Shown: positions 1 through 64,000 of the stretch, piece after piece
Numbering within the stretch: the stretch's first letter is position 1
How the letters are laid out: every line of letters starts with the position of its first letter
Origin: Leucoraja erinacea
Taxonomy: Eukaryota
Direction: 5' to 3'
Length of the DNA stretch: 64,000 nucleotides
NCBI RefSeq assembly: GCF_028641065.1
Contig: NC_073393.1
Coordinates: 28,830,001-28,894,000 of the forward strand
Program-made: the position numbers and the translations under genes
The notes under the pieces: model-generated
What the model saw: only the letters and a program-made list of their open reading frames with translations
What the model was told of the DNA's origin: nothing
The model's database searches: none

Positions 1-1671
1 GAGGGACAAGCAGAACTGGTGAGGTTACATACAAAGGATATCATAGAGAAATCTGAACATGAACCTTTGAATTTGTATCAAATATATTTACTAAAACCAA
101 AAATTATGGTGGATGTCGCATCATCATTGACTTAACTACATTGAATACTTTCGTTAAGTATATACACTTTCCAAAGGATACTTTATGGCAAGCATCGATA
201 TAAAAGATGCATACTAGTCAGTGCCTATTCATAAGGATCATCATAGATACCTAAAATTTACCTGGATGGGGCAACAATGGCAGGACAAATCGTTGCCTAA
301 TGATCTAACATCAGCCCCAAGACTGTTTACCAAGATATTAAAACCAGCCTTGGCAATATTAAGAAAACAAAAACATATTGTCATGGCATATCTTGATGAT
401 ATTTTGATAATAGGCAAAACCATGGAATGAGCTAATTCAGCAGTATTAGCTACTAGACATTTATTTGAAACCTTGGGTTTTGTCATACATCCAGATAAAT
501 CTAAGTTGACTCCATCCACAACTATGGACTATTGGGATTCACAATTAACTCAGTCCACATGTCTGTAACGTTGCCAAAAGAAAAATCAGCAGAATTGGCA
601 CAAACGTGTAACAAATTAATGGTTAACAATCGACCAACCATCCGACAAGTGGCAAGAGTAATTGGTAAATTGGTAGCAGCATTTCCAGCTACCCAGTTTG
701 GACCTTTGCATTATCAAAACTTACAAAGAGCAAAGGTGCAAGCGTTAAAATAACATGCAGGTCACTTTGACCAAACCATGAAATTGCCCATTGAAGCAAT
801 ATCAGAGTTACAATGGTGGATAGAGAACATTTGGCATAGTTCCAGTCCCATCATTATCAATAACCCAACGTTAACAATACAAACAGATGCCAGTGCTCAA
901 GGCTGGGGAGCAACTAATACCATATCCAGTACAGGTGGTAGATGGACTAATCTAGAATCATCGTTACTACAGACACTGGGCATAAATTATTTGGAAATGT
1001 TGGGTGTGTTCTATGGTTTAAAAGCATATTGTACAAATATGCACCATTTGCATATTCGTTTGCAGATTGACAATACCACAGTGGTGGCCTATATTAACCA
1101 TATGGGCGGGATAAAATTGATATCATGTGATAATTTGCTCAACACAATCTGGCAATGGTGTGTCGACAAACATATTTGGCTATCAGCAACTTACCTACCA
1201 GGTAAGCTAAGTACAGTGGCAGACACCAGGTCATGCAAGTTCAATGATAACATCGAATGGATGTGAAACCCCAAAGTATTTGCTGAAATTACAAAGCAAT
1301 ATGGAGCACCAGATATTGATCTCTTTGCGTCCCGACTGAATCACCAGGTACCGATGTATGTTGCTTGGGAACCAGACCCTGAGGCAGTGGCGATGGATGC
1401 ATTCGCGCTGAACTGGGGGAACTATTTTTTCTATGTTTTTCCCCCCTTCTGCCTCATCAGTCGGGTACTATGCAAAATACAGATGGACTCTGCTTCAGGC
1501 ATTTTGGTAGTACCTGACTGGCCTACACAGCCATGGTTCCCAGTGGTCCTTGACAGGGTCGTTGAAACACCAATGACCATTCCCAGCGGACCAGATCTAC
1601 TGATTCACCCTGTGTCAGGCGAAAGTCACCCATGCCATGACAGAATAAACCTACTGGGTTGCAGATTCTAA
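1..1671 (+). pseudogene. DIRS pol: reverse transcriptase + RNase H + adenine-methyltransferase-like (MT) domain, disrupted
   Basis: SAPRLFTK and YLDD (389-400); TDASAQGWG, INYLE, DNTT RNase H motifs (778-1266); IDLFASRLN and YVFPPF MT motifs (1267-1671). Premature stops at 428-430, 751-753, 1264-1266 plus frameshifts. Confidence 0.9.
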
Positions 1672-2646
1672 AAAGACCTTTGCTGGACCTGGGATTGTCA
1701 AACAGGACCATGGACACGATGACAGCATCTCACCGACTTTCCACCAAGAAACAATACCTCTCAAGTATAAGAAAATGGGAAACATACTGCTCGAGAACAG
1801 GGACAACCTACACATCAACCACCATAACAAATGTACTGGAGTTCCTGGCCAGCCGTCACCATGATGAAGGTCTGAGCTATAGCGCTATCAATAGTGCTAG
1901 AAGTACACTGTCAGCCTACCTTAGACACGCACCAGGACAACAGGCCATAGGGTCTCATCCGCTGGTGGCCAAATTAATGAGAGGGATCTTCAATTCAAAC
2001 CCCCCTAGACCTAGGTACACCAAGATCTGGGATGTCAGTGTTGTCCTGACATACCTAAGGGGATGGTCACCAGCCAGATCCCTCACTCTGGAACAGCTAA
2101 CCTTGAAAACGGCCATGCTGATGGCGTTAGTTTCAGCACAAAGGGTCCAGTCCCTTTACTTACTCAGACTGGACAATATGGTCATAACACCAGACCAAAT
2201 AACATTCACCATTAAGGAGCTGGTAAAACAGAGCAGACCAGGAACTTCAGGTCCTATTATGGAATTTCGGGCGTACCCACCTGACCCCCGTTTATGTGTC
2301 ATGACTCACCTTCTACTATACATCAACACAACCAAAGATTCCCGAGGGAGAGAAAAAGCACAATGGGGCAGCCACAAAAAACCACATGGTCGGGTGTCGA
2401 GTCAAACCAAAGTCTAGATGGCTCAAACAGGTACTGGGAGCTGCTGGAGTGGATACTGATATTTACACATCTCACTCCACCAGGGCAGCATCCACGTCGG
2501 CAGCTAAAAGAATGGACGTGCCATTAGACCACATCCTGGCAACAGCGGGGTGGTCCTTGGAAAGAACTTTTCAAACGTTCTACAACAAGCCATTAGCAGA
2601 ACCTGTTTTATTTGCAGAGAGAATTTTAGACTCTGCAAATATATAA
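1659..2646 (+). pseudogene. DIRS tyrosine recombinase, frameshifted near 2400
   Basis: SAQRVQ (catalytic R), HSTRAAS (HxxR), AGW and FQTFY (catalytic Y) split across ORFs 1659-2417 and 2386-2646. Confidence 0.92.
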
Positions 2647-3235
2647 TTTAAGTCCGGGGGAGCATTATTTTCTTTGTTATTGTTTTCAAATAAATACCAT
2701 TTTTGTTTTATAAACAGATTCATGTTTGATTACGATAACATACTTCCTCCCTTGGATGACTTCGGCAGCGAGTGAAGTATGAACTGTTACACGGTTTGAA
2801 ATCACAGAGCTGTAAAATCTTCACGTAGTCACTCACGTGACTCCGAAGTAAAATAGTAAGATTAAACGAGAACTTACCAGTTTGAAGTTTAATCTTTATT
2901 TTATGAGGAGTTACGATGAGGGATTACGTGCCCTCCGCTCCCACCCTCAATTATAGAGATCAACTGGTAACTTAGTTCTCTTTATCTTTACTATGTTTAT
3001 TTCAATTATTGTGTTGTTTCTATGATTCCACACCTCTGCTTTGAAGTATGTCGCGCATGCGTGCTGGACGGGGTCGTCACGTAATCCCTCATCGTAACTC
3101 CTCATAAAATAAAGATCAAACTTCAAACTGGTAAGTTCTCGTTTAATCTTACTATTTTGTGGTGTATTCGTGTAGATTTTTGTTTTGCATGCAATCAACT
3201 GGTTTAATGCACACACTCAAGCCATGTTTTACTTG

Positions 3236-3880
3236 TAACCATATAACCATGTAACAATTACAGCACGGAAACAGGCCATCTCGGCCCTACAAGTCCGTGC
3301 CGAACAAAATTTTTTTCCCCCTTAGTCCCACCTGCCTGCACTCATACCATAACCCTCCATTCCCTTCTCATCCATATGCCTATCCAATTTATTTTTAAAT
3401 GATACCAATGAACCTGCCTCCACCACTTCCACTGGAAGCTCATTCCACACCGCTACCACTCTCTGAGTAAAGAAGTTCCCCCTCATATTACCCCTAAACT
3501 TCTGTCCCTTAATTCTGAAGTCATGTCCTCTTGTTTGAATCTTCCCTATTCTCAAAGGGAAAATCTTGTCCACATCAACTCTGTCTATCCCTCTCATCAT
3601 TTTAAAGACCTCTATCAAGTCCCCCCTTAACCTTCTGCGCTCCAGAGAATAAAGACCTAACTTATTCAACCTATCTCTGTAACTTAGTTGTTGAAACCCA
3701 GGCAACATTCTAGTAAATCTCCTCTGTACTCTCTCTATTTTGTTGACATCCTTCCTATAATTGGGCGACCGAAATTGTACACCATACTCCAGATTTGGTC
3801 TCACCAATGCCTTGTACAATTTTAACATTACATCCCAGTTTCTATACTCAATGCTCTGATTTATAAAGGCTAGCATACCA
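3236..3880 (-). mobile_element. CR1 LINE 3' fragment (young, 5'-truncated)
   Basis: ORF 3322-3876: LYKALVRPNLEY...LERRRLRGDLIEVFK...FFTQRVV...WN (CR1 ORF2 C-terminus), followed by 3'UTR with short-repeat tail. Confidence 0.92.
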
Positions 3881-3920
3881 ATTGTAGGAAACTATTCCAA
3901 TTTTTTGGGGTAATAAAAAG

Positions 3921-4040
3921 GTACTGCAGATGCTGCTTTACACCAGAGAGAGACACAGAATGCTGGAGTAAGACAGGTTAGGCAACATTTCTGGAGCAAA
4001 TGGATAGGTGACATTTCGAGTCGAGATCCTTCTTCAGTCT
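3921..4040 (-). mobile_element. Penelope-derived short repeat with degenerate hammerhead core
   Basis: Matches family at 33301-33533; reverse complement of 4007-4040 is AGACTGAAGAAGGATCTCGACTCGAAATGTCACC. Confidence 0.7.
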
Positions 4041-4059
4041 CAAATTTTTGGTGCCGAGG

Positions 4060-4710
4060 TACATAGAACAGTACAGCACACACAAACTGGCCCTTCAGCA
4101 CACTATGTTGCTGCCAACCATGATGCCAATTTAAACTGCACATATGCCTGCACATGGCCTATATACCCTCCATGTTCACATGTTTGTCTAAATGCTTCTT
4201 AAAAGCTGTTGTTTTATCTGCTTCCACCACTTCTCCTGGCAATATGCCCCAGGCACCAACCACGCTCTGTGTAAAAAAATTGCTATGTAAATCTCCTTTA
4301 AACTTTACCCCTATCACCTTAAAGTTATGCCCTTTGGTATTTGATTTTCCATCGTGGAAAAAAGACTACCTACCCTGGTTATGCCGCTCATAACCTTGTG
4401 TACTTTTTTCAGCGCGCCCCATCAGCCTCTGACCTTCCAGAAAAAACAATCTAACATTGTTTAACTTCTTCTTATAGCTAATGCTCTCTAATCCAGGCAC
4501 CTCTTCTGCACCATCTCCAAATGCTCTACATCCTTCCTGTAATGCATCAAACAGAACTGCACACAATACTTCAAATGAGTTCTAACTAAAGTTTTATACA
4601 GCTGCATTATAACTTTCCAACTCGCCATTCCAATCAATTAAGGCAAGTATGCCATTTCCATTTCCAATCATACTATCTACCTGTGCTGCCACCTGTATGG
4701 AGTTGTAGAA
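4060..4710 (-). mobile_element. Old CR1 LINE 3' fragment
   Basis: CR1 3'UTR (acatagaacagtacagcaca...ggcccttc) and degenerate ORF2 end. Confidence 0.75.
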
Positions 4711-4982
4711 GGTAATCGTACAGGAAATTTCACATCTAATTTAGAGGGAAACTCAAGGAGAGGGAATGAATTTCAAGAGCAATAAAAGGCAGCAAATGTA
4801 ACCAAGCCAATAACTGCAGTCTAATTAGAGCCTTTATAACTGATTGACTTTATTTACTGTAATAGGTTTATTTACTGTCATTTTGATTGAATGTCACAAC
4901 CTACCATCTTTGATACAGATCACAGTGTTGAAATAACTCAGCGGGTAAGGTGACATCTCTGGAGAACATTGGTAGGTGACAT

Positions 4983-5149
4983 CACGATGACGCAGCAGTA
5001 GAGTTTCTGCCTTACAGTACCAGACACCTGGGTTCGATCCTATCTACAGGTGTTGTCTGTACGTAATTTGTACGTTTTCCCTGTGACCTGCGTGGGTTTT
5101 CCTCCGAGATCTCTGGTTTTCACCCACACCCCAAAGATGTGCAGGTCTG
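4983..5149 (+). mobile_element. tRNA-derived V-SINE (HE1-like), 5' part
   Basis: tRNA-like head with B box GGTTCGATCC followed by the family central domain. Confidence 0.75.
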
Positions 5150-5988
5150 CAATGTGGACTTACAATGGATTATTTGCCCTCTGTAATCATTCAGCAATGT
5201 ACTGGAAGCTTGATGTTGGCACAGTCCTTAATTTAAGTGCTATAAAATATAATTCCAAACGAGGTAAATATTGACTAGCTAATCTGTAATTCGGTAAATA
5301 TATTTTATCGCCTATGGCACAATTCCACATATGGCTTGCTGGGAAAAGTCTATCAGATACAGTGACCATGCTTCACACAAATGTTACCTTAAAGCATGTG
5401 GATTGGAGGTTAGAGTATGACCTTGAGTTAAATCATGTGATCCAAGGTTGCTTGAAACCTATGAAATTATTGCATTAATAAAACCTAAAAATATTTGAGT
5501 TTTTCCACCAGCTGTTCATAAATATTTTATCATTTTTTTGCTGGTACACAAAGATATCGGACCTTGGATGAAGCAAATGTTATATTGCTGCTCGCTTTTC
5601 ATGAACAGAGAAAATCACATGATTGGCACTCAATGGCTCTTTATTATCACACATGCACAGGTACAGTGAAATTATTTTAATGGATACAGTTCAGTAAAGT
5701 ATTGCCAAACCCAAGGACAATCCCCAATAGTACAAAGAGCATGTAAATAGTCCGCTGAGACCGCATGCGAGAGTTGCCAGGTTCTGGCATCATTTTCAAA
5801 GCTCAGCGCTTGGTCTTCAGGTACTGGAGCCTCAGTGACTTTAGGGTGTGGTTCTCATGTACAGATTTTATGGCAGGTTTTAAATAAATAATTTAAATAA
5901 ATGGCACATACTCAAAGTTACATTTCATGGTGCAAAGGTTGGCCTTATTGCCCTGACAAAACCATGGATAATGTTAAAGGGCCTACAA

Positions 5989-6110
5989 AGAAGGGAATGG
6001 AGGGTTATGGTATGAGTGCAGGCAGGTGGGACTAAGGGAAAATAATTGTTCGGCACGGACTTGCAGGGCCGAGATGGCCTGTTTCCGTGCTGTAATTGTT
6101 ATATGGTTAT
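5989..6110 (+). mobile_element. CR1 3' end, same subfamily as 3236-3880
   Basis: Near-identical reverse complement of about 3240-3370. Confidence 0.85.
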
Positions 6111-6213
6111 AAAATAATGGTCTTAATGTAAGAAGTTGCTGCCAAAATCTGAATTTTCAGACAGATGCCACTTTCTGAACCATTACTTTTCAAACACAAT
6201 CAACTCAGTCAAG

Positions 6214-6530
6214 TGACGGAGTGGTGCAGCGATAGAGTTGCTACCTTGCAGCTTCAGAGACCTGGGTTCGATCCTGGCTGCTGGTGCTGTCTATACGGAG
6301 TTTGTACATTCTCCCTGTGACCACGTGGATTTTTCTCCGGGTGCTCCGGTTTTCTCCCGCACTCCAAAAATGTGCAGGTTTGTTGATTAAATTTCTCCGG
6401 TAAAGATTGTAAATTTTCCCAAGTGTGTAGGATGGTGCTAGTGTACGGGGTGATTGCAGGTTGAAGCAGATTCGGTGGGCCGGAGGGCATGTTTCCATGC
6501 TATTTTCCCTAAACTAAGCGAAACTAATCT
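6214..6530 (+). mobile_element. V-SINE (HE1-like), full length
   Basis: A/B boxes, central domain, CR1-like 3' tail gggc..tgtttccatgct and CTAAA repeat. Confidence 0.85.
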
Positions 6531-6671
6531 AGAAAATAAACCTCTTTTTAATGACTCATTAGGTCAGAAGAAGAATGGAACATATATTTGAATAATACTT
6601 CTTTTAACCTCAAAACGTTCCATATTGGTAAAAAAAAAAGCTAAATTTAATTATTGTTGACATTGTTGAAA

Positions 6672-7700
6672 GCCTGCACTTCATTCTCCAGCACCTAGAG
6701 CGCCAGGGGACCTATGCGAGGATTTTGTTTGTTGATTTTAGCTCTGCATTCAACACCATTGCGCCAGAGCTACTACACTCCAAACTTTCCAAGTTGACTG
6801 TGCCTGAACCCCTCTGTCGGTGGATCACCAGCTTCCTGACAGACAGGGAGCAGCATGTGAGGTTGGGAAAGCACATCTGGATTCGCAGTCCCCTAGCATA
6901 GGAGCAAGGCTGTGTATTCTCCCCTCTCCTCTACTCTACACCAATGACTGCACCTCCACTGACTCCTCTGTCAAGCTTCTCAAGTTTGCGGACGACACAA
7001 CCCTGATTGAACTGATCCAGGATGGGGAGGAATCTGCCTACAGACAGGAAGTGTCGCAGCTGGTGTCCTGGTGCCATCGCAACAACCTGGAGCTCAATGC
7101 TCTTAAGACAGTGGAATTGATTGTAAACTTTAGGAGAGTTCCCCCTCCCCTCACCCCCCTCACCATCAACAACACCACAGTCACATTTGTGGAGTCTTTT
7201 AAGTTCCTGGAACCATCATCTCCAAGGACCTTAAATGGGAGGGCTACCATCGACTGACTCCACAGTCAAAAAGGCACAACAGAGGATGTATTTCCTGCGG
7301 CAGATGAGGAAGCACAATCTGCCACAGGCAATGATGGTCCAATTCTACACGGCCATCGTAGAGTCTGTTCTCACCTTCTCCATCGTGGTCTGGTTTGGCT
7401 TAGCCACTAAGCACGACATCCGGAGGCTGCAGCGAATCGTCCGATCAGCTGAGAAGGTTATTGGCTGCAACCTTCCCCGCATTGATGAATTGTACACTGC
7501 AAGGGCCAGGAAGCGAGCGGGTAAGATCATCTCTGACCCCTCTCACCCTGTCCACAAATTCTTTGAATCATTTCCCTCTGGAAGGCGACTCCAGACTGCC
7601 AAAGCTGCCACAGCCAGACATAAAAACTGTTTTTTTTCCCCAGGAGTAGCTCTACTCAATAACCAAAAATATGTAGCCTCCTTTTGCGTTTTATGTGTTA
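6672..7700 (+). mobile_element. Rex1/Babar-type non-LTR retrotransposon RT fragment
   Basis: YARILFVDFSSAFNTI, KFADDTT, NNLELNALKTVELIV, KKAQQRMYFLR, PSGRR motifs with frameshifts. Confidence 0.85.
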
Positions 7701-7884
7701 ACAGTTGGGGAAAGCTTTGAAACTTGAATGATACAAGATAGCACCAGAAACATGGGGATACTTGGGCACTCTTGGGCACTGCCTCACAGTAATCTACTAT
7801 ATCTACACTCTTTGTACCTGGGTCTGATTATGCCTATGACCTTACTGAATTGTATTCACTGTACCTACAGTAGGTATGTGTAAC

Positions 7885-8200
7885 CATTGGTGCAGCTGGT
7901 GCAGCTGGTGGAGCTGCTGCCTCACAATGCCAGAGAGATGTGTTAGACCCTGATGTCCGGTGCTGTCAGTGTGGAGTTTGCACATTCTCCCTGTGGCCGC
8001 GTGGGGTTCCTCTGGGTGCTTTGGTTTCCTTCCACATCCCAAAGGTGTGCGGGATTGTGGTTTAATTTGCCTCGAGCATGATGGGAGTGGATTGCGGAAA
8101 TGGGAAAACGTAGAATTACTGTAAACAGGTGGACAATGGTTGGTGCGGACTCGATGTGCTGAAGGGCCTGTTTCCATGCCGTATTTCTAAACTAAACTGA
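7885..8200 (+). mobile_element. V-SINE (HE1-like)
   Basis: Family head, central domain and CTAAA tail. Confidence 0.8.
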
Positions 8201-9141
8201 AGAGAAACATAGTTAATGTTTCAGGCTTAAGAATTTGATGAAAACTCTTTGAGCTGAATTGTTAGATTTATTGCTATCTCCAGTAACGTTATTAAATTAG
8301 CTTGCGTTGTAACTTTTAATGCAATAACTGAAATATTTCTGTGTTCACATGGGGTGATTTACTGTGTTTAACGGTAAATTATTAAAAGTGAATGGTTGTG
8401 AGGTGATGGCTGAATGCATCACTGATTATATTTCAGAACGGGAAGTCACATTATTTAGCGACCATTTCAAAAGCGCACTCTACGTACAACGATACAGGAA
8501 AGCTTCACTTTACAAATCAACAAACTGTTCAAAAATAGTAGCTGACCTACCAACAAAAAGGTCACAGGCACTATTATCAGAACTAACGTCACAACTTTCC
8601 ATTTGGTCCCTTGTGGCTCTATATATTACTGTGTGAGTGGTAATTGGTATTACAATTTTACCCCTCTACCGGAATGATATTATTTATTTCCTGGACTTCA
8701 CTGATTCACAAACAAATGAAGGTAGAGAAAACTGACATCAGCTCTATGTAAGAGCTTTTAAACTAGTTTCACTCTCCTCCCCATTCCCATAGCTATAATT
8801 TCCACCAGGCAAATGAACCATCTTGCCATAACTAGAGAGCAGTCCTGAACTAGTATCTACTTCATCTGAGACTCTCGGACTATCTTTGATAGGAATTTAC
8901 TGGCTTTATCTTACACTAAACTTTATTCACGTTATTTCCCTTTATTATGTATCTGCACACTGTGAATAGCTCGATTGTAATGTATTTCTGCGGACTGCAA
9001 CAAAAGCTTTTCACCATTCCGAGGTACACGAGACAAACTAAACTTAAACTCAAAATCATTTCAAGGGACTTACCCTGTACTCTTCTGATTATCATGATTG
9101 CAGCTGCCTCCACTACTGCCTCTAGCTATAGGTTCCAGCTT

Positions 9142-9698
9142 AGTCATAGAGTCATAGAGTGATACAGTGTGGAAACAGGCATCTTTGGCCCAACTTGCCC
9201 ACATCAGCCAACAATGTCCCAGCTAGACTAGTCCCATTTGCCTGCGCTTGCTCCATGTCCCTCCAAACCTGTCCTATTCATGTACCTGTCTAACTGTCTC
9301 TTAAACGATGGGATAGTCCCAGCCTCTACTACCTCCTTTGGCAGCTTGTTCCACACGCCCACCACCCTTTGTGTGATAAAGGTAAACCTCAGATTCATCT
9401 TAAATCTTTTCCCCTTCACCTTGAACCTATGTCCTTTGGTCCTCTATTCCACTACTCTGGGCAAGAGACTATGCATCTACCCGATCTATTCCTCTCATGA
9501 TTTTGTACACCTCTATTAGATCTCCCTTCATCCTCCGGCGCTCCATGGAATAGAGACCCAGCCTCCTCAATCTCTCCCTATAGCTCACACCTTCTAGTCC
9601 TGGCAACATCCTCATAAATCTTTTCTGAACCTTTTCAAGCTTGGCAATGTCTTTTCTATTACACGGTGCCCAGAACGGAACACAAAATGCTAAATGTG
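9142..9698 (-). mobile_element. CR1 LINE 3' fragment
   Basis: TQRVVGVWNKLP...FKRQLDRYM; highly similar to 42445-42912 in the opposite orientation. Confidence 0.88.
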
Positions 9699-10889
9699 TC
9701 CAATCATTCTTGGTTCTTTTGCTAGTTTCCTTCGTTTCTGCTCTCTGTAATCTGTCCTTTCCAAGAACAGTAGCATGTTTACTCTATTTATTTTGTTCCA
9801 ACCTAAGAAGTCTTCAAATATGTTCATCAGCCACCATCACTTCCCCTAAGGGAACGTCCAGCATCTCATATCCATCCATAAACTGTACAACGCCTCTTCC
9901 TTCTGTCATTGGATAGACTGATGCCCCTTCTCCCCCTCCCCCACCAACCTTTGCACATACCGTGTTTCATGTATCTTGTTGTGTTTTATGACTGTTGGCA
10001 GACCAATTTCCCTCCTGCGATAAATAAAGTTCTATCGTATCATCCAACTGAAGTCCTGTATCTATGAAATCATTCCAATAAATCTCTTGTACACTCTCTT
10101 CAAGATCTTTACATGTTCACAGACAGTGATGCTAGCTCGTTATGACTTTTGTCTTACAAACATACATTGTGACTTTCACTCTCATATTCTTCATCACTGT
10201 TTACAAAACCCAGTATCTGTAAGCTTTTTCAATCATTCTGTTAACCTGCCATGCCACTTCCCATGAACTATGCACAAATATCATAGTTCTCTCTGTTATC
10301 GGCTTTCTTCTTTTTTTCCAACCAAATTGTAATATTTCGCATTTTTTTCATGTTAAATTTAATTTGCAATGTCGGCCCATTCCACCAGTCCAGCCATATC
10401 CATTTAAAGTCTATTACCATACTCCTTACAGTTCACTTGGCCTCCGAATTATGTTTTGTCTTTCAAGTAGCTTAACACCATCCTCTCCAAAGATGGCTGA
10501 CGCTCTTTCCATCACCAGTGCCCAGTTCCTGAGGTGTGCACATCTACAAAATGTACTGCAATTACTTGCCCAGGGTAGTCCAACACCACCTCCCAAACCC
10601 CAACATTTATCACCAAGAAAGGTTTCATGCACATGGACACACCATGACCTGAAGGCTTCCCTTCAAGTTGTAGAGCATATGGATTTGGAGGTTTATTGCT
10701 GATACTTTATCTTGGTTGTTGTAGCTATATTTTGTAAGCTCTGTAAGTTTTGTAAGTTCTTATCTAACATCAGAAGGACTGCAACAGCTTAATATGACTA
10801 TTGACGCTAAAGCGACTCGCCCATAGTGGTTCAGTTTATCCATTCATCCTTTGCTGAACAAGGATACAACCTTTCCAATTTTTTTTGGA

Positions 10890-11185
10890 GATCACAGCGC
10901 GGAAACTGGCCTATTGGCCCATCAAGTCTACACGACTAGTGATCACCCCGCACAGTTGCACCATCCTACACACTCTGGAAAATTAACACTTTTATCAAAG
11001 CCAATTAGCCTACAAACCTGTACGTCTTTGGAGTGTGGGAGGAAACTGGAGCACCCAGAGAAAACCCACCCGGTCACAGGGAGATCGTACAAACTTCATA
11101 GCGACAGTACCCATAGTCAGGATCGAACCTGGGTCTCTGGCACTGTAAGGTAGCAACTCTTCTGCAGTGCCACTGTGCTGCCCTA
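10890..11185 (-). mobile_element. V-SINE (HE1-like)
   Basis: Reverse complement of family consensus including B box (ggatcgaacc). Confidence 0.85.
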
Positions 11186-11660
11186 CCGCGACTTTTTTGA
11201 TCGTTAGACACCATGAATATATGTGCAGATGTTGGAACAAAGTCCAATTCTCTGCAATTTCTACTCTAATTTTGCTCTGCGATACAAGATGTGTCTCAGA
11301 AGGACTGGCTTATTTGTTCACTTTATAGTGTATTTAAGCCATTCTAAAATCTCTTCTTTAGCCATCACTTTCCCTTGCTGAAACCTCAGCTTCATTTCAT
11401 CGTTGAAGTGAAAATGAAAAGTCTTTAGTGAATAGCTTGCCAAAATAACCAAATGCCTTTTTAGTTCCTGATTGGCTCCACAGTTCTCCTATCACTGCGT
11501 ATATGCAGTTTACATGCAGATTATGCTTTTATATTTACCATGTATCTTTTTCTCATAGCTGCCTCTTTGCTCTTGTGTTTCCTTTTTACTTCACCTGTAA
11601 AATTTCTATAATCAATCCATTTCTCAGTTTTGCACTCAATCTGACATCTTTCATACAACT

Positions 11661-11901
11661 GATAGACACAAAATGCTAGAGTAACTCAGTGGGTCAGGCA
11701 GCATATCTGGAGAAAAGGAATAGGTGATGTTTCAGGTTCGAACCTTTCTTCGGAGCTGATCTTCAGGAGTCTGAAGAAGGGTTCCGATCTGAAAATTAAT
11801 TAATTTCTTTTCTCCAGAGATGCTGCCTGACCAGCTGAGTTACTCCAGTGTTTTGTGTCTATCTTTGGTATAAACCAGCATCTGTAGTTTCTTCCTACAC
11901 A
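11661..11901. mobile_element. Palindromic Penelope-derived repeat (two inverted arms)
   Basis: gatagacacaaaatgctagagtaactcag ... ctgagttactccagtgttttgtgtctatc; CTGAAGAAGGG near the centre. Confidence 0.8.
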
Positions 11902-12930
11902 TCTTTTGTAGAACCTATGCTTTTACTTTATTCTACTCAGCTCTCAATGGTTATCCAAACAATATGCATTTAACTGCCTTATCTGTTTGCTCTTAAGACT
12001 GAACCATCTTATCCTTCAATGCTGCCCATTGTTCAATTAGAGTTTTGCTTGCCAATCTTTGATTCAAAAGTAATGGAAAACCTCTTCAAGATACAGACCT
12101 TTATATCCTATCCCGAAACCTACTTGAATCCTTTGTACCCATGAATATTTAGTAGCTTGGTCTTTGCTATTACCACAACATCATAATCATGTTTTCCTAA
12201 TTGGGTTTATACCTCAGCAACTGTGCTAAAAATGTTTTAAGTGAGCATATGCTTATCTAATTTACCTTAGATTTTGTTGTAATTTTACTTAATCTAGTCC
12301 AATCTAATGCTGCAATATTCTTTGCTTTTTCATCCTCAGAGTCTTCAAGTTATAGCACAGTTCTTCATTTTTCCAGTATCCTCATGTGGAAACTATACTA
12401 AACTAAACACCCAGAGAAAATTCACACAATCACAGGGCGAACGTACAAACTCCGTACAGACACCTCCTGTTGTCAGGTTCGAACCCAGATCCCTGTAAGG
12501 TAGCAATTCCACCGATGCACCACTGTGCCGCCCCAAGCTTACTGAGATTTCAACTAGATGACCTCATTCCCTTTATCATTAGATATGTCAATGAAAGACC
12601 AAACTACAAAACTGCGTTTTGGGGAAAAAAAAAATAATTTGATTAAAAACTTTTACATTAGGGTATCAAGAAACTGCTATTATTCATGGGCTGTAATCTC
12701 TAGATTAAGTGAAAGTCATTATGATTGTTCTTAAACATGCCAGAAACAAATACATGAATTTAAAATAGTAATGAGCTATCCCTATGGCAATCAGGGGTGT
12801 CGAATTATGTATTTACAATGGGGGCTCATCTCTGCTGTCAAATCACTGAATTCAACACCTTTTCTGAGATGACGTATATTGGCCTATAAGCTTCTGAGGA
12901 CAGAAACCACAGATCATCAATATTAGTGGG

Positions 12931-13120
12931 CACAAGGAACTGCAGATGCAGGCTTACAAAAAAACCTCACAGAGTGCTGGAGTAACTCAGCGAATAAGGC
13001 AGCATCTCTGGAGGAAATGAATGTTTCAGATCAGGACAAGAAGGGTCCTGACCCAAATCATCACCTATCCAAGTCCACCAGAGATATTGGCTGATCCGCT
13101 CCTCTAGCACGTTGTGCTTT
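12931..13120. mobile_element. Degenerate palindromic Penelope-derived repeat
   Basis: aaggaactgcagatg...ctggagtaactcagc arm plus inverted partner arm. Confidence 0.65.
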
Positions 13121-13779
13121 TTTTCCCACCCTCCAGATTATTCTTGTGAGAGTTGACTGAGCACATTAATACCTCAAATATTGACTACCAGAAAACAGAC
13201 GTCTGTACTCATATTTGATGTGCTAAGTGAGAATATAATCAATCTGGTCTGGAACCCATCTTGAACTCAGCCACAATGTTGTCAAATAATTTCTGCTGGA
13301 GATGTCTGATGCCTGGTTTGATATTCCCCAATTAACATTGCCTCATTGTCTTTAGTTTGTCGTTGCATACAAGAATGCTTTATGGTCATGTGGCATACAA
13401 ATCATATTGTGCTGAAGAATCCAGACCTGAAATGTTATCTGTTCATTCCCTCCATAGATGCAGTCTGACCTGCTGAGTTCCTCAACATCTGCAGTCCCTT
13501 GCATCTCCTAAAACTCATATCTCGTGAGTGGCCCCCTGCTGTGAGCCAGACGTCAGCTCACTATAGATTGTGGCGCTTATTCATGCAGTTGTGCTTTTAC
13601 TTTCAAAACTGCTTGTAGTTTACTTTTGGAAATAGGTCACAAAGACCGTTTTTTATTGGGTTTAATAGTGACTATATCTCAAATGTGATGCTTTGACTAT
13701 GGTTAGTTCTCCCTAACAGGTTATGTGTAACAGGTGCACTCCCTTCCTTTCTCCCTCTCCTCTTGCCCCCTTCAACAAC

Positions 13780-14075
13780 CCTTGCTGTTCTCCACATGGT
13801 ATTCCTCTTGAGATCACACCTTCCCGAGCCAACAATGGGCCTACCAGGACACCACCATGCCTGAGGTTATTTGTGGTTGGCCCTGACTGGCCCTGGTCTT
13901 TTCTTACCTCCAGCTATTAACCAGCCCCCTCCCCCAACTTTTAATCTGAAGAAGGGTCCCGACCCAAATTATCATCCATCCTTCTTCTCCAAAGTTGCTG
14001 CCTGACCTGCTAAGTTATTCCAGGACTTTGTGCCTATCTTTGGTATAAACCAGCATCTGCAGTTCTTTGTTTCCT
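13780..14075 (+). mobile_element. Penelope 3' region with degenerate hammerhead core
   Basis: CTGAAGAAGGGTCCCGACCC at 13946 followed by the family tail ...cagcatctgcagttc. Confidence 0.7.
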
Positions 14076-14852
14076 CAACAGGCAGCTTAGCTTTGATTTC
14101 CACTTCAATAGTATTAGAGTACATTACAAGGATTTTGACATAATTTCTATGAATGCGAGTTTACACTATGTTATGCCTAAGAACCTCATGCCAAGATTAA
14201 GATTTGACCAACTATTTGCCCACCGATAGTTAAAGAGTGATCCTAAATGATTATTGCAGTTTAACTCAGTTTTTTTTAGCCCAATGCAAGATAATGCCTG
14301 AGCAAGCAGCTGGTTGAGTTGAAAGCATATGATCAAATTCACAATAGTTGTTGATTCAGCAAACATTATTCCATCATGTGCTTACTTGGTTCTGCCTGCA
14401 ATGTAATTGCGGCTGACTCGGCTATTTCTTATTTTTCCACAACATGTAGAGGATGCCAGAAATATTCTCTGTTGTAGACAAAATTAAAACCAACATTTGC
14501 TAAAGGATCTTTGACTATTTTTTTGTATCTGAGTTTTGCTGGTAAAGTGTGTAGTTATAGTCAATCTCCAATTGAAATTAAGAAGGTGTTGTGAACTATC
14601 CTCTTGAGTTTTGCTGGTTGAAAGTGTGTAGTTATAGTCAAAATCTCTAATTGATGAGTTCTGCCTGCTGTTTTGCTGCTAAGTCATGTTGTGGAGCTGT
14701 TTAGTTGACAGGTCTGATCACTATGAGGGATGGTAAAGTTTAGTTATAGTTCTCTAGAAATTAAGAAGGTTGTGATAACAGTATGCTGCAGTCCTGATGA
14801 AAGTCATCCCGTGGAGCTGATTAGTTGACAGGTCCAAGCGACAATGAGGGAT

Positions 14853-15152
14853 TTAGTTTAGTTTAGTTTAGAAATACAGTGTGGAAACAGGCCCTGCGGT
14901 CCACCAAGTCCACGCCGACCACCGATCACCCATACACCACTTGCTCTATGTTATCCTGCTCTATGTTATCCCACACACGAGGGGCAATTTACAGAAGCCA
15001 ATTAACCTGCAAACCTGCACGTCTGTGGAATGTGGGAGAAAACCCATGCAGTCACAGGGAGAACATACAAACTCTGTACAGACAGCCACCATAGTCAGGA
15101 TTACCGTAGCTAGTTGCTGTGAGGCATCAACTCTACTGCTGCACCACTGTGT
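14853..15152 (-). mobile_element. V-SINE (HE1-like)
   Basis: (TTTAG)n tail and family body. Confidence 0.82.
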
Positions 15153-15470
15153 GACCATAAATCAGAAGATTGGAAAATATTTTTAAAAAGTGCTCCGATT
15201 TGGAAATGTGTTAGCGATATACAGTATTTACACGTGCGTGACTTGGAAGGGAACCTGCATATAAAGATTTTCCCATGTGTATGCCGCCCCTATTCTTCTT
15301 GCTGGAGAAGTGATAGTTTAGGGAGTTGTGTCAGAGTAACCATGGGGAATAACTACAGTACATTTTGTAGATGATACACACTTGATGTTGTGGTGGTGCA
15401 GGGAGTGAATGTTATGGATGGTGCATGTGAAGCCAACCAATTGGGCTGCATTGTCTCGGACAGTGTTGCA

Positions 15471-16039
15471 TAATAATAATAATATATTTTATTGTCATTG
15501 CACATCAGTGCAACGTGATTTGGAATGCAGCTTCCATCCGATGTCATAACATAAATAACTAATACAATTTAGATTTAGATATCCCGAGAACATGGATTGT
15601 AAAAAGAACAGTAAAACAGTCAAAACAGTTCAACAGACTAAAGTTCAGATGTGTCTGTGCGACGTGACCATCCGAGGGAGACAGTCCAGGGGGGGTGGGG
15701 GGCACTCAGCAGGGCCGGTTCAGGGCCACTATAGCTCTGGAAATGAAGCTGTTCCCGAGTCTGGAGGTTCGGGCGTAGAAGGCCTTGTAACGTCTGCCGG
15801 AGGGAAGTAGTTCGAATAGTCCATTACAAGGGTGTGAGGAGTATTTATGGATGCTGACGGCCTTCTTGAGGCACCGTGTGTGGTAGATGCCCTCCAAGGC
15901 TGGTAGCGGTGTCCCAATAATCCTCTGCGCTCTGTGGACAATGCGCTGAAGAGCTCTCCTCTCCGCCTCCGTGCAGCTGAGATACCACACAGAGATGCTA
16001 TATGTTAATATGCTCTCCGTGGTGCAGCGGTAGAAGGTC
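15471..16039 (-). mobile_element. Rex1/Babar-type LINE 3' fragment
   Basis: FYRCTTESILTYSISVWY...LQRIV...LLPSGRRY...SFI; (TAT)n tail at 15471. Confidence 0.85.
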
Positions 16040-16844
16040 TTAGGTCTACTTCTGTAACCTGTGAACTTGTGAACAAGTGACATAAATGCTTTGAGGAGTC
16101 TGGGCTGAAACATGGCACAGTATATGTAGCCTCTGACTGGTCTTGTCACCATCTTATTTGAGTGTCCATCCCAGTTGAACAATAATGACTGCTAGGAAGG
16201 TTGGGGAATTAGTGATGATAATGCTATTGCACGCCAAGAAGAGGTGGAAATGGCTATTGCCTGGCACTTGTTGCTTGCCTGAGCCTGAATGTTGACTAGA
16301 AACACATGTGGCTTTCCTCCAGGCACCCCGCTTTCCTCCTACATCCCTAAGACATGCAGGTTTGTCTGTAAATTGCCCCTATTGTGTAAGAGGTGGAGGC
16401 GTAAGTGGATAACATGGAACTAGTGTGAACGGGTGATCGAAGGTCAGCGTGGACCCGGTGGCCCTAAGGGCCTGTTTCCATGCTGTATCTCTGAACTAAG
16501 CTAAACTAAACAATGACTACTAGTGCCAGATTTCACATAAGAGGAAACATCCTCTCGGCATCCACCTACTCAAGACCACTCAGGATCTTGGGTTTAGTTT
16601 ATTGTCATGCATACCGAGGTACAGTGAAGCTTTTGTTGCATGCTAACCTGCCTTATATGCTTCAATCAGTTGACTCTAATGTTCTAAACTCCAGGGGATA
16701 CAAGCTTAGTTTCCTTAACATTTCCTCATCACACACCTGCCCATTCCAGGAGTCGGTCTAATAAACCTTCTCTGCTTCCAACACGACAACATTCTTTCTT
16801 AAATAAAGAGACCAATACATTACATGATACTTCTGATCACTCGT

Positions 16845-17645
16845 AACAAGGACAGGGTCCTCCTTGTCCTCCCTTCCACCCCACCAGCCATTACACACAA
16901 CAGATAATCCTCCAACATTTTTGCCACCTCCAACGGGATCCCACAACTGGCTACATCTTCCCATCTCCTCCCCCTTAGGCTTTCCACAGAGACCGCTCCC
17001 TCTGTAACTCCCTGGCCAATTCGTCCCTTCCCATCCAAACCACCCCCTCCCTCGGTACTTTCCCTTGCAACCGCAGGAAATGCTCAAATTGTCGCTTTAC
17101 CTCCCCCCTCAACTCCATCCACGGACACAAGCAGTCTCTCCAGGTGAGGCAGAGGTTCACCTGCACCTCCTCCAACATCATCTATTGCATCTGCTGCTCT
17201 AGCTGTCAACTTCTCTACGTCGGTGAGACCAAGCGCAGGCTTGGCGCTCACTTTGCCCAACATCTCCGTTCGGTTCGCAATAACCAACCTGATCTCCCGG
17301 TGGCTCAGCACTTCAACTGCCCCTCCCATTCCGTATCCGACCTTCTCCATGGCCAGAGTGAGTCCCACCTGGGCAGTTTACACCCCAGCGGTGTGAACAT
17401 TGACCTCCAATTTCAGGTAGTCCTTGCTTTCTCCCTCCTTCCCCTCCCCTCCCCAGCTCTCCCACAGCCTACGGTCTCCACCTCTTCCTTTCTTCTTCCC
17501 GCCCCCACCCCACATCAGTCTGAAGAAGGATCTCGATCCGAAATGCCACCTATTCCTTTTCTCCATAGATGCTGTCTCACCCGCTGAGTTTCTCCAGCAT
17601 TTTTGTCTACCTTCGATTTTTCCAGCATTTGCAGTTCTTTCTTAA
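16845..17645 (+). mobile_element. Penelope-like element remnant: GIY-YIG endonuclease + 3' repeat with hammerhead motif
   Basis: FTCTSSNIIYCICCSSCQLLYVGETKRRL..F..H..VAQHFN (PLE GIY-YIG); downstream CTGAAGA-A-GGAT-CTCG-ATCC-GAAA at 17520-17543. Confidence 0.88.
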
Positions 17646-17714
17646 CTGATACTTCTGATAGTTGGGTTACAAGACCTGCTACAAGAATTCTGGACTATCC
17701 GGAGAGAGGCGTTA

Positions 17715-18030
17715 ATATATTCAAATCTCACCATAGCAAATGGAAGAACTTAATGAATAGATAAATGAATAGAATGTGGTGAGTGCATAAACCAGGGTTT
17801 ACATAGGAAAGTTAGTTATAGAAATGCTGTATTATAATAAAACTATCTGGTTTACTCATATTCTTCAGTGAAGGAAACCTGCCATCCTTACCTAATCTGA
17901 TAATATATGACTCCAATTGCACTGTTCTGGTTGACTCCTAATTATCTCTGAAGTTTAGGACGAACTTTAGGACTGGCCAACAGTGTTGAAATTGCCAGTA
18001 ATGTCCACATCCTATGATTGAATAAAACAA
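17715..18030 (+). mobile_element. Old tRNA-derived SINE of a second family (degenerate)
   Basis: ttcaaatctcaccat head, gaaggaaacctgccatccttacc body, cacatcctatgattgaataaaa tail; a related copy lies at about 21850-22170 (-). Confidence 0.55.
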
Positions 18031-18165
18031 GGTAGATTAATCCGTAATCTACCTTGACACTGAGAAGGAATAATTTTCCATCATTTACCCCCGCAAACTC
18101 TCTAATTGAGCCTCCAATTAACCTACATTTTTCCAGGATCAGTGTTCAAAAATCTTAGTTATATA

Positions 18166-19781
18166 CAGTGGCTTGCAAAAGTTTTCATACCCCTTGAACT
18201 TTTCCACATTTTGTTATGTTACAACCACAAACGTAAATGTATTTTATTGGGATTTTATGTGATAGACCAACACAAAGTGGCGCATAATTGTGAAGTGGAA
18301 GGAAAATGATACATGGTTTTCAGATTTATTTACAAATAAAAAACTGAAAAGCATGGCATGCAAAGGTATTCAGCCCCCTTTACTCTGATATGCCTAAATA
18401 AAATCCAGTGCAACCAATTGCCTTCAGAAGTCACCTAATTAGTAAATAGTCCACTTGTGTGTAATCTAATCTCAGTATAAATACAGCTGTTCTGTGAAGG
18501 CCTCAGAGGTTTGTTAGAGAACATTAGTGAACAAACAGCATCTTGAAGCCCAAGGAACACACCAGACAGGCCAGGGATAAAGTTGTGGAGAAGTTTAAAG
18601 CATGGTTAGGTTATAAAAAAATATCCCAAGCTTTGAACATCTCACGGAGCACTGTTCAATCCATCATCCAAAAATGGAAAGAGTATGGCACAACTGCAAA
18701 CCTACCAAGACATGGCTGTCCACCTAAACTGACAGGTCGGGCAAGGAGAGCATTGATCAAAGAAGCCGCCAAGAGGCCCATGGTAACTCTGGAGGAGCTA
18801 CAGAGATCCACAGCTCAGGTGGGAGAATCTGTCCACAGGACAACTATTAGTTGTGCACTCCACAAATCGGGCCTTTATGGAAGAGTGGCAAGAAGAAAGC
18901 CATTGTTGAAAAAAAGCCATAAGAAGTCCCGTTTGCAGTTTGCCACAAGCCATGTGGGGGACACAGCAAACATGTGGAGGAAGGTGCTCTGGTCAGATGA
19001 GACCAAAATTGAAGTTTTTGGCCTAAATGCAAAACGCTATGTGTGGCGGAAAACTAACACTGCACATCACCCTGAACACACCATCCCCACTGTGAAACAT
19101 GGTGGTGGCAGCATCATGCTGTGGGGATGCTTTTCTTCAGCAGGGACAGGGAAGCTGGTCAGAGTTGATGGGAAGATGGATGGAGCCAAATACAGGGCAA
19201 TCTTGGAAGAAAACCTGTTAGAGTCTGCAAAAGACTTGAGACTGGGGCGGAGGTTCATCTTCCAGCAGGACAACGACCCTAAACATACAGCCAGAGCTAC
19301 AATGGAATGGTTTAGATCAAAGCATATCCATGTGTTAGAATGGCCCAGTCAAAGTCCAGACCTAAATCCAATTGAGAATCTCTGGCAAGACTTGAAAATT
19401 GCTGTTCACAGACACTCTCCATCCAATCTGACTGAGCTTGAGCTATTTTGCAAAGAAGAATGGGCAAACATTTCAGTCTCTAGATGTGCAAAGCTGGTAG
19501 AGACATACCCCAAAAAGACTTGCAGCTGTAATTGCAGCGAAAGGTGGTTCTACAAAGTATTGACTCAGGGGGGCTGAATACTTTTGCATGCCACACTTTT
19601 CAGTTTTTTATTTGTAAAAATATTTGAAAACCATGTATCATTTTCTTTCCACTTCACAATTATGCACCACTTTGTGTTGGTCTATCACATAAAATCCCAA
19701 TAAAATACATTTACGTTTGTGGTTGTAACGTGACAAAATGTGGAAAAGTTCAAGGGGTATGAAAACTTTTGCAAGCCACTA
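18166..19781 (+). mobile_element. Tc1/mariner DNA transposon, IR/DR type, Passport-like
   Basis: TA then CAGTGGCTTGCAAAAG at 18166; TIRs of about 214 bp (18166-18379 and about 19568-19781); internal transposase. Confidence 0.95.
18543..19563 (+). pseudogene. Tc1 DD34E transposase (start codon TTG; +1 A at about 19512-19516 displaces the last residues)
   Basis: WSDETK, FQQDNDPKH, WPSQSPDLNPIEN with exactly 34 residues between the second D and E. The shifted frame reads RLAAVIAAKGGSTKY-stop ending at 19563. Confidence 0.93.
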
Positions 19782-20529
19782 TCTCCTTTGATATCAGCTG
19801 TTGACGCCATACTGTTTTTTTCATAGTTATAATACAGTATCATTGCAGTAATGGGCGGTTGAATGGTTTGCGCTCTTAATTTAAATTAACCAATATCCTT
19901 GACATATTTACAGTATTGTCCTCTTCTCACTGGCCCCTCTCCGAATAAAACTTCAGCCCCATTTCCTCTTTTAATTGCTTTCACCACAGAGATCTGGGTC
20001 AGATGCAGTGATTTTGTTGCAAGCTTGCCAATTATTTAATGCCTTTCTGGGTTTGGTCGTGAATAATGTTTTTATGGGAAGGGTATTGACTTCTCGGAAA
20101 ACTTTTTATAACAAGGTCCTTCTCATTCAATGCTCCCACATCTGCAAATGAACTTTTGTCTTCGAAGTACATTGTTTCATTGGTTTTTGTTTTTGTTTCA
20201 CAGATGAGACATGTTATACTTTCTATTGATTTCGTGGTTGATTTTCATTTTCCTAATTCATTCACAATGAAACTAGCAAGGTCAGCACTTGTTTCCTGCT
20301 TAAAACATCTCTTGAATTAAAAGTTTTGGTCAAGCATGTCAGAAATCCTTAAAATGTCAGTCTCATTTTTTGAGTACGAGTCAAACCAGGACAGGTGAGT
20401 TAAGGACAATTGAGTTTATTTCCTGAAATATGGGCGTGCAATACTATTTTTCAGCGCTATCTGTCAGAAGGTGACCTGTAGTCAAGTCAAGTCAAGTTTA
20501 TTTGTCGCATACACATACGAGATGTGCAG

Positions 20530-21365
20530 GAAGCATGCGAAGGCTTTGGAAAGGGTGCAGAAGAGGTTTACCAGACTGGATTAGAGTGGATTAGCTATAC
20601 AGTGAACTTGGTCAATTTTGGATTGTTGTCTCTGAAACGTCGAAGGCTGAGGGGGGGACCTGATAGAAATATATAATATAATGATAGGCATAGATAGGAG
20701 AGACAGTCCAAACTTTATTCTCAGTGTGGAAATGTCAAAGACTAGAAAGAAGGCATGGCTTTAATGTGAGAAGGGCAAAATTTAAAGGGGCAAGTTATTT
20801 TATGCAGAGAGTGTTGAGTACCCAGAATGTGCTGCCAAGGGTAGTGGTGGAGGTAGAGGTGGTGGTATTTTATTTTTTTATTTATTTATTTTTTTATTAG
20901 AAGTACAGTAAATTACAATAATACACATCAGATATATCTTATTACATTTGTTGTACCACTTCGTTTTTCGAGCTTTAAAAAAGATAGAAATAAAAGAAGG
21001 AAAGTGAGCAAGAATCGTGAAGGTGCAGGAAAGTGTTGGGAAAAGAAAGCCCCTTAGGGAAGAAGTTAGAGAAGGAAGTAAAGAAAGGAAATAAGACCCT
21101 AGAAAGAAAAGAAAAAAAAAAAAAAACAATCGCTCTATTGTAACACAAAACTCGCAAAAAAGGATATACCAACCGTGTTTTAAAAAAATATATATTTTAT
21201 ACCCCCCGGAGGTGGTGGTATTTAAGAGGTTTTTGGATAGGTACCTGGTTGTGCAGTAAGTGGAGGGATCTGGATAACCTGCAGGCACAGAGGATTAGTT
21301 CAACCTGCATAATGTTTGGCATGGACATTATGAATTGAAGGGGCTGTTCCCGTGCTATAATGTTC
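20530..21365 (+). mobile_element. Old CR1 3' fragment interrupted by an L1 3' end
   Basis: gaaagggtgcagaagaggtttaccag ... gggctgttcccgtgct on both sides of 20871-21208. Confidence 0.7.
20871..21208 (-). mobile_element. 5'-truncated L1-like LINE 3'UTR with A-rich tail
   Basis: 15-bp TSD GAGGTGGTGGTATTT (20856-20870 and 21209-21223); T-rich tail on plus strand; TT/AAAT endonuclease-type site. Confidence 0.75.
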
Positions 21366-22449
21366 TCTGTCCGGTTTGTGGAATGGAATACATTTGTGAT
21401 AATTTCCAAATCATAAAGCACTAATCTGTAAATTGCCCCAGACAGTTCCACTTGTACATTGCCCTTGCATGTAAGATGAAGAATGATATCATGCCCAAAT
21501 GAGTGTCGTCTCAGAAATGTAGTCAAATTGTACAATGTGTATCTATACTTGGGCGCTCACCGGACTAATCGCAGTAGTGCTCTCTAAACGGGGCTTCCTG
21601 GAGCAGATGCCTGTCCATTTCTGGAACCAGACCTGTCTCGGTTTCCAATTGATTAGTTGCAAGTTAACTGGTTTTCTTGGGGCTTCCCACATTAAGTCGA
21701 TGACTTTGTCATTCACCCGAGCAACCTCCACACCTCCAAGCCTGAACTCTGAGCCTCATCATCCCCACCTCACCCTTGAGCCTCGATTTTCAAGCTCCAG
21801 CCTTCATTCAAGTTGTCAAGTTAGATTATGAATGAATAAATACAGAGGAAATGTTTTATCCATTCATGAGACGTGGACATTACTGGTAATTTCATCACTG
21901 TTGGACAGTCCTGAACACAAGGCATAATTAAGAATCAATCACAGCCATACACTTGGAGTCATATATTATTAGATCACATCAGGACGGCAGGTTTGCTGAA
22001 GAATATGAGTGAACCAGATAGTTTGTATTTAAATCCAGCATTTCCGTAACTAACTTTCCGATGCCAAGCCTGTTTTTTGTATTTTTCATGTTTTATTGAT
22101 TTACTTAGTTACAAGTTCTCCCAGCTACTATGGTGAGATTTGAACTCACATCTCTGGATCACTAGTTCAGAATTGCCATATGCACAAGTACAGTGAGGTA
22201 CGCTACAATGAAAATCTTGCTTGCAGCAACATCACAGGTACATTGACCACAAGCAAAATCATAAATTATAGATAAATTATGCACAAATTCTGCAACAATG
22301 AAAATATAAGATTGTGCATAAAAACAAGACACTAGTCACAAATAACACAATTAGAAAATAAAACCATATTAATCCAAGAGGTGGTCCATTGTATTCCATT
22401 CTCGTGGTAGGATTTGGCTTGTGCAGGTGGGTTCAACAACCTGATAGTT

Positions 22450-22990
22450 ATATCGGGATTTTATTCGGATGCAACACAGTTTGGTTTTGGAACAGCTCCA
22501 TCCAAGACCGCAAGAAATTGCAGTGATTTGTGGATGCATCCCACACTATCATACCTCCCTTCCAGTGATTCCATTTATACCTCACGCTGCCTCGGCAAGG
22601 CCAACTGCATAATCAAGAACCAGTTGCACCCTGGCCACTCCCTCTTCTCCCCTCTCCCACGGGCAAAAGGTATAGAAGTGTGAAAATGCACACCATCAGA
22701 TTCAGGGGCAGTTTCTTCCCAGCTGTTATCAGGCAACTGAACCATCCTACGGCAACTAGTTCGGAAATACTATCGACCTTATTGGTGACCCTCGGACTAT
22801 CTTTGATCGGACTTTGCTGGCTTTATCTTGCCCTCAACTTCATTGTTCCCTTATCACGTATATGTACACTGTAGATGGCTCAATTGTAATCATGTATTGT
22901 CTTTCTGCTGATTAGTTAGCACGCAACAAAAGCTTTTCACTGTTCCTAGGTACATGTGACAATTAATCAAACTAAACTCAACAAAACTAA
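22450..22990 (+). mobile_element. Rex1-type LINE 3' end nested in the older Rex1 copy
   Basis: SIYTSRCLGKA..II...HPGHSLFSPLP; 3'UTR ending gtacatgtgacaat...aaactaa. Confidence 0.75.
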
Positions 22991-23503
22991 ATAGGAAAGT
23001 AACTGTTCCTGAGTCTAGAGATGTGGGTCTTTAGGCTTCTGTGCTGCCTACCCTATGGTTGAAGCTAGAAGAGGGGGATGATGGGGATCCTTCATGATAG
23101 ATGCTGCCTGTTTATAACAGCAACTCCTGTAAATGCTTTTTGGAGAGACTGGGCTGGGTCCACCACTCTCTGTAGTCTCTTGTGTTCCCGTGATTTGGAA
23201 TTCCCACACCAAGCCACGATGAAACTAGCCAGGATACTTTAGATGCATTGACTTTAGAAAATCTGTGCAAGTTTGTTCGGATATTAGGCGACATTCTGAA
23301 TCTCGTTAAATGTCTCAAAGGGCAGAGGCATCGGCCTAACTATATCTGTGTGCTGGGCCCAGGATAAATCATCTGAGATGTTAATGCCCACAAATTTGAA
23401 GCTGCTAACACTCCACCACTGACCCGCTAATGAAAACTGGTACATGTTCTCTCAACTTCCCCTTTCTGAAGTCAATGATTAGTTTCTTGGTTTTGTTAAA
23501 GTT

Positions 23504-23575
23504 GAGAGAGAGAGAGAGAGAGAGATTGAGAGAGAGAGAGAGAGAGATTGAGAGAGATTGAGAGAGAGAGAGAGA
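23504..23575. repeat. (GA)n microsatellite with TT interruptions
   Basis: Directly visible. Confidence 0.95.
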
Positions 23576-24654
23576 CTGTTGTTGTGGCATCATTCAACCA
23601 GGTGTTCGATCTCTCCTGCACACCGATTCATCACCAACATGATTTGGTCAACAATGGAGGTGACGTCGGCAAATTTATAGATGGCGTTGGCACGCAGTCT
23701 TGGGTGTAAAGAGAGTAGAGCAGGGGGCTAGACATGCAACCCTGAGTTGCACCTGTGTTTATGGCCAGTGAGGAGAAGATGTTGGCACCTATCAGCACTG
23801 ATTGCGGTCTGCTGATGAGGAAGTCAAAACGGTTGGCACAAACAGTTATCCAAACCATAGACTGGATTTAAACCACCCCACACAAAGCTTCCAACCCAGG
23901 TGGCACTCCTGGCCAAATGCTAAAGACCTGTGTGGACCAATTGACTGGAGTATTCAAGGACATCTTTAACCTCTTGCTTCTGTGGTCTGAAGTTCCCACC
24001 TGCTTCAAGAGGGCATTCATTGCACCCTGCCTCAATGACCATTGCTAATCGTACCCAGCCGAAGGTCAATGACCAATGACCGATGTTGTGCTTTGAGAGG
24101 TTGGCTGTGGTTTGAATCATCGCCTACGCCTACATCAGAAATGACCTAGATCTACTTTGTTGCCTATTGGCCACAACAGGTCAACAATACAGTAGATCAC
24201 TGGCTCTTCACTGCTTTGGGCCATCTGGATTACAGGAACACCTCTGTCAGTCTGCTGTGCATTGACTTCAACTTGGTGTTGAACACCATCACCCTCTCCA
24301 AACTCATCACCAAGATCCAAGACTTTGACCTCTGTACTTCATATTGCAACTGGATTTTTGATTTCCTTCATGTGAATGGATCCATTTCCACCAATGGTCT
24401 CTTTGGACTGCCTTCCCACAACTAAAACAAAAATGAATTACCAAGTAAAGGCCTTGGCCAAGGCAATCTCCCGGTTGCCAAACATTTTAACTCCCTTTCC
24501 CATTTTCATATTGACCTTTCTGTCCAGGGCCTCCTCCACTGTCAGAGTGAGGCTAAACAGCATCTCAGATTGTGCTCGGGCAGTTTACAATTCAGCAGGA
24601 TAAACGTTGATTTCCCTAATTTCAAGTAACTCCTAAATTCCTATCAATCCTCAA

Positions 24655-24880
24655 TCACCCAACTACACTTGTTCTTTTGCATCCTACACATTGCAAACTA
24701 CACATTAGGGGCAGTTTGCAGTAGTCCACAAATCTACAATGCCGCATGCTTTTGGGATGTGGGGGGAAACTGGAACTCGAAGGAACCCCAAACTCCTCAG
24801 AGACAGCACCCGGGTTCAGGATTGAGCCCGGATCTTTGGCGCTGCGAGACAGCAGCTCTACCTGCTGCACCACTATGCCA
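24655..24880 (-). mobile_element. V-SINE (HE1-like), degenerate
   Basis: Family body and head on minus strand. Confidence 0.7.
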
Positions 24881-25937
24881 CCTCAAAATCACATAAGCTC
24901 ATTTTGAACAGTGAATTCCCGTGGTAAAACCTGCAGGACTTTATTTAACGCTCACTAAGTAATTTGCACAGGGAGTTAAAGCATTTTAGCTTTCAATATT
25001 TCCTCCTAAAGTTAGGCGTTATGTAATCTCCAAACTCCACTGCCTCCTTAATGATAAATCCTCACATCAATCACAGAGGTTGGGAAGATGGGAGACATGG
25101 GGGGTTTGGAATTTCTTGATGTTCATTTATTTTTGCCATTAAATGGAGCCTCGCAGCTCTTGCGCTGAAAATAACTTGGCCCGGCATTTTTCAGACTAAA
25201 ATGAAGATGGTCAGCTGACAAGAAGGGGCCTCTTCTTCCTGACTGATAGTGCTGCGTCTGCAATGTGGCAAGAAGCAAATCATTGCGACACACCAATACT
25301 GAGGTTTCTGTGGTGCTACTGGTCAGTAGCTTGTCCAGGTGTTGCGGCCAAGGTTGCATGTGAGACAAAACCCAACGGCAAGGAAATCTTCATCAACTGC
25401 AAAGCAAACCAAAATAACAAAAACAACCCACTGCAGATACTGCAGAATTTTTCTATTCTTGAGAATGTTTCTTGCCGTTGATTGAGCTTGGGCAAGAGCG
25501 CGAGAAAGTGAACAGGAAAAGGTACATATTTGAACGTATATATGATCATTGCTCAGACAGGAAACTGATGTCTGTGTCTCGTTTGCCAGAGGAGCAATGG
25601 ATTCAGACATAGAACAGTACAGCACTCGAACAGGCCCTTCGGCCCATAATGTCTGTGCTACAATGTTGTACGCACAGCAATGGAAACATCTGTTTGTGAG
25701 TGAAATACGCGGTCATGGGATTTTCTGAATCCATTAATCAGTGGACTTTTTTAAAATGTTAGCAAGTGTTAATTTGTTAAAGGGAAATATGTTGCTGCAG
25801 CTAATAAAATAATGGACATATGAACTTCTGAATACCAGTGTCAGCCATTGCATTTCCCAACTGCTTGATACTTAAGACAGACAGTGGTGGTTTAATTTCT
25901 ACTCCAAGATGTAGCAGTCCTGTGTCTGAATCAGAAG

Positions 25938-26244
25938 TTCAGTTTAGTTTAGTTTAGAGATAGGACGTGGAAACAGGCCCTTCAACCCACCAAGTCCATG
26001 CTGACCAATGATCCTGTACATTAATTCTATCCTACACACTAGGGACATTTTGCAGAGGCCAAGTAACCTACAAATTCACACATATTTGGAATGTGGGAGG
26101 AAACAGGAGAACCTGGAGAAAACCCACGCAGTCACAGGGAGAACATGCAAACTCCACACATACTGAAGCCATAGTCAGGATCAAACCCCGCTCTCTGGCT
26201 CTGTAAAGGCAGCATTTCTGCAGTTGTGCCACTGTGCTGCCCCT
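25938..26244 (-). mobile_element. V-SINE (HE1-like)
   Basis: (TTTAG)n tail, body, head. Confidence 0.85.
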
Positions 26245-26439
26245 TTAGATTGCGATTCTGGTTCCAGTGTAGGGCATAACATCCAGGTAGACAATCCAAT
26301 GCAGTATTGAAGAGTTGAACAAAATTATGAACTGAACACATTATGATTGGCAGATAAGATCTCAGAATATTATCGGAAGAAAATAGTTTTTCCATGTGTC
26401 GTGGTCAATAATAAGCCTTCAACTAATGTTATTTAGGCA

Positions 26440-26648
26440 AAAACAACTGCAGATGCTGGACTCATGGATAGGGCAGATGTTGGTTTATACCGAAGATAGA
26501 CACAAAGTGCTGAACAATTCAGTGGATCAGGCAGCATCTCTGGAAGACATGGCGAGGCGACATTTCGGGTTGGGACCCTTCTTCAGTCTAAAGGGTCCCG
26601 AACTGAATCATCGCCTATCCCCGCCCTCCACAGAAGCTGTCTAACCTA
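26440..26648. mobile_element. Penelope-derived repeat with minus-strand hammerhead core (26559-26586) and partial inverted arm
   Basis: Reverse complement reads CTGAAGA-A-GGGT-CCCA-ACCC-GAAATGTC. Confidence 0.72.
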
Positions 26649-27429
26649 GTTTAGTTATTTATTTCATTTCTTAATGTGAGAGATTGCTGTTCTCAATTCA
26701 ATAGATTGTGACATTGCAGAAGTTCAGATTTGATGAATCGTATATATGTAGTTCCATAACCTTGTGCGGTATGTGTATATCTTGGAAGATTATTTAGGGG
26801 TGAGGTCCCTGCCTGTTCTTGCCCACACCTCCTCACCTTCCAAACACCTTCTCTGCAACATGACAGAAAGTATTCCTTTAGATGGGAAGCACTTTAAGAT
26901 ATTATACCGTTATAGGATGTATCAAGTAAACAGAGATTCATTGTAATTTGCTGTAGAGTAAGCTTAGTGAATGCTGTTTTTTTTAGTATTGTGGACATGG
27001 TTTGTGGGATGAATTCATGCATTGTGATAAGCCCTAATTCTTGTTTATTGCATGAAGAATATGAACATCAGAATGGCCGTCCTCTGTGTAGCGGCCAGGA
27101 ATGATATGGCTTGAACTTCCTTTGTCACTCCATTCTTGATCCCCGCAATGCCAAGGTACGAATTCGAACAGGTGGATCCTTCAAAGACGTACAGGTTTGT
27201 AGGTTAATTAGCTTGGTATAAATGTAAATTGTCCCTAGCGTGTGTAGGCTAGTGGTAGTGTGTGAGGATCACAGGTCGGTATGGATTCGATGGACCGAAG
27301 GGCCTGTTTCCGCATTGTATCTATGAACTAAACTCAACTAAGTTGAGAAAGGGAATGCTGGAGGTGAGCACTATGATTGCCTGGCAACAGGACACTTAGC
27401 CACCCACATATGAAGAAGATGCAATAGAC

Positions 27430-27670
27430 TACACATGCTGGAATACGAGGCAAATAAAACACAAAACTGCTGGAGGAATTGAACGGGTCCGGCAGCATCT
27501 GTGGAGGCAGAGGGGTGGTGGATATTTTGGGTCTGGACCTTGCATTGGGACAGATGGACTGCATCAGGGCCAGATGAAGGGTCTCGACCCTGAACCCAAA
27601 ACATTGACCTTCCCGCTGACTCTACCAATGCTGCTTGTGTCACCGAGTTCACCCAGCAGTTTGTTTGATG
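27430..27670. mobile_element. Older palindromic Penelope-derived repeat
   Basis: aaactgctggaggaatt...ggcagcatc arm with inverted arm; cagatgaagggtctcgaccc near the centre. Confidence 0.6.
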
Positions 27671-28479
27671 ACCCACATATGAAGGTCAGTTGGACCTGAA
27701 GAATGGATGGCATTAGCACCACTGATACGATTCAGTGATTTCAGAATCATTCATTGACTTTGGGATTTTTGAGGATGTGAAAGTCGCTATATAAATACAA
27801 GTTCTCTTTGTCTGGTGGAAAACAATAGCCCCCGACATGGGCTGGAGAGTTTCATCATCAACAGCACATGCTTGGAGCATTATTGCCATTAACTTCAGTA
27901 TTATTATTAGCACAATAATAGCTAACAAACATTTTAAAGGGTTAAAGTCACTATCTGAATGCAATGCTAAAGTCTCTCTTTCCTAAAATAAGTCAAGAGG
28001 CTCCACTTTTTCTAGGTAAAAGGGAAGTACATGAGCTAGTCTTGACGATTTGAGTGAAGCAACCTCTTTACAGTAAGTTCTTGATCTCATCTTCCGCTTA
28101 TTAACTTAATAGAAAATGTGTTGGGGTTAACACGCTGTTTTCTTTTAACTTTCATGGCTGGTCATGTACATAGATTACTGAAGAGATACATTTACCAGCA
28201 GCACCCACTGCCCATCCCATCCCTTCAATAATTTGTAGTATGAAATGTTGCTGAATGATTAATGTAAGGCTTCCGTCGTGCAGCCACAAGGATGTTTCAT
28301 GCCCTCTGCCCATTGGGATGATTTCTGTGTCCAGCCAGTCAGTTCATAGCTTGGACCTCAGCTGGTGTTGCCCGTGGTATGGCAGTCCCGATGCCAAATC
28401 AGTATGGCCCGTTGATCAGTGTCGTCAACAGCCTATTCTTCATCATAAAGGCACTCAAAGTGTGGATGATAACACTGTA

Positions 28480-28782
28480 TTTAGTTTAGTTTAGAGATAC
28501 AGGCCCTTCGGCCCATCGCATTTGTGCCGACCAGCGACCCCCCCCCCACATTAACACTATCCTACACCCATGGGGACAATTTTTACATTTACCAAGCCAA
28601 TTAACCTTCAAACCTGTACATCTTTGGAGTGTGGGAGGAAACCAAAGATCTCGGAGAAAACCCATGCAGGTCACGGGGAGAACGTACAAACTCCGTACAG
28701 ACAGCACCTGTAGTCGGGATCGAACCCAGGTCTCTGGCGCTGCAAGCGCTATAAGGCAGCAACTCTACCGCTGTGCCACTGT
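28480..28782 (-). mobile_element. V-SINE (HE1-like)
   Basis: Full family structure on minus strand. Confidence 0.85.
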
Positions 28783-28825
28783 GATCTATCACAGTCATGG
28801 TAGCAATGAGACCCAACCTGCAACA

Positions 28826-29120
28826 GCAGTGCACTGGTAGAGCTGCTGCATCACAGTGCCAGAGACCCAGGTTCGATCCGGACTACAGGTGTGCGGAATT
28901 TGCACGTTTCCCCTGTGTCCGTGCGGGTTTTCTTTGGGTGCTCTGGTTGCCTCCTACATTCCAAATGTAGAAATGCAGGTTTGTTGGTCTATTAGCCTCT
29001 GGAAATTGCCCCTAGTGTGTCGGAGGCGAAAGAGGTCTAACATAGAACTAGTGTATAGATGATCGATGGCTGGGGTGGGCTAGGTGGGCCGAAGGTCTGT
29101 TTCCATGCTGTATCTGTCTA
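28826..29120 (+). mobile_element. V-SINE (HE1-like)
   Basis: B box GGTTCGATCC, body and CR1-like tail. Confidence 0.82.
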
Positions 29121-29339
29121 AATTTACAGGAACCTAGCTGATTGCTGGTGGAACTCAGTATCAATGGAGGAGAAGGGATGGTTCACATTTTGGGTGTTGC
29201 CCCTTGCATCCACAGATCACTTTGAAGGTTAGTGCCAAAATAGAATTAATCTGTGACCCGGTATAATGTCAATGGGCTAAAATAGCCAGCTAATGTATCA
29301 GTAAGAATGAAATAAACTTCGTAAGTATATAATTTAGAT

Positions 29340-29820
29340 TTAGGTTTATTATTATTATCATCATCATGTGGACTGAGGCACAGTGAAAAGTGTTTGCTTG
29401 TGTGTTATGTGATTAAATCTGATGTTAGACATGATTACAACCCAGCCAAACACAAGTACTAAAGGAAGCACAAAGAGAAAATTACCAGAGTGCAGAATAT
29501 CTTTCCTCAAAATTGTAGCAAAACAGTTCCAGAGTAAAAGTCCAATATCTGCAATTATGTAGTTTGGAAAATCAAGACTATGTCCTAGCTTATGGAAGGA
29601 CCGTTAAGAAGTCCGATAACTGATGGGAAGAAAATCTTCCCAAGTCTGATGCTAACCTAACACTCTCAGGTTTCTGTATCTTCTGCCCGATGGGAGCAGG
29701 GAGACAAAGGAATGACTGGGGGTGGGAAAGGTCCTTGATTATATTGGCTGCTCTCCTGAGGCAGCGTGAAGTTCAGATGGACTCAATACTGGGAAGTCTG
29801 GCCTGGTTGATGGACTGGTT
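29340..29820 (-). mobile_element. Rex1-type LINE 3' fragment (degenerate)
   Basis: tttattattatt...acagtgaaaag tail; ttctgcccgatgggag (LPSGR) region. Confidence 0.6.
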
Positions 29821-29903
29821 ACCGAAAGCACTTTGGGAGGTCCACAGGGTTATAAAAGGTGTTGTTTTTGGGTTAACTCTATTTTTCTTGCAAAATTGCG
29901 AGA

Positions 29904-30370
29904 TTGATCCCTGGGATGGCGGGACTGTCATACGAGGAAAGATTGAAAAGACTAGGCTTGTATTCACTGGAGTTTAGAAGGATGAGCGGAGATCTTATAG
30001 AAACATATAAAAATATAAAAGGACTGGACAAGCTAGATGCAGGAAAAATGTTCCCAATGTTGGGCGAGTCCAGAACCAGGTGCCACAGTCTTAGAATAAA
30101 GGGGAAGCCATTTAAGACTGAGATGAGAAAAAAAAATTCACACAGTGAGTTGTGAATTTGTGGAATTCCCTGCCACAGAGGGCAGTGAAGGCCAAATCAC
30201 TGGATGGATTTAAGATAGTTAGATAGAGCTCTAGGGGCTAGTGGAATCAAGGGATATGGGGAGAAGGCAGGCACGTGTTATTGATTGGGGACGATCAGCC
30301 ATGATCACAATGAATGGCGGTGCTGGTTCGAAAGGCCGAATGGCCTCCTCCTGCAGCTATTTTCTATTGT
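29904..30370 (+). mobile_element. CR1 LINE 3' fragment
   Basis: IPGMAGLSYEERLKRLGLYSLEFRRMSGDLIETYK; 3'UTR ggccgaatggcctcctcctgc. Confidence 0.9.
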
Positions 30371-30559
30371 AGAAATGATTCTTATTTTACATACATTGAC
30401 AGCTGCTGTTAGAATCAGATTAACAAACCTGGCAGGAAATGATTGAGTTCATTTTTAATAAATGTAACAATTTAGCCACGTGATCCACTTGCATTACTGT
30501 GGGCACTTGGTTACCTGAACAAATGGCTCCTAAGAATGTTAAATTACGAGTACAATTAC

Positions 30560-30832
30560 GCCATCAGGTCTACTCTGCCATTTAATCATGGCTAATCTAT
30601 CTCTCCCTCTAACCCCCATTCTCCTGCCTTCTCTGACACCTGCACTAATCAAAAATCTTTCTACTCAGCTTTAAAAGTATCCACTGACTTGGCCTCCACA
30701 GCAAATAATTCCACAGATTCACCTTTGACTAAAGACATTTCTCCTTCTGAAAAGAACGTCCTTTAATTCTGGGGCTAAAACCTCTAGTTCTAGACTCTCC
30801 CACTCTTCTCCACATCCGCTCTATCCAAGCCT
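30560..30832 (-). mobile_element. CR1 3' fragment
   Basis: catggctaatctatctctccctctaacccccattctcctgcc family UTR. Confidence 0.7.
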
Positions 30833-31453
30833 CTAGATGGCCACATGAGGAGTTTGAAGAGGGAAGCAAGGAAGGAGCATGGCAGGAGGGGTTAAGATTG
30901 AGGTTCGGAGAGGCATACAGATGACACTTGGTTTGAAAGAGAGTATAGAAGCTAAGGAAAGAGAACTGCTAACAACACCAACCAACCTGGGAGTCTGGAA
31001 CAAATGTTCAACAGTTCTGTGGGAGCAGAGTGTTGTCCATGTGAACAAGTTATTGCTTCTAGATGTGTTTGCTACCTTTTATATTATTTGTTTCTATCTA
31101 AAAGGTGTTACCTAGAGTGTCATCACCCCTGTGCAGCAAAATGTAACCAATTTGAGACACATATGCACACACACACACGCACACCCACATGCACGCATTC
31201 ACACACACATACCCACACGCAGTTACTCACTCAGTCACAAGGGTGCAGCCACATTCCCATGGGATACCTCATGCTGATATTGCTAGATTTCGCCCACTTC
31301 TTCTTTTGTGGGCAGATTTTCTGTCTATCAAGGTGAACAATCTCAGTACTGAGCAGCAGAACATTTTCCATCATGTCTCTAAGGGTTAGCGGCTACCACT
31401 GCTAGCGGCTCATTAGCCTAATTTATTCTACATCCAACTACATGCCAAAGCCA

Positions 31454-31770
31454 AACTTGCATTCATTTAGTGCTTTCCACATCCTCTAAAGAGCACCAGT
31501 GTTCTTGTGGTACAGTATAGAAAACATTTCAGCGAATTTGTGCCCAATATGGTTCTAGAAAATAGCAGATGTCAGAATCCAGTACTAATGATTAATGGGT
31601 ACGTGTCCCCCTAAAACAAGAATATTTTCCTCTGGAATTGTCCCCCAGTACTACACTGGGGCAACAGCCATATATTTTTGGGGCTCAACTTCATTTTATT
31701 CTGAAGAGGACCTGCATCCAAAATCTTGTGACTTTGAGACAAGTATCTCAGTAGCCAAGGTACAGCCAGC
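31454..31770 (-). mobile_element. Highly degenerate DeuSINE-like element
   Basis: aacttgcattcatttagtgctt L2-like tail and residual central/head similarity only. Confidence 0.35.
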
Positions 31771-31944
31771 CGAGGATTAGAAGAAAGCCCTCATCTAATG
31801 CTGCTAATTTCCCCACTTTAATCAACATGGCCCCTCTATTAACAGTTGATTATATCAAGCAGCCAAAAAATAAATTGTTGGAAGAACGTGAGTTTAGAAA
31901 GGTGGGGGGGGTGGGGGGGGGAACCTCATTGCAATTTTGTTGAA

Positions 31945-32950
31945 TAGTGAAAGGCCTTGATAGAGTGGATGTGGAAAGAATGTTTCCACAGGTGGGAGCG
32001 TCTAAGACCCGAGGGCACAGCCTCAGAATAAAAGGATGTACCTTTAGAAAGGAGACAAGGCGGATTTTTTTTAGTCAGAGGGTGTTGAATCTTGGAATTA
32101 ATTGCCACAGGCAGCTGTGAAGACCAAGTCTTGGGTATTTTTAAAGCGAAGATAGGCAGATTCTTAATTAGTAAGGGTGTCAGGGGTTATGGGGAGAAGG
32201 CAGGTGTAATGGGTATAGCTTGGACCCAATAGCAGCACAGAATCAGGCAGGTATAATTGGTAATGAAACTTATTACGATATTGTAACACAGGAATGGGTA
32301 CACCGTACTCACACAGAGGCGCAGGATTGAGCAAGGGTTCTGAAGAGGGGCAGGCAGGAGACGTAGTCGGGGTAGCGGAAGGTCCGGTAACCAGGAGATC
32401 CAACACACGATGCAAACAAACTAGCGAGGGACAGATGAAAGGAGAGTCAAAGCCAGGCAGGTAGTCGAGGTGCCATTGCAGGGATACACCAAACATCCCA
32501 GGAGAGAGACAGACAGAAACCAGGAGGTCGAGGACAGAAGGCTGAGGTGCTATCCGGGAAGACAACATGCCGGAATGGTCAGGGGCAGGCAGGTTTGAAT
32601 CCGTGTAGGCAGTCGGGAAATCGCTGGAGAGTTTTGCATGAATGCTGAGAACAATCTGGCACTGTGTGAACGGTGAGGAGAGTCTATATACCGGGTTAAT
32701 AGGTGATCAGAGGCAACTGAGTGCAACAGGTGAGGAGAGTTAGGCTGATGAGAGGGGAGTGGCAGGCAGGTGAGGAGAAGGAGGGACTGGTGGAAAAGTA
32801 CTGGGAGGTGAAGTGGATGAGAATGAGGAGAGGGCAGACTGTAACAGCAGGAGATTGGGGTTGAGAGGGAAAGATAGATCAGCCATGATTGAATGGCGGA
32901 GTAGACTCGCTGGACTACAGATACTGCTCTGTGGCTTATATATTTCCAGA
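31945..32950 (+). mobile_element. CR1 3' fragment interrupted by a solo LTR
   Basis: Host reads ggggagaaggcagg|agattggggttgagagggaaagatagatcagccatg across the insertion. Confidence 0.8.
32205..32846 (-). mobile_element. Solo LTR (642 bp), probably Ty3/Gypsy
   Basis: TGTAA...TAACA termini; 5-bp TSD GCAGG (32200-32204, 32847-32851). Orientation inferred from TATATA and degenerate AATAAG on the minus strand. Confidence 0.8.
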
Positions 32951-33399
32951 TCTCTTGTTTCTTTAAAAGTCGAGTCCAAACCATTCCAAACTCTCAGCTT
33001 TGCATATTCCACTCCATGATGAACTGTTGCACCAGAAATCTGCTAACGGGGCTAAATCACACATCTTGAGTAACATTTAAGAAAGTCAGCTGTTTGACCT
33101 ATTGAGAAATTTCTGGAAGACAACACAGGAAGACAACACTTTTAAAGAATACAGAACAATCCAAAGCCTTGTGTTTTTCAGTGAGCATGAAATGCTGACT
33201 ACTGCAAATTCTATATCAGGCTAGGGTTTGTTTTAAAAAAAAATTGCTGCTGCCTGAAGGTGAAGCACGTTCCAATTATGTGGTAACCTTCTTTAAAAGG
33301 TGTTCAAGAAGGAACTGCAGATGCTGGAATATCGAAGGTACACAAAATTGCTGGAGAAACTCAGTGGGTGCAGCAGCATCTATGGAGCGAAGAAAATAG

Positions 33400-33431
33400 G
33401 CGACGTTTCGGGCCGAAACCCTTCTTCAGAC
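33400..33431 (-). ncRNA. Minimal type-I hammerhead ribozyme motif (antisense twin)
   Basis: Exact reverse complement of the core at 33438-33465. Confidence 0.65.
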
Positions 33432-33435
33432 TGGA

Positions 33436-33467
33436 GTCTGAAGAAGGGTTTCGGCCCGAAACGTCGC
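33436..33467 (+). ncRNA. Minimal type-I hammerhead ribozyme motif
   Basis: CUGAAGA(33438-44)-A-GGGU/UUCG/GCCC-GAAAC-GUC; predicted cleavage after 33465. Stem I is only about 2 bp. Confidence 0.65.
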
Positions 33468-34054
33468 CTATTTTCTTCACTCCATAGATGCTGCTGCACC
33501 CGCTGAGTTTCTCCAGCAATTTTGTGTACCTTCTTTAAAAGGTGTTGCATTGTGCTTTGTTTCTTTTTGCAGGAATTTCTTTGTCTAGTGGACTTGGCCC
33601 TCAGTTCAGCTGTTATGATAAAACACGGAAAACATTCTGGTCAGCTGAAGGGATAGATGTAAAACTGAGTCAGCTACCCAATTATTTAGATGTGGCATTC
33701 CACTTGCGCAATGCCACCATGCAGCAAATGGGAAAGAGTTATGTACAAATGTAATATAACCCCAAATTTTTCGTAATATTCATTTGAATAGTATCTGCAA
33801 TTTTGACTGCGGGACTATTAGATTCCAGGTGTTTCATGAATGTTCTTTATAAAGTTGTCCTTATGAGACACAAACTCTACGTGACTCTAGACAATGACGC
33901 AATGGTTGACTGTTGGCCTCCATTTTGTTTAGGGGGAATTTGACATAGGCAATAAGTGCAAACCTTGCCTGTGGCACACGCGGTGGTGTGATAAAGAGGA
34001 GAGGGTTTGTTTAGACTCCTCAAGGGAAGTATACTCTGTGGCAACTGAGACTCA

Positions 34055-34353
34055 GTTTAGTTTGGAGATGCAGATACAGCGCAGAAACAGGCCTTTCGGC
34101 CCACTGAGTCCATGCCGACCAACGATCCCCGCACACTAACACTATCCTACACACACTAGGGACAATTTAACATTCATACCAAGCCAATTAACCTACACAC
34201 CTGGATGTCTTTGGAGTGTGGGAAGATCTCACAGAAAACCCATGCAGGACAAACTCTGTACTGACAGCACCCTTGGTTGTGATCGAATCTGGGTCTCCGG
34301 GCCTGCAAGTCATGTAAGGCAGCAACATTACTGTGGCGCCACCGTGCCGCCCC
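34055..34353 (-). mobile_element. V-SINE (HE1-like)
   Basis: Full family structure. Confidence 0.82.
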
Positions 34354-34837
34354 AATTGATGGTTCCTTTGTAGCTTTAAGAATTCGAATTCAGATACAAG
34401 GGCAAGGTATCGTTTGCCACTTCCAATATAGCACTGAGACCTGCGCTAACTTTCAGGTAGGTTATGAAACTGAGATCCTTCTTTCTGTCTTTGGAAGATT
34501 TTAGGTGCTGTTTATTATTTTCCAAGACTTTTGCTTTATCTCAATTGCTGAAATTCTCAGGTAAGGTTTAACACAAGTTAAAACCATGGTATGTAGGAAA
34601 GAAATGAAGATAGATGCTGGTTATACACCAAAGATAGACAACAAAAATGCTGGAGTAACTAAGTGGGACAGGCAGCATCTCTGAAGGGAAGGAATTTATA
34701 GTTTTATTAAGTCTTTGCTTCCTGTGGCATCTTTTTATTTTCTGTACCTCAGCATTAGGGGATAGAGATGAATAGCAGATTCAAATCATCAGCAAACTAA
34801 TAAAGTTTGTAACAGACATACAATTTTTCTCTAATAG

Positions 34838-35057
34838 GACACAATGTGCTGGAGGAACTCAGTGGGTCAAGCAGCATCCCTGGACAACATGGAAAGGTGA
34901 CATTCCGGGTCGGGACCCATCTTCAGAAGGTTGAGTCCCGTCTGAAGAAGGGTCCCAATCCAAAACGTCACCTATCCATGTTCTCCAAAGGTGATGCCTG
35001 ACCTGTTAAGTTCCTCCTGCACTTTATGTTCCAGCATCTGCAGTTCCTTGTGTCTCC
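34838..35057. mobile_element. Palindromic Penelope-derived repeat
   Basis: Inverted arms around ...cccatcttcag / ctgaagaagggtcccaatccaaaacgtcacc. Confidence 0.78.
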
Positions 35058-35379
35058 ATACAATTCTTTTCAAACTTTTGGGTACTTGTTAAACGTTTTT
35101 TAACAGAACAGATGTTACAAGAATTATTAGAAACTTAGAAGAGTTGATATACCAACAAAATGTTTTTGCATTGATATAGTTAGAATTGAGATTGAGATGT
35201 TAAATGGAGCCTAATTCAACCCAGGAAGAAGCTGCATTCTGATAAATCTCAGGAGGTTTGTATCAGTTTTCATTACTGCCTTATGTAATGACTGAATAAT
35301 TCATTGCACATGTGAAAGGACATATTCTATCTGTAAGTGTTTGTATAAACGTGTTCCCAGATATCATCCTTTTAAAAAC

Positions 35380-35660
35380 AGAAGATAGACCCAAAATGGA
35401 GAAAAGGAATAGGTGAGTTTTCGGGTCGAGTCCCTTCTTCAGTCTTAGAGTCAGCGGAGGGGAAAACTAGAGATATGAGTACAAAGAACAAATGAATGAA
35501 AGGTATGAAAAGGACAAATCACAGCCAGCAATGATGATATAGGAAATGTGGAGCCCACAATGGTCCATTGTTGGCTGTGAAGAAGGTAAAAACTAGTGGA
35601 TGCAAACAGTGAAACTAAGGTGGATTGCAGTGAAAGTAGTGGGATGACTAGGGAGGATGA
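35380..35660 (-). mobile_element. Penelope 3' region
   Basis: ttcgggtcgagtcccttcttcag core plus purine-rich UTR with ccattgttggct, as in 13780-14075. Confidence 0.65.
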
Positions 35661-35898
35661 ACTTTCTGTTTAACCCGCCAAATGCTAACTACATTTTGAA
35701 ATCCTATTGGATATGTGGCATTGATGTGCCAAAACCTATAACCAAACTAATTTAGATGATAAATCTTAAATTTTTTAAAGTATGGGGAAGTGGCATCCTC
35801 ACTCAATTGGATAACAATAGCATATTGACAATAGCAATAGCATAGAATGCTTGATTGTGACTCTGGCTTGTTGGTACAAGTCCGACTACTGCGCACAG

Positions 35899-36188
35899 GG
35901 CAGCACAGTGGCACAGCGGTTGAGTTGCTGCCTTACAGCACCAGAGGTGTATTCGATCCAGAGGTCGGGTGTTGTCTGTATGGAGTTTGTACATTCTCCC
36001 CGTGATCGCCTAGGTTTTTACTGGGTGTTCTGGTTCCCTCCCACATTCCAGGTTCGTAGGTTAATTAGCCTCTGTAAATTGCCTCTAGTGTGTGGGATGG
36101 AACTAGTGTCCGAGTAATCACTGGTTGGCGTGGACTTGGTAGGCCAAAGGGCCTATTTCCATGCTATATCTCTAAACTAATCTAAACT
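35899..36188 (+). mobile_element. V-SINE (HE1-like)
   Basis: gggcagcacagtggcacagcgg head; CTAAA tail. Confidence 0.82.
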
Positions 36189-36356
36189 ACTGAGGCTCAA
36201 GCATAAAGCTGTAGGTGGAGGAAGAGTGCAGGACTAAAGGAAATATTGTAGTCTGGGTTATTGCCTTTCAGAAGGCATATTCTGAGCCACTCTACTCTCT
36301 CAGGTGTCTTCAAAATAATAAAAGCAGGAATATCAATTCTTGACATCTTGCTGTGT

Positions 36357-36650
36357 ACATAGAACATAGAGCACAGAACAGTACAGCACAGGAATAGGCC
36401 CTTCAGCCCATAATGTCTGTGCCAAACATGATTCCAAGACCAAATTTTATCTGCCTTTACATAATCCATATCCCTCCACCCCCTGCTTATCCTTGTGCCT
36501 ATCCAAAAAACTCTTCAATGCCATTATTGTTTCGACCTGAACCAATGGCCCCGGTTACACATTCCAGGTAGTCACCAACCTCTGTGTAAATAACTTGCTT
36601 CCTTCATCTCCTTTAAAGTTTGCACCTCCCACCTTAAAACCCTGCTCTCA
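36357..36650 (-). mobile_element. CR1 3' fragment
   Basis: acatagaacatagagcacagaacagtacagcacagg tail and body. Confidence 0.72.
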
Positions 36651-37029
36651 ATTATCCCTCAAGTATTTACCCTTCAATTAATATCACTAAAATCAAATTC
36701 TCTGTTCATTATTGCATTTCTGTGTTATCTTCCAGTGGGCAAATACACAGCTGTGAAATCATACGCTAAAAAATTGCCTTATTGAGAAACTACCAGTGAA
36801 CCTAATCCCACCTTCTAATACTGGATCCATGGACCTGCAGGTCACAACTCTTCAATTGCATGTCTAAATACCTTTTGAATATGATGCCAGTTTCTGTTTC
36901 GACTACCCTTTCGAGCAAAAAATTTCAGATGCTATCACCATCTGGGTGATTCTGTTTGCTTCTTCCTCTCTAATCCTTCTATCTGCAATTCATAGCCTAT
37001 TGTCTAGATTTATAGGCTCTTTGGTTTTT

Positions 37030-37450
37030 AAGTGTGAGATAAGTGTGGTGTGTTGCACTTTGGGAAGTCAAGCCAGGGTAGGACTTTCGGAGAGACCCCC
37101 GGGGCTTGTTGTAGGACAGTGGGACCTAGTACAAATCCAAAGTTCTTTGAAAGTGGGGTCACAAATGGACAGGGTGGTGAAGAAGACTTTTGGCACGTTG
37201 CCCTTCATTAGGATGGGAAACGAGTACAGACAACGTTACGTTCGATTGCAGTTTTACAAGACATTGGTGAGGCCGCACTTGGAAACTTATGTGCAATTTT
37301 GGTCACCCAACTACAGGGAGGATTTAATTAGGTTTGAGAAGATTTATGAGGAGGTAGCCAGGACTCTAGGGACTGATCATAGGGAAAGGTTGGGCAGGCT
37401 GGGGACTTTATTCCTTGTTGCGCGGGAGACTGAGAGGCATAGATAAGGTG
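37030..37450 (+). mobile_element. CR1 ORF2 fragment
   Basis: DRVVKKTFGTL...LQFYKTLVRPHLETYVQFWSP. Confidence 0.8.
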
Positions 37451-37864
37451 AATGGTTGGCGTGGACAAATTGGGAAAAGGGTCAAGTCGTACATGCCTTT
37501 AAATGTTTTGCTAAAGGAAACAGATCCTTCCTATTTTTCATGTTCCTGTATTACATCAGTGATTACAATTGGAATCTACTTGTTTGTCGTTGAGTCATCC
37601 ACAAATAAGGTTAGGAACAATCTCAGCAGATGTCTACTTTTCCTCTGAATGCATGTGTCCAAATTCCCCTCCGAGGCCTCCCTGTTGGGCTTCTTTGACA
37701 GCCGCTACCTCATCTTAAAAATTTTCGAGTAAAGAACATTTCCTGAATTCTATTTCTGATTTCTCTTCTGGTATAACCTCTCCTCAAATTGAAACAGAGT
37801 CATAGTCATACAGTAGTATAATAGGCACTTCAGCCCAGCGAAGATGGACCATGCGGAGTGTGGA

Positions 37865-38150
37865 CTCCACTGCCGGAGAAAGGAGCAATGGAGGACCCAG
37901 CATGGGGGGGGACTGTCGTGAGGGAGGGGAGGGGGGAAGGAACAATGGACAATGGAGAACCCAGCATGGGGGGGGGGGGGGGGACTGTCGTGAGGGAGGG
38001 GGGGGGGGGGGGGGAGAACAATGGTAGACCTGGCACAGGCTACTTTGTAACTTTGTAAGCGCTCTTTATGTGGCAACCATTTGCATACCTTAGGTATGCA
38101 AGCAAAGAATTTCACTGTGACATCACATGTGACAATAAAGTATTCATTCA
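37865..38150 (+). mobile_element. Non-autonomous retroposon 3' part with Rex1-type tail and internal tandem duplication
   Basis: Duplicated acaatgg..cccagcatg(G)n actgtcgtgagggag unit; hairpin ttgcatacc-tta-ggtatgcaa; gaatttcactgtg...tgtgacaataaa tail. Confidence 0.55.
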
Positions 38151-38757
38151 AAATCAAATACTAGAGGTCATAGTTTTATGGTGAGAGGGCAAAGTTTAAA
38201 AGGGATGTGTGCTGCAAGATGTTTTACACAGAGGATGGTGAGTGCCTGGAACTTTTGGACTGAGCATTAATTGGGAATGAATTAAAGGTCCCAGACCTGT
38301 TGGTTTGTATTTCCCTCTCGTGTTGCTAGATTGTCCGTCTTCGAATGGACGACTCTTTTCAATCCAGCTGCAATTTCTGGTCTTACTATATTTTCACCAC
38401 TAAATTTACATCTTTTGAAGAACAGACAAACCAAACCCCAAAAAAAATCAAACTCAAATCCCAAAGGAAATCTAACATTACTTATTAGGTTCACTTATTG
38501 TACCACCAGTTTAATTTGGTATTTTATTGTTAACAAGACAGGAAGCAAAGACTGGCGGAATGAAACAACGTGTTAAACTCTGGCTTTGCGCTTGTCGATT
38601 CACAAACATAAGATACAAATCTCTTGTGCTGGTTGGCTACAAGAGTTTGCTGTAAAACTGGTTATTGTTGGCTTAATCAGTCTTTTTTGTACAAAAGTAG
38701 CAATTGAATCTCAATTAAAAGAGTAATGAATGGAGGGCAGGAGTTGTGGGTACATGC

Positions 38758-38855
38758 CAGTCTGAAGATGGGTCGCGACCCGAAACGTCACCCATACCTT
38801 CCCTCTAGAGATGCTGTCTATCCGGCTGAGTTACTACAGCATTTTGTGTTTATTC
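38758..38855 (+). mobile_element. Penelope-derived repeat with intact hammerhead core (38762-38789)
   Basis: CTGAAGA-T-GGGT-CGCG-ACCC-GAAAC-GTC. Confidence 0.78.
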
Positions 38856-38865
38856 ACATTGATGT

Positions 38866-39085
38866 TAGTTCAGTTTAGTTTAGTTTAGAGATACAACCCT
38901 TCGACCCACCGAGTCCCCGCCGACCAGGGATCCCTGTATACTAGCACTACTCTACACACTAGGGACAATTTAATATTTTTACCAAAGTCAATTAACCTAC
39001 AAAACTGTAGTACCTGTAGTCATTATCAAACCCGGGCCTCTGGCGCTGCAGGGTAACAACTCTACTGCTGCTCCACCATGGCACC
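38866..39085 (-). mobile_element. V-SINE (HE1-like), internally deleted
   Basis: (TTTAG)n tail and head. Confidence 0.72.
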
Positions 39086-39202
39086 CAAATATCCTCCTGT
39101 GGCATATTGTTCAGAGGAATAGGGAGGAGGTGTGCAGGGGGTTTGGGGGGGGGGGGGGGGGGGGGGGAGGAGATTGGTGGAGGTAACATTATGCAGCTAA
39201 AA

Positions 39203-39975
39203 TGGAGAAACAAGGAACTGCAAATGCTTACTAAAAGAACACAAAGTGCTGGAGTAACTCAGCAAGTTATTTGCAGCATCTCTGGAGAACATGGATAAGA
39301 TGACGAGTTCAGGTCAGGAATCTTCATCAGACTGATTGTCTTGGGAGGAAAGAAAGAGAGGAGCGTTGTCAGTATAGATTAACACAGGTAAGGGACGTTA
39401 TTGATCTTTGATGGTTTTTGATCCATCTGCCTATTACCTGCCCTGCTTTGTCCTGCTCCCTTTATATTCCAGCTTTCTTCCTCCTCCCCACTCCTACAAT
39501 TAGCTGAGGGAGGATCCTGACCCGAAACGTCATCTATTCATGTTCTCTGGAGATGCTGCCTGACCCGCTGAGTTACTCCAGCACTTTGCAATATTTTATT
39601 ATGCAGTCATCTTGACAACATTACACATGCTTAATAAACGATACTGAATGCCTAATGAGAGTGTTCCATTTCTAGAGTCTAGTTTTCCAAAGCTGGTGTT
39701 CAAAATTCATAAAAAGGTACTAGGCTAGATTTTAAAAAAAAAACACACAAAATACTGGAGTAACTCAGCAGATCAGGCAGCATCCCTGGAGAACATGGAC
39801 AGGTAATGTTTTGGTTGGGACCTTTCTTCAGACTCTGATTATGAATCCAGGTCAGAAGAAGGGTGCTGACCCAAAAGATCACCTATCTATATTGTCCAGA
39901 GATGCTCCCTGACTCACTGAGCCACTCCAGCACTCAGTGTCTTTTTTTGTAAACCAGCATCCTCAGTTCCGTGTT
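39203..39975. mobile_element. Cluster of two inverted-arm Penelope-derived repeats (about 39203-39590 and 39740-39975)
   Basis: ctggagtaactcagc / gctgagttactccag arms; gacccgaaacgtc core remnant at about 39520. Confidence 0.72.
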
Positions 39976-41044
39976 TCCAATTGAGGCGAGATTATACCAT
40001 ACAAGGTTGAATTGTCATCTGTGGACTCAGATGCATAGACTTGATGAAGCTAAGTTCCGTGGGTCAAACTCTCTGGCCCACATATGCTGGAAACTAGGCC
40101 TTGAGAGAGAGTACAAATCCCACACAGATAGCACAATGTCAGGATCTAACCAGGTTTCTGGTGCTGTGAGACAAGAGATCTACCAGCTATGCCATTGTGC
40201 CGCTCACTAAGAAACGATGATAATAAATACCCTCTAATCCAGACCACATTCTGGAGAACTTCTTCTGCATACTCCCAGGTCTCCACATCCTTCCTTTAAT
40301 GGGGCTGCCAAAACTGCATACAATACTCTGAATTTGGCCAAACCAAAGTCCTATGAAGCTGCTGCATGACTTCCTGATTCAATGCCGTGACCGATGATTG
40401 ATCTGGTTTTTCTCCTTCACTGTTTCAACATCGCAGTAATGATAGAAATGAGTGGCTTGCAAGTTCAATTCAAAGGGGAATTGAAGGGCAATCACATTGT
40501 TATCACAAGATGAGATGGTGCCATGACAATTAATGCAGCGTTCATAGAAAGAACAAATGAAAAACCTTCTACCCAACAATCCTTGGCAGGAATCGTTGAA
40601 TGGTTGCACAATGTAACTTCAACATTTAGCGTCTGCAAATTATGTGCATCTGAACCAAGTATTGCACAACACGTGTCTAATTTCATACTTTAAACAAAGA
40701 CAATTAAATATAGAGGCTGAGTGCCTTGAGTTCAACAAGTTTCGCAATCCAGAACCTGTCCTTTTTAGTTAACTTGAAGGGCTGCAGTCAGATTTCAATA
40801 TAATCCACACTCTACTGAAAAGTAACAAACACACACGCCAAATGCAGATTTTAATGGCTGGCCCATGTGTGCATAAAGAGATGATGGATTGCAAGTCAAT
40901 ATTGCCTTCATTCTCCTCCATGGGGCCAGCTCCTTGTACAACCTACGGAGGTCGCAAATCACAATGAAGAGCAGTTTTAGTTGATGTGGGAGGAAGGTGG
41001 GTTTTTGCTCCTGCAGAAAATAAACCAGTTCCCATGTGCTCTTG

Positions 41045-41203
41045 AGAAAACACATAGTGCTGGAGTAACTCAGTGGGCCAGGCAGCATCTCTGGAGAACA
41101 CGGACAGGAGTGACGTTTTGGGTTGGGAACCTTCTTCTGACACTGTTGTGTGCGTATGTATGTGGGAGGGGGGGACTGGAAAATAGGTGGAGCACGACAA
41201 GGT

Positions 41204-41271
<68 letters not shown>

Positions 41272-41660
41272 AAAGGGGGGGGGGGAAACTGGAAAAGGGT
41301 GGGGCACGACAAGGTAATAGGTTGATACAGGTAAGGAGGTTTTTTTGATAGGCAGATGGTTGGACAGAGGTGAAAAGAGAAAAACGTGAGACCAAAAGAT
41401 TGAAGAGTTACGATTGTGATGCTAGAGGAAGGAATGAAAGTGGAAGGGGTGGGTGCCAGTCTAGTTGGGCACAGGGGAGAGTGGAGAGAGGTGGCATGGT
41501 GAGGGGGAGGGGGTGGGTGCCAGTCTAGTTGGGCACAGGGGAGAGTGGAGAGAGGTGGCATGGTGAGGGGGAGGGGGTGGGGTGGCTTATATGGGGAAAG
41601 AAGGGAGAGGGGGAGGGTTGTGTAGTTAGTTAAAATTGAAAAATTTGTTTGTGAGCTACC
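41045..41660 (-). mobile_element. Penelope 3' region containing poly-G tract and 64-bp tandem duplication
   Basis: Family tail 41045-41140; G run 41208-41270; 64-bp repeat period across 41446-41581. Confidence 0.7.
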
Positions 41661-42444
41661 CATCTGCCCTTTCTTTGCTGTTGATGGATATTGATCTGCT
41701 TGACATCACCTCCCTGTGTAGAACTATCTCACAACATCCTTTTGCTATGTTGGAAACATGAGCAGCATCTATGCAGTTTCTCCACAATTACAGAGAGTAC
41801 CAACCTCCTCATGTGTTGCCTCATTGTCACCAGGTGTTGGGGAGCGATCCAATACCAGGTTAAGAAATATAAATTCTTGAAGAAAAAGCCCTGCCACAAT
41901 CTGGGCATCTCTTGCATAGAAATAAATCCATGCAACGCTTCTTCACCAGGACTGACCTGTTGGGTTAAGTTCTATGGTATCAGGTAAGCTGTTGATGGTG
42001 TGTTTCTTTGAAGAAGCTTTGCACCGCATTTGTTGCTACTGCTCATAACTCAACGTTTTAGTGAGGCACTCATGTGGATCATCCAACTGACATAGTGAAT
42101 TGACCTCAAAGAAATGTCAGCGGTAGGGAAGTCCATTTCATACAGTGTGACTATGTTGGTGCTGGGTCAGCTAAGTCTAATTAAGTTTCTTGTTCTTAAC
42201 ACCAACTTTGGAATAGTTACTATCATCAAGGGTGGGTCTTAACCATTTTGGTAGATTCCAATTTAGATTCCAATCTACTTTTAATGCAATCTAATATCCT
42301 TTGAGAATTAGTGAGATATCTTCTCAAGCCCATCAGATGGCTTTTTATAAAGTAGAATGGCAGTATCGATACAATATTTTGCTCGTTGTGAGTCTGTCCC
42401 TCTGTGACTAGTCCCGCAAGACTCCAAATTCATTGAATCAAGGA

Positions 42445-42912
42445 TTTACGAGGATGTTGCCAGGACTAGAGGCAGAGCTATAGGAAGAGGCTGAGTAGGC
42501 TGGGACTCTATTCCTTGGAGCACAGGAGGATGAGGGGTGATCTTATAGAGGTGTATAAAATCATGAGAGGAATAGATCAGGTAGATGCACAGAGTCTCTT
42601 GCCCAGAGTAGGTGAATCGAGGACGAGAGAACATAGGTTTAAGGTGAAGGGGAAAAGATTTAACAGGAATCTGAGGGGTAACTTTTTCACACAAAGGGTG
42701 GTGGGTGTATGCAACAAGCTTCCAGAGGAGGTCGTTGAGGCTGGAACTATCCCATCGTTTAAGATACAGTTAGACAGGTACATGGATAGGACAGGTTTGG
42801 AGGGATATGGACCAAGCATGGGCAAGTGGGACTAGTGTAGCTGGGACATGTTGGCCAGTGTGGGCAAGTGAACCAAAGGGCCTGTTTGCATGCTGTATCA
42901 CTATGACTCTAA
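42445..42912 (+). mobile_element. CR1 LINE 3' fragment
   Basis: LEHRRMRGDLIEVYKIMRGID...NFFTQRVVGV; 3'UTR. Confidence 0.9.
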
Positions 42913-44403
42913 GAGGAATAAACATTTAATGGACTTCCAATATCTTTCCCACTCTTATTAAATCAAATGATTCTATTAAAAAATAACACACACATTTTTT
43001 GTTATCTATCGATGCATTTCTCCTCGTAGCTATGTTTTTGTTAACCCTCCCTTCAGTCAGGCAGATTCCACCCACCAGCTGATATTGTGTAATCATAACT
43101 GTTAAAAAATCTTTTCCCGTCCTATTGAAATAGAGTAGAGACTTTGTGGGCGGAAGTTAAACTGAAGCTTGGGATTTTGTTACAGTTTGCATGTGGCTGC
43201 TATTATTTTATCCTAATCTTAAACATAATAAAAATGGTTAAAAAAAATATCGAGAAGAATTAATGTTTTACATTAAAAGCAGAGATAATAAAGCAACGAA
43301 AATGAAAGAGATTTACAGTGAAAATAAACTTGATCACATCTCCCTTGTGCCAAATCCCAGTGTAAATATTTTTTTGTTAAAGAGAAGTAGATGTTAAGAC
43401 TTGCAAACAGAGCCACTGGTCCATACACAGAATGACCATAAAAATGTAAATTTGTTTATGAGGTAATAACAACATTTAAAAGACACTTGGATGAATAGGA
43501 ATGGTTTAAGGGGTTATGGAACAAATGCAGGCCTAGCTTAGATAGGGGATTTTGGATAGCATGGATGCATTGGGCTGAAGGGCTTATTTCCGTGCTGTCT
43601 GAGTCTTTTACTAAGAGAAATTCTGCTTGAGGCACTGTATAATCTGTGTAGGAAGGAACTGCAGATGTTGGTTTATACTGAAGATAGACACAAAATGCTG
43701 GAGTAACTCAGCGGGTCAGGGTGGCAGCTCTTCCCTGATATTGTTCTTGCTCTAGTGGTGTCAAGCAATTTTACATTTCAGAGGCATATTGGTTAATCTT
43801 TCAATGAAATGCAACAATCTAAATATGAGAAACCCCATAGCAACTTTGCCTTAAGCAACATGTTCAAACCTGGGAAATGTCATATAAGCATAAAGAATGA
43901 CGATGCCATCGACCATGCTGATAATATTTCTGAAATTGTACACAATACGGATTTATCTCTGAGACAAGTCTCATCACTATTCAAATTTTCATGAGCTTTC
44001 CTACATTTACTCCAAAGCTATGTGCATTTCTTTGCACAGAAATGCTTTTGTGCAGTTAACATTAAAACAATATGAGAGTTAATTAAACTTTAGACATTTA
44101 TACAATTTAGAAGAGAGTAGCAAGTATGGTATTTTAGTTCCAAAACCACTTCCTCAAAATAAAGTTACTCTCTCACAGTTTGGAATCCTGTAAGCTGAAA
44201 TATTAATAGGTACAAATAACATGTTTACTGGGTTAAAAAAAATCCCAGATTTACAAGTATTTGTTCTGTGTCTTGGTACAATGGTACAATGGTCGAAGCA
44301 ATGCAAGTTTACAATGGAGTGTTTTCAGAGCTTCCAGTAACTAGTTATTCTTATCTTTGTAGGAATTTAATACTACAGTTTTGCAAATTAAACTCTACTA
44401 AAT

Positions 44404-45717
44404 GATGGCAGATGGTAGAATTGCTGCCTCACAGTGTCAGATCCTGACCTTGGATGCTGTTTGTGTGGAGTTTGTATGTTCTCCCTGTGACCACGAGAGT
44501 TTCCTCCCACACTCCAAAGACGGCATGTTAGTAAGTTAATTGGCCTCTGTAAATTCCCCTTTGTGTGTAAGAAATAGATGCAAGTGGGATAACTTAGAAC
44601 TAGTGCGAACAATGGTTGGTGTCGACTTGGTATAGGTATGTTGCAAAACTTACCTTCAGCGGCGCTGCAGTTCTGCCGCTGCCCGTGTGTGCGACTTTGG
44701 TGCCTTTGAGAGGGGGGCGGGTTTAAAACGCAATTTTCTCTAGGCTGTTGAAATCGATGTTGTTCAGCCTACTTAGTTGCTGACGAAAAATCGCTGCGAA
44801 ATTCGCTGGGTTATTTAATTGTTATAGTAGATTAAAAATCATCCTCTAAAGCCGCGAACCCCAACAACGGGACAGATCTCATGTAGGGGACAAGGCAAGG
44901 TAGGTTGTTTATTATTACATTAAAAAGGGCTTCTTAAGAAACCTTTATACAAAATTTTATGTTGCGAGTAGCTGACTTGGGGCCCATTCAATCCCGCAGT
45001 ATCTTTCATACCATATGGGCTTCAAATTCACCACAATGGCAGCGTTCCAAACCAGCGCGTTCCACTCACAAGCTGATTTAAATGGCCATTAATTTACAGC
45101 AATTGAACACTAAATCCATTCCATTTGGCCTATAAATTAATATCAATGAGATTTAAAAATCATGTTTTATTGTGAATTCTTGTGTGAATGTTCTTTGGAC
45201 ATTTAGGCTATTTAAAAAAATGTTAATCTTTCCTTAAGAAATGGATAGATGTTTAGATCTAGTAATTGAATTTTGGATTAGCTACAATGGGTAAACTAAT
45301 TATATGCTTTAATTTCAGGTCATCCAAGTAAGATTGGTTAATATTTGTTTCAGAATGCTTCAATCTATAATAACTGAAAATTTCTTTCAGTTCTCAATTT
45401 TTAATAAAGTTATGGGCTTTAGACTGTTCTTGATCACAGTTTTTGTGTTAAGTCAATGGAAAATTAATAGGGAACAAGATGCTAATTTCCGAGCATGAAA
45501 ATGACCATAACTTTTTTAATACTGAAGATGTGAAAGTGAATTAGGTGTCAAATTAAACTTATTTTTATGCTTTATCTGATGGTATAAATTGCAGACTTGA
45601 TTTTTAAATTCTCAAAATTTTGTAACATTGCTACTTGGTAGGTTGAATGTCCTGTTTCCATGTAATATCTCTAAACTAAACTAAACTAAACTAAACTAAA
45701 CTAAACTAAACTAAACT
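44404..45717 (+). mobile_element. V-SINE split by a 1-kb insertion; long (CTAAA)n tail 45671-45717
   Basis: SINE reads ggtgtcgacttggta|ggttgaatgtcctgtttccatg across the insertion. Confidence 0.8.
44633..45633. mobile_element. Non-autonomous DNA transposon, unclassified (1001 bp)
   Basis: Imperfect 16-bp TIRs TAGGTATGTTGCAAAA / TTTTGTAACATTGCTA; TSD CTTGGTA (44626-44632, 45634-45640); no ORF of 60 aa or more in the track. Confidence 0.8.
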
Positions 45718-45925
45718 GATACATAGACCAACTTAGACTTTGGAGCTCGAAGCAGAACATTCTATGTTGGTCATAAAATTCCAAATCTGCTCCTCCTTAT
45801 TTTTCTTCATCTCAATCCATCAACATCCCGAATCATGTTAGACTACAGCAAGACAACCAAGACAAATCGGCAGTTGTTATAGGAGAAACATTCCCAACCC
45901 ATCTGCAGTTTCTTTTGGATGTTCA

Positions 45926-46215
45926 TTTAGACTTTAGACTTCAGACATACAGCGTGGAAACAGGTCCTCCGCACCGACCAGCGATCACCCGTGCACTAGC
46001 ACTATCCTATTCACTGGGGACATTTAACCATTTACAGAAGCCATTAACCTTCAACCTGCACATCTTTGGAATGAGGGAGGAAACCGGAGCACCTGGAGAA
46101 ACCACGTGGTCACAGGCAAAGCATACAAACTCTGGACACACGGCACCCGTAGTCAGGATCAAACCCGGGTTTCTGGTGCTGCAAAGCAGCAACTCTACCA
46201 CTGCACCAGTGAGCC
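45926..46215 (-). mobile_element. V-SINE (HE1-like)
   Basis: (TTTAGAC)n tail, body, head. Confidence 0.8.
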
Positions 46216-46476
46216 ATCCCTTTGCAGGTAAAGTAGCAAGTGTCGTGCTTCCTATGTCATGTGGGAAGCTGCCTGAAGAAGGGGAACAGGTACACTTGGC
46301 AATGGAAGAGTGAAGCAGGGAGTTGTGGAAGAAAATGTATCATAAAAATAAATGTACACTCTATGTTACAATTGATCAGACTGATATTTCATTGTACCTT
46401 AATGGGTGAAGGGATAATAAGTGCGAACTTGAACTTGAACTTGATAAAAGTCCCCACTTAAAACAATCTTAGGATA

Positions 46477-46763
46477 GCCACGGTGGCGCAGTGGTAGAGT
46501 TGATGCCTTACAGCACTTACAGCGCCGGAGACCCAGGTCTGTACGGAGTTTGTACGTTCTCCTTGAGACCACGTGGGGTTTCTCCGACTTCTTCAGTTTC
46601 CTCCCACACTCCAAAGCCATACAGTTTGTAGGTAAATTGACTTGGTGTATGTGTAAATTGTCCCAGTGTGTGTAGGATAGTGTTAATGTGTGGGGATCGC
46701 TGGTCGGTGCGGACCTATGTGCCAAAGGGCCTGTTTCCGTGCTATATCTTTAAACTAAACTAA
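46477..46763 (+). mobile_element. V-SINE (HE1-like)
   Basis: cacggtggcgcagtggtagag head; CTAAA tail. Confidence 0.85.
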
Positions 46764-47059
46764 AAAAAAAAGCCATCCTCTCCTTCAGATGCTGACGATG
46801 GCATTTCCTTCAGTTTCTGTTTTATTTTAAGATTTTCTACATTTGCAATTTATTTCCTTTATAAACAAGCTAGCAATGTGGCACATGGAACAAGCCGAAA
46901 TCTCTCTGAAATGGTATTCATACTGATGTAACAAGTAAGCAATTTGAGGGAGAATTTCACCTTTGATCAGTTCCTCCACGATTTGGTTGTAGTTATTATT
47001 GTACAATTGTTTCCACTGATGTAAATTAATCCAAACATGTAGAGATTATTACAAACTCT

Positions 47060-47545
47060 CAATTCAGCATGATGAAGGAGCTCGTCAATGACTTCAGGAA
47101 GGGAGGTGGCATACATATTGTCATCCTCAATGGTGTTTAAGTGGAGATTGTTAAGAACTTCAAATTCCTGGGCAAACTGTAAGAATTTCACTGTTCCGTT
47201 GTTGGTAAATCATTCTAGGTCATTCTCTTTCTATCGAACTGGTTCTGGAATGGCCAACTTGTCTATTAAGGAAGTAATCTTTGACTTCAGAAATGGGAAT
47301 TCAGGAGACGATGCACCAGTTTTCATTGGTGGGTTGGCAGTGGAGAGAATTAGTAGTTTCAAATTCCTGGGTGTTAACACTTCAGATAACCTGCCCTGGG
47401 CACAACAAATACAGTAGATGCTATCATGAAGAATGTGCACCAGTACCTCTACTTTCTTGGAAGTTTTAAGAGATTTGGCATGTTAACAAACATCTAATGA
47501 TGTGTTGTAGAAAGTATCTCAACTGGTTGCATCATGCCCTTGTTC
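47060..47545 (+). mobile_element. Rex1-type RT fragments
   Basis: EVIFDFR...PVFIGGLAVERISSFKFLGV; the motif appears twice. Confidence 0.65.
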
Positions 47546-49034
47546 ATCTGGGTCACTGACATCGTTGATGGAAGTAAATCTGCAATCCTTAACCAGTTAG
47601 TCCTAAATGTGAGTCTGTATCTTTCATTATGACCGCCTCTTACTCCCTCCATAGTTCAGGGACAATTTTGAGGACATGTGAAGAAACAACGAACTGCAGA
47701 TGCTGGGTTACAAAAGAGTTTGAGGTTGTACATTATCCCTGTGACTGCGTGGGTTTTCTCTGGGTGCACTGGTTTCCTCCCACATTCCAAAGACATGAAG
47801 GTTTGTAGGTTAATTGGGTTCTGTAAATTGCCTCTAGTGTCTAGGATGCAAAACAGGGATAACATAGAACTTGTGTATCACTGTTGCATCGGTGCAGACT
47901 TGGTGGGCTGTATCTCAAAAAACTAAAATCAAGGAGTGTTTGAGTAGCTCAGTAGGGTTGGGACTGAGTCTGAAGAAGGGTCCTGACCCAACACTTCACC
48001 TGAAATGCTGCCTGACCGGCTGCCCTACTCCAGCACGCCGCGACTTCTGCAGAAGACATATGAACAGTGCCAGTTTGTGTTAACTTTGCAAACACGCACA
48101 ATGGCTTACATAAAGCGAGTATGAGTGAACGCTTCTGCTAAGCAACTGCAAGAAACCTGTACCAGTCCTCACAAGGTGCCATTTTAATACTTGTTTCTAT
48201 GTGTTACAGCTTGCAGGTCAATCAGTCATCGCAATGGTTTAATGCAATTGTAGTGGCTCAACAATCACTTCTCAAAGATTCTTAGAGATAAGTATGAAAT
48301 GGTTGCCAAAGAAGCCCACATCCTGTATATGAACTTGAGAAGTGTGAAAACACCATTATTACAATTGTTTAACTCTGTTAGTTTTTGTCATGATTGAATT
48401 ATGCCTGCATTTATGCTTAATTTTACAATGGTCAATAGAAAATAGACAATATATTGATTGAAAAAGTAATTTAAGTATAGGTTACCAAGGAATTTTGTCC
48501 GTCTCTGGAAGAAAGAGATGGTCAGAATGAATATGCCAATCTAAGTAATGGATAAAGGTTTCCTATCAGAGCCAATGAAGTGAAAGCAAAATAGAAAACA
48601 AATGAGAAATCAAAAAAGAGTAATTGACAAATAAAGTATAAATGAGGAATGAATCATCTCAAGTTATGAAATTCACTTCTCTATAAATACTGTGATGGTA
48701 AATGACAAGGGAAACAACCGGCTTTATGAAATATACCCATTAATGAAGCAAGTCGCAATTTAAAATGGAATTAAAGGGCTTCATCATTCACTCGATTCAA
48801 ATGAAATAGTTTTATCTACATCGAGATGCGAACCAATTTCATGTAGTTTCTGGTTAATCCCTTTAACATATGTTATTTTCTGCTCTTTAATCAATCTATT
48901 ATATGGCTTTACAAATTTAATTAAAGGGTGGTAGGTATATGGAATCAGCTGCCAGAGGAGACAGTTGAGGCAGGTACTTTCACATTTAAAAAGCATTTGG
49001 AGGGGTCCATGGATAGGAGAGGTTTAGAAGGATA

Positions 49035-49582
49035 CTAGACCAAGTGCGGACCCGTTGGGCCCGCTCCCCCAACACAATATTTCATCAAACTGTGCATGCG
49101 TGGCTGCCGCATTCAAAGTTGTGTCGTTGTCGGCTGAAATTAAGTTAAAGTTAATAAAGTGAATAGAGGGCCCGTGGAGGCATTTGTAAAGTAGAAAGAA
49201 ACTTACCCGTGGGGTCCCCGTTGTGAGGCCAGGCAGGCACATGCAAAAAAAAATATGGCGATTTAAAAAAAATGAAATTTGGGATCCCATTGTGACGTCA
49301 TTGTGACATTGTACGCGGTGAACGGGCAGAGCAAGTGGAAAAGTGATTTTTGTAAAAGTGGTTTTTGTAAAGTTTAAAATGTGAATAACTTGTAAAAGAT
49401 ACCATCAAGGTGAACAAAACTTATTTCATTTACATCACAGGACAATGGTGAGTAAGGTGGGCCAAAAATTGTAGCACTATCGTGTACCATTTTGGTGGTA
49501 TTTCGGGGGGGACACGCACACACACACACATGTACACGCATATATACAAATAAACAAGATGAGAGTTTTAGTAATATATAGA
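49035..49582 (-). mobile_element. Non-autonomous Helitron (548 bp)
   Basis: Minus strand 5' TC, 3' CTAG; GC-rich hairpin 49046-49064 about 11 nt from the 3' end; inserted between host A and T with no TSD; internal (CA)n. Confidence 0.88.
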
Positions 49583-49609
49583 TGGACTAAACACAGGCAG
49601 GTGGAGTAG

Positions 49610-49746
49610 ACAAAATGTTTAAGAAGGAACTGCAGATGCTGGAAAATCGAAGGAAGACAAAAATGCTGGAGAAACTCAGTGGGTTAGGCAGCATCTATGG
49701 AGCGAAGGAAATAGGCAGTGTTTCGGGTCGATACCCTTCTTCAGAC
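49610..49746 (-). mobile_element. Penelope-derived repeat with hammerhead core
   Basis: Reverse complement GTCTGAAGAAGGGTATCGACCCGAAACAC; close to the left arm of 33301-33533. Confidence 0.8.
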
Positions 49747-50039
49747 AGGTGGGACTAGTATAGATGAAACATGTTGGTCTGTGTATGCAAGTTGGGCCAA
49801 AGGGGTTGTTTCCATGTTGTATGACTCAATACCTCTCTAAGACAGTAGTACAAATCATTCTGATGCAATAGAACAAAATGTCCATCCTAGCCAGCCATCT
49901 TCCCATCAAATGATGCACCAGAAAAGTGCTGAATGGTTGCTTTCATGACCTTGATGTTCCAATTAAACGAGTGTTGATTTAGAGACACAAATCCGACAGA
50001 TGCTGGAATCTTGAGTTAAACCAAACTGGTGGAGAAACT

Positions 50040-50252
50040 GTTAGTCCCATTTTCCCACGTTTGATCCATTTTCTCTAAACCTTTTGTATCCATTTCTTTG
50101 TCCAAATATTCTTTAAACGGTGTCATCGTACATGTCTCAACTGCTTCATCTGGCAGCTCGGTCCACATACCTACCACCCTCTGTGCAAAAAAGCTACCCC
50201 TTCGGTTCCTATGAAAACTTTTCCCCCTTATACTTATGCCCTCTGGTCCTTG
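50040..50252 (-). mobile_element. CR1 3' fragment
   Basis: FFAQRVVGMWTELP...FKEYLD. Confidence 0.72.
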
Positions 50253-51046
50253 AAAAAGAAACGTATTCTTGCACACGATCATAAGTTGGGAAGCTTATAA
50301 CATGATCATAATCAGCTCAACTTAGCTTAGAACATGGAGATATAACACTTGAAATGATCGGCTCTCTTACCAGGGATTCCAATGACAGCAATGTTCACTC
50401 ACCAACATTTTCCTCTCCACTTCTTTGGTTAAAGATTTGATTATGTTCTTCCAATCCATGCTGGCTCTGGTCATCTGAAAAATGTCACAGTATTCATTCT
50501 CATCATTATCATTCACTCTACTCTTCAGTAATTTCTGGACAGGTATTTGGGTTAGGTTGTACATGGTCCTCTGTTTTTATTGACTGTCACATTATATGAG
50601 CATGTTAGTTATCTTAGAAGCAAAAGAGAAAGCTCAGAAATAATATTAATGAAAACTGTTAACGAAAATATCGTTAATGAAATGAAATTAATTGCAGACG
50701 TATTTACTGTAAGTAGCAGGGTAACACATGCAACCTCCAGAAACAGCATGCAAGTTAAGTGTGTTTCAATGATTATCGTCAAGGCAAAATCTATGGATTT
50801 TAATTTGACAAAACTCATAGATGGCGATGGGTATTTGTCACTCTTTCAGTTTCATTATTTTTTTCATTACCCTGATTTATGTTAATTTTGGTCCGTCCCT
50901 GTCGATTAATTGGTATTAGTTTCCTTGATATGTCTGGCCTGCCATCCACTTCCTCTACTGTAATTACTGATGCAAAGCAAGAATTATACATGACTGCAAT
51001 TATTTTTTTTCATTAACAGTTTCATTAATATCATTAATGAATATCC

Positions 51047-51315
51047 ATGGTGACAGTGGCACAGCTGGTAGAACTGCTGTCTCACAGTACCAGAGATTCA
51101 GGTTCGATCCTGACCTCGGGAGGAGTCAGTGTTGAGTTTGCATATTCTCCTGGTAGCTCCACTTTCCTCCCACATCCCAAAGATGAGTTACTTGGCCTCT
51201 GTAAATTGCTTCTAGTGTATAGGGAGTGGATGCAAATGAAGGATAACATACAACTAAAATGAACGGGTTGGTGTGAATTTGGAGGGTCGAATTACCTATT
51301 GCCTTTAAACTAAAC
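51047..51315 (+). mobile_element. V-SINE (HE1-like), degenerate
   Basis: B box ggttcgatcc and body. Confidence 0.72.
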
Positions 51316-51869
51316 TTAATCATTCCTGAGCTGTTTCTTTCATTCTGAAGATATTTGTAACTTCTTGCATTATTTTGATTGCTTTTGAAAATTATATCCT
51401 CTTTTTGAACCTTAATTATCTTTTTATCACCCCAGTCAGATTGATCTGTGTTGGTTATTCTAAGTTTTTTCTTCTGGTTTAAATGTGATTGCTTACCTCT
51501 TTGCTTGTATAGATCCATGGATAACCTATTTACCAAATAGGGCTTCTTAACCTTAAGTAGTAGAATCTTTTTCTACAGTTCATTACATTTATTTTTGAAA
51601 ACCTCCTTGTGATCTCTATTTGTCTTCGCTATGAACAGATTTGTCCATGCTATATTTAAAAATATATATATATTCCAGGTGTGTAGACATCACTGGTAAA
51701 CTACTGATCACTATCCAAAGGTATTTTATTGGTCAAATTCACATACACCTAGGTGTATCCTTTGTTTTCCTTACACATCCTTCTTGGTAGCCACTGATCC
51801 TATGTGAAAATACTCTCATCATGCTCTGCGGAGTTCCAGGGTTTAAAGGTCTCGATGAAAAACGAATTG

Positions 51870-52100
51870 GCAAAGATTTTTTCCCAACTCGGGTTGATAG
51901 GCATATGGAATGAGCTGCCAGAGGAGGTAGTTTAGGCTAGTAAAATATCAACATTTAAAACACACTTGGACAAGTACATGGACAGGAAATGTTTAGAGAA
52001 ATGTGGACCAAATGCGGGCAAATTAGACTAGCTTACATGAGGCATCCTGGTCTGCATGAATGAATTGGGCCTGTTTCAATGCTTATAACTCTATGAGTCT
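51870..52100 (+). mobile_element. CR1 3' end
   Basis: tggaatgagctgccagaggaggtag...gggcctgtttc. Confidence 0.7.
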
Positions 52101-52651
52101 ATGCAGGCAACATTGCAGGGTGTCATTCACTAGCACTTGTTACCTGTTCTATCAGGTTGTTCGAGTCACAGGCTTCACAGTTACTGTTGAAAAAAGCTTG
52201 GCTTCATTGCTGCAAAGAGGCTCCATCTCATCATGAAGAAGTCAGCCTTCCATAAATGTGGAACCTTGGTAAAGGTTTACCTTCCTTGCTTTCACATTGA
52301 ATCCAATCACTTTACGACTGGCAAAGTACTCTACCAATTCTGTCGCAAATATGCACAGAAAGAGGGTCTGCAGCTCAGATGCTGCTTGTCTGCAGAGTTC
52401 CTCCAGTAGTTTGTTTTTCTTGACACAATATTCATACAAGACTTGACAGAGTAGATGCAGAAATTATATTATCCCTGCTTGTGGTGCCTAGAATCAAGGG
52501 GTTTCCGTGACCAAATAAAGGATCAATCATCTAGAACAAACTCGAGAAGAAATGCCTTCAACAGGGGGTATTGGATTTTAGGAACCTTCCACTCATATGG
52601 GATGGGGAGCCCCCTTTCACTGAATATATTCATGACAAGAGATTTTTATAC

Positions 52652-52803
52652 ACAGGCACCTTGTGCTTTACGCGTATTTGATTCATGCATTTTTTAAATA
52701 ATGCGCGTATTTAATTAATACGTTTATATGTTTAAATATATATGTTTAAATGAGGTGTTTGTGAATGACGCACTGCTTTTCAGGAACATAATCCTCGCCT
52801 GTA
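52652..52803. mobile_element. Possible Tigger/pogo-type MITE remnant
   Basis: caggcacc... and ...ggaacataatcctcgcctgta termini; CpG-containing AT-rich interior. Confidence 0.35.
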
Positions 52804-53422
52804 TTAAGAAATGAAAGGATATAGAGAAAGTACAGGAAAAAGTTAAGAGTCAAGTGTGTTTAATTGTCATGTGTACCAAAACAGAACAAAGAAACTCGTG
52901 CTTGCAACAGCATCACAGGTCTGTAAACACAGAACTCAATAGATGCCATAATTTTTTTAAAGTTCAATAAATAAAATAAAACCCAATATGAGAGCAAAAT
53001 AAAACTAAAGCCTGAAATACCACTGTGGTAAATTATCAACTGTGATCTTATTAAATGATGGACCAGCAACCGATGGCTGAATGATTATTTAAGCTTCCAT
53101 TTGTTGTTTTTTGCCACTATTATATTAGTTCTAGAATAGTCAACTTCAGAAAACAGTGCAGCAGTGCTTAAGTAATGTGCTATTTTTTAAGACTTGACCT
53201 TTATTGGTTATCCACATATTTTACTTCGGAGTCACGTGAGTGACTACGTGAAGAACCCCGCCAGGACGCATGCGTGTCATATCGCTAAACGCATTGCGAA
53301 ACAGTCAGGCGCGGTGGAACTACGTTGCCCCGCAGCAGCAGTTTTAAAAGCCAGAACCTGCAGGTAAGAGATACTCTGCGGTCTTTTGTGTTTTCCCATA
53401 CTGATTTACAGGTGGGGAGTCA

Positions 53423-53920
53423 ATGGAGAAGTCAAAGAAAACAACGAGGGCTGCGACAAAGCTGGTGGGGGAGGACCGCGGAGTAGCGGGCAGCCAGCAG
53501 CGGCCAGCGGCACATGAATCACCCATAATGGGAACAGCTGTGCCCGATGTCGCCTCCGTACCGGCCAGATCCACTCCGCGGCCGGGCGGTAAGGCAAAAC
53601 AAAAAACCAACAAAGTCGTGGACTCAGATGAGTCCGACTTAGAGCAGCCGCGAGCGGCCAGCGACCGTGAGCGATGGAGCAGGATGGAGCGGTGTGTGGA
53701 GCACTTGCTCCAACGTGACAGGCTCCGGGAGATGGAGTCTAGTCACTGTGGGCACTATGTAAAACCCACAGCAGCACATCTTGTAGGGCTGCACAGTGCA
53801 TCTCCCTTGTCGGAGGGGAGTACTGGGGGTCAGTTCTGGGCTGATCCTGAAGAGGGGTTTGCAGAAGAGAAATCAAGTGTGCAGGGGGTGCAGGAACGTG
53901 AAAATCTACTGGACATCTGA
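53423..53920 (+). pseudogene. DIRS ORF1 (gag-like) N-terminal fragment truncated at the deletion breakpoint
   Basis: First long ATG ORF after the left ITR; low-complexity N-terminus; stops where MT-tail homology begins. Confidence 0.6.
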
Positions 53921-54083
53921 TACACAACATGGTATTAGAACCATGTATCACCATCCCGAATAGACCAGATTTATTGGTTCATCCCGTAACAAGGAATAGC
54001 CACCCATGCCATAACTATATGAATTTATTAATTTGTAGAGTCAAAAAATACCTCTACTACAGCTGGGACTGACGGACCGAACA

Positions 54084-54986
54084 GTGAACATGATTTCGGC
54101 GGCCCACAGACAGTCCACCAAAAAACAGTATCTGGTCTATATCAGGAAATGGGAGATGTATTGTCACAGAAACAGCATCACCTACAGATTAATGAACATC
54201 TCGTCTGTTCTGGAATTCCTGGCAGGCCTCCATTATGATGAGGGGCTCAGTTATAGTGCCATCAACTGCGCCAGAAGTGCCCTATCAACTTATCTATGGC
54301 AAGGAACAGAGCGTCATTCTGTTGGGACTCACCCCCTGGTAACAAAACTTATGAGGGGAATTTTTAATACCAATCCCCCAAGAACCAGGTACTCTCAAAT
54401 ATGGGATGTATGTATTGTCCTGACTATGCTCAGGAATTGGTCTCCATCAACAGCTCTGTCCCTACATAGACTGACATAAAAAACATTCATGCTAATGGCT
54501 TTGGTCACAGCACAAAGGGTACAGTCGTTACATAAATTAAGACTGGACAACATGACTTCTTCATCTGGAAATATTACGTTTCATATTTATGAATTAGTTA
54601 AGCAGAACAGACAGGGATCAGCAGGCCTCAATATAGAATTTAGGTCTTACCCAACAGATGATCGTCTCTGTATAGTAAGACATTTGTTGTTATACATGGA
54701 GAACATGAAAATCATCAGAGGCAATGAGAAGGCACTTTTAATCAGCCACAAGCAACCACACAAAAAAGTGAAGGTCCAGACCATCTCAAGATGGCTGAAA
54801 CAGGTTCTAATACAGGCTGGGGTGGATACTAATATTTTAAAATCTCATTCCACCAGGACTGCAGCTCATTGGCAGCTATGCAGTTGGATGTACCAATGGA
54901 CCAAATGGTCAGGGGAAAAAAAACATTCCAACTATTTTATCATAAACCAGTCATTAAACCTGGAACGTTTGCAGAAACAATTTTAA
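54084..54986 (+). pseudogene. DIRS tyrosine recombinase with in-frame stop (54477-54479) and C-terminal frameshift
   Basis: STKKQYL, GLSYSAINCARSALS, HPLVTKLMRGIFN, TAQRVQ, ISRWLK, HSTR; homologous to 1659-2646. Confidence 0.9.
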
Positions 54987-56100
54987 GTTCTGTAATTTAA
55001 TTTACCCCATAAATAGGGGCTATAATTTGGTGTTAATAAATTTTCATGGATTTCAATGTCGGATTCATGTCTAAATTATGTTGACACAATTCCTCCCACA
55101 GTCATTAAGGCAGATGTGATGCATGGACTCGTTTCCACGGCATGAAATCTCAGAGCTTTGAAATCTTCACGTAGTCACTCACTTGACTCCGAAGTAAAAT
55201 AGTAAGATTAAACGCGAACTTACCAGTTCGAAGTTTGATCGTTATTTTATGAGGAGTACGTTGAGGGAATACGTGCCCTCCGCTCCCACCCATGATCATA
55301 TACTCAACTGGTATTTCTTCTCTAATCTTACTATGTTCAGTCATTACAGTTATCTGTGATTTCACACTGCTGCTTTGAAGAATGACATGCATGGGTCCTG
55401 GTGGGGTTCTTCACATATTCCCTCAACGTACTCCTCATAAAATAACGATCAAACTTCAAACTGGTAAGTTCTCGTTTTATTAACTCCCCAGAGTAGTTTC
55501 AGGGATAAATATAGTGTCCTTATTTAAAAAAGGATGCTAAAAGTATCGAAAATCTGAATTAGTCCGTTGCCAAAGACAATAGGTTTCCATCAACTACGGG
55601 CAGATGTCAGCCACATTGATGTGGTTCCATTGGTAAAGGAATGTATAAAAAAAAGCAAAGAGAATGAACGACAGTTTCAAAAGAAAAGAAAATATTGCAT
55701 AACATGGTAAAAATCTGTTGGGTTTCAAACCAAATCTTGATCTGTGAAGGTCATGAGCTGGTCACATGATACACACCAAGCATATATCAGGAAAAATCTG
55801 TGGGACTGGGGGACATTTCCAATATGCACATTACTTCCCTAAACTTAAAAAAAAATCAAACAGCTGCTGTTTCTCATAGCCACATAACCAAATAGCTTGT
55901 TATGCAGTTGGTGTCGCAAGAAGGTTCATTGCCCATGAATTGTTGAAAGTTACTTTGCAAACTTCAGCTCAAGTGTTATCGTGCAGGTGCAGCAATTCAC
56001 AATAAGGTCTAGTGGTTTTTTTTAAAATTTCCAATTTAGTGGCATAATCCTTTAGTTGTTGAAAGATTATTTTTGACAAGCAGTGGATCTTTATATTGCT

Positions 56101-56402
56101 ATTTAGTTTAGAGATAGAGCATGGAAACAGGCCCTTCGGCCCACTGAGTCCACACTGACCATCGATCACCCTTTCACGTCGGTAATATGTTTTCTTTCTC
56201 CCTGAACACAAGGGGCAATTGACAGAGGCAAATTAATGTACAAACCCACATGTCTTTGGGATGTGGAAAGAAACTGGACCACCCTGATGAGACCCACAGG
56301 GAGAATGTGCAAGCTCCACACAGACGGCATCCGAGGTCAGGATTGAACACGGCATCCCTGGCATGTGAGGCAGCAGCTCTACCAACTGCGCCATGGTGCC
56401 AC
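56101..56402 (-). mobile_element. V-SINE (HE1-like)
   Basis: Full family structure. Confidence 0.83.
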
Positions 56403-57065
56403 ACTGTAAACTTTATTTAAAAGTTGCTTGTATTTCGAAAGATTTAATGCAGATCTTACCGTGACATACTGTAATTAATCATGAGCAGTTGATTGTGCGT
56501 TAATCAGGATTGCGGATTGTACAATCATTATGCCAGCATGCAAAGATTTACAAATCCAAACTATGTTCTGAAGCTAAAATGAGGGTATTGTGTTAGTGAG
56601 GACAATGAGGTGTCTTGGAATATTGCCCTTCACAAATACAGATGGCAGATGGCAGAAAACTGATAGAAAAATCAGAAAATGCTGGAAGAACTCGGCAGGT
56701 CAGGAAATATCCATGAAAGAAAAATGATTATGATTTCAGGTCTGGGAACCTTCATTCGATTTGAGTTAGGATTTACCTCAGCTCAGCCTGTTGCTCAGTT
56801 GGAAAGGTAGACCAGTGTGAAAGGTGTTATTGGCGTCAAAGGCAGATTGGAAAAAAGGTCAATTTTGGAGGGAGAAAACACAAGACATTGCAGATGCTGG
56901 AATCATGAGCGAAAAAATCAAGGGCTGGAGGAATTCAATTGGTCAGGCAACATCTGTGGAGGGAAATGGACAGATGATGTTTCAGCTCAGGAATCTTCAT
57001 CACATCATCTATCCATTTCCCTTCACCAGATGTTGCCCTGATCCACTGAATTCCTCAGGCAGTTT

Positions 57066-57953
57066 CAAGAGAGTCAAGAGTCAAGAGTCAAGAGTCAATT
57101 TAATTGTCATTTGGACCCCTGGAGGTCCAAACGAAATGCCGTTTCTGCAGCCATACATTACACCAAATAGACCCCAGACACAACATAATTACATTTTACA
57201 TAAACATCCATCACATAGCTGTGATGGAAGGCCAAAAAACCTTATCTCTCCACTGCACTCTCCCCCCCCCCCCCCCCCCCCCCCCCGATGTCAGTCAGAG
57301 TCAAAGTCAAAGCCCCCGGCTGGCGATGGCGATTGTCCCGCGGCCATTGAAGCCACGCCGGGTGGTGCGAGGTGCACACCGGGTCTTGGTGTTGGAGCCC
57401 CCGGGAAAATCCCGCGGCCATTCCAGCCGCGCGGGGCAGTGGTGTCAGGCCCCGCTCCAGGAGCTCTTCAACCCCGCAACTCGGGCGGGAGAATTCGCCG
57501 TTGCAGGAGCCCCGAAAAGCGGTCTCCCTCCAGGGATCCGCGGGCTCCCGGTGCCGCCGTCCGCAGACCCGCAGTAGCAGCCTCCGACTCAGCAGCAGCA
57601 GCGGCATCGGCAGCAGCAGCAGCGCTCCTCCACCGCTCCACCCGCTCCGGACTCGGCCAGCCCCGCGACGGCAACGGTGAGTAGCACGAGAGTCCCCGGC
57701 TTCTTCCTGTTGGAGGCCGCTCCTCGTTGCGGCCCCAACGACAACGGAAACCCGACGAGAAAAGGTCGGGTCTCCCGTGCAGGGAGAGATTTAAAAAGTT
57801 CCCCCTCCCTCCCCCCCCACCCCACCCCCACCCCCCCACACACACACCCCAACAAAAAAATAACAAAAACTACATTAAAACACAGACAGAAAATAATAAA
57901 AACGCGGACAGACTGCAGAGGCCGCTGCTGGCCAGAGCCGCGCCGCCCACCGG
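57066..57953 (-). mobile_element. CpG-rich non-autonomous non-LTR retroposon with Rex1/L2-type 3' tail
   Basis: (TCAAGAG)n tail at 57066-57097; hairpin tttggacc-cctgga-ggtccaaa; GC-rich 5' part; 5-bp TSD AGTTT (57061-57065, 57954-57958). Confidence 0.75.
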
Positions 57954-58154
57954 AGTTTGTTGGAATTGGAGTAAATTCAAGTCAATTGAAAAGCAATAAA
58001 ATACAAATGAAGCAGAATTATTTTTACTGGTGGGATAGACTCAAAAATATGAATAGCCTTCTCCTGTTCCCATGTTCCTGAAAAAGAGTCCCTTCCTTCA
58101 TCAAAAGTACCTTCCACTTGGTCAGAGAGCAACAACCCAACTAAAGAGTTACTT

Positions 58155-58275
58155 CAATTCTGATGATGTTTCCTGGACTTGAAACGTTAATTGTTTCTCT
58201 TTCCACAGTCGCTGCCTGACCTGCTGTGTTCTTCCAGTGTTTTCTGTTTTTACTTCATATTTTCAGCAGCTGCAT
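58155..58275 (+). mobile_element. Older Penelope-derived repeat with hammerhead-like core and intact stem I
   Basis: CAATT-CTGATGA-...-GAAACGTT-AATTG (58155-58193) followed by the gctgcctgacctgctg family tail. Confidence 0.6.
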
Positions 58276-58809
58276 CTGTTCAAGAACATTTTTGTACCTC
58301 AAATTAACCAACTGCACTTGAGAGAAGGGCAACAGGGAGCAGTATATTCTACTGGGAACCTTTGATATTGTTAGGCTTCCTCTTGGATGACAAAGAGTGG
58401 AGCGCCCTGAATGAAGTACATTTACTCAGAATAATAGTAATCATAGTTTGTGGCATTGGGTTTCTGCACACCAATTGTGAAGCGGCAAAGATTAGTTATT
58501 GGCAATTAAAAAAAAATGCCTATGGCTCTTAAATGTGAAGAGACACAGAGGGCAAATTGAGGGCTGGAGGGCAATAAAGAAGCTGAGATCTTGCTGTGAC
58601 AACCAAGGCCATGTGGGATATGTTAAAACTGGAAACCTCCTGGAGACGATGCAATGAGAAATTCATCACGGCAAACTGTAAATTGAATTTGATAATTACA
58701 ACTAAGGAAGAGAGCTTGTCAATTCCTCAGGGCTTTCAGTCTCGTATAATAGCCTCTAAGATCCTCGCAACATGATACAGGCTTTTGGCAAGCTTCAAAC
58801 ATCAACATG

Positions 58810-59110
58810 GTCATACAGTCATACACTACAGAAACGGGCCCTTCGACTTCAACTTGTCCATGCCGACCAAGGTGCCCCATCTACACTAGTTCCATTTGCT
58901 AGCATTTTGGCCCTATCAATTTAAACCTTTCCTATCCATGTACCTGCCTTTTAAATGCAGTTATAGTACCTACCTCAACAGCCTCCTCTGGCAGCTTGTT
59001 CCATATACCCACCATATACCCAGAGTGAAAAATTTGCCCCTCAGGTTCCTATTAAATTTTTCCCCTCTCACCTTAAACCTCTATCCTCTGGTTCTTGATT
59101 CCCCCATCAT
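58810..59110 (-). mobile_element. CR1 3' fragment
   Basis: Family 3'UTR and cctctggcagcttgttccat body. Confidence 0.78.
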
Positions 59111-60253
59111 GAGGAAAAAACATGCATCTACCCCAGTTATTTAGTCCATGCAAGTCTTTCCTTTACTTGATCAATTTGGTTGAGTCAATGTTTCAGGTCA
59201 CCGATCTTTCGGCAGAACTGTGAAATGTTACGTTTGGAGTTGCAGAGAAGAGTGAGGGATGGAGAGGAAAGAGAGAAGGTCTGTGATGGAATAGAGATTG
59301 GAAAGAGTGAATTACATAAATGCGGGGAAAGGATTTTGACGCTGTTAAGTGCATCTGACTAAGGCATTGGGAGGATGTGTCAATGAAAGGATATGAATAT
59401 GAAGAGAAGAGAGGGAAAAAAAATATCGCTCCAACCATGAGACACAAAACAATGCGGTTCCTGGAATTTCATGTAAAAAAGAATGTTCAAAATACCTAGC
59501 AGCATCTGCGGAATTAACGTTAAAGATAATGACCCAAAATTGTTTCAGTACATTTCACCACTAGCATCTATCCAATAATGCATACTTATTTCTGGTCTAC
59601 GAGAAGTAAGTTCAATTTGGCAACTTGCCCCTTTGCTCTCCCACTAGGCCACCCTCAATCAGTGACGTAATGGAGGAAGTTGTCAATTGGCTGTCAGGAT
59701 CGAACCTGGGTCTCTGGGGCTCTGAGGCTGCAGCTCTACCAGGTGCGCCACTGTGTCAGAAGTTGTCAATAAGATTGCTGCCAGGTGCACTCTGTTCCAG
59801 ATCTCAGCGTAGTCTTGGTCCAGACATGGTCAAAGGAGCAGAATGGAATTCTAGAGTAAAGTACATTGAAAGAGACTGCCCCAATATGAAGGTGACACTT
59901 GACTACAAATTTGCCAAGGAGCCCAATGACTAAAAGTATATCCTTCTTCCAAATAGTGCCTATAATGCAGTAAAAGCAATGCAGTGTGACGAAGGAGAAT
60001 GGTTAAAAGAAAGATTAAAAATGATAAGAGTAGACCAGAGTGTAGCTCCCATAGCTCAGAGCCTTAGCAACCAATGTCTGAAGATGGATTGATGAACAGA
60101 CTTTAATGATCAATGATACACCAAATAATTCACATATATACATGTGCAGAGGTGCAACCTTTCGGCATTGTTACTGACTGGGATCAGCAGAGGGAGCTCT
60201 GGTTAAATTTGCCTTTTTAAATCTGTTGAATTACTTAAAGTTGCATCCTTAAG

Positions 60254-60548
60254 TTTAGTTTAGATTTTGGAGGTGCACCTTGGTAACAGGCCCTTCAGCC
60301 CACTGAGTCCACGCTGACCATCGTCCACCCATTCACACTAGCTTTATGTTATCCCATTCCTTACAAACTAGGGGGAATTTACAGAGGCCAACTAACCTGC
60401 TTGGGCTGTGGGTGGAAACCGAAGCAGCTGAAGGAAACCCAGGCGGTCACAAGCAGAACTGGCAAACTCCACACAGAGAGCACCCAAGATCCTGGGTCTC
60501 TGGCGCTGTGAAGCAGCAGCTCTACCAGGTGCGCCACTCTGTCGCCCT
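60254..60548 (-). mobile_element. V-SINE (HE1-like)
   Basis: Family structure. Confidence 0.78.
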
Positions 60549-60637
60549 TAAAGCAGCTGGTTTGAAATAACCAAACTTGGCAAAGTTTTTTTTTAAATTC
60601 AGTAACTGGAAGTGGGCATCAGCAGCCAGGTCAGTAT

Positions 60638-61378
60638 AGGGAGGTTGCACGTAAGGTCATCGGGTCAAAGGACGTGATGCACGGAGCAGCACAATCCATC
60701 TGGAGGACATGGCAGCTTCCGGCATACAATGCTAACATACGAAATGCGTACTTTTTTACCTGTTAAAAACTGCCAAAATGGTCAATTTTTGCGCTGTAAA
60801 TAATTGTGGAGGGTGACTGAGTGCTCTGAACCAAATGCTCTAGTATCTTTGCTCTGAACCCAAGCACCAAGGTGTAAGCGGCCGAAGGAGCGCATCCCTC
60901 AGGGCAGCCCCCACACCTCCCCTAGGGTCAGCGCTGTCCAGCTATGGCCATGGCATCCCTTCGCCTACCCTCTCCTGTGCGGCCGCACTGTCACGGGCTG
61001 TGGGTCGGCAGCGCCCACACACAGGGCTGGGTGGAGCGGGGCCACGGCTCCGGGCAGCGGACACATGGAAACAAAAACCCGGTAACGTCCCCGTCAGCTG
61101 CAACAGAGTTGGGGACAGTCTGGTCCCTCCGCCCACCCAGAGTCACTGACCACGCTGCATCGGCAACCCCCACCCCCGGCCGCGGGGTTAGACGGCCCGG
61201 GGTCCGCGAGTGTGGAACCATTCAGCTTGAAGTCCAGATGCTGGGACAGAAGACGGGACTGTTACAGTGGGAACCATGGGAAGTGCTGACCTGCAGTTCA
61301 CCTCGTGTACTCCAGTTGGCGTTGCGTGGCAACAGTATGGGTCACGGGTCATGACCTCGACTGCAGTGCAACCTCCCT
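60638..61378. mobile_element. Non-autonomous DNA transposon (741 bp), ISL2EU/PHIS-like
   Basis: Perfect 13-bp TIRs AGGGAGGTTGCAC / GTGCAACCTCCCT flanked by AT on both sides; removing the element and one AT restores host cagtatttac. Confidence 0.8.
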
Positions 61379-62704
61379 ATTTACAGTCTATCCATGATTA
61401 GCATTTTAGTATGCAATCCATAGACACTCATGTTGAAGAGGCGCAGAATTTAGCAGATAATTGACCTGCCCAATGGCTGGTTAGACAGCAGCTTGAATTG
61501 GGTTCACAAACATTGACAAGAGCTGAGGATGTCCAAAGTTGGTAAAGTGTAAAATGAATGAATAATTACAATTGATGAAGAATGGTGCTTACATGAAAAG
61601 TTACAAAAGTACAGATACACACTCACACTTACAAACACAAATGTACGAATACACCCATGCATGTGCATTCATGGGACTCCAACAATGAGCACAAAGTGAC
61701 ACAGCCTGTGTTTTACTGAGTAGAAGTTTACATTGCTGCCCCAGCTTTAATTTGCCCATTTATGGCCAGATCTTGTGTCATTGTTTGTGGCAGGTCTGGT
61801 TACATAACCAGTTTGCTCCCAAAGAGCCAAGTAATCAAAGCCATGGTATCCATCACCTTGCTTGCTACTCACTACTGTCTACATTATGATTAAAATAACA
61901 ATCAAAATAATAATGGAGATAAGAGAGTGGGTTAGAGGGGAATTTTATCGATCGAGAGTTGCTTTCCTTTCATTTGCAAATGCAATTGCACTTTTCATTT
62001 CAGAACACAAGCCAACTCAATTTATGAATGTAGCAAATGCTCTATTCTGAGCTCTGACAAAGACGAGATTACTACATAGTTAGAAGAATGGCAAAGGCTG
62101 CTTGATGATCATTGAATGGTTTAATGGTTCTTTATTAAGACTTGAACCAAGGTACAGTGAAATTCTGTTTTTGCATACAGATCAGTAAGATACAATCCCC
62201 GATTAAATAGAGAATGCATAGAAACAGCCCGTTGAGTCCAGATTGAAGAGTCGTTTTCAAAGTTGACAAAAAAGTACACAAAATGCTGGTGTAAATTTAG
62301 TGGGACAGACTGGAGAGATGCTGCCTGTCTCGCTGAGTTATTCCAGCAGATTGTATCTTTCTTTGTTGTTCCCTATGGAATGTGCTCCCTTTGAAATTAT
62401 GCATGGAAGCATAGACCCTTGTCCCAGGAACATTAATCATTCAGCACTTCTGGAACCACTGTGCTTTCCCAACTCTGCACTTGTCTAGGCTACTGTATGT
62501 ATCAGGTTAGTCCTTGCTTATCATTCCCCCTTTGAATGCCCCCCTCCCTCCCCTCATACTGCACAAGAGACCATATGTGCTGCCCCTCTGACCTTGATCC
62601 TAGTCATCCAAGCTATCAATCTTCCCAACCCCTTAACTTCACGATAACTTGGGAACCGTCCCCTCCTATTTCAGCTAGTTTTGCCCATAAGATATGGTCA
62701 ACGA

Positions 62705-62868
62705 TAGCTTTACTAAATATATTGGTACATGGATAGGATACATTTAGAGGGATATGGGCCCAATGCAGGCAGTTAGGACTATATTGTTGGTATGTTGCTT
62801 GGTTTGGTCAAGTTGGGCTGAAGGCCCTGTTTCCACACTTTATGACTCAATAACTCGATGACTCTATG
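62705..62868 (+). mobile_element. CR1 3' end
   Basis: tacatggatagg...tttagagggatatgggcc...ccctgtttcc. Confidence 0.72.
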
Positions 62869-63919
62869 CTTTCATTTCAGTGGTCACAATCTGTTTATTT
62901 TTGGGTCCTCTTATCATCTAACATATAATAATCTGTCTATCCCTTCATGTTAGTTTTTGATGAACAAAATATGTATTTGACATACCAATGTCTATCTTAA
63001 AAATATGGAATGTTTTATTTCTTTACAGTGCATACATTCACAATGTTCATCCACCATTCAACTAGCGACTGCAGTTGGAGACTTTCAAAGGCTGTAACAG
63101 GATGAAGTTAATAAAGAGACATCGCTCTTCTATTTTATTTATTCTTATCTTTGCACCTGCATGGCATTGGTGAGGTCAGCATTTATTGCCATCCTTATTT
63201 GCTCTTGAGAAGGCTGTGGTGAGCCATGTCTTTAAACTGCTGCAATTCACCTGGTGGATGTCTTTTGTCTCAAAGTACTTGCTAGAGAGGGAATTCCTGG
63301 ATGCTGGTGCAGTGCCAATGAAGGAACAGCTATGAAATAAATGGGATTAATGTAGAATTTGTGTAAATGGGTGGTTCATGGTCGCTGCTGACTCAGAGAG
63401 TCAGGGAGCTATGGAGCATGGAAACATGCCCTTCAGCCCACTTGTCCATGTTGTCTAACATGCATTAACCAGCTAGTCCCACTTGCCTGCACCAGGGGCT
63501 TGTAAGCACATGTATCTTTTGATAAGATCTAATGCAATCGGCTGGCTGCATAGATCACCCTTATACTCACTGCAGTGCTGGTTTGATTACCTGATGTCAT
63601 AAAATAGATAATGTGATTCATAATCCAACCATCTACAGATATTTCATCGAAGACCTTCCTTCATCTCAGTGACAGAAGTGGGGATGTTCACATATGATTG
63701 CACAATGGTCACTTCCGTTCCAAATCCTTTCGTGATTTACCAGAAACTCAACTGGGTCCATGTTTAGTCAGAGGACTGGTTTCCTGTGGCGAATGACTAA
63801 TCTCTGACATCCCATAGCATATGCTTGGAACGTTATGGAGTGCATCTTGTCTAATCAGCTGAATGCCATTCCAACACCACTCAAGAGGCTCAACAACTCA
63901 ATCGAGGTAGGAGTTGATT

Positions 63920-64000
63920 TGCGCCATGATCAGCCTCTCAAAGCACTTCATCACCACAGATATTAGTGCCACTGGTCGATAGTCATTGAGGCACGTCACC
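63920..64000 (-). mobile_element. Rex1-type RT fragment running off the window
   Basis: Minus strand reads [25 protein letters not shown]. Confidence 0.75.

Follow-up and report, generated by a model that had tools for sequence, protein, structure and literature searches.

The short repeats dispersed through this 64,000-nucleotide stretch of Leucoraja erinacea DNA (the window) are, judged by sequence, the terminal repeat, made up of a hammerhead and a tail, of a 3.9-kb Neptune-type Penelope-like element (PLE) with reverse transcriptase (RT) and GIY-YIG domains. We consider it probable that they are dead-on-arrival insertions of the terminal repeat of this autonomous element, likely made from uncut RNA that likely starts three bases before the ribozyme core. 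The edges of the copies likely record how the element copies itself, including in rare one-step tandem arrays.

A profile search recovered 35 copies in the window, 17 on the plus strand and 18 on the minus strand (Table 1), and 451 matches in a 950-kb sample from other parts of the genome, with none in the reversed control. By extrapolation, the genome harbors about 1.0 million fragments, constituting about 4% of its 2.2 Gb, and about 88,000 copies with a descriptor-intact hammerhead (the latter from the 950-kb sample). An earlier, sequence-only reading of the window had recognized about 20 dispersed repeats, derived them from Penelope, and supposed a very large genomic population; the family is real and larger than that count, and its origin is borne out by the presence of the repeat at the ends of an autonomous PLE in the same genome. 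Full-length units of 3.85 to 3.96 kb (L322, L328, and L339) share the layout repeat-leader-ORF1-ORF2-UTR-repeat, with a hammerhead at both ends, the pLTR location that is also seen in the window insertion at 16838 to 17646. ORF2 carries the RT and then the GIY-YIG domain in a single frame (frames of 755 to 1,085 amino acids); in L322, the RVT_1 (E = 4.3e-6) and GIY-YIG (E = 0.0057) matches are both under the Pfam cut-offs. A CxxxxCxxC motif in L321 and L322 fits the CX2-5CxxC linker between the RT and the endonuclease (EN), and a separate ORF1 of 468 to 515 amino acids, found in L339, L327, and L334, starts at +164. The pLTRs, inverted copies, 30- to 40-base tail, and short target-site duplications are likewise those of Neptune-type PLEs; the clade is provisionally assigned from the linker, which Nematis also has, and from ORF1. 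The ends of the coding elements match the short copies subfamily by subfamily, and the short copies do not form an independent non-autonomous lineage of the kind that defines non-LTR retrozymes.

Table 1. Copies of the PLE terminal repeat in the window
Feature	Position	Strand	Details
5'-truncated PLE insertion	16838..17646	+	End of RT-EN frame, GIY-YIG at 16979-17587 (Pfam E = 0.011, below cut-off), pyrimidine-rich UTR, hammerhead at 17520-17547 (U16.1 mutated), long tail; 13-bp target-site duplication (16825-16837 and 17647-17659); 74.5% identity to full-length L339 over 851 bases
Head-to-head insertion, two young arms	33286..33546	.	Left arm with long tail, right arm with short end; 19-base duplication (33286-33304 and 33528-33546) partly shared with arm ends
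Intact minimal hammerhead core, C3 to C17	33438..33465	+	Scissile bond 33465/33466; stem II loop UUCG
Intact minimal hammerhead core, inverted arm	33402..33429	-	C3 = 33429
Solo copy, intact core	38758..38857	+	Core 38762-38789; loop CGCG; short end
Solo copy, long tail	49623..49747	-	U16.1 mutated
Decayed head-to-head pair	11655..11893	.	8-base flanking duplication
Head-to-head pair	12935..13125	.	Part of core missing in both arms
Head-to-head pair	26441..26688	.	Minus arm: core letters kept, stem III CpG-decayed
Old head-to-head pair	27427..27666	.	Core broken
Head-to-head pair	34833..35049	.	Both cores broken (G12 or A13 changed)
Head-to-head pair	39735..39968	.	Both cores broken
Old head-to-head pair	56882..57065	.	
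Solo copy	3918..4044	-	Core letters kept, stem II 3/4 pairs
Solo copy	13942..14068	+	G12 to A
Old divergent solo copy	58153..58281	+	Core letters kept, stem II 2/4 pairs as aligned
Decayed or partial copies	about 4918-4982, 13413-13485, 29140-29205, 34612-34695, 35397-35445, 39233-39334, 39504-39592, 41045-41141, 43661-43727, 47967-48036, 52376-52419, 56668-56759, 62314-62369		From profile search; remaining copies span 3926..62369 overall

The repeat consensus reads as had been stated from sequence alone, namely, CUGA(A/U)GA, one extra base, a 4-bp stem II, GAAA, a loopless palindromic ACGU stem III, and GUH, and has the form of the minimal type I hammerhead published for PLEs: the CUGANGA and GAAA boxes, UH cut site, extra base, and G10.1-C11.1 pair are all found in the consensus and in three window copies. 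The CpG of stem III is intact in 107 of 199 copies. Stem I (helix I) has 2 bp, as the earlier reading had cautioned, with at most two further pairs past a 2x2 mismatch, as against the published 4 to 5 bp. Under a strict descriptor, the window has 4 sites and the 950-kb sample has 38, against none in reversed sequence. The Rfam scan that the earlier reading had proposed as a check gave no hammerhead family among the 13 matches to the window at E <= 10; the miRNA families matched in that scan coincide with the inverted pairs. Ten hammerheads had been cited as examples, with minus-strand coordinates that mark the cut-site end (33402 is C17 of the copy whose C3 is at 33429). Three are intact (33438+, 33429-, and 38762+), four lack a catalytic letter (G12 in 13946 and 34942; U16.1 in 17520 and 49717), and three have damaged stems but unchanged core letters (26559, 4007, and 58160). 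Catalytic letters decay neutrally, like their neighbors, being mutated in 6.2% of cases (112/1,801) versus 7.0% (320/4,602; p = 0.32). It had further been claimed that stem II stays paired while its loop varies. The loop does vary (CUCG 60, CUCA 18, CUUG 17, and UUCG 17 among 204 copies), but largely through subfamily difference and CpG decay. Stem changes are one-sided only, of the U-A/U-G type, at 10.4-11.4 (153/28) and 2.1-1.1 (110/34), the families here being too alike to show covariation; the 20 window copies contain two two-sided stem II cells, and although their covariation score is higher than that of every one of 500 shuffles, it draws on related sequences and flank columns.

The ends of copies were mapped on 95 young arms, chosen on positions +46 to +92 (counted from C3). 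At the 5' side, 44 arms start at -5 to +2, with the mode at -3, and 21 extend into the element body. The cut site is spanned by 86 arms and is the starting point of only one, in place of the cleavage-set monomer ends of retrozymes. The 3' ends form two clusters, at +92 to +96 (56 arms) and +125 to +129 (37 arms), and target-site duplications with a median of 13 bases flank 68 arms, as against 0/95 in the control. Genome-wide nested exact counts drop from 3,749 reaching C3 to 2,763 reaching -3 and 1,568 reaching -7, and reads and contigs of related organisms show loose ends at -3/-2. The letters at the 5' edge, TCAGT, agree with an initiator consensus, and this initiator-like motif is common to subfamilies with different UTRs. 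A G precedes the -3 edge in 18 of 44 arms (28% expected; p = 0.04, in one of four tests, with A equally common), a weak hint of an extra cap-derived G. PLE promoters have been located in the pLTR (PMC2377424); in the fly element, transcription starts 46 bases and an intron upstream of the ribozyme, rather than at its edge (PMC2377424 and PMC4209133). This position, the weak cap-G test, and the absence of read pile-ups (below) count against a start at the front edge. Starts at +28 to +32 are seen in a few arms and in two arrays and are compatible with occasional cut templates; as a secondary cluster of 5' ends they are a post hoc handful and not convincing, and an ungapped walk used on these ends also yields false stops at +42/+43.

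One could retain PLE end pieces made from uncut RNA and yet explain the 5' edge differently, as the point where a 5'-to-3' exonuclease stalls at a protein-bound or hairpin ribozyme or where the RT drops off before the C-rich UTR. The hairpin predicted from about +1, paired with +28 to +41, and the C-run directly upstream are in keeping with such a stop, and the varied template ends on both sides of jump products (below) are as trimmed RNP fragments would give. However, the edge is sharp, its mode lies ahead of the start of the C-run, the same motif marks it under different UTRs, and a polymerase moving 3' to 5' should halt on entering structure, not on leaving it; hence, we regard this explanation as rather unlikely.

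Returning to dead-on-arrival insertion from RNA with a start near the edge, we infer that the element protein would bind the tail, nick both DNA strands, and prime reverse transcription internally, by analogy with the anole PLE in vitro, where reverse transcription has two internal start sites and extends both strands, mainly on uncut RNA, and the ribozyme depends on the protein (PMC11167929). A cDNA primed on the transcript's 5'-terminal repeat would run off after 95 to 130 bases, which would account for the short copies. If both nicks were primed on one RNA, one per start site, the two cDNAs would be joined head to head, and an enzyme jumping back to an RNA 3' end would add head-to-tail segments. 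Head-to-head pairs number 82 versus 7.7 expected, and each arm of a pair ends at a different one of the two sense start sites: exactly one long tail is present in 20 of 22 young pairs (p = 5e-5) and two long tails in none of 68. A role for the ribozyme would be confined to source elements, where the protein would assist it, and the dispersed copies are likely passengers. The pair at 33286 to 33546, if read through, is predicted to form a hairpin of -207.5 kcal/mol.

Outside the window, single insertions contain up to about 17 head-to-tail segments. Among these rare arrays, L341 and L342 hold several intact cores, with nine exact hammerhead cores in the 3.5 kb of L342. They look like single insertions with varying junctions, not products of unequal crossing-over, which suggests that retrozyme-like arrays are built by RT jumping. 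The 5' ends of many jump products lie elsewhere, from -35 to -270; therefore, templates have other starts as well. Among short duplications (two sets of 551 and 616; 100 listed of each, assessed by eye), upstream units end at +11 to +49, with peaks at microhomology, and about 10 to 12 of the 100 listed in one set end at the cut site. Given this spread, the idea that a cleavage-made RNA 3' end acts as the jump acceptor, in the manner of retrovirus-like R transfer, is not supported. More tentatively, and with somewhat less than even confidence, we propose that the copies form a fossil record of the PLE cycle, in which RNA would start at the front edge, one RNA would be primed twice (at one site per nicked strand), and repeated RT jumps, from the 5' end of a short repeat RNA back to a 3' end, would write arrays like L342.

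The sequence-only reading had instead envisaged a non-autonomous, retrozyme-like family that cleaves itself, circularizes, propagates independently, and cleaves read-through transcripts of the host. The correct minimal hammerhead anatomy, the sheer number of descriptor-intact copies, the arrays L341 and L342, and the reported pLTR derivation of vertebrate retrozymes (bioRxiv 10.64898/2026.07.22.740005) speak for it. We nonetheless hold it to be highly improbable, because the repeat is the end of an autonomous PLE, the 35 window copies are solo or head to head with no head-to-tail neighbors, and copy ends ignore the cut site. Head-to-tail units of 150 to 450 bp, each with a hammerhead, are thus absent from the window and occur only in the rare arrays elsewhere; the 34 head-to-tail neighbors in the sample (16 expected) include 17 from one ribozyme-less minisatellite, and with L112 set aside, tandem neighbors are at chance level. 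Folding predictions give stem II a pair probability of <=0.1 and the double hammerhead a penalty of 28 kcal/mol, so that the hammerhead fold is predicted to be occluded and cleavage of naked-RNA dimers disfavored. RNA was represented by 4+4 raw-read runs, picked by species or study label and possibly not from the species of the window; single-cell runs, strand-skewed probably by internal priming, were set aside. In the bulk runs, 94 to 95% of reads continue into unlike flanks, with both orientations equal, as passive, two-stranded read-through. None of the 4+4 runs contained RNA ends at the cut site, loss of the sense strand, or a pile-up of read begins or ends, including at the 5' edge, and no circle-type joint was found among the best 15 of 135 RNA joints. 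Poly(A)-type runs of related organisms, libraries that miss circles, hold embedded read-through only. The supposed processing or termination of read-through transcripts is thus not supported, given the neutral decay, the predicted fold, and the RNA reads, and the dispersed hammerheads are mostly mutated and likely idle.

Least probable of all is a 3' splice site at the edge, with spliced RNA as the source of the short copies, or an origin of inverted pairs through self-priming of the fold-back type on an antisense template (PMC3846280): a pyrimidine tract and CAG do end exactly at -2, and the fly Penelope intron ends at helix I (PMC4209133), but the AG is kept in many copies, the duplications directly adjoin the edge without intervening exon sequence, only two subfamilies have a GT donor close to the stop codon, no such splice joint is among the best 15 of 135 RNA joints, and fold-back does not fit pair arms that end at one sense start site each.

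Several parallels are offered by known systems, in the parts of the cited sources covered here. Metazoan PLE pLTR hammerheads (Cervera and De la Pena 2014, PMC4209133) also lack loop 3 and have the palindromic 15.2-16.2 and an extra base before G10.1-C11.1; most occur as isolated, dispersed copies that were interpreted as truncated PLEs, opposite-strand pairs are present, activity is low, and the fly variant has the same 2-bp helix I. Stem II of only 4 bp sets the present repeat apart, as do its numbers (about 88,000 intact-looking copies and 1 million fragments by extrapolation, against thousands in coelacanth and frog) and the mapping of copy ends, which the covered parts of that source do not report. 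The motif itself, its location in the end repeats of PLEs, and its occurrence as scattered single copies were already published in 2014, and the finding as first written is therefore ordinary apart from scale. Neptune-clade endonuclease-bearing PLEs (Craig et al. 2021, PMC8557442) share the RT, Cys linker, C-terminal GIY-YIG, separate ORF1, partial tandems, inverted 5' copy, and 30- to 40-base tail often at one end only; unlike in those, repeat-only short products here outnumber body-bearing copies. Green anole Poseidon (Frangieh et al. 2024, PMC11167929) resembles the element in its two internal RT start sites bounding the tail, extension of both strands, uncut RNA template, and lack of RNA reads that end at the cut site. 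In Poseidon, however, the ORF starts inside the ribozyme rather than downstream of it as ORF1 does here, and no difference in start site between the strands was observed, whereas each arm of an inverted pair here has a start site of its own. Animal non-LTR retrozymes (Cervera and De la Pena 2020, PMC7229834; Li et al. 2026, bioRxiv 10.64898/2026.07.22.740005) are likewise protein-less, hammerhead-bearing, and pLTR-related, and rare arrays of the L342 type agree with the working definition given in 2026, in which every one of the tandem units has the full motif. Unlike those retrozymes, the window copies are not tandem and carry minimal rather than canonical ribozymes. In the open-access literature on PLE short repeats in cartilaginous fish, template jumps, and twin priming, we found no description of the 5' edge, the single tail per pair, or the jump arrays (supplements of PMC4209133 and the 2026 preprint may list such motifs).

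The value of the family thus lies in its insertion record, which bears on the role of PLE hammerheads, on the origin of inverted repeats and tails, and on the origin of retrozymes from PLEs; with thousands of young copies that are nearly identical and sharply bounded, questions about the PLE cycle become testable. If true, repeated RT jumping would be a direct route to the birth of animal retrozymes and of PLE partial tandems, with the ribozyme uncut during copying, and the rare one-step arrays may show how retrozymes arise.

Positions below are counted from ribozyme C3 as 0, which places cleavage between +27 and +28. A profile made from sampled copies matched 35 times in the window. In a sample of 95 pieces of large contigs, each 10 kb long and positioned at round coordinates, it matched 451 times, a density of 4.75 copies per 10 kb (s.e.m., 0.37), and the reversed-sequence control gave no match. 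If this sample is typical, the repeat-rich 2.19-Gb genome would hold about 1.04 million fragments, or 4.1% of its DNA. The dispersed, high-copy repeat of the sequence-only reading is real. Across the genome, the exact 31-letter core of one subfamily is present 3,749 times and that of another 10,833 times. A strict hammerhead descriptor marks 4 sites in the window and 38 in the sampled 950 kb, which extrapolates to about 88,000 in the genome. The hammerhead anatomy claimed earlier agrees with the consensus, but individual copies are mostly damaged: the motif is spanned by 28 copies in the window, of which 8 retain the core letters and 3 are fully intact (33438+, 33429-, and 38762+), while of the ten copies originally cited, three are intact and four lack a catalytic letter. 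An Rfam scan, suggested as a check on this anatomy, returned no hammerhead match.

The same reading took the repeat for a separate retrozyme-like family, a view that the parent element does not support. Searches with an RT fragment and the GIY-YIG frame of the Penelope-like element (PLE) ending in the 17520 copy returned many young copies; among 20 loci fetched, L322, L328, and L339 carry a whole unit of 3.85 to 3.96 kb, ribozyme to ribozyme, ordered as repeat, leader, ORF1 from +164, ORF2 (RT, CxxxxCxxC linker, GIY-YIG), UTR, and repeat. This organization is that of Neptune-type PLEs (PMC8557442). Since the repeat lies at both ends of a coding unit, it is the PLE terminal repeat (pLTR) plus tail. 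ORF1 (L339:4580-5983 and relatives) encodes a protein of 468 to 515 aa whose N-terminal part is helical and whose tail is repetitive and rich in Pro; it has no Pfam match and lies in a different frame from ORF2.

The ends of young copies bear on how they were made. The segment +46..+92 has 4,111 exact matches. The 95 arms used here surround those listed first, all on contig C1, a selection blind to the 5' end. Their 3' ends fall at +92..+96 (56 arms) and +125..+129 (37 arms), with 2 elsewhere. Of the 5' ends, 44 lie at -5..+2 (12 at -3), 6 at -12..-6, 21 deeper in the element body, 6 at +3..+7, 9 at +10..+23, mostly at palindromes, and 9 at +28..+42, with just 1 at the cut site, +28, itself. 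Target-site duplications flank 68 of the 95 (median, 13 bases including microhomology) versus 0 of 95 controls. Across the genome, the number of young cores falls from 3,749 that extend to C3 to 2,763 at -3 and 1,568 at -7, a loss to which point mutations make a small contribution. These end positions and nested counts indicate that the template was uncut and that the front edge of the ribozyme is the stopping point of most copies.

In 204 sampled copies out of 280 that cover the motif, non-CpG catalytic letters are off consensus in 112 of 1,801 cells versus 320 of 4,602 for control tail letters (p=0.32), and the CpG containing G12 is intact in 103/197 copies versus 99/194 for a control CpG; selection is not acting on the dispersed copies. 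Between subfamilies, stems differ by one-sided replacements of U-A with U-G, which preserve pairing in source elements but do not count as covariation. Folding programs, which leave tertiary contacts and proteins out of account, give stem II a probability of ≤0.1, with a competing hairpin pairing the 5' core with bases past the cut site, and predict a 207-kcal/mol hairpin burying both ribozymes for the inverted pair at 33.3-33.5 kb of the window. In two bulk and two single-cell RNA runs of related organisms, aligned to L339, repeat RNA is abundant; bulk core reads are equal in the two orientations (2,742/2,777 and 1,512/1,474), and 94 to 95% of bulk repeat reads continue into unlike flanks. 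Loose read ends accumulate at -3/-2, and no position on L339 holds one-fifth of read beginnings or of read ends. For X21, a run that looks stranded, the ratio of depth before the cut site to depth after it is 0.65 for one strand and 0.61 for the other, so that no sense-specific loss is seen. Poly(A)-type libraries would overlook circles and minor cleavage.

Head-to-head neighbors number 82 in the sample versus 7.7 expected (8 in the window), and head-to-tail neighbors number 34 versus 16 expected, 17 of the 34 being one ribozyme-less minisatellite. The minisatellite locus L112 has units of ~43 bases, with tail only and without ribozyme. Of 22 young pairs, 20 carry the long tail on exactly one arm, and not one pair in 68 carries it on both, an exclusion that suggests two primers on one RNA; the one-ended tail was already known qualitatively (PMC3846280, PMC8557442). 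From 165 exact matches to the pattern just beyond the tail, 36 loci were fetched, 9 chosen for clustered matches; about 30 of the 36 are short jump products, with a first segment running from one of the start sites to a 5' end, followed by a jump to +190..+310. In the array L341, segment 5' ends are mostly at +31, just beyond the cut site, or at -1/-3, a pattern that either a mixture of uncut and cut templates or pausing at the fold could produce; no flanking duplication was found there. The array L342 has two divergent arms starting at +132 and +94, with ~17 segments, mostly of 250 to 290 bases, and nine exact hammerhead cores, and is apparently a retrozyme-like array written in one event. 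Array junctions recur within one insertion yet also vary, a pattern closer to end-to-end jumping than to a single closed circle, although the arrays may instead stem from circles, from local expansion at a later time, or from errors of assembly. Stutter duplications, with the first 12 to 50 bases of the ribozyme ahead of a full copy, occur at 551 and 616 genome places, some forming mini-arrays of 23 to 51 bases.

We propose the following as the probable way in which these copies of PLE ends were made. Transcription would start at -3, on an initiator-like motif of the upstream repeat; the PLE protein would bind the tail, nick both DNA strands, and prime internally, as shown for an anole element (PMC11167929). 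Priming on the 5' repeat would yield run-off copies of 95 to 130 bases, twin priming may give the palindromic pairs, and jumping may give the tandems. Against this, the cap signal is weak, jump products have other template ends, and a fly element starts at a different place (PMC2377424). That an exonuclease or polymerase stop makes the 5' edge is a less likely account. Retrozymes are tandem, cleaved, and circularized (PMC7229834). An active family of them here is improbable; splicing or fold-back is, by a little, the least probable.

Within the 64-kb window, no host genes were identified. Inverted matches at 18171-18266 and 19681-19776 resemble terminal repeats of the Tc1-type transposon. The two broken elements we take to be probably DIRS-type retrotransposons. 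A Pfam ALKBH8_N match in one LINE fragment is probably LINE derived, and the second CpG-rich stretch looks like a young GC-rich repeat.

Locations of arrays elsewhere in the genome and of elements in the window
Feature	Location	Details
17520 copy	window 17520	end of 809-base truncated PLE; GIY-YIG frame; 13-base target-site duplication
Tc1-type DNA transposon	window 18171-19776	open 348-aa transposase frame, 18531-19577; Pfam HTH_Tnp_Tc3_2, DDE_3
Two broken elements	window 754-2646, 53344-54986	RNase H-like and tyrosine-recombinase-like frames; weak Pfam hits
LINE reverse-transcriptase frame fragments	window 3322-3891, 6808-7720, 15706-16191, 42470-42835	two kinds
CpG-rich stretches	window 53001-54000, 57001-58000	observed/expected 0.74, 0.78
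L341:376-2848	contig C1, ~24.09 Mb	14 head-to-tail segments, 100% identical to L339
L342:190-3731	contig C9, ~41.121-41.124 Mb	single 3.5-kb insertion; 16-base flanking duplication

Minimal hammerheads in fish and amphibian PLE repeats are already published, mostly as scattered singles, together with opposite-strand pairs and a low activity (PMC4209133), and a preprint links retrozymes to pLTRs, invokes later local amplification, and reports cleavage of one of nine dimers (bioRxiv 10.64898/2026.07.22.740005). In the open-access literature, we found no description of the 5' edge, a tail-exclusion count, or one-step arrays. The parts worth following are the arrays and the rule of one tail per pair.

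Follow-up and report, generated by a model that had tools for sequence, protein, structure and literature searches.

The palindrome at 33286-33546 of the window, the whole 64,000-nucleotide stretch of Leucoraja erinacea DNA that was analysed, is almost certainly an insertion of an endonuclease-bearing Penelope-like retrotransposon (PLE). Identity and origin taken jointly, we consider it very probable that the palindrome is a PLE insertion that was formed at the moment of insertion. It is a single, young, non-coding insertion that has since been decaying neutrally, with one CpG transition in each arm, and such a head-to-head stub is a known PLE insertion pattern, not a new gene-silencing switch. 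The palindrome is thus ordinary retroelement debris; its value is that of a clean, young record of PLE integration, the later steps of which are still unvalidated (PMC11167929).

Architecture of the palindrome and its parent element

The arms, at 33334-33432 and 33435-33533, are reverse complements with 97 of 99 bases matched and a GG spacer, in agreement with a sequence-only reading of this DNA, which had described a near-perfect 99-bp palindrome with two mismatches and a 2-nt spacer. The mismatches (n = 2) lie at 33365 and 33388, and both are CpG transitions. The two arms have the same base, a minority one in the family, at the mirror positions 33393 and 33474; combined with the nature of the two mismatches, this indicates that the arms were probably identical at insertion and derived from one template. 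As RNA, the palindrome folds with -206 kcal/mol on either strand (z = -27.7), and none of 200 shuffles folds as well.

That reading was right about the arms and the 19-mers flanking them, but not about a symmetric extent of the element: the left arm is about 133 nt long vs. 99 nt for the right, extending some 30 nt further, into the left 19-mer. By blastn with the extended left arm, the element takes in 33305-33333 as well as 4-5 nt of the left 19-mer, a stretch that the right arm lacks, and the matches to other copies (17516-17643, 84%; 49746-49616, 89%) reach about 33301. Loose ends of family RNA reads pile up before 33300 (663), 33301 (973), and 33306 (485), and the element end is therefore placed 4-5 nt inside the left 19-mer. 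The left arm (33301-33433, minus strand) is accordingly a complete PLE 3' end, including a tail of about 30 nt (33305-33333, minus strand) found on this arm alone; its 5' truncation falls 4 nt before the hammerhead core. The right arm (33435-33533, plus strand), a tail-less 3' end, is cut off on the 5' side 3 nt before the core. At the head-to-head junction (33433-33434), comparison with the copy at 17520 suggests that 33433, which matches the family, belongs to the left arm, and that 33434 is a single base that was substituted or added without a template. Beyond 33433, 810 RNA reads from other copies run on into G-rich sequence complementary to the upstream UTR.

The flanking 19-bp target-site duplication has its left copy at 33286-33304 and its right copy at 33528-33546 (both plus strand). 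The 19-mer occurs only at these two places when both strands of the window are searched, cannot be extended, and is the sole exact 19-mer direct repeat of the window at a spacing of 100-330 nt, in a scan that left out 19-mers with fewer than three different letters. The microhomology to the element ends that had been proposed along with the duplication was also found. The last 4-5 nt of the left copy match the long, tailed 3' end of the element, with the alignment of this region to the copy at 49744 extending to 33301; the last 6 nt of the right arm (33528-33533, plus strand) are the first 6 nt of the right copy. The 6-nt match has a chance probability of 2e-4 at a fixed register and 2e-3 over ten registers, and a 4-nt match on the left 0.005 and 0.05. 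The duplication of 19 bp (8-9 bp minus the microhomologies) compares with 8-10 bp in insertions of endonuclease-bearing (EN+) PLEs. Its first 16 nt (33286-33301) form an imperfect inverted repeat, two 5-bp arms with 6 AT-rich nt between them, and would make a fitting target for a dimeric endonuclease; this is a single case.

The parent element can be read from a related, 5'-truncated PLE at 16838-17646 (plus strand), which consists of decayed GIY-YIG coding sequence, a pyrimidine-rich UTR, a hammerhead, and a tail, between exact copies of a 13-bp duplication (16825-16837 and 17647-17659). Its decayed frame (16979-17587) holds a CX4CX2C linker followed by a GIY-YIG domain, and runs into the same hammerhead-bearing end as the palindrome. 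The top ESM Atlas matches of this frame (0.96-0.97) are clusters with GIY-YIG on 18-27% of their members, and the Pfam GIY-YIG match (E = 0.0027) lies below the curated cut-off. Because the same end terminates this remnant within the 13-bp duplication, with the match to the arm lying directly behind the decayed frame as at the 3' end of an EN+ PLE, we assign the arms to the 3' end of a PLE that carries this endonuclease and has the hammerhead on its sense strand. Neither a reverse transcriptase of the palindrome family nor a full-length copy was found in the 64-kb window. A Zn-finger-like CX2-5CxxC linker before the endonuclease is a motif of Neptune elements, which CX4CX2C fits, and Nematis is alike in kind (PMC8557442); the source element was probably of Neptune type. 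The PLE copy at 16825-17659 (about 810 nt) has no inverted arm that we could see, and the family thus also inserts without inversion. For the solo copy at 49744, a 9-mer considered as a duplication was not accepted, because it lies outside the copy, some 120 nt from its apparent 5' end.

Published PLE insertions show an inverted 5'-truncated copy, a short target-site duplication, and a tail of 30-40 bp at one of the two ends (PMC8557442, PMC3846280, PMC8969392), and very short 5'-truncated insertions with a median of 128 bp are also on record (PMC9977147). The inverted 5'-truncated copy is present here, and the tail is at one end only, at the focal site as in all nine head-to-head pairs of the window. 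A PLE origin with such a copy had already been proposed, and the GIY-YIG remnant ending at 17646 bears it out; the one-sided tail, a diagnostic PLE signature, had been missed. A close parallel is Pen2a of Adineta, which shares the head-to-head inverted 5'-truncated copy, the duplication, and the near-palindromic junction (PMC3846280; PMC8557442). Its tail is 31 bp (30-40 bp in general) vs. about 30 nt here, at one end only, and the palindrome differs in that both copies are only about 100-130 nt and leave no ORF between them. Animal non-LTR retrozymes (bioRxiv 10.64898/2026.07.22.740005) are likewise non-coding, with a type I hammerhead and an origin from PLE pseudo-LTRs; they form head-to-tail tandem arrays, in contrast to the single head-to-head pair seen here, and this assignment was rejected. 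The open-licence literature, supplements aside (these may hold similar insertions), yielded no paper on such stubs in cartilaginous fishes, and among its titles none on a PLE hairpin self-silencing switch or on PLEs in skates.

Nine head-to-head pairs and the proposed mechanism of insertion

Besides the focal palindrome, the window contains the seven inverted layouts named earlier (11661, 12931, 26440, 27430, 34838, 39203, and 39740), all of them present with arm identities of 71-82%, and a ninth pair at about 56880-57075; the pairs and their outer ends were selected visually. The ninth pair, spanning 56858-57101 and referred to as 57000, has a tailed left arm, a right arm that starts near the predicted cleavage site, a candidate 8-bp duplication, and arms 91% alike over 53 nt. 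Exactly one arm carries the tail motif in each of the nine pairs (0.002 under independent 50% choice), in a search that allowed up to four substitutions and had a background of 166/5000. In pair 26590 a nested piece places the matched tail further out; the left arm of this pair (26440-26500) has two successive tail-like segments, which may be a nested or duplicated end. The candidate duplications, taken at the outer ends, score 19, 14, 9, 9, 8, 8, 8, 7, and 5, with background fractions among 3000 random pairs of 0, 0.0003, 0.012, 0.012, 0.047 (three times), 0.12, and 0.77. Seven of the nine pairs thus fall below 5% background and four at or below 1.2%; the outer-end search gave no duplication above background for pairs 13030 and 39840.

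No two of the nine pairs share a centre. The cores are separated by 8, 15, 17, 21, about 27 (with the left core positioned by eye), and 173 nt, and three pairs are cut inside a core, and in 8/9 pairs the centre clusters at the 5' edge of the hammerhead, which is partly an ascertainment of short pairs. Family contigs from relatives (three organisms) agree: among the 15 joints listed of 668, 14 run left-to-right at different coordinates and the remaining one comes from outside the element; the short sides of these joints are 18-27 nt, and chance joins may be included. The proposal that centres differ therefore holds for the window pairs and for the relatives' joints among the 15 listed. Within- vs. 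between-pair identity is too decayed in the older pairs to inform.

Given the PLE identity, we regard priming from both target strands as fairly probable. The GIY-YIG endonuclease would make staggered nicks, 19 nt apart, in the AT-rich target, and each freed 3' end would pair with 4-6 nt of the element RNA and prime reverse transcription, one from the outer (tail) site and the other from an inner site some 30 nt upstream. The two copies would then stop 3-4 nt upstream of the core, at the hammerhead 5' edge, and be joined by repair. In L1 twin priming, too, both target strands prime, giving an inversion within the target-site duplication. It yields non-overlapping inverted segments; unlike these, the arms of the palindrome copy the same segment twice.

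Biochemical work on a PLE protein, Poseidon PAc of Anolis, offers a model for these steps: the protein, a predicted dimer, cuts and extends both target strands, with uncleaved RNA as its substrate and with the tail delimited by two start sites (Frangieh et al., 2024, PMC11167929). The AT-rich target, the two tail-delimiting starts, and an uncleaved template are shared with the mechanism that we infer here. PAc, however, starts at RNA sites that are not homologous to the cut DNA and has no strand preference for its start sites (PMC11167929); the focal insertion, with matches of 6 nt and 4-5 nt, and the one-tail rule of the window differ in this, which counts against dual priming as seen in vitro. 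The linker of the palindrome family, Neptune- or Nematis-like, is also unlike that of PAc.

A different route would make the mirror arm of the same PLE insertion by self-priming: one strand would snap back at the hammerhead 5' edge, copy itself, and be joined to the target via the 6-nt microhomology. This competes with the dual-priming step and not with the identity of the element. Junction palindromes have been attributed to self-priming (Arkhipova et al., 2013; PMC3846280), and at the focal site the near-zero spacer, the identical arms, and the shorter second arm all favour it; fold-back explains equally well that the end points of the two arms differ by no more than 1 nt. Two observations speak against it. 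In most pairs the tail-less arms end in the same T-rich tract (by eye), as a fixed start site predicts. Fold-back of a tailed first strand would also not be expected to leave the tail-less arm with more 5' sequence than its tailed partner, as is seen in pairs 39400 and 13030. For pair 39400, the spacer aligned to the upstream UTR in the tail-less orientation is significant with two of four reference UTRs (3/300 and 2/300 shuffles), the other two giving 45/300 and 95/300. We hence consider fold-back rather unlikely, and the family itself could separate dual priming from self-priming, since both junctions, the centre, and an element-free relative can be read.

Dual priming also allows a broader, more tentative proposal, which we hold as a possibility and do not expect to be true outright: that the stubs record an obligatory asymmetric double priming, in which one RNP uses two target 3' ends and two start sites, leaving one tail at each insertion and at no time two or none, with 4-6 nt of pairing and with template or polymerase ending at the hammerhead 5' edge. 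If so, the hammerhead would serve as a structural boundary or RNA-dimerisation module and not as a nuclease, and PLE integration could be tested from genomes alone, given thousands of such stubs in cartilaginous fishes.

It is improbable that the palindrome is instead a non-autonomous unit, moved whole by the PLE machinery with a fixed centre. Such a unit would account for certain joints of high depth in relatives, 33421>33480 at 3505.8 in X6 (flanks about 8-10) and 33353>33489 at 816.7 in X10 (flanks 36), but neither is the focal centre. The centres of the nine window pairs, moreover, are all different, and the focal centre is absent among the 15 of 668 joints listed, where a contig running straight through would not count as a joint. 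Together with 33390>33488 (X10), these joints reach depths of about 800-3500 vs. 8-36 for single-copy flanks; they may be other head-to-head centres amplified as units in relatives, contig depth not being copy number.

Hammerhead cores and RNA evidence

As had been claimed, there is one hammerhead per strand: a minimal core at 33402-33429 (minus strand; C3 at 33429, predicted cut after 33402) and another at 33438-33465 (plus strand; C3 at 33438, predicted cut after 33465), 8 nt apart on opposite strands. Rfam at gathering scores gave no matches in the whole window, and the call rests on the published description of minimal hammerheads (min-HHR; PMC4209133), from which the features were taken. 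Core boxes and a GUC triplet are present in each arm, A9 is followed by an extra A, helix II is 4 bp long with G10.1-C11.1 as its closing pair, and the CG at 15.2-16.2 is palindromic, leaving helix III without a loop. The strict pattern (CUGANGA and GAAA, NUH, extra base, G10.1-C11.1, palindromic 15.2-16.2) is found in both focal arms; of the 26 arms and solo copies examined, 6 show it. The core boxes, the extra base between 9 and 10.1, the G10.1-C11.1 pair, and the loopless palindromic 15.2-16.2 are those of the min-HHR, while the 4-bp helix II, the 2-bp helix I with its wobble, and the closeness of the cores set these predicted ribozymes apart (PMC4209133). Helix I, read from the sequence, has only the pairs U-G and G-C vs. 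about 4-5 bp in the min-HHR criterion; a D. virilis variant also has a helix I of 2 bp (PMC4209133). Pairs of min-HHRs on opposite strands, 100-700 bp apart, have been noted previously (PMC4209133).

A function in self-silencing had been suggested on the ground that a transcript of either strand would mask its ribozymes in a hairpin and yield endo-siRNAs. As a selected switch that silences the family, this is very improbable. The masking itself is borne out by the predicted fold: the full hairpin, at its computed energy on either strand, abolishes helix II (P of the closing pair 2e-20), but in a single arm the pair is already at 0.002, and the hairpin thus masks a hammerhead fold that was disfavoured to begin with. 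An intermolecular 4-bp helix III contributes only -3.1 kcal/mol (computed). A lone min-HHR monomer is in any case inactive in vitro, with dimers showing low cleavage (Cervera and de la Pena, 2014, PMC4209133), and no pile-up of molecule ends was seen at the predicted cleavage site in fragmented poly(A) libraries, which would hide one. We infer that the hammerheads are passengers from the pseudo-LTR of the element.

In favour of a switch, poly(A) reads contain much sequence of the family, which covers the arms at a depth of about 900-2000, equally in both directions. The locus itself is near-unread, however: the unique flanks have a depth of 0-1.8 in X23 (one poly(A) library of unspecified tissue, 5% read, 1934 million letters). 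There, 97% of the aligned reads run on unlike the locus, only 180/15294 being at least 99% alike, and so the arm reads stem from other copies. A candidate host exon at about 33572-33752 was rejected, with no Pfam match and zero RNA depth. PLEs are small-RNA targets in rotifers, but those small RNAs are piRNA-like and not hairpin siRNAs (PMC3846280). The arms also decay by CpG loss, the focal mismatches included, with older pairs down to 71-82% identity (pair 57000 the exception noted above), which argues against a selected hairpin. Silencing is possible as a side effect.

Insertion state in relatives and other elements of the window

Reads of relatives and RNA were compared over 32880-34620 in four runs. 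Organism D has a 1017-nt contig (depth 36) that covers 32887-33305 and 33589-34100 with 85 letters between them, vs. 283 in the window, and as the 242-nt element cannot fit in 85 bridging letters, D is without it. The proposed empty-site check is thereby answered for absence of the element, though not for a clean reversal, for which about 42 letters are predicted (lengths were compared, not letters); a separate indel of about 43 nt near 33589 would account for the excess. Alignments stop at 33588/33589 in organisms C and D, not in B, and the indel is probably common to A and B. In organism B, an ungapped contig covers 33509-34100 with 9 differences in 592 and passes through the right junction, which suggests that B shares the insertion, with only 25 letters on the element side, under the 31-letter rule. 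The contigs of organism C break on both sides of the element and give no reading of its insertion state. Divergence from D is 13 differences in 417 and 25 in about 512, and from B about 1-1.5%. The insertion thus probably took place after the split from D and before the split from B, a timing that fits two arm differences, both CpG transitions, and its presence in A and B and absence in D make it a possible phylogenetic marker.

Near-perfect palindromes are also a known long-read artefact, but a fold-back chimera of the assembly is barely credible here, given the two CpG mismatches, the asymmetric arms, the target duplication, the eight older pairs, and the 25 element-side letters in the ungapped contig of organism B.

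The window also holds LINE-like, Tc1 (Pfam), and tyrosine-recombinase remnants. A Tc1/Sleeping Beauty-like transposon at 18167-19780 has an open transposase frame of 348 aa and 219-nt inverted repeats 94% alike. Tyrosine-recombinase fragments, which we take to be DIRS-like, lie at 754-2417 and 54039-54986, with weak phage-integrase SAM-domain matches for 1641-2414. Inverted repeats at 2850-3158 (94 nt, 93%) and 55207-55480 (69 nt, 94%), unrelated to the palindrome family by blastn, are possibly MITEs.
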